Shown here: positions 1-64,000 of the stretch, in pieces | Numbering within the stretch: position 1 is the stretch's first letter | Layout: each line of letters starts with the position of its first letter | Origin: an uncultured Poribacteria bacterium | GTDB lineage: Bacteria > Poribacteria > WGA-4E > WGA-3G | DNA length: 64,000 bases | Direction of reading: 5' to 3' | Assembly (NCBI GenBank): GCA_951813565.1 | Contig: OX638351.1 | Location: forward strand, 1,280,001-1,344,000 | Translations under genes and position numbers: made by a program | Notes under the pieces: model-generated | Seen by the model: the letters and a program-made list of their open reading frames with translations, nothing else | The model's database searches: none | What the model was told of the DNA's origin: nothing

Positions 1-15
1 ATAACCGCAAACCTA

Positions 16-792
16 TTAGTTGTTATCTTGTGCCATTAGCCTCTGTATATCCTCGGGTTTAATCACCTCATATCCGTTGTCAAGAGCATTCTGTGCCCAG
101 GCCCGTATGCCTTTTGCCATTTCACTCATTCCTGCTGCTTCCATATTATCCGCTATTTTCACATATTCAGAAACGATAATTTCACCATTTGAGTTTACTA
201 ATCTGTTACTCATTGTCATTAAATTCATGAAGAAATTGAAGGCTGGTTGGTCTTCTTCTTTTACCCCTTCTTGCATAATTTGGAACAATTCTGTTGTAAG
301 TTGCTGCATTTCATGTCTCACTTCAGGGTCGCTTGAAGCGTCTACTTTCCCTCCCGCTTTTTCTGTCAATACTTTCATCTGCGCAAAGATTTCCTTTAGC
401 CGTTTTTTGAGTTCGCGTTCCCTCAATTCTTCAGGTGAAAGGATTTCTTCTGCTTCTTCTATTGAAGTAGTTTCCTCATTCATGCCTTCTAAAGTAGAAT
501 CGGTGTCAGTTTTTGTATTTTCTGTTTCTGTGCCAGTGGCTATATATGTGCCATCACCAATGTTTTTGGAAACAGGAATGCTTTCTACAGATTGCGCAGT
601 TTCGTTCAGTTCTGCTTGTAAGTTTCCTGACTGTTGTGTTTCTGCAGATTTATCCAGTTGACTAATTGGTGCATACTTTTGCCGGAAGTTAGCCATGTCG
701 TTTTGAAACCATAGATAACATCCGAGAGCGAAAATTAGGATAAAACCTATCCCTACGAAAAACCAGTTATTGATGAAAAATACTTTAAACAT
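16..792 (-). CDS. Hypothetical protein with N-terminal membrane anchor and acidic/helical body
   Basis: 258 aa ORF; hydrophobic WFFVGIGFILIFALGCYLW near N-terminus; AAGGAG upstream of ATG; no family recognised. Confidence 0.7.
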   Translation of the reverse strand: MFKVFFINNWFFVGIGFILIFALGCYLWFQNDMANFRQKYAPISQLDKSAETQQSGNLQAELNETAQSVESIPVSKNIGDGTYIATGTETENTKTDTDSTLEGMNEETTSIEEAEEILSPEELRERELKKRLKEIFAQMKVLTEKAGGKVDASSDPEVRHEMQQLTTELFQIMQEGVKEEDQPAFNFFMNLMTMSNRLVNSNGEIIVSEYVKIADNMEAAGMSEMAKGIRAWAQNALDNGYEVIKPEDIQRLMAQDNN

Positions 793-973
793 TTTTTTCT
801 CCTTTTCTTGTCAATACAAGTAGACAAGTTTGGTAAATCGCTCCAAATATAAGTAGCCTTTGTAATTATAGATACATTTGTACAGAAAAGGATAGCATTT
901 TTCAAAATGAAGGTGGTTTGAAACGTGAAGAAGGCGAGATTTATAATAAAAGGAGAGGATCGCGGATGTGGCA

Positions 974-1006
974 CAAATCAACGTCGAATGCGTCAATAGC
1001 ATTCGA
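974..1006 (+). repeat. 33-nt hairpin micro-element, copy A
   Basis: CAAATCAACGTCGAATGCGTCAATAGCATTCGA followed by CG; similar to copies at 12618, 15956, 56404, 56523, 56645; may also act as a terminator hairpin for the ECF gene. Confidence 0.7.
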
Positions 1007-1039
1007 CGTCAAGATAGGATTGATTTAGCAGTACCCATA

Positions 1040-4000
1040 CTAATTATCAAGTGAAAAACGTAGCACGCCCTGGCCATCCGTCCCGACATAGAGCGTGTTA
1101 TCATCAACAGCAAGACAGGTAACATGATGTGAGATTTTTGGCGTGACTTGCTGCCATGTGCCAATGTCCCTGTTAAATTGGTATATTTTCTGCTTAGATT
1201 CACCGTAAACCGTTGTGTCATTGACTGCTAATCTGTTCACAACGAGAGGTGTTCCTTCTGCATCAGTGAGTGTATGCCAGTCAGTGCCATTGCCTGACAA
1301 CACGACGCCTTTGTCGGTTGCCACATAGACAAAGTCTCCAGCGAAAACTATCGCTCTAAAACGGTCTACAGAAAATGGAAGATTGGCGGTGACATCGTTC
1401 CATGTGTTTCCCCCATCAACAGACTGCATGAGATGATCATCTTGTTTTCCGACGTAAACAGTATTTCCTGATACAGCAAGTTTAAAACCGATAGTTTCAG
1501 ACCAGTTGAGAGTAAAAAAAGAATTGTCATGACTATCACCTTCATCAAATATGCCTGTATCCAACCATTCAGAAAGACCAGGTTTCCATTTAAAGAGTTT
1601 GTGTATGTATTCCACATAGTACGTCTCCTCATTAAAAGCAAAACTACCAAGCATTGAAGTATAAAAACTTCCCATAATTGTTATTGGTCTTCTATGAGTA
1701 GTATTCATTTCATACAATTCTTCCATTGCTTTGTTTGGGTCATATACATTAAAGGCGGGTACTTTGGAAGCGTCAATGAGTCTATTATCTTTGGTAGATA
1801 AACGGTAAAACCGAGGTGTCCCAATTTTATCATCTCTCACATAGAGTTCCCCGTTAGATTCCGTCATACGCGTTAGATAACCTGTATCGCCAGGAATAGG
1901 TGTCCATGATTCTCCGCCATCAGTTGAACTGAGAAGTCCACTTGGCGTATGCGCGTAGAGGACACCGTTAACAGCAATCAATTCCTTAACATGTGTATTT
2001 ACGAATCCAGTATTGAATTGATGCCACGTTTTTCCGCCATCTGTGGTGCGGTAAATTCCGAATTTTCCAGATCTATAAAAAGTATTCTCATTTAACAATA
2101 CAGAAGCAAAAGCACTCCCCATATCGTTAGTATTGCCCAACGTTTTCCAAGTTTTACCTGTGTTCGTTGAATAGAAATGTTCCTTATCACTTACCACCAA
2201 CACCTGTTTTCCGGAGGCGGCAATATTGAGAAATATTCTAATGCTATGATTATAGGGTAATTCATTATCCTTCTCGCGCCGTGTAAATGTATTCAATAAT
2301 TTGCTCTTAGAAATGACTTTTTTCTCTATATTGTCCTGTGTCGGTGTTATAGGATCCCAGGAATCACCTTGATCGGTAGAACGGAATAGTGACCATCCTC
2401 CTAATGCTGTTTCCGTTGCTCTTCTTGTCAACCAAGAATCGAATCTCATTTTCGAAAAAATTCCAAATTTGAGTTTAGATTGACTCATATTTCTATTAGG
2501 TCTTGCGACATAGAGATTATCTTTTGAAGCTGCTAAAGTAAGTATAGGGTAAGTGTTATTTCTTCGATTTGTTTGATCGTAAAACAATTGTTCCCAAATA
2601 TCTCCATTGAGGCGATAGAGCCCTTTATAGGTGCCGACAAAGACGGTATTTTCAATTGCGGTGATTGCGCGAATTTTCCTGTCTTTTATACCTTCGGGCA
2701 ACGGTGTCCACGATTTACCCGCATTATCTGATCGGAATACTCCTTTTTCATAAGCAAGGTAGATTGTCATATCGCTTTGTCCACCTGGTATTTTATCCGT
2801 GATTACCATGCCAACAAGTTCACCTTTTATACATTCACAAAAAACTTTCCAAGTTTCACCTCCATCTGTAGAAGCAAAAATCTCTTTATCAACAGCGCGG
2901 TAGAGTATATTCTGCCACTCTGCCACGTGCCGGAATACATTCCTTGCTGTTAGTGCATCACGGATGGAATATTTGATGGTGTTTATGAGTTTCCACGACT
3001 GCCCATCATCTGTGAGTCTGTAGAGACCGTTTTTTGACGTTGCATACACGTCACCGTGGTTTGTTGTGAAGAGAGTACCAACTGCACCACCTTCTGGTCC
3101 TTTTACATCACTCCATTGCCGAAGCGGTTCTGATATTTCATCTTCTTCCACTTGTGCTGCAGCAAGCAGTGGTGTGTCCGACTCCTGTCCCGCACCGTTA
3201 CTTTTACTGGGGACATTTACACTGCCAATTTGTGCGCGCACCGCTGGTTTTGCTGGTGTGTCAATGACGAGTTGTGTATCTGTTATTTCAATTGTAGGTT
3301 CCGATTGTGCATTTAAGCTATACGGCTTCTGAAAATGATTTAAGTATTGCGTGCCAGCTCCCATCAGCAATAGGACTAAAACGGCAGCGGCTGCAGATAT
3401 TGCTAATGGTACCAGTGGTTTGTTTCCAGAGGGTGCCGCAGGATTAGAACGCGAAATTTCTTTCATGGTGTTTTCTGTTAATTGTGTAGGCAGTTGGAAA
3501 CTGCTAAGGTTTTCTTTAATCATGTTTTCCTCCTTTTTCAATCGGTTGCGTGCGCGATGAAGTCTACTGCGAACCGTGTTAGGAGATACACCCAAAAACT
3601 TGCCAATATCCTCACATGTCATTTCTGCGATGTAATACAGATTTACGATTGTGCGGTCACTCTCTTGCAGCTTGCTGAGTAGTTTCTGCACTATTGCTCG
3701 CCGTTTTTTGCTTACTGCTTCTTCACGTTGGCGTGTCATATACTCTGAATAATACACCTCCTCTAATTCAATGGGATCAGTTGCTTCTAACGACTGTAGA
3801 GCGAGTTTTTTCTTACGATGCCAATTCTTGCACTTATTGTTGGTAATGACATAGAGCCATCCTGCAAACTGACTGTGATGAGTAAGCGTCGCGAGCTTAT
3901 GATACGCTGTTAGAAAAGCGTCCTGTGCAATTTCTTGCGCAGTGTGAAAATCGCCAATTTTCTGCCATGCTAACGCGTGTATCTGTTTTTGGTATTTTTC

Positions 4001-4072
4001 CACAAGCGCAGTAAAAGCTTGTTGATCACCTTCTAAGGTTCGTTGGATCAGGTCAGCATCACTGTTTTTCAT
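1040..4072 (-). CDS. ECF sigma factor fused to TM helix and BNR/Asp-box beta-propeller (paralog 1)
   Basis: Sigma region 2 (AFTALVEKYQKQIHALAW..AQEIAQDAF..FAGWLYVI) and region 4 (EDIGKFLGVSPNTVRSRLHRAR); TM LAISAAAAVLVLLLMGA; many (S/T)xDxGxxW repeats; start moved to ATG 4072 after GAGG. Confidence 0.9.
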   Translation of the reverse strand: MKNSDADLIQRTLEGDQQAFTALVEKYQKQIHALAWQKIGDFHTAQEIAQDAFLTAYHKLATLTHHSQFAGWLYVITNNKCKNWHRKKKLALQSLEATDPIELEEVYYSEYMTRQREEAVSKKRRAIVQKLLSKLQESDRTIVNLYYIAEMTCEDIGKFLGVSPNTVRSRLHRARNRLKKEENMIKENLSSFQLPTQLTENTMKEISRSNPAAPSGNKPLVPLAISAAAAVLVLLLMGAGTQYLNHFQKPYSLNAQSEPTIEITDTQLVIDTPAKPAVRAQIGSVNVPSKSNGAGQESDTPLLAAAQVEEDEISEPLRQWSDVKGPEGGAVGTLFTTNHGDVYATSKNGLYRLTDDGQSWKLINTIKYSIRDALTARNVFRHVAEWQNILYRAVDKEIFASTDGGETWKVFCECIKGELVGMVITDKIPGGQSDMTIYLAYEKGVFRSDNAGKSWTPLPEGIKDRKIRAITAIENTVFVGTYKGLYRLNGDIWEQLFYDQTNRRNNTYPILTLAASKDNLYVARPNRNMSQSKLKFGIFSKMRFDSWLTRRATETALGGWSLFRSTDQGDSWDPITPTQDNIEKKVISKSKLLNTFTRREKDNELPYNHSIRIFLNIAASGKQVLVVSDKEHFYSTNTGKTWKTLGNTNDMGSAFASVLLNENTFYRSGKFGIYRTTDGGKTWHQFNTGFVNTHVKELIAVNGVLYAHTPSGLLSSTDGGESWTPIPGDTGYLTRMTESNGELYVRDDKIGTPRFYRLSTKDNRLIDASKVPAFNVYDPNKAMEELYEMNTTHRRPITIMGSFYTSMLGSFAFNEETYYVEYIHKLFKWKPGLSEWLDTGIFDEGDSHDNSFFTLNWSETIGFKLAVSGNTVYVGKQDDHLMQSVDGGNTWNDVTANLPFSVDRFRAIVFAGDFVYVATDKGVVLSGNGTDWHTLTDAEGTPLVVNRLAVNDTTVYGESKQKIYQFNRDIGTWQQVTPKISHHVTCLAVDDNTLYVGTDGQGVLRFSLDN

Positions 4073-4107
4073 CGCACACCTCAAAAACAAATTGATCTTT
4101 TAACATA

Positions 4108-4136
4108 TAGACACAATTCGGAGGTCAATAATTGCA
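4108..4136 (-). promoter_or_regulatory. Putative ECF-type promoter TGCAAT-N17-TGTCTA
   Basis: Same position and spacing as the motif upstream of the other three ECF fusions, but more diverged. Confidence 0.45.
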
Positions 4137-4276
4137 CTTTTCTGGAAAAAAATGCAATTATTAAAAAGAAAATGATTTTTCTTGAAAAAGAATGGAAAAA
4201 TGGTGGGACAAGGAAAAAAATTGGTGTTTTTAATGTGGGAAAGAAATTGTTATTGTGCTAAACGAGTGCTATAATT

Positions 4277-5005
4277 TCAATGGGTAAGCGTGTAGACAAT
4301 TGTGTTAATCCCCAATTTGAATGCCATATCGGAAAATTTACGCGGATAAAACGATTCTGCAGCATTCTGCCAAGCATCCCCTAAATCTGTATTAAAGTTA
4401 ATCATCATCATTAGCCTACCTTTATCATCAAACACACCCATACATTTCACTTGATAACCATCCTTTTCATGTGTTCTTCCGCTCCTGTAGGCAGCTGGTG
4501 CGGGGATTTGCATCAGTTTATCAATCTTAAAGAAGCATCGAAAAAGAGGATGTGTCATCGGAATATCTATGGGTTCGCGTTTGGGAAAGATTTTTTTGTA
4601 CTGTTTATAGAACCTTCTCCACTGTTCTGTGCCGTGAAAGTCATCTGTCATGATAAATCCGCCACGCAAAAGATACTCGCGAAGATTTTCAGCTTCTGCT
4701 TTGGAAAGGTTAAGTCGTCCTAATTCTGCTATATATGCAAACGGATAGTCAAAAATTTCAGGTGAACCCACTTCAACAACTTTTTCCTGAGGACTCGCCT
4801 TAATGTCTGTATGTTTGCGAAGTTGAATAAGTAAGTTTCGTTCTGCCGCCGGGTAATCTATATGCCACAAACTCTTATGCCGAAAACTCCCACTATATTT
4901 CAAACGGACAAATGTGAAATCATATTCAATATCTTTACTCATCGAAAGCGGGATGATGAACAATATCAATAGGATAATTGTTATGTAGCCTTTTTTATAT
5001 TTCAT
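4277..5005 (-). CDS. DUF4159-family protein with signal peptide
   Basis: FTFVRLKY..WHIDYPAAERNL..LREYLLRGGFIMTDDF..NTDLGDAW..GINTIVY pattern typical of DUF4159. Confidence 0.75.
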   Translation of the reverse strand: MKYKKGYITIILLILFIIPLSMSKDIEYDFTFVRLKYSGSFRHKSLWHIDYPAAERNLLIQLRKHTDIKASPQEKVVEVGSPEIFDYPFAYIAELGRLNLSKAEAENLREYLLRGGFIMTDDFHGTEQWRRFYKQYKKIFPKREPIDIPMTHPLFRCFFKIDKLMQIPAPAAYRSGRTHEKDGYQVKCMGVFDDKGRLMMMINFNTDLGDAWQNAAESFYPRKFSDMAFKLGINTIVYTLTH

Positions 5006-5120
5006 GGACTTACCAACCTATTGGTTTTAGATGTTTTAGGGTTAGGCTTATGCCGATTTTTTTCGCGTCTTTAGTGATGCAGAATCAATTTGGAGTACAA
5101 TTCTAATTTCGTAAGCTCTT

Positions 5121-5190
5121 ATATTATATTATATTATATTATATTATATTGTATTGTATTGTATTGTATTGTATTGTATTGTATTGTATT
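5121..5190. repeat. Compound pentanucleotide microsatellite (ATATT)6(GTATT)8
   Basis: Read directly from the sequence. Confidence 0.97.
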
Positions 5191-5216
5191 ATAACACAAA
5201 AACCAGAAAAGGTAAA
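5188..5216 (-). promoter_or_regulatory. Putative sigma70 promoter TTTACC-N17-TATAAT with extended TG, for the DUF4159 gene
   Basis: Minus strand TGTTATAAT abutting the microsatellite. Confidence 0.55.
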
Positions 5217-5344
5217 CCCTATTATAGCAGTTGGGTGTGTAAAGTTTTTGTAGAAACCCGCCCTACAGTGGAAAACGCCGCGTAACCATTGCAAATTGAA
5301 CCTATATAACCAAATATTTACACACCCCTTATTCCCTATTTTAT

Positions 5345-5374
5345 TTGACAAACAAATAATGACTAAAGTATAAT
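5345..5374 (+). promoter_or_regulatory. Sigma70 promoter TTGACA-N18-TATAAT
   Basis: Perfect consensus hexamers upstream of the 5707 gene. Confidence 0.7.
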
Positions 5375-5399
5375 GTAAAGCATTGTATTTCTATTATTC

Positions 5400-5555
5400 T
5401 AACCCAAGTTGCTACCTATATCGCGAATGCTCTTGTAGGAGGGGTTTCTAACCCCGATTTAGAAAAGAAAGCATAAGAATTAGCTGGAAATCCTTGTTTT
5501 TCAGTAAAAAGCAATGTCTGCAAGCTTGAAATCTTGTCCGTAGCAACTTAGGTTA
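5400..5555. mobile_element. MITE-like element containing a GTAG-type REP hairpin
   Basis: 16-bp inverted ends TAACC(C/T)AAGTTGCTAC (15/16); TTATTCTAA directly repeated at 5394-5402 and 5553-5561; internal GTAGGAGGGGTTTCTAACCCCG; another copy of the end at 15820-15838. Confidence 0.65.
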
Positions 5556-5706
5556 TTCTAATTACTTGAGCGGACTAATCAATAGATAAACCCATTGCTG
5601 AATCTATTTAAAAACAAAATATCTTAAATTCTGATAGAAGAATTGATGGATTCGTGTTTCTCACATCACTCTGTATAAAGAAATAAAAAAAAACAGATTT
5701 ACAATA

Positions 5707-6432
5707 ATGAATAACGACCAAATAAAATTCAAAAAGGTGTTTAAGATTGCGTTTGCATTACTTCTCTCAATTTCTTTTATTTTCCCAGCATTTAGCCAGT
5801 TTGCAGATTTACCACACGATGCGAAAACAGTAGATTTCGGGATTTCTGGAGACAGTGGTTCGCAAACACTTTCTTTAACCGCAGTCCTACCATTGAAAAA
5901 CATAAACGGTTGGGGAGGTATCTTTGGTTCGCAGGCTTCAGGTGAAGACGGTGTGGATTCTGAAATTATCAAGGTACATCTACAGGGTGGGATGCGTATT
6001 AACAAATTTGGAATCGAAGCATTTACAGACTTAGAACGTAACATTATTAAAGGAAGTGCCTTGACCTCGCAGATTGGGAGTTATATTCGACCAGGGATAT
6101 ATGAAAATGGTACACTTCGCATTTCTGGCGGTATTGGTTACTTTATTGAGAATATTCAACCTTACAAAGACCTTACAATAAGAAAATTTGATCCTACTTC
6201 ATTTCGATGGTTAGCGTTTTCTTCTGTAGGTTGGAAAAAACTGAATGCCGTATTGAAATTTACACCGGAAGTAGGCTTTAAGAATTATAGGTTTTCGGCA
6301 GAACCTGCTCTTACTTTTAACCTTACAACTCGACTCGGATTGCGTTTGAGTGGATCCTTAACATACAATAGCGCACCATTAACCGAGAATTTGCACTACA
6401 AATATCTATCAATTTTGCGAGTCACGCTATAG
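5707..6432 (+). CDS. Probable outer-membrane beta-barrel (DUF481-like)
   Basis: Signal peptide; alternating amphipathic strands; C-terminal strand YKYLSILRVTL. Confidence 0.55.
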   Translation: MNNDQIKFKKVFKIAFALLLSISFIFPAFSQFADLPHDAKTVDFGISGDSGSQTLSLTAVLPLKNINGWGGIFGSQASGEDGVDSEIIKVHLQGGMRINKFGIEAFTDLERNIIKGSALTSQIGSYIRPGIYENGTLRISGGIGYFIENIQPYKDLTIRKFDPTSFRWLAFSSVGWKKLNAVLKFTPEVGFKNYRFSAEPALTFNLTTRLGLRLSGSLTYNSAPLTENLHYKYLSILRVTL

Positions 6433-6563
6433 CGGTTACATTGATGCTTGAATATTCTACAAACAGTGTAATGATATTGGATTGGTGTTCAATTTTTTGG
6501 ATGAGCAATATTCGAAGAACATCTATTTAATGAATATTTTTCTAAAATGAAGGAAATCAAATA

Positions 6564-8969
6564 ATGCTTTCAAAATTGGGACAACAATATCGATCCAGAT
6601 TTGGTGGTAATAATCCGTCTAATCAACAACATGGACACGGTTTTGGTACTGCTCCTGTCTTCCTTGCTTCAATCAGTACAATTCTTGGAGCAATTCTTTT
6701 TTTACGTTTTGGTTACGCTGTAGGGAATGTAGGATTCTTAAAAACACTTGCCATTATTGTGCTTGGACATCTTGTGACTATTCCGACTGTTTTGGCTGTA
6801 TCTGAGATCGCAACGAACCGGCGTGTTGCTGGTGGTGGTGCATACTACATTGTAAGCCGATCATTCGGTACAAGTATCGGTGGGACAATTGGTTGCGCCT
6901 TATATCTTTCGCAAGCGATTTCAATAGCGTTCTATATGGTAGCGTTCGCGGAGGCTTTTGAACCTGTTTTGAGTTGGATAGCGGACTATATATCGAGCTA
7001 CTATCAAGATATTGATAATTCAAATCCAAGCGATCCTATCAATATCAACGCACGTTGGCTCAGCATTCCTTGCACTATCATACTTATCGTAATTATGTTG
7101 TCTAAAGGTGCGAATATTGGGGTGTCAATGTTGTGGGGCATCTGCGCGATTCTTGCAGTATCACTTATCGCTTTTTTTATGGGCGGACCGCCAGAGACCA
7201 TAGATACTTTGCCCGAAGTCATAGGTAAGACTCCCGAAGTTATGGAGGTTCCGCCCGAAGTCGTAGATAAGGCGACCGAAGAAACACGTTTGATAGGTTC
7301 AAGTATCACAGCAAGTGTCCCAAATGGCGATCCTTTTGGCAAGGTTTTCGCTATCTGTTTTCCGGCATTCACAGGAATGATTGCTGGTTTAGGATTATCT
7401 GGTGATCTGAGAAACCCGCAACGCAGTATCCCTCTTGGTACTATCACCGCAACGCTTGCAGGTATGGTCGTTTATGTTCTTGTTGCTATTAAACTGTGGC
7501 AGAGTGCCACACCAGCGGATCTTGCTGACCCAAACAAAATCATTATGGCAGACATATCCGCTTGGCGACCAGCAATTTTTATCGGCTTAGGCGCAGCATC
7601 ATTTTCATCCGCACTTGGTTCAATTATGGTAGCTCCCAGAACGTTACAGGCACTTGCCAGGGACAATGTTCTACCAATTCCAGGTCTGAACCGGCTGATG
7701 CGAACAGGTGTAGGAAAATCACAGGAACCGGTGCCAGCCACTTTTGTGTCAGGTGCTATCGCGGTGGTGTTTGTCGCCATAGGTGAGCTAAACTTCATTG
7801 CCCAGATTCTGACGATGTTCTTTTTGGTGACTTACGGTGCACTATGTGTTGTTTCGTTCCTTGAACATTTTGCAGGCAATCCGTCCTACCGTCCGACATT
7901 TCATTCCCGCTGGTATGTATCCTTATTAGGCACTGTTATGTGCGGGTTGATGATGTTTCAGATAAATGTGTTTTACGCATTCCTCTCAATTTTTCTCATA
8001 TTAGCAATTTACATCGGCCTCCGCCGTGGACACCGTGAACAGCGTGGTATGATAGGAATTTTTCAAGGCGCGATGTTCCAGTTAACCCGTTGGCTGCAGA
8101 CCACCTTACAGAAAAATAGGGCAAATTTCTCGGAAAGTGGTTGGCGCCCTTCAATTGTTGGCATCACCCAATTCGGTGAACGTAGGCTTGGGCATTTCGA
8201 TCTACTGCGTTGGCTCTGCCATCGACAGGGATTCGGACAATTTATCCAATTTTTTCCCGGAGATTATTCGTTCCCTGAAGAAATTTCCGCGCGTATTCAT
8301 GTTGATGCGCTGATCCAACAATCGGAGGCGAGTCGTGCGGGTATTTTTGTAGATTCCCTAATTTGTCCGACTTTCCAACTTGCTTTGGCACAGGTGCTGC
8401 AGATGCCTGGAATTTCTGGCTTACCCAATAATACTATCCTACTCGAATTTGATCATAATCACCCAGAAGAAATTCCGGAGGTTCAGCAAGGTGCAAGTCT
8501 TGCTGTGGAATCGCTATTTAACGTTCTGATTCTACGATCAACTAAACACCGCTTTGGCTATAGATCGTCAATTCATGTTTGGGTAACAGATGACAATTTA
8601 GCCAATGTTCCAATGATGTTGTTGCTTGCTTATATTCTGGTGGGACATTCGGAATGGAAGCGGGCAAAAATCCGCCTTTTTGCATGTTCTACTTCTTGGG
8701 ATACTGAACTTGATGCCGATGAACTCTCAACGGTCATCAAAGAAGGAAGACTGCCTATTTCAATGCAGAATGTAACATCTGTGTCTTATGAAAGTGAAGA
8801 AGCATTGGAGCAAGAAGTAACACACAGATCCGCACAGGCAGATTTAGTTATCACGGGATTAACTATAGAGGATATAAATTCCGGCGACTTAGATCGCGTG
8901 CTGCAACGATACCAAGGGGTGAATGACGTGTTGTTTGTCCACTCAATTGAGCCGATATCGATTGATTGA
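6564..8969 (+). CDS. Cation-chloride cotransporter-like APC transporter (SLC12/CCC family)
   Basis: FGTAPVFLASISTILGAILFLRFG, IATN..GGGAYYIVSRSFG, FPAFTG..G..LSGDL..PQRSIPLGT, WRP motif and long cytoplasmic C-terminus. Confidence 0.85.
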   Translation: MLSKLGQQYRSRFGGNNPSNQQHGHGFGTAPVFLASISTILGAILFLRFGYAVGNVGFLKTLAIIVLGHLVTIPTVLAVSEIATNRRVAGGGAYYIVSRSFGTSIGGTIGCALYLSQAISIAFYMVAFAEAFEPVLSWIADYISSYYQDIDNSNPSDPININARWLSIPCTIILIVIMLSKGANIGVSMLWGICAILAVSLIAFFMGGPPETIDTLPEVIGKTPEVMEVPPEVVDKATEETRLIGSSITASVPNGDPFGKVFAICFPAFTGMIAGLGLSGDLRNPQRSIPLGTITATLAGMVVYVLVAIKLWQSATPADLADPNKIIMADISAWRPAIFIGLGAASFSSALGSIMVAPRTLQALARDNVLPIPGLNRLMRTGVGKSQEPVPATFVSGAIAVVFVAIGELNFIAQILTMFFLVTYGALCVVSFLEHFAGNPSYRPTFHSRWYVSLLGTVMCGLMMFQINVFYAFLSIFLILAIYIGLRRGHREQRGMIGIFQGAMFQLTRWLQTTLQKNRANFSESGWRPSIVGITQFGERRLGHFDLLRWLCHRQGFGQFIQFFPGDYSFPEEISARIHVDALIQQSEASRAGIFVDSLICPTFQLALAQVLQMPGISGLPNNTILLEFDHNHPEEIPEVQQGASLAVESLFNVLILRSTKHRFGYRSSIHVWVTDDNLANVPMMLLLAYILVGHSEWKRAKIRLFACSTSWDTELDADELSTVIKEGRLPISMQNVTSVSYESEEALEQEVTHRSAQADLVITGLTIEDINSGDLDRVLQRYQGVNDVLFVHSIEPISID

Positions 8970-8991
8970 GGGTATGGGTTGGTAGTATCAG

Positions 8992-10221
8992 ATGGATGAA
9001 TTGATTCAACAATTTTTGAAGTTTCTCAACGAAGAGGTTGTAACTTTAGATGCACCAGTAAAAGTCTGGCAAATTCTAATCTTTATTGGGATTTTAGCAG
9101 TGGCGTTAGCCATCGGAGAATTTTTACGTCGATGGTTCCGTCGCATTTTTGATCGGCTAAAGATACAGCAAAACAATGCAAACCGATTGCTTGCGATTCT
9201 TTTTCTTATTGTCATGGTTGTTGGGATTGCTGTTGCATTTAATGTCGCCCAAATTAGCACAGGACTTTTTGGCAGAGTTTTTAATTATCCACTTGCAGAT
9301 CTATTTCAATCTTCCCCAAAACCGGCTGAAAATGTAACAAGGATTTCTTCTTTATTCCCAACATTTTTTGGCCAAAAACCTGCTGTAGTTGATGACGGGA
9401 CCCGTAGATTAACTTTAGCAGGACTTTTTTATGGTTTCGCTATTATCTTCGGTATGTTTGTTCTGTCTAAGTACGCGCAGTTGGGGCTGCAGCGGCAAGT
9501 GTTACGAGCCTTTCAAATTGAGAGGCACACACAGTTCATCATTCTCCGCTTTTTTCACTTCATCCTTATTACTATCGGTGTTCTTATCAGTCTCAATACC
9601 TTGGGAATTAGTTTCACGAGTTTAGCGATAATTTTCGGTGGGTTGAGTATCGGTATCGGTTTCGGTTTACAGAACATCGTATCGAATCTGATTTCAGGAT
9701 TTATTCTAATTTTTGAACGACCTATCAAAATTGGGGATTTGGTGGAGATTATTGACATTAATATATTCGGTAGGGTGAGTAGCATCAATCTTCGTTCAAC
9801 GATTATTATGGCACTTGATGAAAAGGAAATCATTGTTCCAAATTCGCAACTAATTACGGAACCGGTTCATAATCTCACCCATTATAACAATCGCTTTCGG
9901 GTTCGCGTTCAGGTGGGCGTGGCGTATGGTTCAGACGTTGAACTTGTTAAAAACGCATTGATTGAGGTGGCAAATGCTCATCCTGAAGTAATTAAAGAAC
10001 CGACACCTAAAATGGAGAACGTTACTGTGCCGTTTGTCCGGTTTACTAATTTTGGTGAGTCATCCTTAGATTTTGAATTGTTAGCGTGGATCCCAGATTC
10101 TTTTAAACGTTTTGATGTTGCAAGCGACCTTCATTTTTTGGTTTGGGAAAAGTTTAAGGAATATCATATCAAAATCCCATTCCCACAACGGGATGTGCAT
10201 TTTTATTCGGAAGAACGATAG
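8992..10221 (+). CDS. mscS: Small-conductance mechanosensitive channel (MscS family)
   Basis: GIGFGLQNIVSNLISGFILIFERPIKIGD; VGVAYGSD; IPFPQRDVH. Confidence 0.9.
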   Translation: MDELIQQFLKFLNEEVVTLDAPVKVWQILIFIGILAVALAIGEFLRRWFRRIFDRLKIQQNNANRLLAILFLIVMVVGIAVAFNVAQISTGLFGRVFNYPLADLFQSSPKPAENVTRISSLFPTFFGQKPAVVDDGTRRLTLAGLFYGFAIIFGMFVLSKYAQLGLQRQVLRAFQIERHTQFIILRFFHFILITIGVLISLNTLGISFTSLAIIFGGLSIGIGFGLQNIVSNLISGFILIFERPIKIGDLVEIIDINIFGRVSSINLRSTIIMALDEKEIIVPNSQLITEPVHNLTHYNNRFRVRVQVGVAYGSDVELVKNALIEVANAHPEVIKEPTPKMENVTVPFVRFTNFGESSLDFELLAWIPDSFKRFDVASDLHFLVWEKFKEYHIKIPFPQRDVHFYSEER

Positions 10222-10248
10222 GAAATAATTTGGAAATAGTGATCACTG

Positions 10249-10923
10249 CTATTCTATTGTGATGTCTGATGTCTGATGTCGGATGACCTCCCCTTTGACG
10301 AGGTAATATACCTCCTCGCCAATATTTGCTGCAAGGTCTCCAACCCGCTCCAGATGTCGGAAAAGAAGCAAAACGCTGATACCAGACTGGATGAGTTGCG
10401 GTTGGTCGGCTAAAATAGAACAAAGTTCGTGCACCATCTGTTCATAGGCAGTATTAACTTTTTTATCGCGTTCGCGTAGTTCTCTTGCGAGTTCAGCGTT
10501 CCTATGGACAAGTGCATCAAGGGCGTCTTTGACCATCTGTTGAATGAGACGGGTTACCGAAGGAAGATCAACAAAGGTTTGCATTGGGGGATGCTCTAAA
10601 AGTTCCATGCCACGTCTGGCAATAGAAACACATTTGTCAGCTAACCTTTCGATATTTCTGTTTACCTTCAGTGCCATAGTTAAGTAGCGTAATTCAAAAG
10701 CTACAGGTTGATGGCGGGCAATTAGTTGTATACATCTCGCTTCAATTTCATTTTCAAGTTTGTCAACTGTATCGTCAATTGTGATAACGCGTTGTGCCAA
10801 ATCCTCATCACGGTTTAGGACTGATTGAACAGCATCGCGCAACATGTTTTCTGCAATCCCGCCCATTTTAAGGAGTTGGTGCTGAAGTGCTTTAAGTTCT
10901 GATTCAAGATAATGTTGCATCAC
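10249..10923 (-). CDS. phoU: Phosphate signalling protein PhoU
   Basis: DDTVDKLE..IARHQPVAFELR..IERLAD..LERVGDLAANIGEEVYY. Confidence 0.92.
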   Translation of the reverse strand: MMQHYLESELKALQHQLLKMGGIAENMLRDAVQSVLNRDEDLAQRVITIDDTVDKLENEIEARCIQLIARHQPVAFELRYLTMALKVNRNIERLADKCVSIARRGMELLEHPPMQTFVDLPSVTRLIQQMVKDALDALVHRNAELARELRERDKKVNTAYEQMVHELCSILADQPQLIQSGISVLLLFRHLERVGDLAANIGEEVYYLVKGEVIRHQTSDITIE

Positions 10924-10944
10924 TGTCTCCTTACATGTTTTGGA

Positions 10945-11715
10945 TTAACCTACTCTACCAGCCACATAGTTTTCTGTTCGCTTGTCTTTCGGGTTTGTAA
11001 AAATCTGTTCAGTTTGTCCAAATTCAATTAATTCGCCATTATATAGGAATCCTGCTATATCTGACACACGTGCGGCTTGCCGTCTTTTGTTGGTAACAAA
11101 GATAAGAGTATAACGGCTTTTGAGACCCTGAACAATCGCTTCCAGTTTAGGTGTTTCAGCTGCATCCAGCTGTTCACACGGTTCGTCAAATATCAGAATT
11201 TCTGGAGCACCTGCTAATGCGCGTGCGATGCAGAGACGTTGTTGTTGACCGTTTGATAGGATCTCTGGAGAAGCATGAAGGTCTTTATATACTTCATTCC
11301 AAAGTTGTGCCTTTCTAAGATTCTCTTCAACGATAGTATCAAGCTGATCGGACTGTTTTATCTCGCGGAGTCGGGCACTATATGCAACATTTTCGTAGAT
11401 GGATTTGCGGAACGGAATAGGTTTTTGGAAAACCATACCTATTTGCCGTGAAATTTTAGTTGTTTTTGTCTTCGGTGTATAAAGGTCATTACCTTTATAC
11501 AGTATCTTTCCAGTATGTCTGAAGTTTACAGAGAGATCATTTAATCGGTTTAAGCAACGCACCAGCGTGGTTTTACCGCTATTTGACGGACCAATAAAAG
11601 CTGTTACCTGCCTGGGTAACACATCAAAAGCGAGGTTTTTGAGTATCTGACTTTTGCCGTACCAAACATTTAAATCGCGTATTTGCAAGATAGGAACCGT
11701 TTTTTGTAATTGCAT
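10945..11715 (-). CDS. pstB: Phosphate ABC transporter ATPase (third, degenerate PstB)
   Basis: GPSNSGKTT, GMVFQKP, LSNGQQQRLCIARAL, IFTNPKDKRTENYV; H-loop His replaced (VTNK). Confidence 0.85.
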   Translation of the reverse strand: MQLQKTVPILQIRDLNVWYGKSQILKNLAFDVLPRQVTAFIGPSNSGKTTLVRCLNRLNDLSVNFRHTGKILYKGNDLYTPKTKTTKISRQIGMVFQKPIPFRKSIYENVAYSARLREIKQSDQLDTIVEENLRKAQLWNEVYKDLHASPEILSNGQQQRLCIARALAGAPEILIFDEPCEQLDAAETPKLEAIVQGLKSRYTLIFVTNKRRQAARVSDIAGFLYNGELIEFGQTEQIFTNPKDKRTENYVAGRVG

Positions 11716-11779
11716 GCTTTTTAATTCTTATTTTGAAATTCTTTCTATAGCGAATTTTACAATTACTTGGACATTTGCT

Positions 11780-11804
11780 GGCGAGGTTGGAAAACCTCGC
11801 CTAC
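11780..11804 (-). repeat. GTAG-type REP hairpin
   Basis: Minus strand GTAGGCGAGGTTTTCCAACCTCGCC. Confidence 0.6.
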
Positions 11805-11901
11805 CGGGGTGAAAATGTTTATTTATCGTAAACAGATATTTGCTTGAACATTGCCAACGGCGCGCCTACATGTGAGTGTTAACATATTTGTATATTTCAG
11901 T

Positions 11902-12663
11902 TTAAATTTGTTTCTTTTTCAGCAAACTTGCGAGAACGCTGGATAACAGTGCCGACGATAGAAGTACAATCGCACTACTTGGAATATTGAAAGTCTCTCC
12001 TGAACGTAGGGTATGTCTTGTCCATATATAAACTACAATGATTAGCGCAGCAATTGCGAGTGCCCGCGAAATCGCAGCACAGATTCCAACGACGATTGCT
12101 GGAAAAGCGTCTGGAAAAACATGGTCAACTATCACTCGCCATCTTTTTGCACCTAATGCATAAGCTGCTTCGCGAACAGATATATCAACGTCTCTAATAG
12201 CCTTTTGCGTTGACTGAACGGTAATTGGCACTACAAGTAAAGCAAAAGTTATTGCATGTGCAAAAACCGATCCTTTTTCTGTCTTAAAAACGAAAAAGTA
12301 AATACCTAATAGCCCATATATTAGGGACGGAATGCCTGCCAAAATTGCTATTTGCTGCGCTATAATTCGGTATTTCCAACTTGTTTCTGCCATCCACTCT
12401 TCTAAATAAAATGCAATTACAACGCTGAATAATATGGATCCGAACAGAACAGGGAGCATACGATAAAGTTTATCATGCAAATCCGAATGTGGCTCTGTAG
12501 TAATTTCATTGGATATCAGTTCGTTCCACACAAACGGTGTTTTTTCACTAAAAATCCAAAAAAGTATGAATGCAACAGCCAGTGTGATTAAGGCGATGCC
12601 CTGAAAAATCAGTCCCGACAAATGCCACACGCGCATTTGGCGTTGATTCGGCCTTTTCATCAT
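11902..12663 (-). CDS. pstA: Phosphate ABC permease, PstA-like (short)
   Basis: AFYLEEW, LAGIPSLIYGLLG, EAA motif VREAAYALGAKRW. Confidence 0.75.
   Translation of the reverse strand: MMKRPNQRQMRVWHLSGLIFQGIALITLAVAFILFWIFSEKTPFVWNELISNEITTEPHSDLHDKLYRMLPVLFGSILFSVVIAFYLEEWMAETSWKYRIIAQQIAILAGIPSLIYGLLGIYFFVFKTEKGSVFAHAITFALLVVPITVQSTQKAIRDVDISVREAAYALGAKRWRVIVDHVFPDAFPAIVVGICAAISRALAIAALIIVVYIWTRHTLRSGETFNIPSSAIVLLSSALLSSVLASLLKKKQI
12618..12650 (-). repeat. 33-nt micro-element, copy B, in frame inside the pstA-like 5' end
   Basis: CGAATCAACGCCAAATGCGCGTGTGGCATTTGT followed by CGGG. Confidence 0.8.
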
Positions 12664-12759
12664 ATTAACATTCCACTAAAAGAAATGCGTTTCACCGGAC
12701 AGGCGTATGTTAAAAACCTTTTGACGTTACAAACTTTGAAAATACATGTGCATTTTAAC

Positions 12760-13533
12760 CTATCCGTACCGCATCTGCACATAATCCGCTGTTTTTGGGT
12801 GTTCAGGAGTTTCAAACAGTGCTTGTGTTTCCCTGTGTTCAATAAGTTCTCCGAGGAACATGTAAATACACTCAGTGCTGACCCTGCGTGCCTGCGCCAT
12901 ATTATGTGTTACGATTAAAAACGTATAAGTGCCAGAGAGAACTGACATTAGTTCCTCTACAGCGAGTGTTCCTTTTGCATCAAGGGCAGAGCACGGTTCA
13001 TCCATCAAGATGATCTGCGGTTTGAGTGGCAACAGTCGCGCAATACAGAGTTTCTGTTGCTGCTCAAGTTGCAATGATGTCGCTCGTGTCTTCAGTTTAT
13101 CTTTCAAATCGTCCCATAGAAATACAGATGTGAGTGCTTCTTCAACAATTTCATCGGATTGTGAGCGCGTCAAACTTCCAAATGGAGAATGAATGCGCAA
13201 ACCGAATAGAATATTATCGTAAACTGAAATAGGCAATGGGTTCGGACGTTGGAATACCATGCCCACTGTTTTTCGCAATTCTAATAGAGAGACATCGGGA
13301 TCATAGATATTTTTCCCTAATATTTTTATCTCACCTTTTGTCGTAACGTTACCGTATCGTTCATTTACTCGGTTAAAGCAGCGGAGTAGTGTTGTCTTTC
13401 CACATCCAGAAGGACCGATAAGTGATGTAATTTTACCTGCTGGAATTTTCACACTTACATCAATGAGTGCTTGAAAATCGCCGTACCAAAGACTAAGATT
13501 TTCGGTTTCAATGCTGTGGTTATTCGTTTCCAA
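12760..13533 (-). CDS. pstB: Phosphate ABC transporter ATPase PstB (degenerate signature)
   Basis: GPSGCGKTT, MDEPCSALD, VTHNMAQA intact; signature reads LQLEQQQK. Confidence 0.9.
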   Translation of the reverse strand: METNNHSIETENLSLWYGDFQALIDVSVKIPAGKITSLIGPSGCGKTTLLRCFNRVNERYGNVTTKGEIKILGKNIYDPDVSLLELRKTVGMVFQRPNPLPISVYDNILFGLRIHSPFGSLTRSQSDEIVEEALTSVFLWDDLKDKLKTRATSLQLEQQQKLCIARLLPLKPQIILMDEPCSALDAKGTLAVEELMSVLSGTYTFLIVTHNMAQARRVSTECIYMFLGELIEHRETQALFETPEHPKTADYVQMRYG

Positions 13534-13554
13534 GTGAGATACTCCTCTCTGCTG

Positions 13555-14310
13555 CTATCCGAAGTTCCCATTTACATAATCATAAGTGGATTGACTTGCA
13601 GGATTGTCAGAAAAAATTACATTAGTGTCATCGATTTCTATTAAATCTCCGTTCAGCATAAAGGCTGTGCGGTTCGCCAACCGTTTTGCTTGCTGAACCA
13701 AATTTGTGACGAGTAAAATTGTCATCTCATCTTTTAGTGTTTTGAGAACATCTTCAATACGCATCGTAGTTATTGGATCAACTGCGATAGAGAATTCATC
13801 AAGACACAATATTTCTGGCTGATGTGATAACGCCCTCGCGATTGTCAATCGCTGTTGCTGTCCGCCTGAAAGTTTCGTGCCAAGACTATCCAATCGGTCT
13901 TTCACTTCATCCCATAGCGCTGCTTGTTGAAGACACCGCTCAACAATTTCATCTAAATCTGCTTTATTGCGAAGTCCGGCGGTCCTTGGGGCAAAGGCAA
14001 CGTTGTCATAAATAGACAATGGTAATCCGACTGGCAACGGCAGGACCATCCCAATACGTCTGCGTAAGTCTTGCACATCACCAATTGAATAGATGTCAAC
14101 CCCGTCAAGTTTCACTGAACCTTCCACGTTTGTATCTTGGGCAAATTCCAACGTTCGATTGATGACTTTTAACAAAGTCGTTTTACCCGACTGTGCAGGA
14201 CCGATGATGCCGAGTATTTCGTTTTCGTGGACATCAAAGGAAATGCCGTTTAGTGCAGGTTTGTCTCCATAATAAACCTTCAGGTCGGAAATCTCAATTT
14301 TGTTTTGCAC
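13555..14310 (-). CDS. pstB: Phosphate ABC transporter ATPase PstB (degenerate H-loop)
   Basis: GPAQSGKTT, LSGGQQQR intact, LDEFSIAVD, VTNL instead of VTHN. Confidence 0.88.
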   Translation of the reverse strand: MQNKIEISDLKVYYGDKPALNGISFDVHENEILGIIGPAQSGKTTLLKVINRTLEFAQDTNVEGSVKLDGVDIYSIGDVQDLRRRIGMVLPLPVGLPLSIYDNVAFAPRTAGLRNKADLDEIVERCLQQAALWDEVKDRLDSLGTKLSGGQQQRLTIARALSHQPEILCLDEFSIAVDPITTMRIEDVLKTLKDEMTILLVTNLVQQAKRLANRTAFMLNGDLIEIDDTNVIFSDNPASQSTYDYVNGNFG

Positions 14311-14455
14311 GTTTGCCTCGCTTCTCTAACTTTTCGGGATTTTTACCTGTATTTTCTTAATAACTAAAGTTTGGACAATTTTTACGTATTTTATTTCCAA
14401 AAAGCAGAAAAGCAGGTATCCTTTCAGAAACAACACTTTTTGAAAGGAATGTAAA

Positions 14456-15060
14456 ATGGACCTCCTTCTCTGCTTAGAAAAAATACTATCAGATTTTCGT
14501 CCTTTATTCAACCAAGAAAACTTGCGCTTTTCCAAGCGTTTATTTTCGGTTTTATCGCAAATGGCGGTAGTGGCACACTCACAAGTCTTTATCAATCAAG
14601 TTGTTCACAAACAAGGTATTGGTCCTTTGCTAAGTTCCTATCGCGTGGCAAATGGGATGCGGATGGGGTCGTAGCACTTATGATAAAACAACTTCAAAAC
14701 ATATTTGCGATCTGGGTTTATGTTTATGATGAAACTAAAGGAATAAAAAGCGGTAAATCACAATGGGGATTACACTTTTTTCGGAACTTCAGTTTCCAAC
14801 GGCGTCGTATCAACCAATCCAAGTATCAGTTCGGCGCACTCGCTCTGTTATGTCAGACAGCAACAGGGTGGATGCTTTTCCCTGTATGGGTAAAACTGAT
14901 GTGCCTGCAGAAACGCCGAGACAAAAGTAATGCGGTATTGCAGCGTATCTGTTCAAAATCTAATGCTGTGTTTTACCATTTACCCAAAATACCTAAGCAT
15001 CGCAAACCTGGGAGACCCAAGAAATACGGTGACCGTCTTGATATTCGAAGATTACGATAC
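14456..15060 (+). pseudogene. Degraded DDE transposase (IS701/IS4-like)
   Basis: Frameshift near 14521 joins MDLLLCLEKILSDFRPLF to ALFQAFIFG..FLSRGKWD..YDETK; then RKPGRPKKYGDRL; apparent internal deletions; end approximate. Confidence 0.65.
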
Positions 15061-15150
15061 GACTTGTGCCAGTTACGTATCAGTTTTGTTGTTTTTCACA
15101 ACTGTTCATATTCTGGAATCAACGTCAAATACGCTTTTGGCATTTGGCGG

Positions 15151-15717
15151 GAGCGATTTCCGAATCGCGACCCGTTTGTCGTCGGGAATCGGAGTTCCTC
15201 CTACCTTAAGGCTGTCAGGTATCGGAAAAGTTTCGGAATCCAAACCCAAACGAGGCGAACATGTGAGATATAAACATACCAAATGTTAACTGGCACAACA
15301 TCGGACAGGAGAGACATCTTTTCCAAGCACCGTACCCCCGCATCCAGTGCAACTTGTTCTCTATTGACCAATGTCCACGCCGTCCAGCAAGTAAGCGTTC
15401 GGCAGATGCTGCTTCGGGATTTAGACTTGTTATACCATAATCTAATGGAGTGTCTACCGAAATTTTGCGGGTAAAGGTCGCGATTCGGAGATCGCTCCTA
15501 CAGAACACCCCTCTTTGTAGTCGGGAACTCCGATTCCCGACTACTGACACGAATCGCAATTTTAGTGTAGACAGAACACTAAGTTGCTACGGACAAGATT
15601 TTAGACATGTCAACACCGTTTTTATAGTAAATTATGTAAATAAGTTCACATATATTCTGTAGGAGCGATCTCCGAATCGCGACGAAACCACTAATAGTCG
15701 GGAATCGGAGTTCCCTC
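15151..15717. repeat. Cluster of six GTAG-family REP units in three inverted pairs
   Basis: Variants of GTAGGAGCGATCTCCGAATCGCGAC / GTCGGGAATCGGAGTTCC-CCTAC at 15151, 15181, 15477, 15517, 15659, 15697. Confidence 0.85.
15290..15450 (-). pseudogene. ISAs1-family transposase C-terminal fragment
   Basis: YGITSL..AERLL..RGHWSIENKLHWMR hallmark, frameshifted afterwards; bounds approximate. Confidence 0.8.
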
Positions 15718-15884
15718 GGACAGCTCAGATGTCCAGTTAATTGTAGAATCCGCTATAATACAAAATAGTTCATTTTTTTCGAAATTTCGTAGCGCAAACT
15801 GTATGAAGATTGTGCTACATAGGTGGCAACTTAGGTTATTTTATCAAAAAATAGGTTTTAAGTCAATGATTGATTGCAGTGGAT

Positions 15885-16070
15885 CAGAGGCATTCAATTG
15901 TAGCGTTTTCTAATCCAAAAGTAAAAAATAGCGTTGCCAAAGGTTAAAAGAGGCGACGAATGCCATACACGCATTTGGCAATAAATTGCGTGACTATAAA
16001 CGCTTTTGTTGTTAAATCGAACGGACAAAGCCCTCGGACAAGAGTGCTTCGCGAAAATTGAATGCCTCTG
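15885..16070. mobile_element. MITE-like element with 15-bp perfect inverted ends
   Basis: CAGAGGCATTCAATT ... AATTGAATGCCTCTG; encloses an interrupted REP; no target duplication seen. Confidence 0.6.
15956..15978 (-). repeat. 23-nt micro-element core, copy C, splitting a REP
   Basis: Removing it restores AAGAGGCGCAATAAATTGCGTGACTA, matching the intact REPs at 17676 and 21067. Confidence 0.85.
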
Positions 16071-16164
16071 CCATATCATTTCTATGTTGACGTTTTAACT
16101 GGTATCTGATAAATTTGAGATGAGTGAATGCTATTCAAGTTTATTGAAATAAGAGATATAGCAG

Positions 16165-16875
16165 GTGAATACTGAAGTGAGTACATGTCTGATTGTTTTC
16201 GCTAAAAATCCGATCCCGAATCAGGTCAAAACTCGACTGCTTCCAAAAATATCTTCCGAACAAGCGGCATCGTTATATCGTGCTTTTCTCATGGATTGGT
16301 GTGAGACACTTGCGGAACTCTCAAACGTAGATTTGGTGGTAGCGTATACACCCCCTGGAAGTCAAAGCGATTTACAAGCCTTAATTGGAGAGGATGTTAT
16401 CTACATTCCGCAAACAGGCACAGACCTCGGAACACGTCTCACTTCAGGAACGTTATGGGCATCCGAAAACGGATATGAAAAGATTTTAATCGTTGGTTCC
16501 GACAGTCCAACACTGCCACTTTCATATATTCTTGAAGCGGTTGCCGGTCTCGACTCGCGCGATATTGTCGTCGGTCCAAGTGTGGATGGTGGTTATTACC
16601 TTATCGGTTTTTCCGCGAGATGTCTTGCAAGAACGGTTCCGTTTATTTTTGAGGAAATTGCATGGAGCACTACACATGTTTTTCAACAGACAATAGAACG
16701 TATTGATACCATAAAAGCTACACTCAAACTACTACCGCCTTGGTATGACGTAGATACGCCTGAAGATTTAGCATTTTTACATGCACATCTCTCTGCAATA
16801 CGACTTGCAGGAAATAAGGTGCAAGCAATTAGAACAGAAAGTTTGTTGTTAGAATTGTTAAAGGAGAATCTGTAA
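16165..16875 (+). CDS. DUF2064 / TIGR04282-type nucleotidyl- or glycosyltransferase-fold protein
   Basis: VFAKNP.PNQVKTRL, Q.G.DLGTRL, GSDSPTL, GPSVDGGYYLIG, WYDVDTPEDL. Confidence 0.85.
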   Translation: MNTEVSTCLIVFAKNPIPNQVKTRLLPKISSEQAASLYRAFLMDWCETLAELSNVDLVVAYTPPGSQSDLQALIGEDVIYIPQTGTDLGTRLTSGTLWASENGYEKILIVGSDSPTLPLSYILEAVAGLDSRDIVVGPSVDGGYYLIGFSARCLARTVPFIFEEIAWSTTHVFQQTIERIDTIKATLKLLPPWYDVDTPEDLAFLHAHLSAIRLAGNKVQAIRTESLLLELLKENL

Positions 16876-17606
16876 TGGGACAATTAGATGGAAAAGTTGC
16901 AATTGTAACTGGTGGCAACAGAGGAATTGGGAAAGGAATCGCGAAGGGATTTGCTTCGGAAGGGGCGAGTCTGACTATCGCTGCAAGGGATGAAGAACTA
17001 CTTACGCAAACAGCCAATGAATTACGCGAAAAGGGAGCTAAAGTCCTCGCCGTTCCTACTGATGTCACCGATGAGGAACAAATTAAGGCACTCTTTGAAA
17101 AAGCGATGACTGAATATGAACGTTTAGACATCCTTGTTAACAATGCTGGTGCATTTGATGGTGGTCCGATAGACGAACTTTCAACGGAAGCATGGGATAA
17201 GGTGATAGGTGTGAATCTCCGTGCACCGTTTCTCTGTTCGCGTGAAGCGATGCGAATTATGAAGGCACAAGGTGAAGGCGGACGTATTATCAACGTTGGT
17301 AGCATTTCTGCACATCGTGTCCGTCCCCGCAGCGCACCTTACAGTGCAAGCAAATTCGGGATATGGGGATTGACACAGGTAATAGCATTGGAAGGTAGAC
17401 CGCACGGTATTACGGCGAGCTGCTTGCAACCCGGCAACACTTATGTTGAACGGATTCAGAACCACCCATTCCCTCCGTCTGAGCCGATGATGGAGGTTGA
17501 CGAGCTTGCTAAAGCTGCTGTCCTCATGGCAACACTGCCACCTAATATCAATATGTTAGAGGCGACAGTTCTACCCGTAGGACAACTCTATATTGGGCGT
17601 GGCTAA
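16875..17606 (+). CDS. Short-chain dehydrogenase/reductase
   Basis: TGGNRGIG, NNAG, YSASK. Confidence 0.92.
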   Translation: MGQLDGKVAIVTGGNRGIGKGIAKGFASEGASLTIAARDEELLTQTANELREKGAKVLAVPTDVTDEEQIKALFEKAMTEYERLDILVNNAGAFDGGPIDELSTEAWDKVIGVNLRAPFLCSREAMRIMKAQGEGGRIINVGSISAHRVRPRSAPYSASKFGIWGLTQVIALEGRPHGITASCLQPGNTYVERIQNHPFPPSEPMMEVDELAKAAVLMATLPPNINMLEATVLPVGQLYIGRG

Positions 17607-17634
17607 CGTTTAGCAACTAAAACGGCTTTGCTAA

Positions 17635-17747
17635 TACCAATTCTATAAATGAATTTCCCTTTTGAATTAGAATATAAGAGGCGCAATGAATTGCGCGACT
17701 ACGAACGGTCTATTTCTTAAAGGGTATGTTATTTTATAGAAATGGTA
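17635..17747. mobile_element. MITE-like element enclosing a GTAG REP (17676-17702)
   Basis: Inverted ends TACCA(A/T)TTCTATAAA flanked by TAA direct repeats; internal minus-strand GTAGTCGCGCAATTCATTGCGCC. Confidence 0.6.
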
Positions 17748-17781
17748 TAATGCTCCGTTTAGACGCACATTGGAGAAAATC

Positions 17782-19005
17782 ATGAAGGTAAATCGAACCC
17801 AATTCATGGAAGAGGGGTATCTCGTTCTCCGAGAGGTGATTCCTCCTAACGAACTGGATGCGCTTCGGGAAAGTTACGAGTTGATGGTTTCACGACAGCG
17901 CGACATCTGGACGAAAGAACGGCAGCCAAACGATCCACCCGGAGGTGTGTGGGAAACTTCGGCACAACCACGTTTAAATCTCGGACGTGAACCGCTTGCT
18001 GGACTTGTAGACGAAAAAACAGCAAGTACAATCGAAATTTGGGCACACGAAAACATGCAAGACGTCAGTAGCAAACTGCTTAATGTGAATGACGCTGGTG
18101 TTACTGAAATGATGCTGATGTGTAATCCTGTAAATGATCGGGGAGCTGCTGCTTGGCACCGCGACCATCACCCGATTGATACAGCACCGCTACAAGGCTA
18201 TCTTGATGACATTCTGGAAACGGGTCCGCGCTACGTGCAGTGGAATCTTTCGCTTTACGACGATAGTGTGTTATGGGTTATACCGGGTAGCCACTTGCGA
18301 GTGAACACAGATGAGGAAAACCAACAATTGTTAGCGGATCCACGAGTGCCTTTGCGCAATGGAGTGCAAACACATCTTAATGCAGGTGACGGTGTAGCCT
18401 ATATTTTGCCAATCTTACACTGGGGGAGTAACTACAGCCAGAAGATGCGTCGCACGATACATGGTGGGTTCTCAAACTTCACACACTACCCGACCCTTGA
18501 TTACATGAAGTATTTATCACCACAGGTGCAGGAGATGTTTGATCGGTGGGAAAAGCGCAGTCAGCAGATGCAAATGTGGACTGAAAAGGCACTGCGCGCT
18601 GTTATTAAAAAAGATGCTACTGCCTATCACACAGCACTTGAAAAGTTACATCCGGATAGAGGTGAGAAAGGAAATTTGCTATCTACAGTCTTTTTATGTA
18701 AAGCTGCCTGTTTTGTTGCGCTGGCACACGGGTGTGAACTTGAAGATATTCCTGAAGACCTCCGCAACCGTGGAAAAGGATTTCATTCCATCACGCTAAA
18801 TTGGGGACCGCCTTTTGCTGAAGAACGTTTCACACCGGAAGAGGCGGTTGTTCTGTGGAAACGTTTCAAACCGCTGGACGCACTCCTTAAAACGGACGAA
18901 GAACATTTTTTGCCGGGTTTTCAATCGGGACCGATGCGGTACTATTTTAATGAGATGCCCTCGAATTTCGGCGTTGCAGATTTTATTGCGAGCTGGCAAG
19001 AGTAA
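17782..19005 (+). CDS. Phytanoyl-CoA dioxygenase (PhyH) family Fe(II)/2OG oxygenase
   Basis: FMEEGYLVL, WHRD, VIPGSH, AGD..LHWG..N..RR; GGAG before ATG 17782. Confidence 0.8.
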   Translation: MKVNRTQFMEEGYLVLREVIPPNELDALRESYELMVSRQRDIWTKERQPNDPPGGVWETSAQPRLNLGREPLAGLVDEKTASTIEIWAHENMQDVSSKLLNVNDAGVTEMMLMCNPVNDRGAAAWHRDHHPIDTAPLQGYLDDILETGPRYVQWNLSLYDDSVLWVIPGSHLRVNTDEENQQLLADPRVPLRNGVQTHLNAGDGVAYILPILHWGSNYSQKMRRTIHGGFSNFTHYPTLDYMKYLSPQVQEMFDRWEKRSQQMQMWTEKALRAVIKKDATAYHTALEKLHPDRGEKGNLLSTVFLCKAACFVALAHGCELEDIPEDLRNRGKGFHSITLNWGPPFAEERFTPEEAVVLWKRFKPLDALLKTDEEHFLPGFQSGPMRYYFNEMPSNFGVADFIASWQE

Positions 19006-19022
19006 AAGTTACTCCTGCTTTG

Positions 19023-19817
19023 CTACAGTCGCAAACCTAACATTCCACTGAGATAGAAATATGCCTCTTCAGTATAGCGCGGTAGGTTTTCTGGGTCTTC
19101 AACCTCAAGTTCTAATGTTAGGTTTCCTTGGTAACCTGCTTCTTGGAGTGTCATGATAATCTGCTGTAGGTTGAGTTCACCACGCCCAATGCCGACAGAT
19201 ACAGCACCGATGTGGTCTTTGAGATGCACCGCATAGATACGCGAACCAAACTGACGAATAGCAGCAAACGTGTTGACTCCGGATGTATGGAAGTGTCCCG
19301 TATCAATACAGATTCCTACCCGTTCATCAGGAATAGCATCTAACACTTTTTGGAAATCTTCCGGTTGTTCAAGGACATTCCCGTGGTGTGGTTCAAGTGT
19401 CAATTTGATTTTGCTTTCTGCGGGGATTCTCGCCAACACCTCGCGCGCACAAGCAATAACTCTGTCTAATGCGCCAGATTCAGTTCTACGTTGTGCGCCG
19501 CTGGTTGTTAGATGTGTTGCATTGAGTTGTTCGGCAATGTCCACACATTTCGCTATTGCCTCTGCCCGCGCGTGGACATCGGCATTGCCGTTTCCACCCC
19601 AACCGGGAGGATAGAGTCCAACACACTTCATGCCTGACTTTTCAATATCTCTTTTCATGCCTTTTACGTCAAAAGCGTGGACAGCATCAACGCTCCATAT
19701 AAGCGGTCCGTGAATCTCCATAGCGCGGTAGCCGATTTTCGGTGCGTATTCCAAAGTTGCTGCCACCTCATCTTCAGCATAACCTCGGTAGCAGATAGAG
19801 GCACAAATAATATCCAT
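19023..19817 (-). CDS. Sugar phosphate isomerase/epimerase (TIM barrel)
   Basis: LEPH, DTGH, VHLKD, G.G, LELE metal-binding motifs. Confidence 0.85.
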   Translation of the reverse strand: MDIICASICYRGYAEDEVAATLEYAPKIGYRAMEIHGPLIWSVDAVHAFDVKGMKRDIEKSGMKCVGLYPPGWGGNGNADVHARAEAIAKCVDIAEQLNATHLTTSGAQRRTESGALDRVIACAREVLARIPAESKIKLTLEPHHGNVLEQPEDFQKVLDAIPDERVGICIDTGHFHTSGVNTFAAIRQFGSRIYAVHLKDHIGAVSVGIGRGELNLQQIIMTLQEAGYQGNLTLELEVEDPENLPRYTEEAYFYLSGMLGLRL

Positions 19818-19863
19818 AAAGTTCCTTATTTTGAGTTAGCCAAAGAACCGTACCAATTCCCAA

Positions 19864-20120
19864 CTATGATGATATTAACCGCATATATTCGTCGTGCCTT
19901 CCTATCCGAAACCAGAAGAAAGTCCCTTCTTTTCAAAAGCGAGCGTTCGATAGTTAATTCCTACTCTCACTGACCAGTACGTGTTAACCTTCTTAAAACC
20001 CAGAGATGGATGTCTTGGATTTTGCTTTAATAGTTCAAAACTCTTATCTGCAAGTTGCTGAACATAACGCGGAAGGTCTTGGTAATGTTTCCGAAAACGC
20101 GGAATTTTTACATGTTTTAT
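19864..20120 (-). pseudogene. RelE/ParE-like toxin pseudogene
   Basis: FRKHYQDLP..LLKQNPRHPSLGFKKV..WSVRVGINYRTL; likely start reads ATA; 1-nt frameshift before the expected WF.IG.HDEY tail. Confidence 0.75.
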
Positions 20121-20434
20121 ATTTCTTCGCATTTGCCCGCCTGGAAATCAGCAAGTGCTTCCTCCGCGAAGCGGTCAAGTTTTCCAGCCTTTACGTCGTT
20201 TTCAAATTGCTTGTCCTACGTTTCTGCTTGGGTCTCATACATTTTTAAGACTTTTCCAAACTCAATTGCTAATGTTTTTAGTAATTCTTCTCTTGTTCCT
20301 TTTTCGGCAATTATCTCTGGAAGTTCTTGTATCCACCCAACCCATCCTTCACCATTTTTTTGAATGTGGAAGGTATAGGTCTCTTCAACACCCTGTTTCT
20401 GTATTTTGGCTGCATCAACTTTTTCCATGCCCAT
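20117..20434 (-). pseudogene. Antitoxin pseudogene: HicB-like N-terminus plus (W)DKQFENDVKAGKLD tail
   Basis: In-frame TAG at 20216-20218 where TGG is expected; the frame continues to TAA at 20117, overlapping the toxin start. Confidence 0.7.
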
Positions 20435-20465
20435 CTCCTTTGTTAAACACGATTAAAGATAAACC

Positions 20466-20494
20466 ATTATATCCTGTAACAATGCAATTGTCAA
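20466..20494 (-). promoter_or_regulatory. Sigma70 promoter TTGACA-N17-TATAAT for the toxin-antitoxin pair
   Basis: Perfect consensus on the minus strand. Confidence 0.75.
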
Positions 20495-20618
20495 GAAATT
20501 CATCTCACCAAATTTCCTTGAAAAATCAAAGGATTGTGGTATCATAACAGGAACTTTACAAATAGGAGAAGAAGTCGGAATCACAAATTGATTCTATCGA
20601 CCAGTAGTAACACATAAA

Positions 20619-21029
20619 ATGATCCAGCAAATTGAGATAACCTTACCTGAATACTCGCGTGGCTTTCACCTTATCACAGATAAAATTATGAAATCGCTTG
20701 GCGAGTTGCCGAAAGTGGGGATTCTCCATCTTTTTATTAAGCACACTTCCGCAGGATTAACCATCAATGAAAATGATGATCCTACGGTGCGTGAAGATTT
20801 TGCCAATAGTTTCGATCGCCTCGTAAAGGAACGCGAACCTTTCTACAAACACACAATCGAAGGCGATGACGATATGCCTGCACATATCAAAGCGTCGCTT
20901 GTTGGGTTTGCTGTATCCATTCCGATTACTGACCATAACCTAAATTTAGGTGTATGGCAGGGCATTTATCTGTGCGAATTCCGCAATCAGGGTGGGAGAC
21001 GCAACCTAACGGCGACGCTTTATTCATAG
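20619..21029 (+). CDS. yjbQ: YjbQ/UPF0047 family protein
   Basis: HTSAGLTINEN.DP.V..D, EGDDDMPAHIK, LGVWQGIYLCEFR. Confidence 0.92.
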   Translation: MIQQIEITLPEYSRGFHLITDKIMKSLGELPKVGILHLFIKHTSAGLTINENDDPTVREDFANSFDRLVKEREPFYKHTIEGDDDMPAHIKASLVGFAVSIPITDHNLNLGVWQGIYLCEFRNQGGRRNLTATLYS

Positions 21030-21066
21030 CGCGCTTACAAAGATCGCCTATCAGTAAAGCAAATGT

Positions 21067-21093
21067 AAGAGGCGCAATAAATTGCGCGACTAC
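21067..21093 (-). repeat. GTAG-type REP between convergent genes
   Basis: GTAGTCGCGCAATTTATTGCGCCTCTT. Confidence 0.75.
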
Positions 21094-21142
21094 AAACGCC
21101 ATAAACCCAAAAAATGTCTGGGAGTTTTAGATTTTACTGCAA

Positions 21143-22489
21143 CTATATCCACGAAGATTTTAGTTCATGGACTTTTAACGATACAAGTGTAGCTGAACCA
21201 CCTTCCGCATAAATCCCGATGTCTGCATTATCAAGGTCGGGGAGGAAATAGGAGGTCATTGAGAGCGCACCTGCATTGCCAAATGCTTCAATAGAGATGC
21301 GATCTACTAAAATCTGTAATTGGATTTTACCATCTTGTGGCGCAAGAGGACCGCTCCTTTCAAGGAACGTCAACTGCTTTTCAGCGACATCGTATCGCAC
21401 ATCTTGACCGCGAATATTGAATCCTACAGCCGACGCATCGTTGAGTTCTATCTCTGCGCGGATGTCAAACAGTTCACCTGTTAACCCCGCAAGTAGATTT
21501 TCTTCGGGTTTAAGCGTTACGTTGCTCCAAGCATGCGTCCAGTCATGTATATTTTCGATCTCTGCCACTGGTTCGCGGGACATACGGATACCTTCTGATG
21601 TCGTCCGAAGTGTCAACACACATGGAAAACTCATCTGCTGATTAAAGGGCATCTCAGGAGGATTACTGCCATTCATCCAAGCGATTTGGATGCGGCGACC
21701 ATCGGAATCCGGAATGTCACTCCAAGTTTGTGCGGCGTAAAAGTTTGCGCCGAAGTCTGCCCGTTGTGATTCACCATCTGGCGTGAAGGTTGTGCCGTCG
21801 AAATCACCGACATAATATTTTCCACCGGCACCCCAGAAAACCCATTTGGTATTTTCGGGGTCGCCATCAACAGGAAGTTCAAAGATATCTGGACATTCTC
21901 CATCTGGTATCTTTATATCAGAGAGTTGTTCCCACTCCTTTAGGTTCGTAGAACCAAAAAAGGCAAAATCATTTCCGTCAAGAAAAAGTGTCATCACCCA
22001 TTTTTGTGTCGGTTCGTGCCAGATTACCTTCGGGTCTCGGTTACTTGCGACAATATGCTCAATGACAGGATTGCCTTCATATTTTGTCCAACTCCGTCCA
22101 CGGTCGTTGCTATAGGCGATGCTCTGCGTAAACGGCACTTTCTCTGGGGCATGGCTACCAGCAGACGTATAAAAAACAACCAGCACTGCCTCGTCGCCTG
22201 TTTGGAATCCACCAGTATTGTTCCAGTCTACAACGCCAGAACCGGAGAAAATTGTGCCGAGTTCATCGGGATGGATAGCGTGCGGTAGTTGTTTCCAGTG
22301 AACAAGGTCAGGGCTAACTGCATGTCCCCACGTCATGTTGCCCCAATTGATACCAAATGGGTTGTGTTGAAAGAATAGATGATACTCTCCCTTATAATAA
22401 ATCAATCCGTTTGGGTCGTTGGTCCAGTTAGTTTTCGGTGTGAAGTGGAATTGCGGACGATATGTTTCCTTGTAAGCAGTTTGAATCAT
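21143..22489 (-). CDS. Glycoside hydrolase family 32 (levanase/beta-fructosidase-like)
   Basis: WTNDPNG, FSGS, RDP, ECPD catalytic motifs; start set at MIQTAY. Confidence 0.92.
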   Translation of the reverse strand: MIQTAYKETYRPQFHFTPKTNWTNDPNGLIYYKGEYHLFFQHNPFGINWGNMTWGHAVSPDLVHWKQLPHAIHPDELGTIFSGSGVVDWNNTGGFQTGDEAVLVVFYTSAGSHAPEKVPFTQSIAYSNDRGRSWTKYEGNPVIEHIVASNRDPKVIWHEPTQKWVMTLFLDGNDFAFFGSTNLKEWEQLSDIKIPDGECPDIFELPVDGDPENTKWVFWGAGGKYYVGDFDGTTFTPDGESQRADFGANFYAAQTWSDIPDSDGRRIQIAWMNGSNPPEMPFNQQMSFPCVLTLRTTSEGIRMSREPVAEIENIHDWTHAWSNVTLKPEENLLAGLTGELFDIRAEIELNDASAVGFNIRGQDVRYDVAEKQLTFLERSGPLAPQDGKIQLQILVDRISIEAFGNAGALSMTSYFLPDLDNADIGIYAEGGSATLVSLKVHELKSSWI

Positions 22490-22582
22490 TGTCTGTTCCT
22501 TTCTTTTATATGTAGTGTGCTTCGTGGACACATACAACGTGATAATTTATGTTCAATCTCTATACCCATTGCTTTAATGGAG

Positions 22583-22611
22583 ATTCTATACATGTTCCGA
22601 TGTTTTGTCAA
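22583..22611 (-). promoter_or_regulatory. Sigma70 promoter TTGACA-N17-TAGAAT for GH32
   Basis: Near-consensus on the minus strand. Confidence 0.6.
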
Positions 22612-22676
22612 GAATGCTTCGTTTGATGTCAATTAAAATTTTCCGTCTCAAAATTGATTTTTTTTTTGTAAAATTA

Positions 22677-22705
22677 TGCACCCGTTTTGTCGTCTCACGC
22701 GTCAC
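22677..22705 (+). promoter_or_regulatory. Putative ECF promoter TGCACC-N17-CGTCAC
   Basis: Shared with the upstream regions of paralogs 3 and 4. Confidence 0.65.
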
Positions 22706-22755
22706 TATGTGTTAAAATGAACTATTGGGATTATTTTTTGCGGAGGTAACCACCG

Positions 22756-25700
22756 ATGAAAAACGACGCTGAACTAATTCAACGTACGCTTGCAGGCGAT
22801 AATAACGCCTTCTCTGAATTAGTGAAAAAATATCGAAAGCAGGTTCACGCGCTCGCTTGGCGGAAGATAGGCGATTTTCACACCGCTGAAGATATTACGC
22901 AGGATACTTTCCTCAAAGCATACCAAAGACTTCACACCCTCAAAGAACCGCAACGGTTTGCTGGGTGGCTCTATGTTATTGCGACGCGCCGATGCCTCGC
23001 ATGGTTTCGAAAAAAGCGTCTGTGGCACCAAACATTGGAAAATATAGATACACCTGTGACAAGCAAAGATGCTTACTCACAACATGTTGCAGAGGAACAA
23101 GCAAAAACTACCGACAAGGCACAGCAGGAAGTCGTCAAAAAATTACTTGAGACGTTGAAGGAGAGTGATCGCACCGTCATCACACTTCACTATTTCGGTG
23201 AGATGACGTGTGAACAGATGAGCGAATTTTTAGGTGTATCCGCAAACACGATTAAAAGCCGACTTCGCCGTGCACGGAACCGCTTGAAAAAGGAGGAACC
23301 GATGATCCGAGAAGCAATTAGTAACTTTCAAATTTCACCTAACCTAACCGATAACATCATGCAAGAAATCAATCGTCTTAAACCCGCTGCGCCTTCTGCA
23401 AGTAAACCTTTGGTGCCATGGGTGATAGGCGCTGCAAGTACAGTTTTGATTGTGCTAATGCTTGGCATAAGCAGTCAGGACTTAGCGCGTTTCCAACGAC
23501 CTTATAGTTTAGATGCACAGTCTGAGATGGCAGTTGAACTTATTGACGCGCCTGTTGTACAGAGTGCTGATGCAAGACAGGATGTGCGAAATCAACTGGG
23601 GGAACGTTCCGATACGGAGGGTAAAAATAATGGTGATGGAGAGAAAGCGAATCAGGTTTTAGGTGATGAAGGGGACTATACTCGGTGGAATTTACCTAAA
23701 GGTGCAAAACAGAGACTTGGAAAAGGGACTATAACCGATATGCAGCTGTCCCCTGATGGTACCCGTCTGGCTATTGTAAGCTCTACCGGCGTATGGCTTT
23801 ATGATATTGGCTTAGGTGCCGAAACTTCCTTACTTACAAGAGATACAGATTTAATAGGACTTGTCACGTTCTCGCCGGATGGCAAAAAACTTGTCAGTGT
23901 TGGAGGTGACAACATAATTCGGAGTTGGGATGTTGAGAGTGGAAAGCTGCTTTTGAAATTCAATAGTCTTGGCGATTCACTTTCCGCTTTGAAATTCTTA
24001 GCCGATGGAAAAACACTTACTGGTGTGAATAAGAATAGTACGGTCTGGTTCTGGAACATCGCGACCGGAGAACATTTAAAAACTTTCCATCCCGGAGCTT
24101 TAAAAAGAATTAAAATCAAAGGCATCCCTTGGACGCGTGCGTTAGATGTCTTTGTTGACCCCACTGGCGTAGTCAAATATGCTATTGGAAACGAGGATGG
24201 CACAATTAGCATGCAAGATGGACGTAGCATACAAGATGGAGGGACCAGTCAAGAAATACAAACGCTTGTAGCTCGTACAAATGACGCAGCGTTCATCAAG
24301 GATGCCAGAATACCGCCGGATCCAGAAGAGACAGATGGCAAAGAGCCATTTCTCACAAACTATAGGAATGATGGAACGCCTTTTCCTATACAATACAATC
24401 TGCAAGAATACTCTCCATCACGATTGCAAAAACAACCTGTGAAATGGGTGCACGAACTGAAATTTTCACCGGATGGCAAAATGCTTGTGAGTAAGAGCCG
24501 TTATGGGATTCCAATATCAGGAGGATGGGGAGGTATTGCAGGTCCTACTGAAATTTGGAATGTTGATACCGGCGAACAACTGGCAGCACTCCCTGAGTAT
24601 GTAGACGTAAGGTTTTCAGGTGATAGCAAAACCCTCGCGCTTATATCACGGAATACTTTCACAAGGGGAAGCTGCGCGGTATGGGATATTGTTAATAAAC
24701 GTCAAATTGCTGAGTTTCAATCTACATCGGACGTAAAATTTTCAGGTAATGGCAAAAACCTTGCGATAAGAAAAGGCGGAAGTTATACGATATGGGATAT
24801 TGTCACCCAACGTGAAATTGCCTCTCTTATTCTGGATGAAGATTTATTTGTAGTTTTGCCAAGAAACCATCTATTTTCTCAAGATGGGACAATTCTTGTT
24901 AACCATCTATTTTCTCAAGATGGGACAATTCTTGTTACTGAGAATCAAATTGGCACAGTAGATGTGTGGGAAATAAAAAAGGATACACAACCGCGGACCC
25001 TTGCTAAAGACTATGCAAAGGAGATCACGACGTTGGCGTTTACTCATGATGGCAAAACGTTAGCAAGCGGAAGTGATGGTAATATCCAACTCTGGGATAC
25101 AGACAGCGGCGACAAACTGACCGCAATTAGTACGGGAAAAAACAACATTGACGGTTTAACCTTTGCCAGCGATAATAATATCTTAAATGCTGTAGGACTC
25201 ACTTCCACTGTTCAGTGGGATGTCACTACTGGAACCAGGATTAGTGCTAACACTGTTCCTATGAACTTGGCTCGCGCTCAGGGCCTCGCAGTTTCTTGGA
25301 GCGATGGAAAAACACATACATTCCCAATATATGTATATTCTCCAAATTTCAGAACATTGGCTACTAAAAATGAGAATAACAATAATAACAATAAGATTGA
25401 GTTGTGGAATGTTACCAGCCGCGAACATTTATGTAGTCTCACAGAAAAGGCGTATCAATCGGCTAAGGGAGCTATGGCACTAACCCATGATGGAAGTATG
25501 CTCGCAACCGATAACCGATCAGGTAAAGTGTTCTTGTGGGACACACACGCCGACAAACAAATTGCCACGTTCAATACACCTGAAAATTTGATAAAAAAAG
25601 TGTTAGGGGTCCTGAAAAACCGGACGTTGACGTTGGAAAGTCACGATATTTATTCTATGACGTTTGATCACAATGGAAAAAACTTGGCAATTGGAATTAG

Positions 25701-25998
25701 AGATAGAGAGATCCAATTGTGGGACGTTGCTGCCAAAAAACGTGTTAGAACTTTCAAAGCACCACATAAATTTGCAATCTGCAAATTGGCATTTTCGTCA
25801 GATGGTATACTTCTCGCGAGTGGAGATATAGGGGGTAAAATTCACTTATGGGAGTCTACCACTGGTGCACATCTTACTTCTTATGAAGGACATAAAGGTA
25901 ATATCAGTGCCTTAGTGTTTTCCAAAGATAGGAAATTACTTGCGAGCACAAGCAGCCTTGATGGCACCGTCCTTCTTTGGAATGTGCCATCTAAATAG
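22756..25998 (+). CDS. ECF sigma factor-TM-WD40 fusion (paralog 2)
   Basis: Sigma2/sigma4 motifs; TM WVIGAASTVLIVLMLGI; many FSPDG..LAS..DG.I.LWD repeats. Confidence 0.92.
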   Translation: MKNDAELIQRTLAGDNNAFSELVKKYRKQVHALAWRKIGDFHTAEDITQDTFLKAYQRLHTLKEPQRFAGWLYVIATRRCLAWFRKKRLWHQTLENIDTPVTSKDAYSQHVAEEQAKTTDKAQQEVVKKLLETLKESDRTVITLHYFGEMTCEQMSEFLGVSANTIKSRLRRARNRLKKEEPMIREAISNFQISPNLTDNIMQEINRLKPAAPSASKPLVPWVIGAASTVLIVLMLGISSQDLARFQRPYSLDAQSEMAVELIDAPVVQSADARQDVRNQLGERSDTEGKNNGDGEKANQVLGDEGDYTRWNLPKGAKQRLGKGTITDMQLSPDGTRLAIVSSTGVWLYDIGLGAETSLLTRDTDLIGLVTFSPDGKKLVSVGGDNIIRSWDVESGKLLLKFNSLGDSLSALKFLADGKTLTGVNKNSTVWFWNIATGEHLKTFHPGALKRIKIKGIPWTRALDVFVDPTGVVKYAIGNEDGTISMQDGRSIQDGGTSQEIQTLVARTNDAAFIKDARIPPDPEETDGKEPFLTNYRNDGTPFPIQYNLQEYSPSRLQKQPVKWVHELKFSPDGKMLVSKSRYGIPISGGWGGIAGPTEIWNVDTGEQLAALPEYVDVRFSGDSKTLALISRNTFTRGSCAVWDIVNKRQIAEFQSTSDVKFSGNGKNLAIRKGGSYTIWDIVTQREIASLILDEDLFVVLPRNHLFSQDGTILVNHLFSQDGTILVTENQIGTVDVWEIKKDTQPRTLAKDYAKEITTLAFTHDGKTLASGSDGNIQLWDTDSGDKLTAISTGKNNIDGLTFASDNNILNAVGLTSTVQWDVTTGTRISANTVPMNLARAQGLAVSWSDGKTHTFPIYVYSPNFRTLATKNENNNNNNKIELWNVTSREHLCSLTEKAYQSAKGAMALTHDGSMLATDNRSGKVFLWDTHADKQIATFNTPENLIKKVLGVLKNRTLTLESHDIYSMTFDHNGKNLAIGIRDREIQLWDVAAKKRVRTFKAPHKFAICKLAFSSDGILLASGDIGGKIHLWESTTGAHLTSYEGHKGNISALVFSKDRKLLASTSSLDGTVLLWNVPSK
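24865..24936 (+). repeat. Perfect 36-bp in-frame tandem duplication (NHLFSQDGTILV x2)
   Basis: Read directly from the sequence. Confidence 0.95.
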
Positions 25999-26101
25999 GT
26001 GAAAGCAGCTGTCTTGCAAACCTATTGCGATTTCAATCGGGTAATTCCTTACGTCTCATAACCTTGATTCGAAAATCAAGGTTCACGGAATTACCTTTCC
26101 T

Positions 26102-26242
26102 TTTCCCTTCATTCGACATACTTTCCCACCACGGTTGCTTGCCTCCCGAATAAACCTCACATCTTGACAAACCCTCCTGATTTGGTAGAATAGTATTTCA
26201 CTGTTTCCAACCATCCAATTTATAAACATGCAGAATTATGCA
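26102..26242 (+). repeat. 141-bp promoter cassette, copy 1 (contains TTGACA-N16-TAGAAT with extended TG)
   Basis: Identical by eye to 29384-29524. Confidence 0.92.
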
Positions 26243-26268
26243 ACCGTTTTCCTCCTAAGTCGCGTCAC
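26239..26268 (+). promoter_or_regulatory. Putative ECF promoter TGCAAC-N18-CGTCAC
   Basis: Conserved motif upstream of the ECF fusions. Confidence 0.65.
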
Positions 26269-26315
26269 AAGGTTTCAATATGAAAAGTTGAACCTATCTT
26301 TTCTGGAGGCACCTG

Positions 26316-29246
26316 ATGAAAAACGACGATGTTGAACTAATCCAACAGGTTCTTGCTGGCGATGAGTCCGCTTTCGCTGAACTTGTGAAAAAATACCAAA
26401 AGCCAGTTCACGCGCTGGCTTGGCGAAAAATTGGGGATTTCCACATCGCTGAAGAGATTACACAGGACGCCTTTTTGCGAGCATATCAGAAATTGGGAAG
26501 TCTAAAAGATCCAAACCAGTTTTCTGGGTGGCTCTATGTGATTGCGACGCGCCGATGCTACGCTTGGCTCCGCAAAAAACGGATACGGACACAACCGTTG
26601 GAGGACACAGAGATAACGATGGGACAAAAAGATGCTTATTCCCGACATGTCGTAGAACAACGTGCTCAAACCGCTGTTGAAGCACAACGCGATGTAGTCA
26701 AACAACTGCTCGCGAAGTTAAAGGAGAGCGAACGCACGGTAATGGCGCTCCACTACCTCGGTGAAATGACAGTCGAAGAAATTAGCAAGTTCTTAGGGGT
26801 TTCTGCAGGAACAATTAAGAGCCGATTACAACGGGCGCGGCACCGTTTACAAAAGGAGGAAATAATGATTAGAGAAGCACTCGACCATTTTCAAATTTCA
26901 CCCAACCTAACCGATAACATTATGCGAGAAGTCGCACGACTTAAACCCGCTGCGCCTTCTGCAAGTAAACCTTTGGTGCCATGGGTAATTGCTGCTTCAA
27001 GTGCTATTTTGATTGTGTTAATGCTCGGTATAGGTAGTCGATACTTAGCGCTTTTTCAGAAACCTTATAGTTTGGATGCACAAGCTGAAAGAACAATCGA
27101 ACTCCTTGACGCACTTGTCGTTCAGAATCCTGAGGCAAAACCGGATGTCCGAAATCAACCGGGAAAACAGTCCGATATGGATGGTAGAAATAATGGAAAT
27201 GGCGAAAAATCGAATCAAGTTTTAGGTGATGAAGGGGACTATACTCGGTGGAATTTACCGGAAAGGGCGACAGCGCGTCTCAACAAAGGACGCATAGATG
27301 GCATAAGCTTTTCACCAGACGGAACTCAAATTGCAGTAGGTAGTGCTACTGGTGTTTGGATCTATGATGTTCGCACGGGTGATGAACTTGCCCTGCTTAC
27401 TGACCATACATCACGTACAGGGAAAGTGGTATTCTCTCCAGATGGTAGAACGTTGGCAACTGGATTGAATAGTAAAATCTTACTGTGGAATACAGCAACC
27501 GGAAAACTTTTAAAGACTTTTAAAATAATAGAGGATGGGTTGATAAAAGCACTAAGAATTATTGACGATGGCAAAACCCTTCGCTGTGACTATTACGACG
27601 GTTCAGTTCACTTATGGGATATTACTACTGGCGTAAAAAAGGATTTCCGTCCTGCACCCCCACGTGGATTAAGAGGAATACCGAGACGCATTAGGGGGCA
27701 TGAAGTTGCAGCCACAGACTTATACCTTAACAACGTTGGCAACAAAGGTATTTTTGCGGTCGGGGAAATAGATGGTAAAATTCGGTTGGATGATGCTATA
27801 ACCGGACGACATCTGAAAACACTTCAAGGCCACAAAGAACGTATTTCAAAGTTGATATTTTCACCAGATGGTACTCTTCTTGTTTCCGCTGATTATGATA
27901 ATGTTCCACCCCGTTTATGGGATGTAACCACCGGAAAAGTGCTGAAAACGTTAACTACAGATCTGGATATTTATAGGTTTATCCTGAATTTCTCTAAAGA
28001 TGGGAAAACCTTGGCTTGTTCGACGGTGTCGGCGAAGACGAGGTCTCGAAAAATTGAGTTATGGGATGTTGCGACTAAAACACTTCGTACCACTCTTTCG
28101 AAAACAAAGTTAGACTCTAAATTTGGTCAGTTGGCATTTTCACCCGATTCTAAGACGGTTGCGAGGGCGAACCGGAACGGTGAAATCCAAGTATGGGATG
28201 TTAACACCGGTGAAGAATTGTCTTCTTTTCGAACAAAGCATACGCATGGGTCTACAACGTTAGCGTTTTCATCAGATAGTAGAATCTTGGCAAGCGGACA
28301 GGGCAAAACAATAAGGTTATGGGATACGTTCAACTTTACAGAACTTTCTGACCGTATAGACATTGATACTGGTTTCACTACCATGGTCTTATCACCAAAT
28401 GGCAGAACATTGACTGGTGTAAGTGGTTTCACGCTTGAGATAAAAGGAGGGATTGATTCTGTCATCGAAAGTGTACGCGGCAGATTGAATGTGTGGGAAA
28501 CACTCACAGGGAACAAACTATCTGAAGTGCCAGTTGAATCTCACAAAGGAGATGTACCAGAACTTCCAGGGCAGAAATTTAGTTCATTCAGTTCTATTGG
28601 AATGTATGGTCCAACTGTTTTTTCTAAAAATGGTCACATGCTTGCGACTGTTATAAATAAAAATGGTCACCTGCTTCTGATTGATCAAAATTCACAATGG
28701 GCAACTGAGGACAACCGATTTACTGTCCACTTATGGGCTGTTCCCTATAAGAAGTCTCATGCCACTCTCAAGGGACATACAAAAAAAATTAACGTATTGG
28801 CATTCACCCCTAATGGAAAAATGATTGCAAGCGGAAGTGACGACGGAACAATTCGGTTGTGGGATACAAGTACTGGGACACAGATGTTAAGTATCCCCTC
28901 AAGAAAAACCAATTCCTTAGCATTTTCTGAGGATGGTAAAATTCTTGCGAGCAGCGATCCTGTTAATATTCAATTGTGGGATGTTGGTACCGGCAGACAA
29001 CTGAAATCTCTTAAAGCAAAAAACGATTCCGTGAACGTTTTGGCATTTTCCACTGATAGCAATATTCTTGCATGTGGTAACCGGGACGGGACAATTCGAT
29101 TGCGGGACCTTTCTACTGGGAACGAATTAACAACTTTCAAAGGACATGTTGATCGGATAAACGCCTTATCTTTTTCGCCAGATGGCAAAATGCTTGCCAG
29201 TGGTAGCGTTGATGGTGTCATATTCTTATGGAGCATCTCCGATTAA
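26316..29246 (+). CDS. ECF sigma factor-TM-WD40 fusion (paralog 3)
   Basis: Sigma2/sigma4, TM, canonical GH..WD repeats. Confidence 0.92.
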   Translation: MKNDDVELIQQVLAGDESAFAELVKKYQKPVHALAWRKIGDFHIAEEITQDAFLRAYQKLGSLKDPNQFSGWLYVIATRRCYAWLRKKRIRTQPLEDTEITMGQKDAYSRHVVEQRAQTAVEAQRDVVKQLLAKLKESERTVMALHYLGEMTVEEISKFLGVSAGTIKSRLQRARHRLQKEEIMIREALDHFQISPNLTDNIMREVARLKPAAPSASKPLVPWVIAASSAILIVLMLGIGSRYLALFQKPYSLDAQAERTIELLDALVVQNPEAKPDVRNQPGKQSDMDGRNNGNGEKSNQVLGDEGDYTRWNLPERATARLNKGRIDGISFSPDGTQIAVGSATGVWIYDVRTGDELALLTDHTSRTGKVVFSPDGRTLATGLNSKILLWNTATGKLLKTFKIIEDGLIKALRIIDDGKTLRCDYYDGSVHLWDITTGVKKDFRPAPPRGLRGIPRRIRGHEVAATDLYLNNVGNKGIFAVGEIDGKIRLDDAITGRHLKTLQGHKERISKLIFSPDGTLLVSADYDNVPPRLWDVTTGKVLKTLTTDLDIYRFILNFSKDGKTLACSTVSAKTRSRKIELWDVATKTLRTTLSKTKLDSKFGQLAFSPDSKTVARANRNGEIQVWDVNTGEELSSFRTKHTHGSTTLAFSSDSRILASGQGKTIRLWDTFNFTELSDRIDIDTGFTTMVLSPNGRTLTGVSGFTLEIKGGIDSVIESVRGRLNVWETLTGNKLSEVPVESHKGDVPELPGQKFSSFSSIGMYGPTVFSKNGHMLATVINKNGHLLLIDQNSQWATEDNRFTVHLWAVPYKKSHATLKGHTKKINVLAFTPNGKMIASGSDDGTIRLWDTSTGTQMLSIPSRKTNSLAFSEDGKILASSDPVNIQLWDVGTGRQLKSLKAKNDSVNVLAFSTDSNILACGNRDGTIRLRDLSTGNELTTFKGHVDRINALSFSPDGKMLASGSVDGVIFLWSISD

Positions 29247-29383
29247 GGAAACTACGATCCCTGTAATATTTCTCTTTTCTGATCGCGTGTTTGTTATTCT
29301 TAAGATGTTTTGAAAGTGTTTACAACTGATGGCAATCCTCGCGATCATAAATAGCGAAAACTGTCAATCAATTATTGCTTCCA

Positions 29384-29524
29384 TTTCCCTTCATTCGACA
29401 TACTTTCCCACCACGGTTGCTTGCCTCCCGAATAAACCTCACATCTTGACAAACCCTCCTGATTTGGTAGAATAGTATTTCACTGTTTCCAACCATCCAA
29501 TTTATAAACATGCAGAATTATGCA
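29384..29524 (+). repeat. 141-bp promoter cassette, copy 2
   Basis: Identical by eye to 26102-26242. Confidence 0.92.
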
Positions 29525-29550
29525 CCAGTTTTACCTTTTAGTCGCGTCAC
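29521..29550 (+). promoter_or_regulatory. Putative ECF promoter TGCACC-N18-CGTCAC
   Basis: Conserved motif upstream of the ECF fusions. Confidence 0.65.
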
Positions 29551-29573
29551 TATAGGACGATCGGAGGTGATAC

Positions 29574-32531
29574 ATGAAAAACGATGATGTTCAACTCATT
29601 CATCGTATTCTTGATGGTGATGATACCGCTTTCACCGAACTTGTGGAAAAATATCAAAAGTCTGTCCACGCGCTGGCTTGGCGAAAAATTGGGGATTTCC
29701 ACATCGCTGAAGAGATTACACAGGATACCTTTCTGAAAGCGTATCAGAACTTAAGCACACTCAAGAGACCGCAACGTTTCGCCAGTTGGTTATATGTGAT
29801 TGCATCACGACGCTGTCTTGCATGGCAACGTAAAAAGCGTATATTGACAAAGCCTTTGGAAGAAACAAGCAGCGCGCAGATTGAAAAAGAAACATATTCA
29901 CAATATGTTGTTAATGAAAATTCGCGGATCACCGCAGAAACACAACGCGATGTCGTTAAGAAGTTGCTTGCAAAATTACCAGAAAGTGAACGCACGATTA
30001 TCACATTACATTATTTCAGTGAGATGTCCAGTTCAGAAATTGGTGCATTTTTAGGTATATCAGCAAATACGATTAGAAGTCGTCTTCGCCGCGCACAGCA
30101 ACGTTTACAAAAGGAGGAAACAATGATTAGAGAAGCTCTCGACCATTTTCAAATTTCACCTAACTTAACCGATAACATCATGCAAGAAATCAATCGTCTT
30201 AAACCCGCTGCGCCTTCTGCAAGTAAACCTTTGGTGCCATGGGTAATTGCTGCTTCAAGTGCTATTTTGATTGTGTTGATGCTTGGTATAGGTAGTCGAT
30301 ACTTAGCGCTTTTTCAGAAACCTTATAGTTTAGATGCACAAGCTGAAACAACCGTTGAACTCGTTGATACCCATGTTGTGTTAAATGTTGACACGAAGCC
30401 AGATGTTCGGCGTGAGCTTGGGAGTTCAAATGTACTTGGTAAAAGCAATAACCGCGGAGAGAAACCGGATGAGGTATTACTGGCTGCAGCGCAGACAGAA
30501 GGAGAAGACATAGTTGCACCTAAACAGCAGTGGATTCAGGCTAAACCTATTAAGGGGAGTGGCGCGGGTAGTTTTTGGGCAACACCTGAAGGAGACCTCT
30601 ATACTGATGTTCATGGGAACTTCTTCAAATTGCCTGTTAACGAACAAGAGTGGCAACACATCTTTGGAATTTGGACATTGAATACCCGATGGAACAAGGG
30701 GGCACCTTTTGCAAAATGGAACAATTCCCTTTACATTATACCATCTAACGAACTTTTTGTTTCAAAAGATGATGGTCAGACTTGGGATTTGGTACACTCC
30801 TGGCCAAGTGAACATTCGCCGATTAAATTGATACCAACAGAGCAAGCGTTTTATGCCGCTTTTGAGAGCGGGAATATTTTCCGCTCCAAGGACGCTGGCA
30901 AGACATGGGAAGAATTAAACAATGGGATAATGGGGCATATTGGATCTTTGGTCAAAATCCAAAACACGTTGTTTGCTGGAACAGATACCGGATTCTATCG
31001 TCTCAATGCTGACAGCTGGGAACGTATAAAGTTTCCAGTACCTACAATTGGCGGAATTAAATCGGTTGCATCAACGGAAGAGAAACTTTATGTTGCGGCA
31101 GAGCTGAGTTGGGATGTGTTAAATACTACTAAAGTTGACGAAGGACAGCAGCGTGCTTGGTGGATATTTCGTTCAACGGATATCGGGGATTCGTGGCAGG
31201 ATATAACACCGACAAACGCTTGGCCTGTAAAAGGTTTTATGCCTTATATTAAACTTATTGCTGCCGGTGAAACACTCTTAGTTATGGAAAGAGGCATGGT
31301 GCGTTCTACTGATGGTGGAAATACATGGATGCCTCCACAATTAGCAGGCACATCACCTAATATGGATAGTTGGAGTTCTGCTGTGGTGGTGAACACAGAT
31401 ACTATTTATGTCAGTAGCGGGGACGGCCTTCATCGTTCCACTGATGGCGGCAAATCATGGGAAATAGTAAAAATTACTCCGGATGAGAGAGAGATTGATA
31501 ACCTAATAACGATCAAAAAAACTGATAGCGGTCAAAACATGTTTCCAACTCTCTATGGAAGTGTCGGAGAAGAGATAGTAAAAACAACCGACATGGGAAA
31601 GTCTTGGAAAACTATTCAAATAGAAATACCAATGAATGAACCCTACAGAGAAGACCCACCAAGGATTACTCATCTTTTTAAATCTGGTGGTGTTATTTAT
31701 GCTAAAGGTGGGAAAAATAACGGATTCTCCCAAGAATTGCGTTTATATCGTGTATCTACAAATAGCACTAAGTTGGTACGGATTCAAGGTATTCCTTATT
31801 TTGACACGGATACGTTGAAACGCCAATTGTCTCAAAATCTCTCTGTGGAAAAGTTGCAAGACAGTTCTGCTGGTGCAGCCCAGTTCTTCAAACAAGTGGT
31901 TACAGATCCTCAAATGCGAAATACACTTATCAGGTTAGGGTTTCATGGACCGTTTGCAGTCAGTGGTGACACGTTCTATATGGAATACAACTTTAAGCTC
32001 TTCCGATGGGAACCGGGTGATACTGAATGGTATGACACCGGACAGGAAGAAACTGTTTGGTTGTCTTGGAAAATGATAGAAAGAGAGCTCAAACTTGCTG
32101 TTTCAGGGGACACCGTCTACGTCGGAAAACGAGATGGACACCTCGTCGTATCGTTTGATCGGGGAACTAATTGGATTGATCTTACGCCAGCGCTGCCGTT
32201 TCCATTTAAAACTTTCAAAGAGATCGTATTTGCGGGTTCTACTGTATATGTAGCAACGGACGCAGGTATTCTTACATCAGATGATGGAAGGCATTGGCGT
32301 ACCGTCACTGATGCTGAGGGGACAAATCTCATCATGGAACACTTGGCTGTTGATGAAAATACGCTTTATGGTGTTACCAAAGACACAGGTATCTATCGCT
32401 TGGAAAGCGGCACTTGGGAACAGGTTGTTTCAGAAATTCCTGATAGCGTAACGTCTCTTGCTGTTGATGGAGACACGTTATACGTAGGCACAGAAGACAA
32501 CGGTATGCTTCATTTTAATCTTGAAAAATAA
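29574..32531 (+). CDS. ECF sigma factor-TM-BNR/Asp-box propeller fusion (paralog 4)
   Basis: Sigma2/sigma4, TM, SxDxGxTW repeats; C-terminal domain homologous to paralog 1. Confidence 0.92.
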   Translation: MKNDDVQLIHRILDGDDTAFTELVEKYQKSVHALAWRKIGDFHIAEEITQDTFLKAYQNLSTLKRPQRFASWLYVIASRRCLAWQRKKRILTKPLEETSSAQIEKETYSQYVVNENSRITAETQRDVVKKLLAKLPESERTIITLHYFSEMSSSEIGAFLGISANTIRSRLRRAQQRLQKEETMIREALDHFQISPNLTDNIMQEINRLKPAAPSASKPLVPWVIAASSAILIVLMLGIGSRYLALFQKPYSLDAQAETTVELVDTHVVLNVDTKPDVRRELGSSNVLGKSNNRGEKPDEVLLAAAQTEGEDIVAPKQQWIQAKPIKGSGAGSFWATPEGDLYTDVHGNFFKLPVNEQEWQHIFGIWTLNTRWNKGAPFAKWNNSLYIIPSNELFVSKDDGQTWDLVHSWPSEHSPIKLIPTEQAFYAAFESGNIFRSKDAGKTWEELNNGIMGHIGSLVKIQNTLFAGTDTGFYRLNADSWERIKFPVPTIGGIKSVASTEEKLYVAAELSWDVLNTTKVDEGQQRAWWIFRSTDIGDSWQDITPTNAWPVKGFMPYIKLIAAGETLLVMERGMVRSTDGGNTWMPPQLAGTSPNMDSWSSAVVVNTDTIYVSSGDGLHRSTDGGKSWEIVKITPDEREIDNLITIKKTDSGQNMFPTLYGSVGEEIVKTTDMGKSWKTIQIEIPMNEPYREDPPRITHLFKSGGVIYAKGGKNNGFSQELRLYRVSTNSTKLVRIQGIPYFDTDTLKRQLSQNLSVEKLQDSSAGAAQFFKQVVTDPQMRNTLIRLGFHGPFAVSGDTFYMEYNFKLFRWEPGDTEWYDTGQEETVWLSWKMIERELKLAVSGDTVYVGKRDGHLVVSFDRGTNWIDLTPALPFPFKTFKEIVFAGSTVYVATDAGILTSDDGRHWRTVTDAEGTNLIMEHLAVDENTLYGVTKDTGIYRLESGTWEQVVSEIPDSVTSLAVDGDTLYVGTEDNGMLHFNLEK

Positions 32532-33028
32532 TCAATACCTTCGCCAATTATCCAGGGTTTAGTTCAGGTTATGTGTGATGAATAGCACCGATAGAAGTTA
32601 TCTTTTTAGAGATTTGCTGAATAACAATCGGTTCAGGTTTTGCGGAAGTATTTTTAATGTTTCCTGTAATATTTCAATCCTCGGTATCGTGCCTTTAGGT
32701 CTAAACACTAAACTCAGCGTGTTCGCAACGCAATGGTGCTGCAAGTTTCGAACTTACATTCACCATAAAAATGGATAAGTTTGCTGCAGTGTTGACAGGT
32801 GTTTTGTTGACATTCATAAAATCTTCTAATCCGCAATACTGTTTCGCATCACGAAAGTTGAACTCAAGTTGGAAACGGAGTGCGTAATAATCTATCATTT
32901 TATCAGCGTCTAATGTCAAGTCAGAACTGAATAATAAGATGTGCGATTGCTGTTTCGTCTTCAGATGTGTCTTGCGTATGCAAACCACATTGAGTAGGTC
33001 CGCGAACTTTTTTTGGCGAAGGTATTGA
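32532..33028 (-). mobile_element. Internally deleted IS (IS4/IS701-like), non-autonomous, 497 bp
   Basis: Perfect 16-bp inverted ends TCAATACCTTCGCCAA; contains a transposase C-terminus with YALRFQLEFNFRDAKQ (Y-R-E-K motif). Confidence 0.85.
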
Positions 33029-33161
33029 CGTTATTGTTAAGTTTTTTAAATGGCTCAATGTAAAATTTAGGTGAAATTATTTTTTTAATGTGGTAATATA
33101 TTCTACAACATAATTGTGCATCCTTTCAGTGCACAAATAACATTAAAACTTGGAGGCACAT

Positions 33162-33362
33162 ATGTTTGGTCATTGGGAGATAATAGCTATAGTCTTAGTT
33201 GCTTTACTTTTATTCGGTGGCAAGCGTATCCCCGAATTAGCACGCGGACTTGGTAAAAGTGTTACAAATTTTAAGGCTGGACTCAAAGAAGATCAGGTGG
33301 ATGAAACCGAAACGACTGCACAACAGGAAAAAGAAACACCACAGAAAGAAGAAGTTAGCTAA
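33162..33362 (+). CDS. tatA: Twin-arginine translocase TatA/E subunit
   Basis: WEIIAIVLVALLLFGGKRIPELARGLGKSVTNFK; GGAGG RBS. Confidence 0.92.
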   Translation: MFGHWEIIAIVLVALLLFGGKRIPELARGLGKSVTNFKAGLKEDQVDETETTAQQEKETPQKEEVS

Positions 33363-33376
33363 ATTTTTTACCAACA

Positions 33377-33706
33377 ATGAAAGATAAATTACCTGACTTT
33401 TTGCAGGGCGTCATAGATGAGTACCCTGAAGTTTGGAAAGCGTATCAGGCATTAGGTGAAACGTGCGGCACCGCCGGACCGATTGAACCTAAAACCGTCC
33501 GGCTTGTTAAGCTTGCGTTGGCTATCGGTGCGAAGTCTGAAGGTGCAGTACATTCGCATACGCGCCGCGCACTCCGCGAAGGCATCACACGGGAGGAGAT
33601 CCAACAGGTAGCGCTACTTGCGGTCACTTCTATCGGTTGGTCCTCAAGTATGGCAGCCTTATCTTGGATTCAAGATGTCTTGGATAAACAGACACAATCA
33701 GATTGA
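33377..33706 (+). CDS. Carboxymuconolactone decarboxylase/AhpD-like protein
   Basis: LVKLALAIGAKSEGAVHSHTRRALREGITREEI. Confidence 0.85.
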   Translation: MKDKLPDFLQGVIDEYPEVWKAYQALGETCGTAGPIEPKTVRLVKLALAIGAKSEGAVHSHTRRALREGITREEIQQVALLAVTSIGWSSSMAALSWIQDVLDKQTQSD

Positions 33707-33716
33707 GAGTATTAGC

Positions 33717-34979
33717 ATGGAAGCAGTTTATAAACAACGAAATTCCATGTTTGCCTACGGAGTTTTAATCCTCACTACTGTTTTGTTGCTCATTCCGTCT
33801 GTTAGTAAAACTGAAACATCAGTATCGGAAATGCAACAAGGTGTGGAATACGTCAAACTCCGACTCTACCCACAGGCAGTTGATGCCTTCAATTCAATCT
33901 TATCACGAAATCCAACAGAAATAAGTGCGCTTTTTCAATTGGCGAATGTCTATAAGTTACAAGATGAGTTGGAATTAGCAATAAAGACGTTCGACCAGAT
34001 TATTATAATTGCTGACTCGCAAAATATACCTATAAATGATCGGGTATACGGGGTTACCCATCTTGCGCTCTCGGAAATATACTGCAAACAGAGTAAATTA
34101 GATATTGCTGAGCAGCAAGCAATGGAAGCAGTTCAAAGATGTCCTACAGATGCAGATATGTATTACCGACTCGGTTATATCTACACACATCAAGCGAAAT
34201 TTGACAAGGCACTGACAGCCTTTAAGCGGACACTCGAACTTAAACCTGATTTTGCTGAAGTCTATGAATGGCTCGGTTTGATTGCTCTTATGCAGCACAA
34301 ACCGCAGGAAGCGGTAAAACACTATAAGATAGCAATTCAGAAGAAGCCTTATGTTCAGAGCGCCTACTATAACCTTGCTAAGGCCTACCGACTCGTTGGC
34401 GATATGGAATCAGCAGCGGAACAACTAAAACTCTTCCAGCAGATGAAAACCTACTACGACAAGACTTATGCAATTGAAGGCACTTTGGCAGAAGACCCAT
34501 CAAACGCGGCACTTCGACTGAAATTAGCGGAAATTCATGTCGCGCACAAGCATATATCAGCAGCAGTCGCTACTTACCAAGCACTAATTCGGTTGAATCC
34601 AGAATTTATAGCAGGATATGACAAGTTGGGACGGTTGTATATGAATCTTAACATGTCACAGCGAGCGATACCGCTTTTCCATAAGGTACTTGAATTGAAT
34701 CCTAATGCTGTTGAAGCACATGTTCGATTGGGATGGCTTTATACTGTCCAAAAAGCATTTGGCAAGGCAGAAGCACATCTACAAAAGGCTATAGAAAAAA
34801 TGCCGAAACTTACGCTGGCATATCACGGATTGGCTGAGGTTTATATACAACAAGGACACATCGAAAAAGCAATTAACATTTACCAACACATTACACAAAT
34901 TGAACCTGATGATAAGGACGCTTGGTCGGCATTGAACAAATTAGAACGTCTGAAAAAGGAGGGACAAACGAAGCGGTAA
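33717..34979 (+). CDS. Exported tetratricopeptide repeat protein
   Basis: Signal-like segment then multiple TPR motifs; start uncertain. Confidence 0.85.
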   Translation: MEAVYKQRNSMFAYGVLILTTVLLLIPSVSKTETSVSEMQQGVEYVKLRLYPQAVDAFNSILSRNPTEISALFQLANVYKLQDELELAIKTFDQIIIIADSQNIPINDRVYGVTHLALSEIYCKQSKLDIAEQQAMEAVQRCPTDADMYYRLGYIYTHQAKFDKALTAFKRTLELKPDFAEVYEWLGLIALMQHKPQEAVKHYKIAIQKKPYVQSAYYNLAKAYRLVGDMESAAEQLKLFQQMKTYYDKTYAIEGTLAEDPSNAALRLKLAEIHVAHKHISAAVATYQALIRLNPEFIAGYDKLGRLYMNLNMSQRAIPLFHKVLELNPNAVEAHVRLGWLYTVQKAFGKAEAHLQKAIEKMPKLTLAYHGLAEVYIQQGHIEKAINIYQHITQIEPDDKDAWSALNKLERLKKEGQTKR

Positions 34980-35005
34980 ATTTCTATAAGTTATCAGTTA
35001 TTTTT

Positions 35006-36706
35006 ATGTTAAAGATTAACTATTTTCGCACTCCGTATTTCTATCTCCTATTCGTATCAGCACTCATCACGAATCTCGTATGTTCTCAATACTGCGTACC
35101 CGCTTCAGCAGAATCTATTTTTGTTGACGTTACCGAGTTTGCGGGCATCACGTTTGAGCATACCGATGGTAGAAGCGGTAAAAGGCTTTTCAATGAATTT
35201 CTCGGTTCCGGCGGCGGTTTTTTTGATTATGATGGTGATGGGGACCTTGACATCTATCTCGTCAACGGTGCGATTCAAACAGAGAATACACAAGGTAAAG
35301 CACCACATAACAAACTCTACCGCAACAACGGTGATGGAACATTTACAGACGTTACAAAAAAAGCAGGTGTGGGCAGTAGGGCTTACGGTACAGGTGCTAC
35401 CGTTGGTGACTATGATAATGATGGGGACCTTGATCTTTACGTTACCAACTTTGGCAAAGATCAACTTTATCAAAATAACGGTGATGGAACATTTACAGAC
35501 GTTACAAAACAAGCTCAGGTTGGTAACCTAAACTGGGGAACGAGTAGTGCTTTTGCCGATTTTGATAATGACGGATACTTAGACCTTTATGTAGCGAACT
35601 ACGCCGCATATAATCCGAAGGATGATAAACAGTGTAAGGAACGTGGTGTCCATGTTTATTGTGGCCCTCATGCCTATCCTGCAGTTCACGATACTTTTTA
35701 CAAAAACAGTGGCGATGGCACTTTTACTGATGTTTCTACCGCATATCGCCCCTCTGACCTGATTCCTCAGCACGGATTAGGTGTGGCATTCGGTGATTAC
35801 GACGGTGACGGAGACGCTGATTTATATGTGGCGAACGATCAAGACCCAAACTTTTTATTTCAAAACGATGGAAAAGGACATTTTTTAGAACTTGCATTAA
35901 TTTCTGGCGTTTGCTACAATGATATGGGTAAAGAAGAAGCTGGAATGGGAACCGATTTCGGTGACTATGATAACGATGGAAAACTTGACCTGACTGTCAG
36001 CAACTATCAGACAGAGACAAATACCCTTTATCATAACCACGATAGCAATTTTTTTATTGATAGTACTATCGCGTCAGGAATAGCCGAAGTAACACACGGT
36101 TACCTTGGATGGGGTATAAAGTTTTTTGATTATGATAACGACGGGTACCAAGACATCTTTGTAGCGAATGGGCACTTGATGGATAACATCTCTGTGCTTG
36201 AAAAGCACGTGACCTATCCACAAAGGAATTTGTTGTTTAGGAATTTGGGTGATGGTACGTTCGCCAATGTCATGCCACAGACAGATGGTTTAGCCTTGAA
36301 AAAGGTCAGTCGTGGTGCCGCTATTGGCGATTACGACAATGATGGTGACCTTGATATTCTTGTTACCAACTGCAATCAACGTCCAGACTTACTTCAAAAT
36401 GTGGTTGGCAATAGGAACAATTGGATACAAATTCAGGTTGTCGGGCAGAAAAGTAACCGTTCTGGGATTGGCGCAAAAATAAAGGTAATAACCGGAACAC
36501 ACGTTCAGTATCGCGAGGTGCAGAGCGGTGGGAGTTATCTTTCTTTCCACGATCTGCGTGTGCATTTTGGCGTTGGAAAAGCGGAACAGATTGATACGCT
36601 TGAGGTGCAATGGCCTACTGGTCAAATTGACAAAGGCACACTTCTTTCTGTTAACCAGAGATATTTAGTTGTTGAAGGAGAAAAAATCGTTCCAATCGTT
36701 GACTGA
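35006..36706 (+). CDS. CRTAC1/ASPIC-UnbV family FG-GAP repeat protein
   Basis: DYDNDGDLDLYV repeats, NNGDGTFTDVT, C-terminal SNRSGIGA..GGSYLS..HFG..WP. Confidence 0.9.
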   Translation: MLKINYFRTPYFYLLFVSALITNLVCSQYCVPASAESIFVDVTEFAGITFEHTDGRSGKRLFNEFLGSGGGFFDYDGDGDLDIYLVNGAIQTENTQGKAPHNKLYRNNGDGTFTDVTKKAGVGSRAYGTGATVGDYDNDGDLDLYVTNFGKDQLYQNNGDGTFTDVTKQAQVGNLNWGTSSAFADFDNDGYLDLYVANYAAYNPKDDKQCKERGVHVYCGPHAYPAVHDTFYKNSGDGTFTDVSTAYRPSDLIPQHGLGVAFGDYDGDGDADLYVANDQDPNFLFQNDGKGHFLELALISGVCYNDMGKEEAGMGTDFGDYDNDGKLDLTVSNYQTETNTLYHNHDSNFFIDSTIASGIAEVTHGYLGWGIKFFDYDNDGYQDIFVANGHLMDNISVLEKHVTYPQRNLLFRNLGDGTFANVMPQTDGLALKKVSRGAAIGDYDNDGDLDILVTNCNQRPDLLQNVVGNRNNWIQIQVVGQKSNRSGIGAKIKVITGTHVQYREVQSGGSYLSFHDLRVHFGVGKAEQIDTLEVQWPTGQIDKGTLLSVNQRYLVVEGEKIVPIVD

Positions 36707-36734
36707 TTTTAATTTTCTATAGGCACTGTTATTC

Positions 36735-37526
36735 ATGAAAATAAAACCTTTATTTGTAATACTCATCTCTATAGTATTTGTAGTATCTTTCGCACATGCA
36801 GCAAATGAACCGGAGGATTCGCTCATCCTTTACATGTCTTTTGATACGATTGATGGCAAAGGCACAATTGACCATTCAAAGTATGAGAACCATGGCGAAA
36901 TGATGGGTAATCCTAAACATGTTGCGGGCAAATTCGGAAAAGCTCTTAAGTTTGACGGCGTATCCGAATTTGTTGAAATCCCACACCATGAATCACTTAC
37001 CGTGGATCAGGATGTCACAGTCATGGCTTGGATTAATACCGAGAGACATACAGGACCTGATGACGCGCAATGGCAAGGTATCTTGGCAAAAGGGAACAAC
37101 CCACGTTCCTATAGTCTCTGGACTGAGAAAAATAGTAAATGTTTGCACTTCAGTGTAGGCCCACCACAAGGTGGTGGTAGTGTTTGCAAGGGTGAAGTCA
37201 AGTTAAACGAATGGCAACATGTTGTGGCACAAGTGAATAATGGAACCCACCGTTATTGGATTAACGGTCAGAAAGTTGGAGAAATCGTAAACAAACCGAA
37301 CCCTCCCGGTTTAGAAGATATATCACCTGTTGTTATCGGAACTGCGGGAGGAGGAAATATTAGATATTTCCTCGGTATGATTGACGAAGTTCGTATCTGG
37401 AACCGTGCCCTTTCTGAAGAAGAGATTAATAAACAGATGGAAAAAGGGCATTTTGAGATTTTCGCTGTTGACCCGAAACTAAAATTAGCTACCATTTGGG
37501 GCAATTTGAAGGCACAACAGCGATAA
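36735..37526 (+). CDS. Secreted LamG-like (concanavalin fold) protein 1
   Basis: Signal peptide; GKFGKALKFDG, TVMAWI, WQHVV, GMIDEVRIWNRALS; tail AVDPKLKLATIWGNLK. Confidence 0.9.
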   Translation: MKIKPLFVILISIVFVVSFAHAANEPEDSLILYMSFDTIDGKGTIDHSKYENHGEMMGNPKHVAGKFGKALKFDGVSEFVEIPHHESLTVDQDVTVMAWINTERHTGPDDAQWQGILAKGNNPRSYSLWTEKNSKCLHFSVGPPQGGGSVCKGEVKLNEWQHVVAQVNNGTHRYWINGQKVGEIVNKPNPPGLEDISPVVIGTAGGGNIRYFLGMIDEVRIWNRALSEEEINKQMEKGHFEIFAVDPKLKLATIWGNLKAQQR

Positions 37527-37623
37527 AATGGACGGTCATTTTGATTCGTCCGCGAAGGGTTTCTGCTGTATATCCAAGAAAGACTTGCGGAGACTCTCTA
37601 ATTTATATAAATAAGGAGGAAAA

Positions 37624-38400
37624 ATGAAAACTCTATTTGTAATGTTAACAATTATAACGTTTGTGGCTTCTTTTGCCCACGCGTTGAGTGAACCAGAGGA
37701 ATCGCTTATCCTTTACATGTCTTTTGATACGATTGATGGTAAAAACACAATTGATCATTCAAAGTATGAAAACCATGGTGAAATGATGGGTAATCCAAAA
37801 CATGTTGAGGGTAAATTCGGTAAAGCGCTCGAACTGAACGGTTCAAGTGACTGGGTTGTTGTGCCACATGATGATATTCTCACCGTTGATGAGGATTTTA
37901 CCGTTATGGCTTGGATTAATACTGAGAGACATATGGGACCTAATGCCCAACGTTGGCAAGGAATTGTTGCAAAGGGCAATGCCCCTCGTTCTTATAGTTT
38001 CTATACTGAATCCCCGAGTGAATGTATGCACCTCAGTGTTAACGGTGGCGGAAGCGTTTGTCAAGAAGGGAAAGTCGCGTTAAATGAGTGGCAGCATGTT
38101 GTTGCGCAGTCGGATAATGGAACACACCGGTATTGGATTAACGGCAAAAACGTTGGTGAATACGGAGGAAAACCGAAGCCTCCCGGCAAAGCTGATACCG
38201 CAAATGTCCTTATCGGGAGAACACATGAAGGAAATCGCGAGCTCCTCGGTCTGATTGACGAGGTCCGCATCTGGAACCGTGCGCTTACAGAAGAAGAAGT
38301 TATTGAACAGATGGAGAAAGGACATTTTGAGCTTTTTCCTGTTGATCCACGTCAAAAATTGACAACGACGTGGGGAACTATTAAAACTCAAAAACGATAA
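37624..38400 (+). CDS. Secreted LamG-like protein 2
   Basis: Paralog; tail PVDPRQKLTTTWGTIK. Confidence 0.9.
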   Translation: MKTLFVMLTIITFVASFAHALSEPEESLILYMSFDTIDGKNTIDHSKYENHGEMMGNPKHVEGKFGKALELNGSSDWVVVPHDDILTVDEDFTVMAWINTERHMGPNAQRWQGIVAKGNAPRSYSFYTESPSECMHLSVNGGGSVCQEGKVALNEWQHVVAQSDNGTHRYWINGKNVGEYGGKPKPPGKADTANVLIGRTHEGNRELLGLIDEVRIWNRALTEEEVIEQMEKGHFELFPVDPRQKLTTTWGTIKTQKR

Positions 38401-38494
38401 ATTCAATTAATAGTGATACGGTTTGTTCCTGTCACTGTAATCTTAATGATATGACTTCGGGATTTCCGAAGTAAAATTTGGAGGAAAATAATTA

Positions 38495-39265
38495 ATGAGA
38501 AGTTTCTTTGTTGTATTAATTCTTACCGTGTTTGTTGCATTTTACGCTAACGCCGCAGATGAATCAGATGATTCACTTATCCTCTATTTCTCTTTTGATG
38601 AGCTTGATGGGGACATGACAATTGACCATTCAAAATATGCTAATAATGGTTCTATAACGGGTGCCCCTCAATTGGTAGATGGTAAGTTCGGAAAGGCGCT
38701 TAAATTTAATGGCACAAGTGATTGGATTGAAGTACCACACGACCCGATTCTTACCGTTGAAACGAGTGTAACCGTAATGGCATGGATTAATGCAGAAAGA
38801 CACATGGGACCGAATGAACAGCGTTGGCAAGGTATCCTTTCAAAGGGTAATAGTCCGCGTTCTTACAGTTTCTACACAGAATCACCGAGTGAATGCTTAC
38901 ATTTGAGTGCTGGCAATAGCGGAAGCGTTTGCGAAGGAAAGATTGCACTCAATGAGTGGCAGCATGTTGTTGGGCAGGTAGATGATGGCACACACCGTTA
39001 TTGGCTAAACGGCGAAATGGTCGGTGAATTTGGTGATAAAAATGCTCTGCCTGGCGCTGCTGATACTTCAAGTGTTTTCGTTGGAAGAACACCGGAAGGG
39101 AACCGCGAGTTCCTCGGTCTGATTGATGAGGTGCGTATCTGGAATCGCGCTCTCAGTGAAGAAGAAGTTATCGCTGAGATGGAATCCGGATATCAATCGA
39201 GTACTGCTGTTGATCCACGTGCAAAATTAACTACAACGTGGGGGACCATAAAATCCCATAAATAA
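38495..39265 (+). CDS. Secreted LamG-like protein 3
   Basis: Paralog; tail AVDPRAKLTTTWGTIK. Confidence 0.9.
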   Translation: MRSFFVVLILTVFVAFYANAADESDDSLILYFSFDELDGDMTIDHSKYANNGSITGAPQLVDGKFGKALKFNGTSDWIEVPHDPILTVETSVTVMAWINAERHMGPNEQRWQGILSKGNSPRSYSFYTESPSECLHLSAGNSGSVCEGKIALNEWQHVVGQVDDGTHRYWLNGEMVGEFGDKNALPGAADTSSVFVGRTPEGNREFLGLIDEVRIWNRALSEEEVIAEMESGYQSSTAVDPRAKLTTTWGTIKSHK

Positions 39266-39295
39266 AGGATTGACAGTCATTATTCAAGTATTTCT

Positions 39296-39622
39296 TGTAG
39301 GTGAGCTTAATGCGCTCACCATAACTGTCAATTTAAGGTATTGAATCCGTTTTTAACGTTTGTTATAGCCTCGTAGAGGCGGTATGTTTATAGAAAAGGC
39401 GTTGTCCTGTGTTCTTGAGCCTCGTAGAGGCGGTATGTGTATAACTTATATGTCGCTCCTACGGAGCTCGAGAAGTGTCAATACCGGTTGCTATAAACAT
39501 ATCGCCCCGCTGGGGCTAAATGTAGGACAATCTCAATCATAATGTGTATTGAGAAAGGTTCATAAAAACATAGATGTTGTCTTAAATTGACGCCTATGGT
39601 GAGTTAAACACGCTCACCTACA
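39296..39622. repeat. Composite palindromic REP/MITE element
   Basis: Outer inverted GTAGGTGAGC hairpins; inner 19-bp inverted repeats (16/19) at 39319 and 39581; four AGCC-NNNN-GGCG hairpin units (39367 and 39418 direct; 39447 and 39492 inverted). Confidence 0.8.
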
Positions 39623-39693
39623 TCCTCTGAAAAGAAACAAGAATTGAGATTGAAAGACGACTCTCTTAGTAAATAAAGGAGAATATATATAAC

Positions 39694-40095
39694 GTGAACG
39701 GAAAATTTATAGCGTCTCAAGAAGTTGAAAGAGATCATTTAGATTGGGGAATGATCGGCTGGCTTAGCCGCCCAGCAACAACAGGCGCAAAAGATATTGT
39801 TGCAATGGAAGTTAGCCTCTCACCTGGATACGGACATGATTTTCATAAACATTCCGACCAGGAAGAGGTTATCTACGTTATAGAAGGTAGCGTAGAGCAA
39901 TGGCTTGAAGATAAGAAGCAAACGCTAAATGCTGGTGATTCTGTGTTCATTGCAGCGGATATTGTTCACGCATCTTTTAATGTCTCAAATCAGCCTGCGA
40001 AGTTGTTTGTTACGTTGAGTCCAAGCAAAGGGGAAGAAGGATACCAACTCATTGATGTTTTTGATGAAGCGCCGTGGAATACACTCCGCTCATAG
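39694..40095 (+). CDS. Cupin domain protein
   Basis: HDFHKH..QEEVIYVIEG..GDSVFI..VH. Confidence 0.88.
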   Translation: MNGKFIASQEVERDHLDWGMIGWLSRPATTGAKDIVAMEVSLSPGYGHDFHKHSDQEEVIYVIEGSVEQWLEDKKQTLNAGDSVFIAADIVHASFNVSNQPAKLFVTLSPSKGEEGYQLIDVFDEAPWNTLRS

Positions 40096-40196
40096 TATGT
40101 GTAAGCGACATCGTCCTACGGACAGGTAAGGTTTAGAAACGCTTGGTGTCCTTGCAGTAGCAAAGATTCCTCATTCCGATCAGAAGGAACAACATC

Positions 40197-40610
40197 ATGA
40201 AACATACAACCCAAATAACACTTGCGAATCGTACAGATCAGTTTCTTGCAGAAGCTGGCTACATCAAACCTGAATCGGTTCGACAAGTAACTATTGAAGA
40301 TGCCGTTGTTGATACAGGCGCAACTCGATTGGCATTACCGAAACCGATCATTGAACAACTCGGCTTGACACCCGTTAGCAGTACGCCTGTTAGAACTACA
40401 AATGGCATCGTAAACCGGACTGTTTATTCGGAAGTTCGATTTACGGTCCTGGAGCGAGAGGGAACGCTTGATGTAACGGAACTACCAGCGGATTTGCCGG
40501 TTCTTGTGGGACACGTAGTTTTGGAACTGCTTGATCTTTGTGTTGACATCAAAAAAGGGTTAATCTATAATCCAGAACACGATGGGGAATGGATTATAGA
40601 CGAACTCTGA
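40197..40610 (+). CDS. Retropepsin-like (clan AA) aspartyl protease
   Basis: AVVDTGAT, LVG..VLELLD. Confidence 0.8.
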   Translation: MKHTTQITLANRTDQFLAEAGYIKPESVRQVTIEDAVVDTGATRLALPKPIIEQLGLTPVSSTPVRTTNGIVNRTVYSEVRFTVLEREGTLDVTELPADLPVLVGHVVLELLDLCVDIKKGLIYNPEHDGEWIIDEL

Positions 40611-40664
40611 CAATCCAATTATTTTTTACTGGACTGCAAATAAACGTATATAGTATCTCTTAAT

Positions 40665-41495
40665 ATGATGGAAACGCCTATACCTGAAACACCATTGCAA
40701 CTCCGTCAGCGAATGCGTGAGTTCTACGAAACGTCGGAAACCTATAAAGACCTCTTAGCTGCACATGATGAAGTCTACCTCCGACATTATGTAGAATTGG
40801 TCACCCGTTATGCACCGTCGGGTTCTAAGATTTTGGATCTCGGTTGTGGGAACGGTATTTCCGCTCGGCTGCTCAATCAGGCAGACTATGATGTCGTTGG
40901 AACAGACATTTCACCGCTGTTTCTTAAGGAAGCGCGGAACTGGGAAAACCCGAAACTACGCTATCAGGTGTGTGACGTTTTGGAACTACCGTTTGATAAT
41001 GAGTCTTTTGATGTTATCTGTTCAAACGAGTTAATAGAACATCTACCTGATGTGGAGACAGCATTGAAGGAGATGGGACGGGTTGTCCGCAAAGGTGGCA
41101 AGATTGTCCTTTCCGGACCAAACTTATGTTCGCCCTTAACACCTTTTCTTGATTGGATCAATCTGGTGTGTGGTAAACCCGGCAGGCCTGTTTGGGGAGA
41201 AACAAAACGGCAAGCATTGCAACAGTTTAAGCGGAACTGCGGACTTTACATAAAAAAGCGTTTTGTGACAAAAACACCGCACTTTATTTATCGTGACCCA
41301 GATTTGCAAGCAGATGCTATCGGCGGTGATGCCGACAGCGCGTATTACGCGAACCCGATTGATCTTGCACAATTTTTCAAACTGAACGGGTTCAGTATCG
41401 TCAAAAAAGCCGTTGGCTTTGGCATAAAAGGGAAATTTATTGCAAATATGTTTCCATATATCAGTCCCTATATCACTATGGTTGTCCAAAAATGA
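40665..41495 (+). CDS. Class I SAM-dependent methyltransferase
   Basis: ILDLGCGNG, LPFDNESFD, IEH. Confidence 0.88.
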   Translation: MMETPIPETPLQLRQRMREFYETSETYKDLLAAHDEVYLRHYVELVTRYAPSGSKILDLGCGNGISARLLNQADYDVVGTDISPLFLKEARNWENPKLRYQVCDVLELPFDNESFDVICSNELIEHLPDVETALKEMGRVVRKGGKIVLSGPNLCSPLTPFLDWINLVCGKPGRPVWGETKRQALQQFKRNCGLYIKKRFVTKTPHFIYRDPDLQADAIGGDADSAYYANPIDLAQFFKLNGFSIVKKAVGFGIKGKFIANMFPYISPYITMVVQK

Positions 41496-42325
41496 ACATT
41501 CGTGCAGACGATTTTGTTTTAGAGATCGGAAGTGGACACAACCCCAAAACACGATCAGATGTTTTATGCGATAAATTCATAGATGATGACGAACAACGCG
41601 GCGGGACGGTTGTCGCGGACCGGCCGATGGTGGAAGCAGACGGGCAGTTTCTCCCTTTTGCAGACAAGACGTTTGACTACGTTATCTGTGCACATGTTTT
41701 GGAACATGTTGAGGATCCAGATTTACTCATTTCCGAGTTGATGCGTGTAGCACCTCGCGGTTATATTGAAACACCTTCTGAGATTGGAGAACGGATATAC
41801 GGATGGCATTATCACAATTGGGTTATTAATCTGATTGATGGTAGATTGGTGCTACAAAAGAACGATAGGAAATCCGAATTTGGTCAGCTTTTCCACACGT
41901 TGGCTGCAAAAGATAAGTACTGGAGGAAGTTTCATATTACGCATCATAACCTCTTTCTTGTTCAGTATGAATGGGAAGGTAAGATTGATTACGAGATATT
42001 GGATCAACAAGAATCGCCGTTGGATTTACAATCTCCACAGGCTGTTGAAAAACTTCTGACATCTACGTTTTCAAAGCAAACTGACAAAGATTTTTGGCTG
42101 ATGCTTAAAAGTGCTGTCCCGCGGACCATTGTATCTCGTGTAAAATCATCTTTAGCAAAAAGTAGAAACCGCCAAACGAAAACACTAAAAGAAATCCTTG
42201 CCTGTCCACAGTGTAAAGGTGAGATTACATCGGGAGAACAAAATCTCTACTGTAAATTTTGCAAGCAATCTTATCCGATTATTGATGGAATTCCGAGATT
42301 AACCGTAACACCATTCGCAGAATAA
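41492..42325 (+). CDS. Methyltransferase-like protein with C-terminal Trm112-like domain
   Basis: VLEIGSG, LPFADKTFDYV..HVLEH; C-terminal ILACPQCKG..C..C...YPIIDGIPRL. Confidence 0.8.
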   Translation: MNIRADDFVLEIGSGHNPKTRSDVLCDKFIDDDEQRGGTVVADRPMVEADGQFLPFADKTFDYVICAHVLEHVEDPDLLISELMRVAPRGYIETPSEIGERIYGWHYHNWVINLIDGRLVLQKNDRKSEFGQLFHTLAAKDKYWRKFHITHHNLFLVQYEWEGKIDYEILDQQESPLDLQSPQAVEKLLTSTFSKQTDKDFWLMLKSAVPRTIVSRVKSSLAKSRNRQTKTLKEILACPQCKGEITSGEQNLYCKFCKQSYPIIDGIPRLTVTPFAE

Positions 42326-42426
42326 TTATAATAGATTTTACAATTAACAATACACCTTGATCGGCGCGTTTGCAAAGCGCGTCTGTCCAACTCTGAGATA
42401 CCTAATCTTAAGCAATTGAATATACA

Positions 42427-43389
42427 ATGAATACAAATACAAACAACATTGAAAATAGAAATATCGTAATAATTGGCGGTGGGACTGCTGGTTTTGCCGC
42501 AGGTGTCTACACATCCCGTGCGATGCTGGAACCGGTTCTAATCACGGGTGATGCACTTGGCGGGCAACTTTCGTTAACACTTGACCTTGAGAACTACCCC
42601 GGATTTTTCGGCAACGAGGCATCAGTCTTCATTCAAGGCATGCAGGAACAAGCAGAGCGGTTTGGCACTGAGGTTAAATTTGATACAGTAACAGCGGTTG
42701 ATTTCGCGCAACATCCATTTGTCGTCAATACTTATGGAAAAGAATACCACGCTAAATCTGTAATTATCTGCACTGGTGCTTCACCACGCACACTGGACAT
42801 TCCTGGCGAAGAGGGATATGGAGGACGCGGTGTTTCATACTGTGCGACGTGTGACGGATTTTTCTTCCAAGACCAGCGACTCATTGTGGTTGGTGGCGGG
42901 GACGCAGCATTGGAAGAAGGCATCTTCTTAACGAAATATGCCTCTGAGGTCTATATTGTCCATCGCCGAGACCAACTCCGTGCAAGCCAAATTATGCAGG
43001 AACGCGCATTCAAAAATGATAAAATCAAGTTTATTTGGGATACTATTGTTGAAGAAATTTGCGGAGATGACGAAAAAGTAACGGGTGCCAAACTCAAAAA
43101 CGTCAAAACGAATGAGACTGAACTTTTCCCGATTGACGGTGTGTTTATCTTTATAGGTCATATCCCGAACACAGAACTGTTCACAGATGTCATAAATATG
43201 GACGAGCAGGGGTATATCGTTGTGGACGAGATGCAGCGCACTAACATAGATGGCGTTTTTGCCGCGGGTGATGTGCATGACCACGTATTCCGTCAAGCAA
43301 TTACCGCTGCAGGGGCAGGTGCAGCGGCAGCTATCGCCTCAGAAAAATTCATCGCTGAATTGGAAAACCGTGCCTATCCAGGGAATTGA
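42427..43389 (+). CDS. trxB: Thioredoxin-disulfide reductase
   Basis: GRGVSYCATCDG, GGGDAALEE, HRRD, FAAGDV. Confidence 0.95.
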   Translation: MNTNTNNIENRNIVIIGGGTAGFAAGVYTSRAMLEPVLITGDALGGQLSLTLDLENYPGFFGNEASVFIQGMQEQAERFGTEVKFDTVTAVDFAQHPFVVNTYGKEYHAKSVIICTGASPRTLDIPGEEGYGGRGVSYCATCDGFFFQDQRLIVVGGGDAALEEGIFLTKYASEVYIVHRRDQLRASQIMQERAFKNDKIKFIWDTIVEEICGDDEKVTGAKLKNVKTNETELFPIDGVFIFIGHIPNTELFTDVINMDEQGYIVVDEMQRTNIDGVFAAGDVHDHVFRQAITAAGAGAAAAIASEKFIAELENRAYPGN

Positions 43390-43419
43390 TTCTTCAGAAT
43401 AGGTGCACTGTAAAGAAGG

Positions 43420-44403
43420 TTGATATTCAACGGCAGAATAGAGTACAATATTGATATGATCTACGTAAGAGAGCAGCCTGATTCAGACTTTGCATCACTG
43501 CCGCACGGTAGATATGATATTGTAACTAAAGATACTTTACAGAAATTCCCTAAAGACATCCTGCAGACCGTCTTGGAACGATCCGATTTTGAGTTTATAG
43601 AATTTGTTGAAGGTGAATTGACGACAGTAGAAGTTCGCCGGACAGATAATCTTATAAAGGTGCTACTGGGTGATGAATTGGTCTTGGTGCATATTGAGTT
43701 TCAAGTTGGCGACAGCACCGATCTTGAAATGGCGCGCCGCAACGTAGGTTATCTCGGTAGATGTTATGAAAGATACGGCTTGCCTATCTTTTCTCACGTA
43801 ATTTATCTCCGCTCCAATGCCGGGCAGAATGATCCAGGTGGTTACAGGCAAGACGTGCCTAATTACCGGTTCATTGTTGAGTACAAAGTGATTCGTCTCA
43901 TTCAACTTGATGGGCAATCTGTTTTTGATGAACAAAATGCTGGGCTTATGCCGTTCGCGCCGCTGATGCAGCCACTGGTTGGCATGGAACGGCTCCAATG
44001 GGCAATTCAATGTAACGAAAGGACAAAGACACTCTCGTTGCCCACAGATATTCGGAGTAATCTTCTCGTATCACAGTGGGTGATGAGTGGTTTAATTCAC
44101 CCGCATCAAGCAATTGCAGATTTTATAAAGGAGGGAATCGTGCAAGAATCTTCAGTATATCAACATCTCGTAGAAACGGCGGGAGAAGAGTATTATCAAC
44201 GGGGGGCACGACAAAGTACTATTAGAGATCTCTTTGCGGTGCTTGAGTTTCGGTTTGCTGGGCGCGACGTTCAAGTGCTTAGACCCGAATTGGAAAACAT
44301 CAAGGATCTTGAACGACTTCAAGAGTTGCATAACGAAGCTTTACGCGCAGAGAACTTTGAGGCGTTCACTCACATTTTGGGCATGAACAACGGCAGCGAG
44401 TAA
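43420..44403 (+). CDS. Rpn/YhgA-like PD-(D/E)xK nuclease family protein
   Basis: YD..K, RRTD, HIEFQ, VIYL, VIRL, LMPFAPL, ESSVYQ, and C-terminal RF..I.DLERL.EL; true start uncertain. Confidence 0.75.
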   Translation: MIFNGRIEYNIDMIYVREQPDSDFASLPHGRYDIVTKDTLQKFPKDILQTVLERSDFEFIEFVEGELTTVEVRRTDNLIKVLLGDELVLVHIEFQVGDSTDLEMARRNVGYLGRCYERYGLPIFSHVIYLRSNAGQNDPGGYRQDVPNYRFIVEYKVIRLIQLDGQSVFDEQNAGLMPFAPLMQPLVGMERLQWAIQCNERTKTLSLPTDIRSNLLVSQWVMSGLIHPHQAIADFIKEGIVQESSVYQHLVETAGEEYYQRGARQSTIRDLFAVLEFRFAGRDVQVLRPELENIKDLERLQELHNEALRAENFEAFTHILGMNNGSE

Positions 44404-44486
44404 TAGGTTACGGAGACGATTGAACTGGATAGTTGACATAGACTGCAGATATCCATATCAACCAGAATTGAGAGGAAATTGTTTCA

Positions 44487-46142
44487 GTGACTAAACATAA
44501 AAATCAACGTCTCGCACTCGGCTTAGACTCAAGCACACAGAGTTTATCGGCAATCGTTATTGATATAGACACAGCAGAGAAGTATTTTGAACACGCAATT
44601 GACTATCGCGCTGATAAACGTACCAACTGCTTCGGTATCGGAGAGGACTATATCTTACCACCGAAGTCTGAAGGTGAAGCAGAACAACCACCGTTGATGT
44701 TCCTTGCGTCACTCAATGCAATGTTCGCTGACATGTGCGAGGCAGGTGTTGCATTAGAGAATATCGTTGCTATCAACACATCGGGACAACAGCACGGGCA
44801 TGTTTATCTGAACCGAAACGCTGCGATTATATTCTCCAATCTACAAAGGACAGAAAGTAGTAGATTAGATTTAAACACGCTTTTAGCAGGTGTCTTCTCG
44901 TATTCCACTGCACCAATTTGGATGACTGCCAATACAGTTGTGCAGACAAATCATGTGCGAGAAGCCGTTGGTGGGAAAACAGAGATGATTGAACGTTCTG
45001 GCTCAGATGCACCGCTTCGGTTCACGGGTGCCGTGCTCCGCCGTGTGGCAGAACAATCATCACGCGCCTACGCGGCGACAGAAAAAATCCAACTCATTAG
45101 CAGTTTTATCCCCGCAGTGCTGTCGGCAAATCCATTAGTGCCGATTGATATTGGTAACGGATGTGGCATGTCGCTTATGAATTACCGGAACAAGATGTGG
45201 GATAACGAGCTGATAGCAGCAACGGCACAAGGCTTACCCGGTGGTCCAGAAGAATTACTGAGTAAATTGCCAGAACTTGCCCCGCCAGATTCTGTTGTAG
45301 GGAATATCGCGACGTATTTTGTGGAAAGGTATGGATTTTCTGAAACGTGTTCAATCATAGCAGGGTCAGGGGACAATCCGCAGGCGAAGGTTCCTGTTGC
45401 AGGAGATCTCCTCAGTCTCGGCACAAGTTTTGTCAATATGGTCTCAACAGATGGAGACACACTTGACCCAGAAGGTTTTGCAAACGCTATGTATGACGGC
45501 ATTGGTCGTCCGTTTATGTTCGGGTGCCGCACCAATGGTGCTATGGTGTGGGATGCTGTTAGAAATCACTATGGACTTGCAAAAGAGGAATATGAACCGG
45601 CGGAAGCAGCTTTGCGAAACGTTTCACCCGGACAGTTCATGACATTTTGGCAACCAAAAACGGAATCTTTTCCTGTTTCTGATGCCTTTGACTTTGTACG
45701 CTTAGCAGAATCGGAAACTCCAAATTTAGCGAAGGATTATACGGGTATAATTGAGACAAGCCTTGCAGCTGTTTATGTTTATTCCAAGGTTTTTACAAAA
45801 CCATCACAAGACCCTTTATATGTTACAGGAGGCGCGACTGGGAGTCCGCAAATTATGCGGCGCGTCGCAGGAATTTGGAACAGACCTGTCGTCCCCGTCC
45901 AAAAAGGAGGTGCTGCGCTCGGTGCTGCTGTAGCAGGTGTGAAAGCACATTGTGATCATATAGATGAACCGTTTGATGTGGAGGCATTTAGTGCTGCTGT
46001 CCTAAAACGCGGTGAACTTATTCAACCCAATCCGAGTGATGTTGAAGCGTATCACGGAAACGGGAATTATCTCCAACGATTCCGCCAGACCTATGAAGAA
46101 ATTATGATGGAAATGAAAGAAATTATAGAGAACCCGTTATAG
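44487..46142 (+). CDS. FGGY carbohydrate kinase, xylulokinase-like
   Basis: LGLDSSTQS, SGQQHG, RFTG, GDNP, SLGTS, TGGA, AALGAA. Confidence 0.85.
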   Translation: MTKHKNQRLALGLDSSTQSLSAIVIDIDTAEKYFEHAIDYRADKRTNCFGIGEDYILPPKSEGEAEQPPLMFLASLNAMFADMCEAGVALENIVAINTSGQQHGHVYLNRNAAIIFSNLQRTESSRLDLNTLLAGVFSYSTAPIWMTANTVVQTNHVREAVGGKTEMIERSGSDAPLRFTGAVLRRVAEQSSRAYAATEKIQLISSFIPAVLSANPLVPIDIGNGCGMSLMNYRNKMWDNELIAATAQGLPGGPEELLSKLPELAPPDSVVGNIATYFVERYGFSETCSIIAGSGDNPQAKVPVAGDLLSLGTSFVNMVSTDGDTLDPEGFANAMYDGIGRPFMFGCRTNGAMVWDAVRNHYGLAKEEYEPAEAALRNVSPGQFMTFWQPKTESFPVSDAFDFVRLAESETPNLAKDYTGIIETSLAAVYVYSKVFTKPSQDPLYVTGGATGSPQIMRRVAGIWNRPVVPVQKGGAALGAAVAGVKAHCDHIDEPFDVEAFSAAVLKRGELIQPNPSDVEAYHGNGNYLQRFRQTYEEIMMEMKEIIENPL

Positions 46143-46163
46143 TAGCAAACAGTAAGTTGAACG

Positions 46164-46631
46164 ATGAACAAACTAACACACTTTGATGAAAAAGGCAATA
46201 CTCGGATGGTTGATGTTGGGGAGAAACCGGAAACGTTGCGCATCGCTATTGCCAAAGGACATGTGACGGCTCAACCTGAAACGCTCCACCGCATCTCTGA
46301 ACAGCAGATGAAGAAGGGTAATGTTTTGGAAGTCGCCCGACTCGCAGGTTATATGGCAGCAAAACGGACGAGTGAACTCATTCCGTTGTGTCATCCTCTT
46401 AATCTTACCTCTATTCGTGTGGATGTAGTGATTGTTGAAGACAAGATAGCGATTGAAGCAGAGGTGCAAACCGTCGGACGAACAGGTGTGGAGATGGAAG
46501 CACTCACTGCCGTATCCGTTGCTGGTTTGACCGTTTACGATATGTGTAAAGCCGTTGACCGAGAAATGTGTATATCCGAAATAAGGTTAGTCAAGAAAAC
46601 CGGTGGCGCAAGCGGCGATTTCAATTTGTAA
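46164..46631 (+). CDS. moaC: Cyclic pyranopterin monophosphate synthase
   Basis: [32 protein letters not shown]. Confidence 0.96.
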
Positions 46632-46740
46632 TTGCAAATTAACTTCATTTCACTGATAAGCGTGCTTTGTAAGCGCGTTGTCAATAATGTAGAATTATAT
46701 TTTTACCAATACACACTATGCTAAAACGGAGAAATAAAAA

Positions 46741-49665
46741 ATGCGTCGAATTATCATAGCAATCCTTGCTGTTTTTCTATCGGTTTCCACAACAGTTTTT
46801 GCAACAGATTATGTTCTAATTCTCGGTGGCGTTGGCGGTGAGAAATCCTACTATGACCAATTTTGGAGTGCGACTTCACGATTCCACCAGTTGCTTACAC
46901 AAGAATACGGATTTGCCCCAGAGCAGATTACCTTCCTTTTTGAGGATGAAGGCACGCTCCCGGGTCTCGTCACGGGTGAGGTAAAGCGAGAACCGGTTTT
47001 AGAGGCATTTGCCCAGCTTGCTGAAAAGGTTCAACCATCAGACAGGTTTATCCTCTTCATGGTTGGACACGCAACGCGCAGCCCATCCGGTATAAAATTT
47101 AATTTACCAGGACGCGATATCAGCCAACAAGAATATACTGACAGTATCAACAGCATTCGCGCTGAACAGCAGCTACTCGTCTTTGGGTTTCCATATAGTG
47201 CAGGGATAGTCCAAAAAATCAGCAAATCAGGACGCATAATTATTACATCAAGTTCTTCACGTGAAGGTTATGCCTCTCAAGCTGGTTTCGGTGATATCTT
47301 TGTTGATGCCTTCTCTGAATCATCTGCAGATACAAACGACGATGGAGCAATATCACTTTTAGAGGCATTTCTCTGGATGCAAACTCGCGTTGACGAATGG
47401 TATGCACAAGATGGCGCAATGCAAGCAGAACATCCTCATCTTGATGATAACGGTGATGGTCGTGCCTCGCGTAAGGATTTAGAAGCAAATGGTGAAGGAA
47501 CACTCACTGATAAGACATTTTTAGGAACACGGCGCACACCTCTACCGCCAAAAGAGCAAAGTGCTGTAGAAAACCCGCAAGAAGAACAAGACGAATCACT
47601 GGCTCCGCATACACAGGACAATGGTCATGTCCATGGCGAGGACCCTCCAGAGGAAGAGGAAAAAGAACAGGTAGAAATGAAAGGGAAATCGTCACTGCCG
47701 TATAATTTTATTAGCGAGGCAGACGAACAAGCTATTCAAAAGAGCATTGAAAACGCTCTTGCCGAACCAGGAAACCTTGAGGACAGTGCTGTTGTGCTGT
47801 GGGAAGCAGAAGTACATGACATTGATGAGGATGGCAGGCGTGTTTATTCTACACGACGAGTCGTCAAAATATTCAATGAAGATGGGTATCATTTCGGTGA
47901 AATTCGGATTCCTTATACACAGGATGCGGATGATGTTACTATCCATCATGCGCGAACACTTAAACCTGATGGTACTCAAGGGGAATTGGAGGAACGTAAA
48001 ATCGTTCGCGGGATTACACCAGCTGCTGCTACTGAAGCAGGACTGAACGTTAATACCCGTTTGATGTATTTTGAATTACCGAAGATATCCGACGGTTGTA
48101 TCATTGACTACGCCTATTCTACCAGAAACCCGCGAAGTGCCATGAAGGGCGAATTTTGGCGGCAAGTCTATTTTCAGGTTGATGTGCCTGTCCAATATTA
48201 CCGTCTTACGACACATATTCCGAAGAAAAAACCGCTATTTTACCAAGTAGATGGGCCTTCAATCGAGCCAACTGTCACTGAAAACAACTATAGTCGCACC
48301 TATACATTTGAAACGAAAGATGTGCCAGCCTTACGTCGCGAACCTTTGATGCCTGCTGTTTCGGATTTTGCTTATAACATTAGCCTCTCCTCAATTGATT
48401 CATGGGATAAATTGATCACGTGGTACGCGACATTAATTCGTGAACAGGATAGAATTACGAAGGAAATTGAGGAAAAAACGAAAGAGATACTCACCGGGGC
48501 ATTGTCACGTCAGGAAAAAATCAAGAGGCTCTATGAATTTGTTGCGACAACCATCAAGTACGCGGGAGATGAGCGTGGGATATGGGGTATCAAACCGTAT
48601 CCTGCCGCCAAAGTATTAGAGGGTGAATGGGGAGATTGTAAAGGCAAATCAACGCTACTTTCAACGATGCTGCGTGTCGCTGGAATTGATTCTTACCCGG
48701 TTCTTATCTCCGCTGGCAAGGCGAGTGAAATTGTCCCAGAAGTTCCATCGCTTGCATATTTTAATCACATGATTCTTGCGGTAGATGGCGGGAAAGATAA
48801 CGATTTAATATGGCTTGACCCGACCGCCCAAACATGTGCTTTTGGCGATTTTCCTGCCAGTGACCAAAATCGATGGACCCTGATTATTAATACCGATGCA
48901 CCAACAAAGGACGGAATTAGTGTAGATGCCGCAGACACATCTATCCAGGATCAGGAAAAACTTGACGGAGAAAAAGTGAAAAGCCTCCTTTATGCTTTTC
49001 AAAAGAGTCCTGCGCTCCCAGCAGATTCAAATGTGAGGCGGACTGCAATTCATGTCAAAGTCAAAAAGGATTTGAGTGTAGAGGTTACGCAGGAACTGCG
49101 GGTTTCTGGAGATTTCAACGCAAGATTGCGAGCGAGGCTTTTAGGTGTTGATCATCGTGAAGAACGAATCCGATTTCTTCGTAGTACTTTAGAATTGGAC
49201 GAACGTGCCAAAGTGGAACATTTTAAAATTTCGGAAACAAAACAACTGGGACCTGAATTAAAAATTAACCTAACGTGGTCATGTAAGGAATACCTATACA
49301 AAATGGGCGACCAATTCATTTTGGAACTGCCTATTGCTGAACATCCGTATGCCGAATTGTTAAGAGACGAGGAACGCGACCATCCGGCTGTTCTTGGGAA
49401 GGCACTTACTTTTGAAGACCAAATCACTGTTGATGCGGAGGCACCATTTGTCATAGAGATGATACCGGAGCCACAAAAACTCCAAACAGATGTCGCTGAA
49501 ATCCACTTGGATTATACAAAATCTGGACAGAAAGCAGAGATGAGACAGAAAATTCGTTTCCACGCGCCAAAGGTGGAAGCCACCAAAATCTCTAATCTCA
49601 CGAATGTTGTTAGAATTGCTTCAAGCCAAAGCACAAAACGATTTATCTTAACTCAAAAACCGTAG
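46741..49665 (+). CDS. Secreted multidomain protein: caspase/C13-like fold + DUF3857-like + transglutaminase-like
   Basis: Signal peptide; FILFMVGH; EF-hand-like DTNDDGAISLLE; GDCKGKSTLL..FNHMI..WLDPT Cys-His-Asp triad. Confidence 0.75.
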   Translation: MRRIIIAILAVFLSVSTTVFATDYVLILGGVGGEKSYYDQFWSATSRFHQLLTQEYGFAPEQITFLFEDEGTLPGLVTGEVKREPVLEAFAQLAEKVQPSDRFILFMVGHATRSPSGIKFNLPGRDISQQEYTDSINSIRAEQQLLVFGFPYSAGIVQKISKSGRIIITSSSSREGYASQAGFGDIFVDAFSESSADTNDDGAISLLEAFLWMQTRVDEWYAQDGAMQAEHPHLDDNGDGRASRKDLEANGEGTLTDKTFLGTRRTPLPPKEQSAVENPQEEQDESLAPHTQDNGHVHGEDPPEEEEKEQVEMKGKSSLPYNFISEADEQAIQKSIENALAEPGNLEDSAVVLWEAEVHDIDEDGRRVYSTRRVVKIFNEDGYHFGEIRIPYTQDADDVTIHHARTLKPDGTQGELEERKIVRGITPAAATEAGLNVNTRLMYFELPKISDGCIIDYAYSTRNPRSAMKGEFWRQVYFQVDVPVQYYRLTTHIPKKKPLFYQVDGPSIEPTVTENNYSRTYTFETKDVPALRREPLMPAVSDFAYNISLSSIDSWDKLITWYATLIREQDRITKEIEEKTKEILTGALSRQEKIKRLYEFVATTIKYAGDERGIWGIKPYPAAKVLEGEWGDCKGKSTLLSTMLRVAGIDSYPVLISAGKASEIVPEVPSLAYFNHMILAVDGGKDNDLIWLDPTAQTCAFGDFPASDQNRWTLIINTDAPTKDGISVDAADTSIQDQEKLDGEKVKSLLYAFQKSPALPADSNVRRTAIHVKVKKDLSVEVTQELRVSGDFNARLRARLLGVDHREERIRFLRSTLELDERAKVEHFKISETKQLGPELKINLTWSCKEYLYKMGDQFILELPIAEHPYAELLRDEERDHPAVLGKALTFEDQITVDAEAPFVIEMIPEPQKLQTDVAEIHLDYTKSGQKAEMRQKIRFHAPKVEATKISNLTNVVRIASSQSTKRFILTQKP

Positions 49666-49742
49666 AAGGCAGCGCACTTTCCATAATAGAAGGCGTTGAT
49701 ATTATATTTTCCAACTTTATCACCCATATAAGGAGTGAGTAG

Positions 49743-50750
49743 ATGCCAGCAACTGAAGAAGTCCAAGCTATTGAAGAGTTAATGAAAAGCCAAGAATCAA
49801 TTGTGGAGCAGTTGAAAAAAGTTATTATCGGCCAAGAAGAGGTAATCAATCAGATGTTGATGGCACTCTTTGCCGGTGGGCATTGCCTTGTCGAAGGTGT
49901 GCCGGGATTAGCGAAAACGTTGATGATCAAAACACTCGCTGAGATCCTCAATCTCAAATTTAAACGAATTCAGTTCACACCTGATTTGATGCCCGCTGAT
50001 ATTATCGGTACCGATGTGCTTGAGGAGGATCGCACTACAGGACATAGGACGATTCGGTTCATTCAAGGGCCTATCTTCGCGAATATCCTTCTTGCCGATG
50101 AGATTAACCGAACGCCGCCGAAGACACAAGCTGCGCTTCTGGAAGCAATGCAGGAATACCATGTTACTGCTGGTGGTAACGAATACGAATTGACTGAACC
50201 CTTCTTTGTGCTTGCTACACAGAATCCAATTGAGCAGGAAGGCACATACCCGTTGCCAGAAGCACAGCTTGACAGGTTCATGTTCAAAATCGTTATAGAC
50301 TATCCAGCAGAGGAAGAGGAAGTTAATATCATTTCTGCGACAACAGGCGCCGAAGAACCAGAATTAGATACAGCACTTTCAGGTGAAGCCATTGTTGCGT
50401 TGCACCAAATCGTTCGCAGAGTGCCTGCAGCAGATAACGTTGTACAATACGCCGTAAAACTGGCTCGGGCAACCCGTCCTAAAGAAAAGGATGCACCTGA
50501 CTTTATTCAACAGTGGGTGCGATGGGGGGCAGGTCCGCGTGCAGGTCAGTATCTGATATTAGGTGCGAAAGCCAGAGCTATTCTCAGAGGACGTTACAAC
50601 GCTTCGTGTGAAGATGTTAAAGCAGTAGCGCCGGCAGTGCTACGACATCGCGTGCTGACAAACTTTCATGCTGAGGCTGAAGGGGTTGATACCGATATAG
50701 TTATTGAACGCCTCCTTGAAACAGTACAAGAACCTGCTGCCAAAATGTAA
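49743..50750 (+). CDS. moxR: MoxR-family AAA+ ATPase
   Basis: [47 protein letters not shown]. Confidence 0.95.
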
Positions 50751-50793
50751 TTCTCTGCGCTAAGGACCCCTTAAATTATCTCCGTTCCCATCT

Positions 50794-51483
50794 TTGGAGC
50801 GCAAAATCTTGAAAGTTTCGGTCATCATTCCTGTTTTAAATGAAGAAGGCGCGATTGCAAATGTCATCAACGATATTCCAAAATCGTTAGTTCAAGAAAT
50901 AATCGTTGTAGACAATGGATGCACCGACCGGACAGTAGAAATAGCGCGTCAACACGGTGCAAAAGTCGTGACTGAGCCGCGCAGAGGCTATGGCAGCGCC
51001 TGTCTTGCAGGAATCGCTGCTGTTCAAGTAGCGGACATCATAGTTTTTTTAGATGGTGATTATAGCGATGATCCAACGGAGATGCCATCGCTTGTGCAAC
51101 CGATCCAAGAGGGGCTCGCGGAGTTTGTTGTCGGCACACGTGTGCCAAGTGAAAAGGGCGCGTTGCTACCGCAGGCACAATTCGGGAACAAACTTGCAAC
51201 CTTTTTAATGCGAATCTTTTTCGGCGTCCAGTATACCGATTTAGGACCCTTTCGTGCTATCCGTTACGAACAACTCCAGGCATTAGGCATGCAGGATAAA
51301 AACTTCGGATGGACAATAGAGATGCAACTCAAAGCAGCCAAAATGGGGATGAATGTCCGTGAGGTGCCAGTCAGTTATCGTAAACGTATCGGCACATCAA
51401 AAATTAGTGGTACCTTCATCGGAAGTATCCGAGCTGGTGCCAAGATACTGACAACACTCTTTCGGTATACAATTCTACGTTGA
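50794..51483 (+). CDS. Glycosyltransferase family 2 (DPM1-like)
   Basis: IIPVLNEE, VVDNGCTD, DGD. Confidence 0.9.
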   Translation: MERKILKVSVIIPVLNEEGAIANVINDIPKSLVQEIIVVDNGCTDRTVEIARQHGAKVVTEPRRGYGSACLAGIAAVQVADIIVFLDGDYSDDPTEMPSLVQPIQEGLAEFVVGTRVPSEKGALLPQAQFGNKLATFLMRIFFGVQYTDLGPFRAIRYEQLQALGMQDKNFGWTIEMQLKAAKMGMNVREVPVSYRKRIGTSKISGTFIGSIRAGAKILTTLFRYTILR

Positions 51484-51520
51484 TTTCTTCCGAGGGCGGG
51501 CGTTCTGTTGTAGGTAAAGC

Positions 51521-52492
51521 ATGAAAAATCTTGTTACAGAACATTTCTGGTACGTCAAACAGATACATGTTTTCCGAGACCTCTCCGAAGAAGATGCCCG
51601 CGTGTTAGCACAGATAGTCACATTCAAAAACCTAAAACACGAGGAGCGAATTCGCGAAGAAGGTGTTTATCTAATTAAAGAAGGGCGCGTTAAAATTTCC
51701 GAAAATCTATCAGATGCTGATTCTGAGAAAGTTGAAAAGCGTTCTAAGAATTCAGACTCCAATGAAAAGCAAGACCCAGAAACAAAAGATGTGCTGGAAC
51801 CGGGCGAGATATTTGGAGTAATCTCAGATGAAGGGGTTTTGAATGAAAATCGAACGACCTTCGCGGAAACTCTGACTGAAGTTTGGCTCGGCACAGCGAC
51901 AATTCGTGATTTTTCGTTTTTTCTTAAACGGAAACCGCATTTAGCACTACCACTACCTCGTAGGAGGCAGCTAGGTTTCTCTAATGTGTTTGGAGCATCC
52001 ACTAATCCATTTTTGAGATATAATAGGAATAAGAAACAAGAGGAACAACTTAATTCACGCAGCATATTGAAAACATCCGCTGCTCCAGATTGTAAACGTG
52101 CCAACGCGTTCAGAAATATTATGTTCCGAAGCACATCTTCTTGTCTTGCACTGCTATTACAGAATCTTGCTTTGACCCCAGATAGAAACGGTGTTGTGTT
52201 CGTGCCTCGTCTACCAATTAGGCGTATCTCAAGACTAATTGGCAGTTCAACGGAAACAACTGAGACACTATTAAAAACGTTTAAACAACATAATGTAATT
52301 GATACACGGCGCGGACAGATTCAGATTTTGAATCCGTGGCAGCTAAAGAAAATTGCAGTTGCGCGGATGAAAACATTATCGCCACCCGAAGTGCTTGTCA
52401 CTGCTTCCGATGATGATATTGATTTAGAAAAGCTTATTAATTTTCAGGAAGATGCCAGAACTGAACCCCGCTCTGCTGGACCTTCGGTGTAA
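51521..52492 (+). CDS. Divergent Crp/Fnr family regulator
   Basis: VYLIKEGRVKI, PGEIFG, C-terminal HTH-like ISRLIGSSTET..L..F. Confidence 0.7.
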   Translation: MKNLVTEHFWYVKQIHVFRDLSEEDARVLAQIVTFKNLKHEERIREEGVYLIKEGRVKISENLSDADSEKVEKRSKNSDSNEKQDPETKDVLEPGEIFGVISDEGVLNENRTTFAETLTEVWLGTATIRDFSFFLKRKPHLALPLPRRRQLGFSNVFGASTNPFLRYNRNKKQEEQLNSRSILKTSAAPDCKRANAFRNIMFRSTSSCLALLLQNLALTPDRNGVVFVPRLPIRRISRLIGSSTETTETLLKTFKQHNVIDTRRGQIQILNPWQLKKIAVARMKTLSPPEVLVTASDDDIDLEKLINFQEDARTEPRSAGPSV

Positions 52493-52543
52493 AACTTTGT
52501 TCACGTTACTTACACAAGAATAGAAACTGATTATTTGGAGAAT

Positions 52544-53920
52544 ATGAAAAACAAAAATCCTTACCTAAACATTGACCAGCAAATGGTCGGTGACATTTAT
52601 ACAAGCCGCGAGGCTATGGAGAATTTGACGGTTTTATGTGATGACTTCGGATCCCGCTTTGCAGGAACCCCCGAAGAATACAAGGCTGCTACTTTTATCT
52701 CTGAAACATTTACTCGCTACGGTCTCAAAAACGTTAGATTGGAGGAATATCCCTACGCAGGTTGGACACGCGGTGCAGCTACGCTCACAATCACAGAACC
52801 TATTGAACGGACTTTGCACTGCATTTCGCTACCTTACTGTCCGGCGGGTGATATTACAGGTGAACTCGTTTCTGTCGGACATGGAAGTCCTCCTGAATAC
52901 AGTGGACTTGGTGAAACAGCCCGTGGTAAACTCGTGATGGCGAAAAGTTCATCACCGAGAGACCTTGGTAGGTGGGTACATCGGAAAGAAAAGTATGAAC
53001 GTGCATTTCTCGGTGGGGCAAGTGCTTTCATTTTTGTGAGTGAACACCCTGGCGTTGGACCAGAAACCGGTAGCCTTCAAAATAACAGACCCGCACCTAT
53101 TCCTGGTATCTCTGTTTGTAAGGAAGATGGCGATTTTCTGACACGATGTATTGATCGTTATGGAAAGGTGACAATGCGTCTGCAAACGACAGACATTAAC
53201 GAGCCTCGCACCTCATGGAACGTAGTCGCTGACTTACCTGGGAAAGAAATTCCTGAAGAGATGATTGTTCTGGGATGCCATTACGATGGACACGACATTT
53301 CGCAAGGTGCGCATGACCCCGCCTCAGGTATGGTTTCCGTTATAGAAGCGGCGCGTGTGTTAGCAACCTACACATCGGATATGCTAAAACGTACCATCCG
53401 ATTTATCGCTTTCGGAACGGAGGAAATTGGGCTTACCGGCGCATTTCGCTATGTTGAAGTACATGCAAACCAGTTAGATAACATTCGGTTCATGTTGAAT
53501 ATGGACGCAGCCGGCGGCACAAGTCGAAAAGGGATTGTTTTGCATCAATGGGATACGTTGGTACCGTTCTTTCAAACAGCACAGCAACAGATGCATGCAG
53601 ATATGCCTGTAGGACAGAAGGTGCATTCCTACTCCGACCATTTTCCGTTTTTTCTTGAGGGGGTGCCATCATGTCACATGGGCGACCCTACTTCTGTTCC
53701 ATCTGGACGCGGTTTTGGACATACTGCTTATGACACATTGGAAAAGGTGGAGTTGGAAAACCTTCGACGTGCAAGCTCAGTCGGTGCAAGGGTAGCGCTC
53801 CGATGCGCAAACGTAGAAAAATTTCCCGCAAAACGCCGTTCTAACGAGGATGTGCAGAAAATTGTTGATACAGACCCAGGATTAGAAGGGTACCGCATCT
53901 CTCTGAAATTGAAAGCATAG
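52544..53920 (+). CDS. M28 family metallopeptidase with PA domain
   Basis: HYDGH, GAHDPASG, EEIG, NMD, SDH. Confidence 0.88.
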   Translation: MKNKNPYLNIDQQMVGDIYTSREAMENLTVLCDDFGSRFAGTPEEYKAATFISETFTRYGLKNVRLEEYPYAGWTRGAATLTITEPIERTLHCISLPYCPAGDITGELVSVGHGSPPEYSGLGETARGKLVMAKSSSPRDLGRWVHRKEKYERAFLGGASAFIFVSEHPGVGPETGSLQNNRPAPIPGISVCKEDGDFLTRCIDRYGKVTMRLQTTDINEPRTSWNVVADLPGKEIPEEMIVLGCHYDGHDISQGAHDPASGMVSVIEAARVLATYTSDMLKRTIRFIAFGTEEIGLTGAFRYVEVHANQLDNIRFMLNMDAAGGTSRKGIVLHQWDTLVPFFQTAQQQMHADMPVGQKVHSYSDHFPFFLEGVPSCHMGDPTSVPSGRGFGHTAYDTLEKVELENLRRASSVGARVALRCANVEKFPAKRRSNEDVQKIVDTDPGLEGYRISLKLKA

Positions 53921-53947
53921 ATTGAATAGGTTTCTGTGGTATAACGA

Positions 53948-55453
53948 ATGAAGGCAAGCAAAATCCAAAACAGATCTCTGTCATATAATATAGGGATTTT
54001 ACTAAAAGATTTCTTTGTGTTTTGTAAGCGTCCACGGATTGCAATTCTGCTTTTAGTGTTAGTCCTTTCACTGTTCAGTTTTTTGCTTCAAGCAAGTGTA
54101 CACGCCGAGCAAGACCTACAACGTGCCGTTACGCAATCGAGACGGACAGCAATCGTAACAGCAGTCGAACGCGCAAGTCCCGCAGTCGTGAATATCAGCG
54201 CTATACAGAGTGTTACGCAGCTAACATCCCTTGATGAGTGGTTTTTGAGAGAATTTTGGGGAGAAGTTCCACCTATTCGCAAACGTTCCCTACGTGAAGT
54301 CGGTTCAGGTGTAATTATCAGTGAAGATGGTTATATCCTTACGAATCATCACGTTATTAAAAAAGCAGAAAAGATCAGAGTTGCCATCCCTGACGGACGA
54401 GAATTTGATGCGCATGTACTCGGTTACGATTTTCTCTCGGACCTCGCGCTTTTGAAAGTGGATACTAAAGAAGATTTACCCCAAATTAAATGGGGTGACT
54501 CCGATAATTTACTCATTGGAGAATGGGCGCTCGCAATCGGAAATCCCTTTGGGTTATCATTTGGCAACGCTCAACCAACAGTAACAATTGGAATTGTCAG
54601 TGCTACACAACGTTCTCTGGCGCTAGATAATCGTTTTTATGAAACACTAATACAAACAGATGCCTCTGTTAACCCAGGAAATAGTGGTGGTGCTTTGGTA
54701 AATGTACACGGTGAACTTATCGGTATAAACACCGTCATCCGTTCAACAAGCGGTGGTTCGCAAGGGGTTGGATTTGCTATTCCTGCAAATAAAGCGAGAA
54801 AGGTAATTGAGAAAATTACAGAACACGGATGTATTGTCCCTCCTTATCTTGGTGTGGAGATACAATCTGTAACAGAAGAAATGGCTGAAAAACTTTTGGG
54901 GAAGGAAGCTTCACAAAAATCCGTTTTTTCGCGTGGCGTTTTAGTATCGGAACTGGAAAAACAGAGTCCTATTGCTGCTGCCGGTATTAAACGAGGTGAT
55001 ATTATCCGGTCCATCTCAGGGCATCAGACTAAGGATGAAACCGATTTTAAGGCGGTTGTACGCTTACTGCCGCTAAACCAAAACATAAAGTGTGAATTTA
55101 TCCGTCGTGGTAAAAAAAGAGAGACGAACTTGAAATTAAAGACACTGGAATGGGAATATGCACCACAAAGATGGGGACTCACACTCACGCAGCCCGATAA
55201 GAAGAGGGCAAAAAAATATAAACGCCGTGGTGTCCTCATTTCACACATTGAAAAAGGAAGTGGATTAGCAGAGGTTCTTAAGAAAGGGGATGTTATCTAC
55301 CAAATAAACGATATTGAAATTCATACTCTTGAAATTTTTAAAATTGTTGATGAACGGATTCATGCACCAAGTAGAATTCAAGTCTACTTCGAGAGAAATG
55401 GCGAACAGAAGTCTATCCCTATCACTTTTCATAGGAACAATCGTTGGAGATAG
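53948..55453 (+). CDS. HtrA/DegP-like serine protease with two PDZ domains
   Basis: TNHHV, DLALLK, GNSGGAL triad; PDZ domains. Confidence 0.92.
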   Translation: MKASKIQNRSLSYNIGILLKDFFVFCKRPRIAILLLVLVLSLFSFLLQASVHAEQDLQRAVTQSRRTAIVTAVERASPAVVNISAIQSVTQLTSLDEWFLREFWGEVPPIRKRSLREVGSGVIISEDGYILTNHHVIKKAEKIRVAIPDGREFDAHVLGYDFLSDLALLKVDTKEDLPQIKWGDSDNLLIGEWALAIGNPFGLSFGNAQPTVTIGIVSATQRSLALDNRFYETLIQTDASVNPGNSGGALVNVHGELIGINTVIRSTSGGSQGVGFAIPANKARKVIEKITEHGCIVPPYLGVEIQSVTEEMAEKLLGKEASQKSVFSRGVLVSELEKQSPIAAAGIKRGDIIRSISGHQTKDETDFKAVVRLLPLNQNIKCEFIRRGKKRETNLKLKTLEWEYAPQRWGLTLTQPDKKRAKKYKRRGVLISHIEKGSGLAEVLKKGDVIYQINDIEIHTLEIFKIVDERIHAPSRIQVYFERNGEQKSIPITFHRNNRWR

Positions 55454-55562
55454 GTGTTTTAAGGGTGATAGAAAGCGAACACAGTGAGTTTGCTGTTAAG
55501 TAAAAATAATAAAGACAAAATAAGATATTAATTACATTAAACTACGACAATGGAGAACGAAA

Positions 55563-56276
55563 ATGAAATTGCAGCTACCCACACTCATTATTGTCTGTTT
55601 GTCTGTTGTGTTGATTCTTACTATATATTTTTTGGGTAGGAACACACAATCCATTCAAGAGTCTAACGAGGAAAGTGAAGAGTTTCAAACAGTTCGGATT
55701 GATGCTGAGAACGCTTACAACGCACAAAATTTCAATCAAGCTATAGAACTTTATGAACAGGCATTAGAGTTACGCCCTGAAAACGCTGAAATATATAACG
55801 ACCTCGGTTCTACTCATTACGATCTTGGATTGAAATATGCGGGACCGAAATGGCCCTCATGGCAGATTATGGACAAATCGGTTGAAGGCGCGCTTGCAGA
55901 GTTTGACCGTGCAATACAAATAACAGAGTCTGGATATATTGTTTTTGAAACGAGTTCGACTGAAATAGCAAAAGCAGTAGAAGAAAAGGCAAAGTTAAAG
56001 GGTGCTGCTGTCTTTCCTTACCATGGAAACTCACAGACTACACTCAATATCCTTATTGGGTCTACAAAAGATCATCTGCTACAGGCGCGTTGGATGTTTC
56101 GTAAGTCTATAGAATTGAAATCTACTTATGCTGCACCCTATCGTAATATCGGTGCGTTCTACATGAAAATAGGTATTAGAGATAAGGCTCTCAATTATTT
56201 GCGGGAAGCATACAAACGCGAACCGAGTGATGAGGTACTCGGGGAATATCTGCAACAATTCCGGAGTGAATTTTAG
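55563..56276 (+). CDS. Membrane-anchored TPR protein
   Basis: N-terminal TM; AIELYEQALELRPENAEIYNDLG. Confidence 0.8.
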   Translation: MKLQLPTLIIVCLSVVLILTIYFLGRNTQSIQESNEESEEFQTVRIDAENAYNAQNFNQAIELYEQALELRPENAEIYNDLGSTHYDLGLKYAGPKWPSWQIMDKSVEGALAEFDRAIQITESGYIVFETSSTEIAKAVEEKAKLKGAAVFPYHGNSQTTLNILIGSTKDHLLQARWMFRKSIELKSTYAAPYRNIGAFYMKIGIRDKALNYLREAYKREPSDEVLGEYLQQFRSEF

Positions 56277-56354
56277 GCGTTACTTTATAGGTATTTTGGC
56301 AAGCACTACAGTCTATTTTTACCATACCTAATTGACTATTGATCATAATAACCT

Positions 56355-56748
56355 GTAGGTTGGGTAGAGCGCAGCGAAACCCATAAATCGACGCTATGAA
56401 TGCCTGAATCAACGCCAAATGCGCCTGTGGCATTTGGCGGGTGTAAACTTAAGGATTTATTTCAGATTTCACACATTTTAACCCAAACAACACCGTAATC
56501 CGATTGTAGGGGCGGGTCTCCGGGGAATGCCAAAAGGCATTCGGACCCGGTGAATGACTAAATGTCGTTCATACCGTTGATTTCTTGATTTGGTGCCCGC
56601 CCGTTGTTTGAATACATTAGCAATGGCGGGGCACAGAGACCCCGCCAAATGCCAAAAAGCGCATTTGGCGTTGATTTGGCCCTACAAGGTTTGACGGGAA
56701 TTATCCACTAAATTGACGCCTATAGGTAGAGCACAGCGAAACCCAACA
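56355..56748. repeat. Nested REP cluster with three micro-insertions (56404-56437, 56523-56592, 56645-56678)
   Basis: GGTAGAGC.CAGCGAAACCCA repeated at both ends; two GTAGGG(G/C)CGGG..TCTC..GTGCCC REPs, each split by an insert. Confidence 0.85.
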
Positions 56749-56815
56749 ACTGAATGCTAAAGTTGGTTTCTCGTTCGCTACGGAGTCTGTATTATAGAAA
56801 TACAAAATATTAATT

Positions 56816-59800
56816 ATGAAAAGCCTAACGCAAAAACGTTGCACTGGCTGTGGTTTTATGAACCCAGCAGTCAATTTTTGTGGTGACTGTGGTCGCGAAC
56901 TTGGTGACACAGACATACCAATCAGTGCAACCCCTATCAGCAAGGCAGAAAGACGACAACTGACAGTTTTGTTCTGCGATGTTATAGATTCTACTGCATT
57001 GACAGAACAGTTGGATCCAGAGGATTTACGACAAGTATTGGACTCATATCGTGAATCTGTCGCAGAGGTCGTTTTAGAATATGATGGACATATCGCGCGT
57101 TATTTTGGCGATGGTATCTTAGTATACTTCGGGTACCCGATTGCACATGAAGACGCAACGCGTCGCGCTGTACAAGCAGGATTGAAGATTGTTGCTGGAT
57201 TAGATAGTCTAAATTTTCGCTTGACAGAGATATTTGGTATTCAGATACAGGTGCGCCTAAGTATAGATACCGGTTTGGTAGTCGTATGGGAAGTAGGGAT
57301 GCCCATCAGTAAGTCAAGCGAGCGTATATTTTCTTTAGAACATTATCATGGCGATGCGATAGATATTGTCGGAAAAACGCCGAATATAGCCGCTCGCATG
57401 CAGCAAGTTGCGCCACCAAACGGTATCGTGGTTGGTGAGACTACGCTCAGATTGATTGAAGGACTTTTTACATATCAAGACTTGGGCACATTAGCACTGA
57501 AAGGAATTTCGCAACCTGTTCCGATTTATCAGATACTCGGTGAACATCCGGATAGTGCACTCCCAGATTTCAGACGCGAACAAGCAAAACTTCCACTACA
57601 AAGCAATGTGACGCCTTTAATTGGACGAACGCGACAGGTAGCAACCCTAAAAGCACGATGGAAACTCGCTGCAGCATCGTCAGGACAGGTCGTCCTAATT
57701 GAAGGCGAAGCAGGCATCGGCAAATCACGCATTGTTGCTGTTATCGCCGATCAGGTGACAGAAACTGATACACAAATATTAGAATGCCGCGGTTCACCGG
57801 ATTCACAAAATAGTCCACTTCACCCAATTCTATCGCTTTTGCGACAACAACTCTTACGGTTCGGTGAAATGGACACCGGAAGTACGCAGCTGCAAAAACT
57901 GGATCAGTTTTTAAATACCCACGAACTTTCACAAAATCTGCTCCCTCTGTTGGCAGAACTCTTAGAGATAGATGCGGACTACCGAACTTTGGATTTAAAA
58001 CCAGAGCAACGTCGCAGACGCACTTTACAAGCACTTGTCCAGATTTTCCTGAAAACTGCTGCACGAAAGCCACTTTTACTGATCGCAGAAGACCTACATT
58101 GGGCTGATCCATCTACTTTGGAGTTGCTGCATCTGTTAATCTCGCGGATTGAAACCGCACCGATCCTCGCAATTTTGACATCGCGTGCCGAGATGGGGGT
58201 TCATCAGGATAGCACACAAGCAGAAGGGAGAGTAAAACTTAAGACACTTGCTGAATTAGAATGGGGAACCGAAATATCGCTCAAACGTTTGAACCGTAGG
58301 CAGGTTTCACAAATGATTGCAGAAGTGGCAGGCGATCGGGCAATACCTACGGATGTGTCAAAACAAATTGCAGCGAAAACAGAAGGCGTACCGTTGTTTG
58401 TAGAAGAATTAACACGCATGGCACTTGAAGCCGACCTGCAAAACATTGATGTTTCAACAGAAATACCAGCAACACTACAAGCGTCGTTGACTGCAAGACT
58501 CGACAGACTCGGTTCGAGAAAAGAACTCGTTCAGCTTGGCGCAACACTGGGTAGAGAATGGACAGCAGAACTGCTATATAAGGTCGTAGCGAGTATTGTT
58601 GAAGAACCTGAAGAGGGTGAGTTTCTTGCACATCATGATCTGTTTGCTGCACTCCCTCCGTTTCCAGAACAGCAGAATGATCTCACATGGGTTAAAAAAG
58701 AATTACAGCAGCTTGTTGAAGCAGAGATCTTAAGGTGTCGACAAACCCATGAGAATAAACAAATTTATACTTTCAAGCATCCGTTGATTCGGGAGACAGC
58801 GTATCAAACACTGCTTAAAAGCACCCGACACGCGTATCACCGACGGATTGCCAATGTGTTACGGCAAGCATTTGGGGATGTTGTGCGGGCTCAACCGGAG
58901 TTAGTTGCATACCACTACACGGAGGGTGAACTTCCTGAGCGGGCTATTGAATTTTGGCAACAAGCAGGACAACGTGCGGTAGAACGATCCGCAAATGTTG
59001 AGGGCGTTCGTCATTTGACGCAAGGATTGACTCTATTAGACACATTGCCAGAAACCCCTGCACGCTCAGCACGCGAATTGGTAATTCAAACAACTTTGGG
59101 CCCCGCACTTATTGCAACAATGGGTTATGCGGCACTTGAGGTAGAGAAAACATATACACGTGCAAAAGCACTGTTGGAAACTATGCCGAATAATGAGCGC
59201 ATGCCACTCCGATTCCCGATTCTATTTGGACTATGGCTCTCCTATTTGGTACGGGCAAAGTTACAAACAGCACGAGAACTCGGAGAACAGTGTCTTGTGA
59301 TGGCGCAACAACAAGCGAGCACAGTATTGGAAGTAGAAGCACATCGGGCATTAGGTGCAACACTTTACTACCTCGGCGAGTTAAGAATGGCACACGCTCA
59401 CGTTGAAGCAGGAATCGAACGTTATGACCCACATCAACACCCAGTACATGCGTTTTTTCATTATCTTGCTGATCCAGGGATGACCCTGCGTTCTTACTCC
59501 GCTCCGTTAGTGTGGTGTTTAGGATACCCCGAACAAGCCTTAACGCAGCTACAGGCAGCACAGCAGATGGGTGAGGAACGACCACATCCGTTTAGTCAAG
59601 TGGTTTCCCTACATTTTGGAGCACTGTTATACCAACAACGCCGCGATGTAGAGAAGGTCAACACGTATGCTACAGAACTACTCGTTATTTGCCGAGAGCA
59701 CGGTTTTTCCGTGTGGGAACCAACGGGTAGAATAATGAAAGGTTGGGCACTTCAACAGGACGCTGGTAATACACACGAAGAAGGAATAGCTTTGATTCGA

Positions 59801-60310
59801 GAAGGAATTGCCGATTGGGAAGCCAATCGATCTCGTGTCCTACGGCCTGTTTACTTAGGGATATTAGCACAGGCTTGTGGTCAGGCAGGAAAGTTTCAAG
59901 AAGGGATTCAGGCAATTGAAAAAGCACTTGAAGCCGTCGCGGAAAGTGGTGAACGCACCAATGAAGCAGAACTCTATCGACTCAAAGGAGAACTTTTGCT
60001 ACAATCGGGTAGAGATTCCCTGTTAACTTGTCAAGCAGACGAGCAAAACGAATGTTCTTTGACACATCAACGTGAGGCAGAGACATGTTTTGAAAAAGCG
60101 TTGACTATTGCGAGGCATCAAGAAGCGAAATCGTGGGAACTCAGAACTGCTGTCAGTTTAAGCAAACTTATGATAACACAGAATCGGCATGATGCTGCGC
60201 ACGCGCTACTTAAACCGATCTATGAATGGTTCACAGAAGGATTTGAGACTACTGACTTGACAGAGGCACGTGACCTATTGGAAATCTTGAAAAGAGGTGA
60301 AACGCTATGA
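56816..60310 (+). CDS. Zn-ribbon + class III nucleotide cyclase + P-loop NTPase + TPR-like protein
   Basis: CTGC..CGDC; ERRQLTVLFCDV, GDG, NIAAR; GEAGIGKS; EDLHWAD; C-terminal WELRTA..WFTEGF. Confidence 0.92.
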   Translation: MKSLTQKRCTGCGFMNPAVNFCGDCGRELGDTDIPISATPISKAERRQLTVLFCDVIDSTALTEQLDPEDLRQVLDSYRESVAEVVLEYDGHIARYFGDGILVYFGYPIAHEDATRRAVQAGLKIVAGLDSLNFRLTEIFGIQIQVRLSIDTGLVVVWEVGMPISKSSERIFSLEHYHGDAIDIVGKTPNIAARMQQVAPPNGIVVGETTLRLIEGLFTYQDLGTLALKGISQPVPIYQILGEHPDSALPDFRREQAKLPLQSNVTPLIGRTRQVATLKARWKLAAASSGQVVLIEGEAGIGKSRIVAVIADQVTETDTQILECRGSPDSQNSPLHPILSLLRQQLLRFGEMDTGSTQLQKLDQFLNTHELSQNLLPLLAELLEIDADYRTLDLKPEQRRRRTLQALVQIFLKTAARKPLLLIAEDLHWADPSTLELLHLLISRIETAPILAILTSRAEMGVHQDSTQAEGRVKLKTLAELEWGTEISLKRLNRRQVSQMIAEVAGDRAIPTDVSKQIAAKTEGVPLFVEELTRMALEADLQNIDVSTEIPATLQASLTARLDRLGSRKELVQLGATLGREWTAELLYKVVASIVEEPEEGEFLAHHDLFAALPPFPEQQNDLTWVKKELQQLVEAEILRCRQTHENKQIYTFKHPLIRETAYQTLLKSTRHAYHRRIANVLRQAFGDVVRAQPELVAYHYTEGELPERAIEFWQQAGQRAVERSANVEGVRHLTQGLTLLDTLPETPARSARELVIQTTLGPALIATMGYAALEVEKTYTRAKALLETMPNNERMPLRFPILFGLWLSYLVRAKLQTARELGEQCLVMAQQQASTVLEVEAHRALGATLYYLGELRMAHAHVEAGIERYDPHQHPVHAFFHYLADPGMTLRSYSAPLVWCLGYPEQALTQLQAAQQMGEERPHPFSQVVSLHFGALLYQQRRDVEKVNTYATELLVICREHGFSVWEPTGRIMKGWALQQDAGNTHEEGIALIREGIADWEANRSRVLRPVYLGILAQACGQAGKFQEGIQAIEKALEAVAESGERTNEAELYRLKGELLLQSGRDSLLTCQADEQNECSLTHQREAETCFEKALTIARHQEAKSWELRTAVSLSKLMITQNRHDAAHALLKPIYEWFTEGFETTDLTEARDLLEILKRGETL

Positions 60311-61167
60311 GACTTGGTGTCGTTGGCATGTGCAGTGATTTCCGAACGCTGAATCAGGAAGAGATAGCAGCAATCCAGAAATTGCAGTTTACTGGAGTGA
60401 GTTATCATTTCGCGAGTGCAAATATTCCGCTTGTTTCACCAGATGAGATTACGCGATGTCGTCATTTGCTTGACAAAGCACAACTCGATTTGGTACAATT
60501 TGGTATTACCTATGGGGAGTGTCTGTTTGATCCGCGTCCTTCAGTACGCGAAGCAGCGATTGAAGCAGTAAATTGTGGAATGCCCGTGGCGAAAGAACTT
60601 GGCGCGTTTTTTTACTTATTTCGACCGGGCAGCTTGAACCCGGATGGCGCGTGGACATCTCACCGGGATAACCATTTGCCTAAATCAATGGAATGCTTAA
60701 TTGAGACGCTTAAACCTATCGCAGAAAATGCTGAACGTGAAGCGTTAACACTTGTCATGGAAACACACGCGGTATCTATTATGGGTTCACCTGAGATATG
60801 TAAAGAGGTCGTTGAGAAAGTTGGCTCTGACAGACTTCGTATCGTCATGGACTTTGTAAATCATTTCCAAACGCTTCGTCAGGTCTATGAAAGCGATGTG
60901 AGGCTCAACCATATTTTTGATGTTATGGGACCGGTTGCTCCTATGGCGCATGTTAAGGATATTCGTGTTGAAAATGGGTTAGTTTTACACCTCAATGAGG
61001 AGGTGCCAGGTGAAGGAGAATTGGAGTTGGGTGTCGCGTTGAAGCGTTTTGATGGACTTTATCCAGATGGCTATGGATTGATAGAGCACCTACCTTTGGA
61101 GAAAATTCCGCTTGCCAACGAAAATGTACGCAAAATTGCAGCTGAAAATGGGGTTAATATCTATTAA
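60307..61167 (+). CDS. Sugar phosphate isomerase/epimerase (TIM barrel)
   Basis: METH, DFVN, HVKD, PGEG, LIEH. Confidence 0.8.
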   Translation: MRLGVVGMCSDFRTLNQEEIAAIQKLQFTGVSYHFASANIPLVSPDEITRCRHLLDKAQLDLVQFGITYGECLFDPRPSVREAAIEAVNCGMPVAKELGAFFYLFRPGSLNPDGAWTSHRDNHLPKSMECLIETLKPIAENAEREALTLVMETHAVSIMGSPEICKEVVEKVGSDRLRIVMDFVNHFQTLRQVYESDVRLNHIFDVMGPVAPMAHVKDIRVENGLVLHLNEEVPGEGELELGVALKRFDGLYPDGYGLIEHLPLEKIPLANENVRKIAAENGVNIY

Positions 61168-61183
61168 TGAGAGGATTCGCATC

Positions 61184-63571
61184 ATGTTAAAGAAAAGACA
61201 AATAATATTGCTAATTCTCGTTTTAGGGATGGTCTTTGTGGCTTATGCCGCGATGGCACAGGAAGAAACTACCGGGGGCGATTTACAGGGTAGTGTGAAG
61301 AATATTTGGGACAAAGTGAAATGGCCTATTATTGCTGCCGTTTCAATGTTTATTTTCCAAGGTGTCCTTTATATAATAAGCTTGTTTAAGAAAGACAGAC
61401 TCCTTAAAACGCTGTTGAACAAGTATGTGATCTTTCATATGAAGGACGGACGCCGCTACCAAGGTACTATGCGTTTAGATACCAGAGGAGCAGAAATTGT
61501 TTCCGAAGAATCCAGACAACGCGGGCAAGCCCCAAGCTATATTTTTAGCAAGGATCAATTGCAGACTGAAATTGGCTCATATATCCGTTACTTAGATACG
61601 ATGAATGATCGAGAAAAGCAGGAACGGAAATGGGAACTTGATCGGTTGATTAATCCGCCACTTTCGCACAGAATGGTCCGAAAAATCCGAAATATGTTTA
61701 TTGAACTTAATACAGCGGCAAAAAATGCCATCAGCATGGTATGGGGTGGAATCAGACAAGCGGCAAGTCCCCTACAGGCACAGTTGAATCGAATAAATAC
61801 AGCAGCTAAAGAATTTGGAGGGGAAGCCGCATCATTTGATCAAGTGGATATTAAAGAACAATCAAAAGAATTCTTGCAAGAAGAAAGTTATGAGAGGATT
61901 ATTGAACGCCTCGTTGGTACACGTGTCAAAATCCGGATAAAGGATGTGAAACATGCCGACGGTGAATATATGGCACTTTTCAAAGATTACAACGGAAAGC
62001 ACATGACATTCATGAATGTGAGGGATAAGGACAATAACGGTTACAGAGACCATTGGGGTTACGATCACGAATACAAACACGATATCAATAATTTCAACCG
62101 ACGCGATGACCGAGGACTTAGGTGTCGAATGGTAGAGGACAAGCAAGGCAGATACTTTTTAGTCTTTGAAAACAATACTTCTTATACTATCCAAGTCGGT
62201 AAAATTCGACTGTTTGATCCAGGTGAATGGGGGAGAAACCTTGAATATAAATGGCATATTGAGGGGCTCAGTGTTAGAAGACTTCGCCTCAACCCAGTAG
62301 CACAACATAATGTCGGTCCGTTTGAACGTGTCAGAACACTCGAACCTCGCACGCCGAGGCAATTTAAAAAGATAGGAGTTGAATTTCGCTCTTTTCGAGA
62401 CGCGGATGTTATCTTTCCGCGTACTGTTTGCACTATTATTGAAAGTGCTGAAAAGCATCAAGAGGAATTGTTCAGTATATCTGCCTTAACAGACGCTATT
62501 CTTGACCGGAGTGAATCTGAAGAAATCGCGATCCAGGATTCGGAAGGACGACCAATTCACGGTATGAATCTCGTTCATGGATACGTTACTAATGTAAATG
62601 AAGAACGAATTGACCTAAAATCAATTGATTCCAGTTATAGCCGACGTTGGGAGGTAGAAAGTGCTTATACGCATTTTGATAATACCTTACGCCATCGAGT
62701 TCCTGCACATCGGAAGTTGATTCCGTATTTCGCGAACCGCCTTGTTACACAAAACGCACTCGTTGAACAGTTAAGGGAAAACAAACTACAGCAAGAGACA
62801 TTTTCTCAGTTAGCGTATCCTAAACTCGTCAAAAGACAGTTACGAGTTCCATTGATGAAGTTGTTACCTTCAAATAATGGATTGCGTCTACCACTTAAGG
62901 TGATGGCACTCACAGGCAACGTCACTCATGAAGAATTCCCTATCCTTGAACGTTTTGAATATGTTTTGGAACATCATATGCTATATGAATCTGTTAATAA
63001 CATACGGAACGACCGGCTCGCAAAAATGGACATACTATGGATAGGTGCGGGTGAAATTTACAAGGCAGGTTACCGCCTTAATATTGATGCTGAACACCGA
63101 ATCAAAAATTTCGTTAGCCAAGGTGGGGTTGTGATTGTTTCGGGACAAGACGTTAAGACAAACTCCAGACAGAGGCGCGGGACAGGATGGATTCCAGAAC
63201 CACTGACAGGTGTAGAATATGATGAAACAGATGAACTTTTGCCAACCGCTCAAGGTAGAAGAAGCCGTATCTTCCATACCCCAAATACGCTTAACACCAC
63301 ACCAGATACCAAAGAGATCCCATTAGTTAAGCTTGACGATATGTGGGTAGATCCGCTCGGTAAATGGAATTCACTCGCTAAGTCTACTGAGCAGGACGCC
63401 TCAGCATTGCTTACGCTACCGTTTCAGAAAGGGTTATATATTGTCACAAGTTTGAAGAATGAGACGGGCAGGGATGTAGAAATAAACAATAAATTGATGG
63501 AAAACCTACTTCATTTCTCTGTTAAGTGGATAGATAATCAGAAGTGGAAACAACGCTTCTTACCCCGATAA
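61184..63571 (+). CDS. Uncharacterised membrane-anchored protein with two Sm-like segments and a C-terminal GATase-like alpha/beta domain
   Basis: Signal peptide plus TM; long ORF with GAGG RBS; domain calls tentative. Confidence 0.65.
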   Translation: MLKKRQIILLILVLGMVFVAYAAMAQEETTGGDLQGSVKNIWDKVKWPIIAAVSMFIFQGVLYIISLFKKDRLLKTLLNKYVIFHMKDGRRYQGTMRLDTRGAEIVSEESRQRGQAPSYIFSKDQLQTEIGSYIRYLDTMNDREKQERKWELDRLINPPLSHRMVRKIRNMFIELNTAAKNAISMVWGGIRQAASPLQAQLNRINTAAKEFGGEAASFDQVDIKEQSKEFLQEESYERIIERLVGTRVKIRIKDVKHADGEYMALFKDYNGKHMTFMNVRDKDNNGYRDHWGYDHEYKHDINNFNRRDDRGLRCRMVEDKQGRYFLVFENNTSYTIQVGKIRLFDPGEWGRNLEYKWHIEGLSVRRLRLNPVAQHNVGPFERVRTLEPRTPRQFKKIGVEFRSFRDADVIFPRTVCTIIESAEKHQEELFSISALTDAILDRSESEEIAIQDSEGRPIHGMNLVHGYVTNVNEERIDLKSIDSSYSRRWEVESAYTHFDNTLRHRVPAHRKLIPYFANRLVTQNALVEQLRENKLQQETFSQLAYPKLVKRQLRVPLMKLLPSNNGLRLPLKVMALTGNVTHEEFPILERFEYVLEHHMLYESVNNIRNDRLAKMDILWIGAGEIYKAGYRLNIDAEHRIKNFVSQGGVVIVSGQDVKTNSRQRRGTGWIPEPLTGVEYDETDELLPTAQGRRSRIFHTPNTLNTTPDTKEIPLVKLDDMWVDPLGKWNSLAKSTEQDASALLTLPFQKGLYIVTSLKNETGRDVEINNKLMENLLHFSVKWIDNQKWKQRFLPR

Positions 63572-63598
63572 TTCCATCTGGATGCGATTTCTATAGTG

Positions 63599-63653
63599 AA
63601 TACAATAGGGTTATTGGTTGGCGAATCTATCCAACCAATAACCCTATTGTATT
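63599..63653. terminator. Perfect 23-bp inverted repeat between convergent genes (likely bidirectional terminator)
   Basis: AATACAATAGGGTTATTGGTTGG-N9-CCAACCAATAACCCTATTGTATT. Confidence 0.75.
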
Positions 63654-63998
63654 TTAATTCTGATTCTTTTTCTTTTTAGCAGCGTTTTTAGGAGCAGCCT
63701 TTTGTCCATTCCCATTTTCCGCAGCCGCGAGTGCCTTCCCGAACTCTTCTACTGCTTTTACAAGTACTTCAAACTGCTTTGAAAGGGTTGGTTCTTTTTT
63801 TTCGTCTGTCGGCGTTTCATCAGTATTGGATTCATCAATATTTTCTCCTACGATAATTTCTTTTAATTCCTCATAAAACGAAGTGTCAGAAGCAATTCTG
63901 TTTGCAGCAACGAACACTTCTCTAAGTTTTGGTCGTGTTTTTATGGGGTCCGCGGAAGTATCATCTGCAGAGTCATTTGCGAGAATTAGATAGACAGG
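63654..63998 (-). CDS. 3' end of a gene running off the window
   Basis: Frame open from the window edge to the stop at 63654; low-complexity Lys/Ala tail. Confidence 0.6.
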   Translation of the reverse strand, partial: PVYLILANDSADDTSADPIKTRPKLREVFVAANRIASDTSFYEELKEIIVGENIDESNTDETPTDEKKEPTLSKQFEVLVKAVEEFGKALAAAENGNGQKAAPKNAAKKKKNQN

Positions 63999-64000
63999 TT

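What the first reader, a model, noticed from the sequence alone, without database searches (positions are those of the whole stretch)
974..56678. Family of 23-34 nt hairpin micro-insertions that always land directly before a CG
Seen: six related copies of C(A/G)AATCAACG-(C/T)C(A/G)AATGC-N-GCATT(T/C). They lie at 974-1006 (+), 12618-12650 (-), 15956-15978 (-, core only), 56404-56437 (+), 56645-56678 (-), and a 70-nt compound at 56523-56592 (-). Each is followed by CG. Reconstructed empty sites are C^CGG (four times), G^CGC and A^CGT, all 4-bp CG-centred palindromes. Deleting copy C restores a REP found intact at 17676 and 21067; deleting the 56523 and 56645 copies restores REP hairpins. These are therefore true insertions. 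Loops vary while the AATGC/GCATT stem is kept, with co-varying flanks (CAAATGC/GCATTTG vs CGAATGC/GCATTCG). Established parallel: the very small dispersed repeats (SDR) of Nostoc. Inference: an ultra-small, structure-dependent mobile element, possibly targeting methylated or cleaved CG sites, mobilised by an unknown enzyme.
Basis: partly seen in the sequence, partly recalled or inferred. Interest (0 to 1): 0.8.

Follow-up and report, generated by a model that had tools for sequence, protein, structure and literature searches.

The report
Tiny hairpin that overwrites its target
A 34-36-base DNA hairpin with a fixed tag occurs hundreds of times in this Poribacteria genome, inside other palindromic repeats, inside itself and sometimes in genes; it supplies its own closing CG and often replaces a base of the site it enters, and it is likely moved as single-stranded DNA by an enzyme that is not yet identified.

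Summary
The repeat is real; the CG-target idea is wrong. The unit is NN-AATCAA plus a 10-bp hairpin that opens and closes with CG. G000 holds 551 simple units at 415 loci, against 0 for the reversed pattern. It was found in 58 of 73 genomes of one Poribacteria family and 0 of 47 others in the order. Empty alleles exist in REP copies and in orthologues. In five host-repeat families the empty site has A where filled copies mostly have G, with 1-4 target bases lost on the tag side. Only one of the six proposed CG-palindrome targets is supported. No IS110 was found (0 of 40), no Ku, and no link to reverse transcriptases; RAYT presence correlates weakly, with exceptions. Best guess (0.4): one-sided single-strand transfer by a RAYT-type HUH enzyme plus repair, then bulk copying with host REPs. 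This scan already noted the same family in at least eight other windows of this genome; the replacement-type junction was not in the summaries I saw.

The parts
974..1007 (+). Simple unit, 34 nt (CA + AATCAA + hairpin); closing G at 1008; intergenic
   Evidence: z -6.1; a diverged copy sits at the same place in G008 and no empty orthologue could be aligned
12617..12650 (-). Simple unit inside the 5' end of an ABC-permease gene; net +33 nt, in frame; the target A is replaced
   Evidence: filled in G000, G006, G002; empty in G012, G014, G008, G017, G020, G023, G024, G019; two further orthologues not alignable
11902..12663 (-). ABC transporter inner-membrane protein (PF00528) whose predicted N-terminus gains 11 residues from the element
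15115..15148 (+).
   Evidence: 33 empty copies of this context
15955..15977 (-). Tag-less 23-nt core in a REP (equivalent to 15956-15978); likely lost its tag by deletion between two CCAAAT direct repeats
   Evidence: full-length units in the same host site
17676..17702 (-). Empty copy of the REP that hosts the 15955 core
21067..21093 (-). Second empty copy of the same REP
56384..56438 (+). 55-nt compound: truncated outer unit (56384-56404) plus an inner unit (56405-56438) in its loop
   Evidence: (host K list)
56522..56592 (-). 71-nt compound: one unit nested in the tag of another, in a REP loop whose empty form mostly has A
   Evidence: (host E list)
56505..56602 (+). Host GTAG REP interrupted by the 71-nt compound
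56644..56678 (-). Simple unit, 35 nt, inserted in a REP arm with no net loss of target
   Evidence: 53 empty copies
56625..56686 (-). Host GTAG REP interrupted by the 56644 unit

Best explanation
This is a non-coding 34-36-nt dispersed insertion (two variable bases, a fixed AATCAA tag and a 10-bp hairpin closed by its own CG) that is likely moved as single-stranded DNA by a host HUH tyrosine transposase of the RAYT/IS200 kind, which would join the hairpin end exactly and leave the tag end to repair. SHOWN: anatomy, copy number, empty alleles, an invariant hairpin-side junction, loss of 1-4 target bases at the tag side (counting the position that the element's G takes), nesting, tandem stacks, and presence or absence of whole REP cassettes that carry a unit. 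INFERRED: that the mobile form is single-stranded, that nicks in hairpin DNA are the entry points, and that the enzyme is a RAYT. Also inferred: most present copies come from bulk copying with host REPs, tandem duplication and recombination between inverted copies, not from separate jumps.
For: Junction asymmetry. In five host families with A in the empty site (106/106, 42/42, 75/75, 106/110, 51/59), filled copies have G in 13/18, 9/9, 22/22, 40/43 and 8/8. Two orthologue comparisons show the same replacement, and one shows no net loss (G000:3913161, empty in G006 and G002). The stem is kept by compensatory changes while the loop varies, so structure matters. The A-type sites read C|T on the other strand, often at the complement of the REP GTAG; TnpA-REP cleaves single-stranded REP DNA at CT, 5' or 3' of the hairpin (PMC8266576: abstract, introduction and passages). 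G000 has five RAYT-like and five IS605-type Y1 loci. Within the genus, genomes with a RAYT match hold more copies (23 with, 8 without; Mann-Whitney p=0.023), and both zero-copy genomes have no RAYT match and no excess of the GTAG REP motif tested. Alternatives searched gave nothing: IS110 0 of 40, Ku 0 of 1, RT unlinked.
Against: The element has no GTAG guide. No Y1 gene is bracketed by it. Y1 genes occur in 111 of 121 genomes of the order, including families without the element. G023 (one contig, 47 copies) and G010 (23 copies) have no Y1 match, and G014 (74 copies) has no RAYT match at E<=1e-15. REP excess against copy number is only rho 0.33, p=0.067. There is no strand bias against local skew (p 0.43-0.81), whereas IS608-type elements use the lagging strand (PMC6006769, passages); the skew signal here is patchy, so the test is weak. 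About half of the host contexts are not C|T sites. Classical peel-and-paste loses no target bases (established knowledge). The correlations are not corrected for kinship.
Confidence: 0.4

Rival explanations
1. No dedicated enzyme: host repair polymerases patch nicks or breaks at palindromes by copying an existing unit (template switching, gene conversion), and recombination among palindromes does the rest.
For: Microhomology and short losses at the tag side; double-tagged and arm-hybrid copies (30 in G000); inverted loops; whole-cassette polymorphisms; copies in genomes without a Y1 match.
Against: It does not explain an invariant tag, a constant 34-36-nt length (547 of 551), or clean insertions into unrelated single-copy genes. 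No Ku was found.
Confidence: 0.25
2. An unrecognised enzyme confined to this Poribacteria family (not Y1, IS110 or RT) recognises the tag and hairpin and inserts the unit by replacement.
For: Strict restriction to family f1 (58 of 73 against 0 of 47); none of the tested families tracks the element well; the tag is invariant across genera.
Against: No candidate gene found: the 20 ORFs with units on both sides look like ordinary genes by eye (not scanned against Pfam), and low-copy genomes show no conserved parent locus.
Confidence: 0.2
3. RNA-mediated: the unit is transcribed and inserted by target-primed reverse transcription, giving an exact 3' and a ragged 5' junction.
For: The junction asymmetry fits; G000 has two RT loci, one beside a CRISPR array.
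Against: RVT_1 matches in only 18 of 40 genomes; none in G006 (383 copies), G063, G017, G070 or G014; no association with copy number (p=0.98). No strong orientation link to flanking genes (108 sense, 138 antisense).
Confidence: 0.07
4. Off-target, half-site integration by Cas1-Cas2, since unit length matches spacer length.
For: Units are 33-37 nt; G000 has three CRISPR arrays and, by my reading of the ORFs beside two of them, cas genes.
Against: No repeat-length target duplication; array repeats do not resemble the unit; no Rfam CRISPR family reaches threshold. The Cas1 profile was not run.
Confidence: 0.05
5. One reading: targeting of methylated or restriction-cut CG-centred palindromes.
For: A G follows the unit's last C in 418 of 437 non-tandem copies; CCGG is under-represented (0.64 of expected).
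Against: The proposed CCGG empty sites occur 0 times for two testable copies; five host families and two orthologue pairs have no CG before insertion.
Confidence: 0.03

Closest known systems
Small dispersed repeats (SDR) of Nostoc (Elhai et al. 2008, PMC2527708; not held, not read)
   Same: Very small size, dispersed precise-looking insertion, unknown mechanism. SDR5 is 21 nt and inserts precisely within HIP1 (PMC13756078 and PMC4390886, passages). Self-nesting and conserved structure are recalled from memory.
   Different: Different phylum; longer (34-36 nt); no fixed target octamer; replaces target bases. Sequence similarity to SDRs could not be tested.
GTAG REP / BIME / REPIN with RAYT (TnpA-REP)
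   Same: 20-50-nt hairpin with a short conserved single-stranded motif on its 5' side, high copy, mostly extragenic (PMC8266576, introduction).
   Different: The tag is AATCAA, not GTAG/GTGG; no cognate RAYT gene is bracketed by it; it sits inside REPs, including inside their GTAG, and forms head-to-tail stacks and nests.
IS200/IS605 ends and their peel-and-paste single-strand transposition
   Same: Hairpin plus short tail geometry; conserved flank on one side only.
   Different: One hairpin only; target bases are lost; no lagging-strand bias detected.
Rickettsia palindromic elements (RPE) and intragenic REPs
   Same: In-frame insertion into protein genes (PMC3733652, passages); three cases here.
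   Different: Much smaller than RPE-1; in-gene copies are rare (21 of 415 loci touch a crude ORF call, many of them spurious).
IS110/IS1111 elements that target REPs
   Same: Insertion into REPs without target duplication (family behaviour recalled).
   Different: No coding capacity, and no IS110 transposase domain in 40 genomes of the genus.

Membership tests
GTAG REP / REPIN | GTAG or GTGG tetranucleotide 0-2 nt 5' of the hairpin | tested here: not met
   The tag is AATCAA in all 31 aligned copies; criterion from PMC6006769 passage
GTAG REP / REPIN | Short hairpin, high copy, mostly extragenic | tested here: met
GTAG REP / REPIN | Cognate RAYT gene flanked by the repeat | tested here: not met
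   10 Y1 loci of G000 read: two have one unit inside an upstream repeat, none is bracketed; one RAYT each in G006 and G002 has none
GTAG REP / REPIN | Cleavage by TnpA-REP at CT | not testable with these tools
   About half of the host contexts read C|T on the other strand; needs biochemistry
SDR (Nostoc) | Dispersed very small repeat with empty alleles in relatives | tested here: met
   slightly larger than the 21-27 nt recalled for SDRs
SDR (Nostoc) | Sequence or structure shared with SDR1-8 | not testable with these tools
   Paper not held; no other paper held with SDR1 and SDR4
SDR5 (Nostoc) | Insertion confined to one fixed palindromic target | tested here: not met
   More than 20 unrelated host contexts
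MITE | Terminal inverted repeats and target-site duplication | tested here: not met
   The usual unit has one tag; 30 double-tagged stretches in G000 gave no empty site; no consistent duplication
IS200/IS605-derived non-autonomous element | Precise insertion next to a fixed 4-5-nt target, no loss | tested here: not met
   No fixed target; 1-4 target bases replaced at A-type sites
IS200/IS605-derived non-autonomous element | Lagging-strand orientation bias | tested here: inconclusive
   p 0.43-0.81 against local third-position skew, which is itself patchy
IS110/IS1111 | IS110 recombinase in the genome | tested here: not met
   PF02371 0 of 40 genomes; control rang in 6 of 14
CRISPR repeat (solitary) | Match to array repeats or Rfam CRISPR-DR families | tested here: not met
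   (best: CRISPR-DR25 17.5 bits against cut-off 36)

The most novel reading that the evidence does not exclude
A 35-nt hyperparasite of REPs that is mobilised by a so far unrecognised, family-restricted enzyme and inserts by a replacement reaction: exact joining at its hairpin end, overwriting 1-4 target bases at its tag end. That would be a new insertion chemistry for very short single-stranded DNA and a tractable model for how SDR-like repeats move.
Probability: 0.2. Interest if true: 0.85.

Novelty: new variant of a known kind. Interest (0 to 1): 0.58.

Why it matters
How repeats under about 40 nt spread is a long-standing open question for SDRs and REPs. This family gives hundreds of copies, many empty alleles and a precise junction rule (element-supplied CG, ragged tag side), so any proposed enzyme can be tested against a defined product. 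It also adds 10-12 residues to proteins in some lineages. If a small enzyme inserts such short hairpins with little sequence preference, it could be of use as a tool. Until the enzyme is found it is a well-described new repeat family and not a new mechanism.

Tried and rejected
Rfam: no match at gathering score; only sub-threshold hits in 56350-56750. Viral contigs: 79 loose-pattern hits, 19 with 3 or more of 4 variable stem pairs; the one read lies in what looks like coding DNA, and I treat them as chance. Sequencing runs: no RNA holder listed; laying contigs of four runs on a 19.9-kb, element-rich stretch of G000 outside the window was uninformative, because contigs break at the repeats. IS91-type Y2 search: 0 in G000, but the control did not ring either, so no conclusion. 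Strand-bias tests were negative with low power. Search for an autonomous parent: genes bracketed by units (20 ORFs, read by eye), the 10 Y1 loci, the 2 RT loci and 32 loci from low-copy genomes gave none. Orthologue scan: of 75 candidate sites in 905 kb of aligned G006/G002 DNA, 8 rows passed the flank filter; 2 distinct sites are clean single-unit indels, 3 are whole cassettes, and 1 (two rows) is a misalignment. Double-tagged copies as a primary mobile form: no empty site for any of 30. Recalled likeness of the tag to some CRISPR repeats and of the geometry to oriT sites was not tested beyond Rfam. Literature searches for a prior description found none; subscription journals and the SDR paper and its supplements were not seen.
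Full report
Observation. All six sequences are present as described, and a seventh copy lies at 15115-15148. The window is G000:C1:1280001-1344000. Of the 80 listed hits of an exact-pattern scan of species genomes, 79 are titled Candidatus Poribacteria and one uncultured bacterium. A broad pattern finds 551 simple units at 415 loci in G000 and none on the reversed genome; 547 of 551 are 34-36 nt long. Across 120 other genomes of the order, a similar pattern matches 58 of 73 in family f1 and 0 of 47 in three other families, with 0 to 383 copies within the genus. At 52 loci from a public metagenome assembly whose flanks are at least 97% identical to G000, the unit is present in both, including two window copies, so it is not an assembly artefact; I cannot show that this sample is independent.

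Anatomy. The unit is two variable bases, an invariant AATCAA, and a 10-bp stem that opens with CG and closes with CG around a 7-8-nt loop. In 31 copies from four genera, 94% of stem cells pair, four pairs change on both sides, and no shuffle reaches the score. Relatedness, my choice of pattern and recombination between arms all favour this result. Units nest in their own loop and tag, stack head to tail (117 of 551 are followed by another unit), and appear with inverted loops, hybrid arms or two tags. These derived forms are most simply read as recombination between inverted copies (inference).

True insertions. REP families hold both filled and empty copies at the same base, for example 128 empty of 207, 155 of 244 and 34 of 42. 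Orthologues confirm it. The 12617 copy is a net 33-nt in-frame addition to an ABC-permease gene, filled in 3 genomes and empty in 8. G000:3913161 is a 36-nt addition that is empty in G006 and G002, and a G006 copy is empty in G000. A copy in G092 coincides with a 10-residue gap in the G000 orthologue protein. Whole 160-170-nt REP cassettes that carry a unit are also present or absent as blocks, so copy number far exceeds the number of separate insertion events. Within the species, one of 52 loci differs by exactly one 34-nt unit in a stack; this may be recent activity, gene conversion or an assembly collapse. No new-site polymorphism was seen.

The CG is not the target. Joining flanks at all offsets gives most genomic matches when the terminal C is removed with the unit (187 of 381 units; 163 gave no match at any offset). 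In five host families the empty site has A at the position of the G (106/106, 42/42, 75/75, 106/110, 51/59), yet filled copies have G in 13/18, 9/9, 22/22, 40/43 and 8/8; in five other families the empty site already has G. These copies are not independent, but the ten families are different sequences, and two orthologue pairs show the same A-to-G replacement. The few filled copies with A are about as common as decay of the internal CG (6 of 283 against 12 of 389). On the tag side, A-type sites lose 1-4 target bases, usually with the first variable base matching the target. By my hand count, about 11 host contexts have G, 12 have A and 1 has C at that position. The hairpin end is therefore exact and element-defined, and the tag end is ragged. 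Whether the G travels with the unit or is written afterwards by stem correction cannot be told from sequence.

Mechanism. An exact join at one end with short losses and microhomology at the other suggests one-sided strand transfer or primed copying at a nick, finished by repair (inference). HUH Y1 enzymes recognise single-stranded hairpins and cut beside them; TnpA-REP cuts at CT (PMC8266576: abstract, introduction, passages), and the A-type sites read C|T on the other strand. G000 has ten Y1 loci, and RAYT-positive genomes carry more copies (p=0.023). Against this: no GTAG guide, no bracketed gene, Y1 genes across the whole order (111 of 121), element-bearing genomes with no Y1 match (G023, G010), a weak link to REP abundance (p=0.067) and no strand bias. 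IS110 was not found in 40 genomes of the genus, Ku was not found in G000, and no RT was found in the genome with most copies. I put RAYT-type mobilisation at 0.4, enzyme-free patching and conversion at 0.25, an unknown dedicated enzyme at 0.2, RT at 0.07, Cas1 at 0.05 and CG-methyl targeting at 0.03.

Comparison and novelty. It behaves like the Nostoc SDRs. I could not read that paper and saw only passages on SDR5 in PMC4390886 and PMC13756078; other SDR traits are recalled. It is built like a REP with a different tag but fails the GTAG and REPtron tests, and it is not a MITE, an IS110 derivative or a CRISPR repeat by the tests run. Six literature searches found no description, but the library lacks most subscription journals. 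Eight earlier notes of this scan describe the same family in other windows of this genome, with the enzyme unknown; I saw only their short summaries, and they are not independent evidence. Verdict: a real, lineage-restricted, very small mobile repeat and a new variant of a known kind, with a distinctive replacement junction and an unsolved mobiliser. Interest 0.58.

Noticed in passing
window:11902-12663 (-): The element adds 11 codons in frame just after the predicted start of an ABC-permease gene in three related genomes.
   Followed up: yes
G000:C1:3912536-3913327 (-): An ORF that looks like an ISAs1-type transposase fragment (read by eye) carries a 36-nt in-frame unit that is absent in G006 and G002.
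   Followed up: partly
G000:C1:3988991-3995000: A stand-alone reverse transcriptase next to a cas1-like ORF (read by eye) and a CRISPR array of about 54 repeats; no link to the element found.
   Followed up: partly
G000:C1:811749-813284: A 511-aa divergent reverse transcriptase (weak RVT_1 match) with structured upstream DNA; possibly a defence RT; not classified.
   Followed up: no
G000:C1:2830681-2832200: A CRISPR array with no cas gene recognised by eye among the neighbouring ORFs.
   Followed up: no
G000:C1:3536364-3536650: Head-to-tail stack of at least eight identical 35-nt units.
   Followed up: partly
L031 (whole locus): Tandem REP array in another Poribacteria record in which filled and empty repeats alternate, showing gain or loss of the unit within one array.
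   Followed up: partly
G000, five loci (242089, 1368721, 3098010, 3549623, 5070893): Five RAYT-like genes, each beside a different REP family; at least one has an internal stop codon.
   Followed up: partly
window:5109-5193: Pentanucleotide microsatellite (TTATA/TTGTA), unusual in length for a bacterial intergenic region.
   Followed up: no
window:22756-32531 and 36735-39265: Tandem paralogue clusters: three large repeat-rich proteins (WD40-like, by eye) and three related proteins of about 260 aa.
   Followed up: no
L336 and L341 (G023): Double-tagged copies in AT-rich, non-REP DNA; could be fold-back-extended intermediates, but no empty allele was available.
   Followed up: partly

Follow-up and report, generated by a model that had tools for sequence, protein, structure and literature searches.

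Each of the four genes in the window (the whole stretch of 64,000 nucleotides analyzed here, from an uncultured Poribacteria bacterium) in which an ECF sigma factor is joined to a propeller sensor anchored in the membrane very probably gives two products, the full-length fusion and a sigma-less form initiated at an internal SD and start codon behind the sigma domain. We judge two products likely because the SD tracks the presence of a start codon among homologs, synonymous divergence and RNA folding both dip around the site, equivalent sites occur in sigma-FtsZ fusions, such sites are rare in the genome, and the sigma half is under purifying selection. The four sites in the window are not independent of one another, as the four paralogs are related. 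The claim is therefore based on the tests of homologs, not on the four paralogs alone.

Architecture of the four fusion genes

A sequence-only reading of this DNA had described four fusions that join an ECF sigma factor and a propeller. The fusion layout held: the sigma factor, a single TM, and the extracytoplasmic domain share one frame (Table 1), and the frame is continuous in 437 homolog rows. On the other hand, the propellers are not of one type, being WD40 in genes A and B but BNR/Vps10-type in genes C and D. TIGR02937 scored above its cut-off in all four proteins, identifying the sigma factors as ECF (group 4), in which only a short linker separates regions 2 and 4. PF04542 and PF08281 were above cut-off in three of the proteins and absent for gene B among the matches listed. 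The start of gene D is most likely the ATG at 4072, rather than the TTG at 4090. The close named relatives of the fusion family are Candidatus Poribacteria, in which copies amount to more than 1,000 matches across 41 genomes.

Table 1. Positions of the fusion genes and of the features discussed, numbered along the window.
Feature	Position	Strand	Details
Gene A: ECF sigma (residues 22-177), junction helices, TM, WD40 propellers	22756..25998	+	1080 aa
Gene B: ECF sigma, junction helices, TM, WD40 propellers	26316..29246	+	976 aa
Gene C: ECF sigma, junction helices, TM, BNR/Vps10-type propeller	29574..32531	+	985 aa
Gene D: ECF sigma, junction helices, TM, BNR/Vps10-type propeller	1040..4072	-	1010 aa from ATG 4072
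ECF-type promoter-like motif (TGCACC-N17-CGTCA) upstream of gene A	22677..22704	+	window motif count
ECF-type promoter-like motif upstream of gene B	26239..26267	+	window motif count
ECF-type promoter-like motif upstream of gene C	29521..29549	+	window motif count
Gene A internal start	SD 23290-23296, ATG 23302-23304 (Met183)	+	predicted sigma-less product 23302-25998, 898 aa
Gene B internal start	SD 26853-26859, ATG 26865-26867 (Met184)	+	predicted sigma-less product 26865-29246, 793 aa
Gene C internal start	SD 30111-30117, ATG 30123-30125 (Met184)	+	predicted sigma-less product 30123-32531, 802 aa
Gene D internal start	SD 3535-3529, ATG 3523-3521 (Met184)	-	predicted sigma-less product 3523-1040, 827 aa
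Gene B predicted junction helices (residues 181-191, 198-208)	26856..26939	+	AlphaFold2 model; profile matches; dN/dS 0.11
Gene B predicted TM helix (residues 224-239)	26985..27032	+	AlphaFold2 model; hydropathy 2.36

The sigma half of the fusions is under purifying selection, with a dN/dS of 0.08 in region 2 and 0.05 in region 4 at a dS of ~0.7 (118 pairs), and by this measure is not decaying. Contigs from public runs span the junctions at 26853 (runs X1 and X2) and 30111 (runs X1, X2, and X4) with zero differences, one of the public runs being possibly the source sample itself. As the bridging contigs are unchanged, no stop or frameshift is concealed at these two junctions, and a hidden stop or an assembly error is ruled out there. 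The check covered the three plus-strand junctions, of which 23290 was unbridged in the listed pieces.

The ECF-type promoter-like motif was found three times in the window, once per plus-strand gene, against 0.41 expected, and 1 of 100 shuffles gave three matches. Words related to this motif were enriched upstream of 335 homologs. The copy upstream of gene A is likely autoregulatory. An ECF-type promoter inside the genes was considered and rejected: the motif lies solely upstream of the genes in the window, and no equally deep synonymous dip was seen inside the sigma region. An internal promoter of a non-ECF type may be present at the fusion genes.

The internal SD and start codon in the window and the genome

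An in-frame AAGGAGG-N5-ATG had been noticed right after sigma region 4 in all four genes, and rereading the sequence returned it in 4/4 at the same coordinates, the peptides over the sites being KEEPM (23290-23304), KEEIM (26853-26867), KEETM (30111-30125), and KEENM (3535-3521). The 16S tail of the genome is a canonical anti-SD. The energy of SD:anti-SD pairing at the internal site is -10.9 kcal/mol in each of the four genes, which equals that at the main start of gene A and compares with -9.3, -13.8, and -9.4 kcal/mol at the main starts of genes B, C, and D, respectively. The preference of these genes for AAA and GAA, likewise remarked on earlier, was confirmed in all four (AAA 42-62 versus AAG 13-17; GAA 31-50 versus GAG 12-20), and genome-wide (5.43 Mb, one contig) AAG GAG accounts for 296 of 3,912 Lys-Glu pairs.

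The combination of the two signals is rare. AAGGAGG-N4-8-ATG occurs five times in the window against 0.49 expected, a number reached in 0/100 shuffles, and the fifth match (37613-37626) is the normal start of ORF 37624. Across 3,360 long ORFs of the genome, there are 18 strong in-frame internal sites comprising an SD and ATG, 15 of which reside within sigma fusions. An SD of -7 kcal/mol or lower accompanied by ATG or GTG at most 40 codons from region 4 was found in 23 of the 31 long sigma fusions of the genome; the other 8 were without it.

Codon choice at the site among homologs

We analyzed 473 distinct sigma genes from 347 loci. Because top matches and tandem arrays supplied this sample, it over-represents the clades of the window. 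For the SD, 346 close-family fusions were aligned at Met184 and compared with synonymous shuffles of themselves. The SD energy was -9.0 kcal/mol in the 233 rows with ATG at the site and -10.6 kcal/mol in the 28 rows with GTG, versus -4.3 and -4.7 kcal/mol in the respective shuffles. The 64 rows with a non-start codon (-4.2 versus -4.0 kcal/mol) and the 21 rows with TTG (-3.7 versus -3.9 kcal/mol) match their shuffles, and thus the SD excess is confined to the ATG/GTG rows. The synonymous-codon check on homologs that the sequence-only reading had proposed therefore came out in its favor, the SD-type codons tracking the presence of ATG or GTG across the 346 fusions.

The SD is also retained when the amino acids change (KEE, QEE, REE, EEE, TEV, and KEM). 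Val at the site is encoded by GTG in 28/31 rows, compared with 26% elsewhere, and one clade of 10 retains GTG while 6/10 of its other Val columns vary. The argument from GTG is weakened because GTG arises from ATG by a single mutation and ATA, which is one step from ATG as well, likewise persists at the site (22/27 Ile). The start has been lost in 81 of 341 homologs; in 62 the start is present but its SD is weak, and 8 have a strong SD but no start. The type of sensor fails to explain the loss of the start (BNR 44/222 and WD40 11/57, by a rough motif count).

Kinship among the homologs was taken into account on a tree of 341 rows, which remained once 5 rows with unrelated tails had been removed, and with the junction columns excluded. 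For 34 clades that lost the start, comparison with the nearest start-bearing rows showed a weaker SD in 24, a stronger one in 3, and a tie in 7, a count that reuses sister rows and so overstates the difference. A strict test on independent pairs (17 pairs) was not significant (5.9 versus 0.8 with a median p of 0.125; 7.2 versus 1.0 with a p of 0.07). Synonymous changes on the tree numbered 8 at Lys180 and 7 at Glu182; of 37 Lys/Glu/Gln columns, both belong to the four that vary least. The Glu181 codon, with 21 changes, was nothing unusual. As Glu preceding Pro is GAA in 87% of cases genome-wide, the constraint at Glu182 is partly explained by this preference.

Over codons 180-195, synonymous divergence was 0.57-0.79 of expectation in 126 disjoint start-bearing pairs, like at a true 5' start, and 0.80-1.25 of expectation in 36 start-less pairs. 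This local constraint reaches ~12 codons downstream of the internal start, as it does at real starts. Folding of the 40 bases around the site is weaker (-2.4 versus -5.1 kcal/mol), again as at a real start. Altogether, the internal SD and start codon look to be selected at the nucleotide level, and we take them to be a genuine initiation signal that evolution has maintained across this extensive family of fusions.

Distribution of the internal start beyond the close family

In other families and classes of the phylum, an SD and a start codon lie at most 15 codons from region 4 in 23 of 36 representatives (drawn from 104 rows), mostly at codon +6, and 3.3% of 1,341 control windows contained such a pair. 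None of the 36 distant representatives was significant alone against its own synonymous shuffle. The expectation that the site be conserved in distant homologs is thus borne out in that the site persists through the phylum, but not throughout, given the losses of the start counted above.

Sigma-FtsZ fusions form a separate sigma clade with an unrelated junction, and an SD followed by ATG or GTG was found in 28/28 loci read (of 30), with differing amino acids spelling the SD. Nucleotides conserved under a changing protein constitute the strongest argument in the present sequence data for selection on initiation. Internal starts are kept also before redoxin and peptidase M61 partners, both of which are without junction helices. 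Beyond Poribacteria, the same junction was seen in 2 Chloroflexia-type fusions among 151 genomes searched.

Six ORFs bear the junction without a whole sigma domain. One has undergone a sigma deletion (L190), two contain a single break in the sigma domain (L049 and L386), and the rest are other pieces or fragments that follow a stop. The sigma-deletion relative, a single case from a draft genome, is missing nearly the whole sigma but has kept both the promoter-like motif and an intact ORF of 764 aa from the internal GTG.

The junction helices and their likeness to anti-sigma factors

The segment downstream of the internal start had been assigned the layout of a classical anti-sigma factor. The order of helices followed by a TM was recovered, but there are two predicted helices only and no four-helix class I domain. 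Class I is defined by a three-helix bundle and helix 4 ahead of the TM (PMC7406223); such a domain, requiring at least 50 aa before the TM, is absent here, as ~40 residues lie between Met184 and the TM. CnrY, a class II anti-sigma factor whose two helices wrap around sigma2 and sigma4, and helix 4 of class I likewise present a short helical cytoplasmic segment ahead of the TM, and sigma region 2 is bound both by class I helix 4 and by the second CnrY helix (PMC7406223). In an AlphaFold2 model of residues 1-245 of gene B (pLDDT 81.5), the second junction helix resembles anti-sigma helix 4. The junction helices are under purifying selection (dN/dS 0.11).

The sigma domain of the model adopts a closed form, with an rmsd of 3.3 to CnrH-CnrY (150 residues) and 4.7 to SigW-RsiW (155 residues), so that the CnrY- and RsiW-bound forms are nearest to it, versus 22-29 to the polymerase-bound form; this closed arrangement is a prediction and may mirror likeness to the solved structures. 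When sigma (1-181) and the junction peptide (184-220) were predicted as a complex, the score was 0.19, below the mark of 0.32, and the prediction carries no weight here; mean-field covariation (487 sequences, effective number 162) was too noisy to locate the junction helices.

Unlike those of CnrY and the class I proteins, the helices in the window are fused to sigma and match neither the PDB nor an anti-sigma Pfam family in sequence: a profile of the junction gave 0 matches to PDB sequences at E 10, and none of the 56 Pfam family members compared was an anti-sigma family. Among 1,498 ORFs (mostly of non-Poribacteria loci), 7 of the 10 top matches to the junction profile are directly downstream of a free sigma gene, the matches being individually weak (E 0.14-8.4). 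In free sigma operons of other phyla, the SD and start of the next gene often lie within or just after the last codons of sigma.

Possible roles of the sigma-less product

We propose that a coupled sigma/anti-sigma operon became fused and the start of the anti-sigma gene was retained. Within the complete fusion, sigma would be kept inactive by its membrane tether together with the pair of junction helices until regulated proteolysis, by analogy with IutY; once free, it would drive transcription of its own gene at the ECF-type promoter upstream. From the internal start, a receptor lacking sigma would be produced that acts as a surplus inhibitor. This short form may recapture free sigma or compete for ligand and protease, thereby buffering the response and setting the threshold and the shut-off. 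Because a 1:1 fusion cannot supply inhibitor in excess, the internal start would restore it. The sequence-only reading had anticipated a fused sigma/anti-sigma operon with a working internal start. Codon tracking, persistence through the phylum, and synonymous constraint speak for it, while the presence of only two helices and the homologs without a start do not. Taken as a whole, the explanation comprising a fused operon, a tethered sigma, and an internal start that supplies surplus inhibitor is in our view evenly balanced between right and wrong. A little over half of our confidence in two products goes to the particular role of the short form as a surplus anti-sigma factor or spare receptor. 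An anti-sigma role is favored by the junction-profile matches next to free sigma genes and by the closed sigma of the model. It is not the sole reason for the internal start, because unrelated partners without the helices keep one too.

The short form could instead be the working copy of the partner needed in larger amount, with the sigma-tagged copy a minority that reports its state and sigma uncontrolled by the short form. We regard this as a real though tentative possibility. It would suit the internal SD and start ahead of the helix-less FtsZ-like, redoxin, and peptidase M61 partners, as well as the intact ORF retained by the sigma-deleted copy. Across 258 genes, the mean internal SD is no weaker than the main one (-9.2 versus -8.2 kcal/mol), a further point in its favor. 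However, the start in the main family precedes the helices, and a second conserved Met 19 codons downstream of it is without an SD. Purifying selection on the helices weighs against a mere working copy as well, though a role in cis would predict this too.

The reading in which the SD and ATG survive, unused, from the ancestral operon, held in place by amino-acid constraint on KEExM and slow drift, is improbable. A fusion origin is likely, free sigma genes elsewhere overlap or abut the SD and start of the next gene, the site has been lost in a quarter of the homologs, and the GAA bias before Pro covers part of the constraint at Glu182. Nevertheless, at a dS of ~0.7 per pair, Lys180 is still AAG in 94% of start-bearing rows, with the 8 changes on the tree given above. 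The SD outlives amino-acid changes, including those in the FtsZ family, and decays where the start is lost. A passive relic is further argued against by the constraint on synonymous sites near the start in genes that have diverged elsewhere.

It is likewise improbable that the SD-like string was selected for something else, for instance a ribosome pause allowing sigma to fold before membrane targeting, or a programmed frameshift releasing free sigma at an out-of-frame stop close by: the site is at a domain boundary ~40 codons before the TM and A follows the ATG in 224/232 rows, creating an out-of-frame TGA, but a pause needs no start codon and yet the SD excess is limited to ATG/GTG, the constraint runs downstream as at real starts, and in 146/232 rows the +1 frame has been shut by 17 nt upstream. 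A programmed frameshift giving free sigma was rejected, as no slippery heptamer is conserved (the commonest occurs in 17/232 rows).

Comparison with known systems

ECF243 is defined by a FecR-type periplasmic domain and a TonB-dependent receptor as partner. The fusions in the window have WD40 or BNR/Vps10 outer domains, with no FecR among the Pfam matches listed. IutY of Pseudomonas putida (ECF243) is a sigma/anti-sigma hybrid that is released by Prc and RseP (PMC5411451, PMC8999054). The window fusions share with IutY a cytoplasmic ECF sigma, one TM, and an outer domain in one chain (PMC5411451), and by analogy they could be activated through regulated intramembrane proteolysis. The window family differs from IutY in its WD40/BNR outer domain, its dozens of paralogs per genome, and its conserved internal start; neither 'start codon' nor 'translation' occurs in the main text of the IutY paper (PMC5411451).

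ECF57 of Planctomycetes also comprises an ECF sigma with a C-terminal extension containing TM helices and, in some members, WD40 (PMC7826278, PMC8999054). The window fusions share the ECF sigma and the TM-bearing extension, in some cases with WD40, but belong to a different phylum, Poribacteria. ECF57 has a wholly conserved pair of cysteines in sigma2 and sigma4 (PMC7826278), whereas the pair is complete in only 2/4 window proteins: Cys81 is invariant in 60 aligned rows, whereas at the sigma4 position genes A and D have Cys, gene B has Val, and gene C has Ser. The passages describing ECF57 in these sources make no mention of an internal start (PMC7826278, PMC8999054).

In-frame internal starts are known from Escherichia coli arcB, which yields ArcB-C (bioRxiv 10.1101/520783), and from cheA, which yields CheA-S (PMC13515050). 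Like the window genes, both have an SD and ATG or GTG at a domain boundary, conserved and locally constrained at synonymous sites, and the product is an N-terminally truncated signaling isoform. They differ in being single genes shown by experiment, whereas the sites in the window are known from sequence. In the window family, unlike arcB and cheA, the whole sigma would be removed and the membrane part left, and the site recurs in a large family of paralogs with at least two unrelated junctions.

Fused sigma/anti-sigma proteins are represented by IutY, ECF48/52/53, and ECF57 (PMC8999054, PMC7826278). Such fusions and in-frame internal starts are thus each known; their combination, a sigma fusion with a conserved internal start, was not found in the literature searched, which mostly excluded subscription journals and may have missed a published mention. 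In the text of a single-cell genomics study of Poribacteria, WD40 domains are reported as abundant and the word 'sigma' has 0 occurrences (PMC3909097).

Implications for Poribacteria

ECF sigma factors with fused extensions are currently treated as one-protein switches. If the sigma-less form is made, current annotation omits half of the products of dozens of genes in each Poribacteria genome, and many of the WD40/BNR 'eukaryote-like' proteins abundant on the surface of this major sponge symbiont could be produced free of the sigma tag. The fused systems would then regain, by simple means, the surplus inhibitor of two-gene sigma/anti-sigma operons. We further suggest, as a proposal whose chances we put level, that Poribacteria have a design of 'sigma-tagging', in which many unrelated genes are preceded by an ECF sigma fused to them in frame, the start of the partner is kept by selection, and one mRNA fixes the ratio of tethered to free partner. 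The partners so named are propeller sensors, FtsZ-like GTPases, a DnaE copy, and enzymes. Such a regulatory layer is not described in the ECF reviews compared here.

The family provides an unusually large natural series, with hundreds of genes and repeated losses, on how internal starts are kept or lost. If sigma-tagging is true, each of the dozens of signaling units in a genome would be adjusted by changes in the strength of its internal SD or by the loss of that SD.

Sigma Fusions with Unrelated Partners

The internal start signal, namely an in-frame SD and ATG, recurs in fusions that join a sigma factor to unrelated partners. One fusion (L429) combines an ECF sigma part with an FtsZ-like GTPase, including its C-terminal domain, and DNA polymerase III alpha (PHP, NTPase, finger and HhH), and an internal SD and ATG precede the FtsZ part. 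Separate, free ftsZ-like and dnaE-like genes are present in the same genome, and frames of about the same length were found again in many genomes of the genus. The second sigma-FtsZ fusion (L430) also bears an internal SD and ATG, and copies of about its length occur in other genomes.

The genome of the window encodes further sigma fusions (L432, L433, L434, L435 and L436) with soluble, unrelated tails, among which a redoxin and a peptidase M61 were identified, the others being without a Pfam match; an internal SD and ATG were found in each of the five. The tail of another fusion, L392, presumably resembles the beginning of the DNA polymerase beta clamp; a Pfam search of this tail gave no match for this resemblance at E 1e-8.

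Coordinates of the sigma fusions, altered family members and promoter-like sites
Feature	Position	Strand	Remark
ECF sigma-FtsZ-like-DNA polymerase III alpha fusion	L429:597-4901 = G000:C1:3818096-3822400	+	single 1435-codon frame
Second sigma-FtsZ fusion	L430:3859-5094	+	412 codons; ends after GTPase domain
Sigma fusion with putative clamp-like tail	L392:3971-5191	+	tail opens with own SD-like site and ATG
Natural sigma-deleted copy	L190:13430-15886	+	in tandem array
Family member with in-frame TAG	L069 = G000:C1:2186674-2189592	-	TAG directly ahead of TM segment
Sigma-70 promoter-like sites	window 26164-26191 and 29446-29473	+	near-consensus, 11/12, extended -10

Altered Family Members and Genes B and C

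In the sigma-deleted copy, a short and decayed piece of region 4 remains between an upstream promoter-like motif and an intact 764-aa ORF, which begins at the internal GTG. The TAG in L069 sets apart the sigma factor and the junction helices as a 218-codon frame of their own.

Genes B and C each have one of the sigma-70 promoter-like sites upstream of their ECF-type motif, which suggests that each gene has two promoters. A contig of the public run X4 differs from gene B at approximately 25 positions within 26950-27065 of the window, the stretch around the TM, and agrees with it on either side, as if this stretch had been exchanged with a paralog.

Distribution outside Poribacteria

Sigma fusions with the same type of junction were detected in one Chloroflexia genome and one relative (L408 / L421 and L437), with the SD and ATG at codon +6. 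As both the junction type and the codon +6 site are shared, the design extends beyond Poribacteria.
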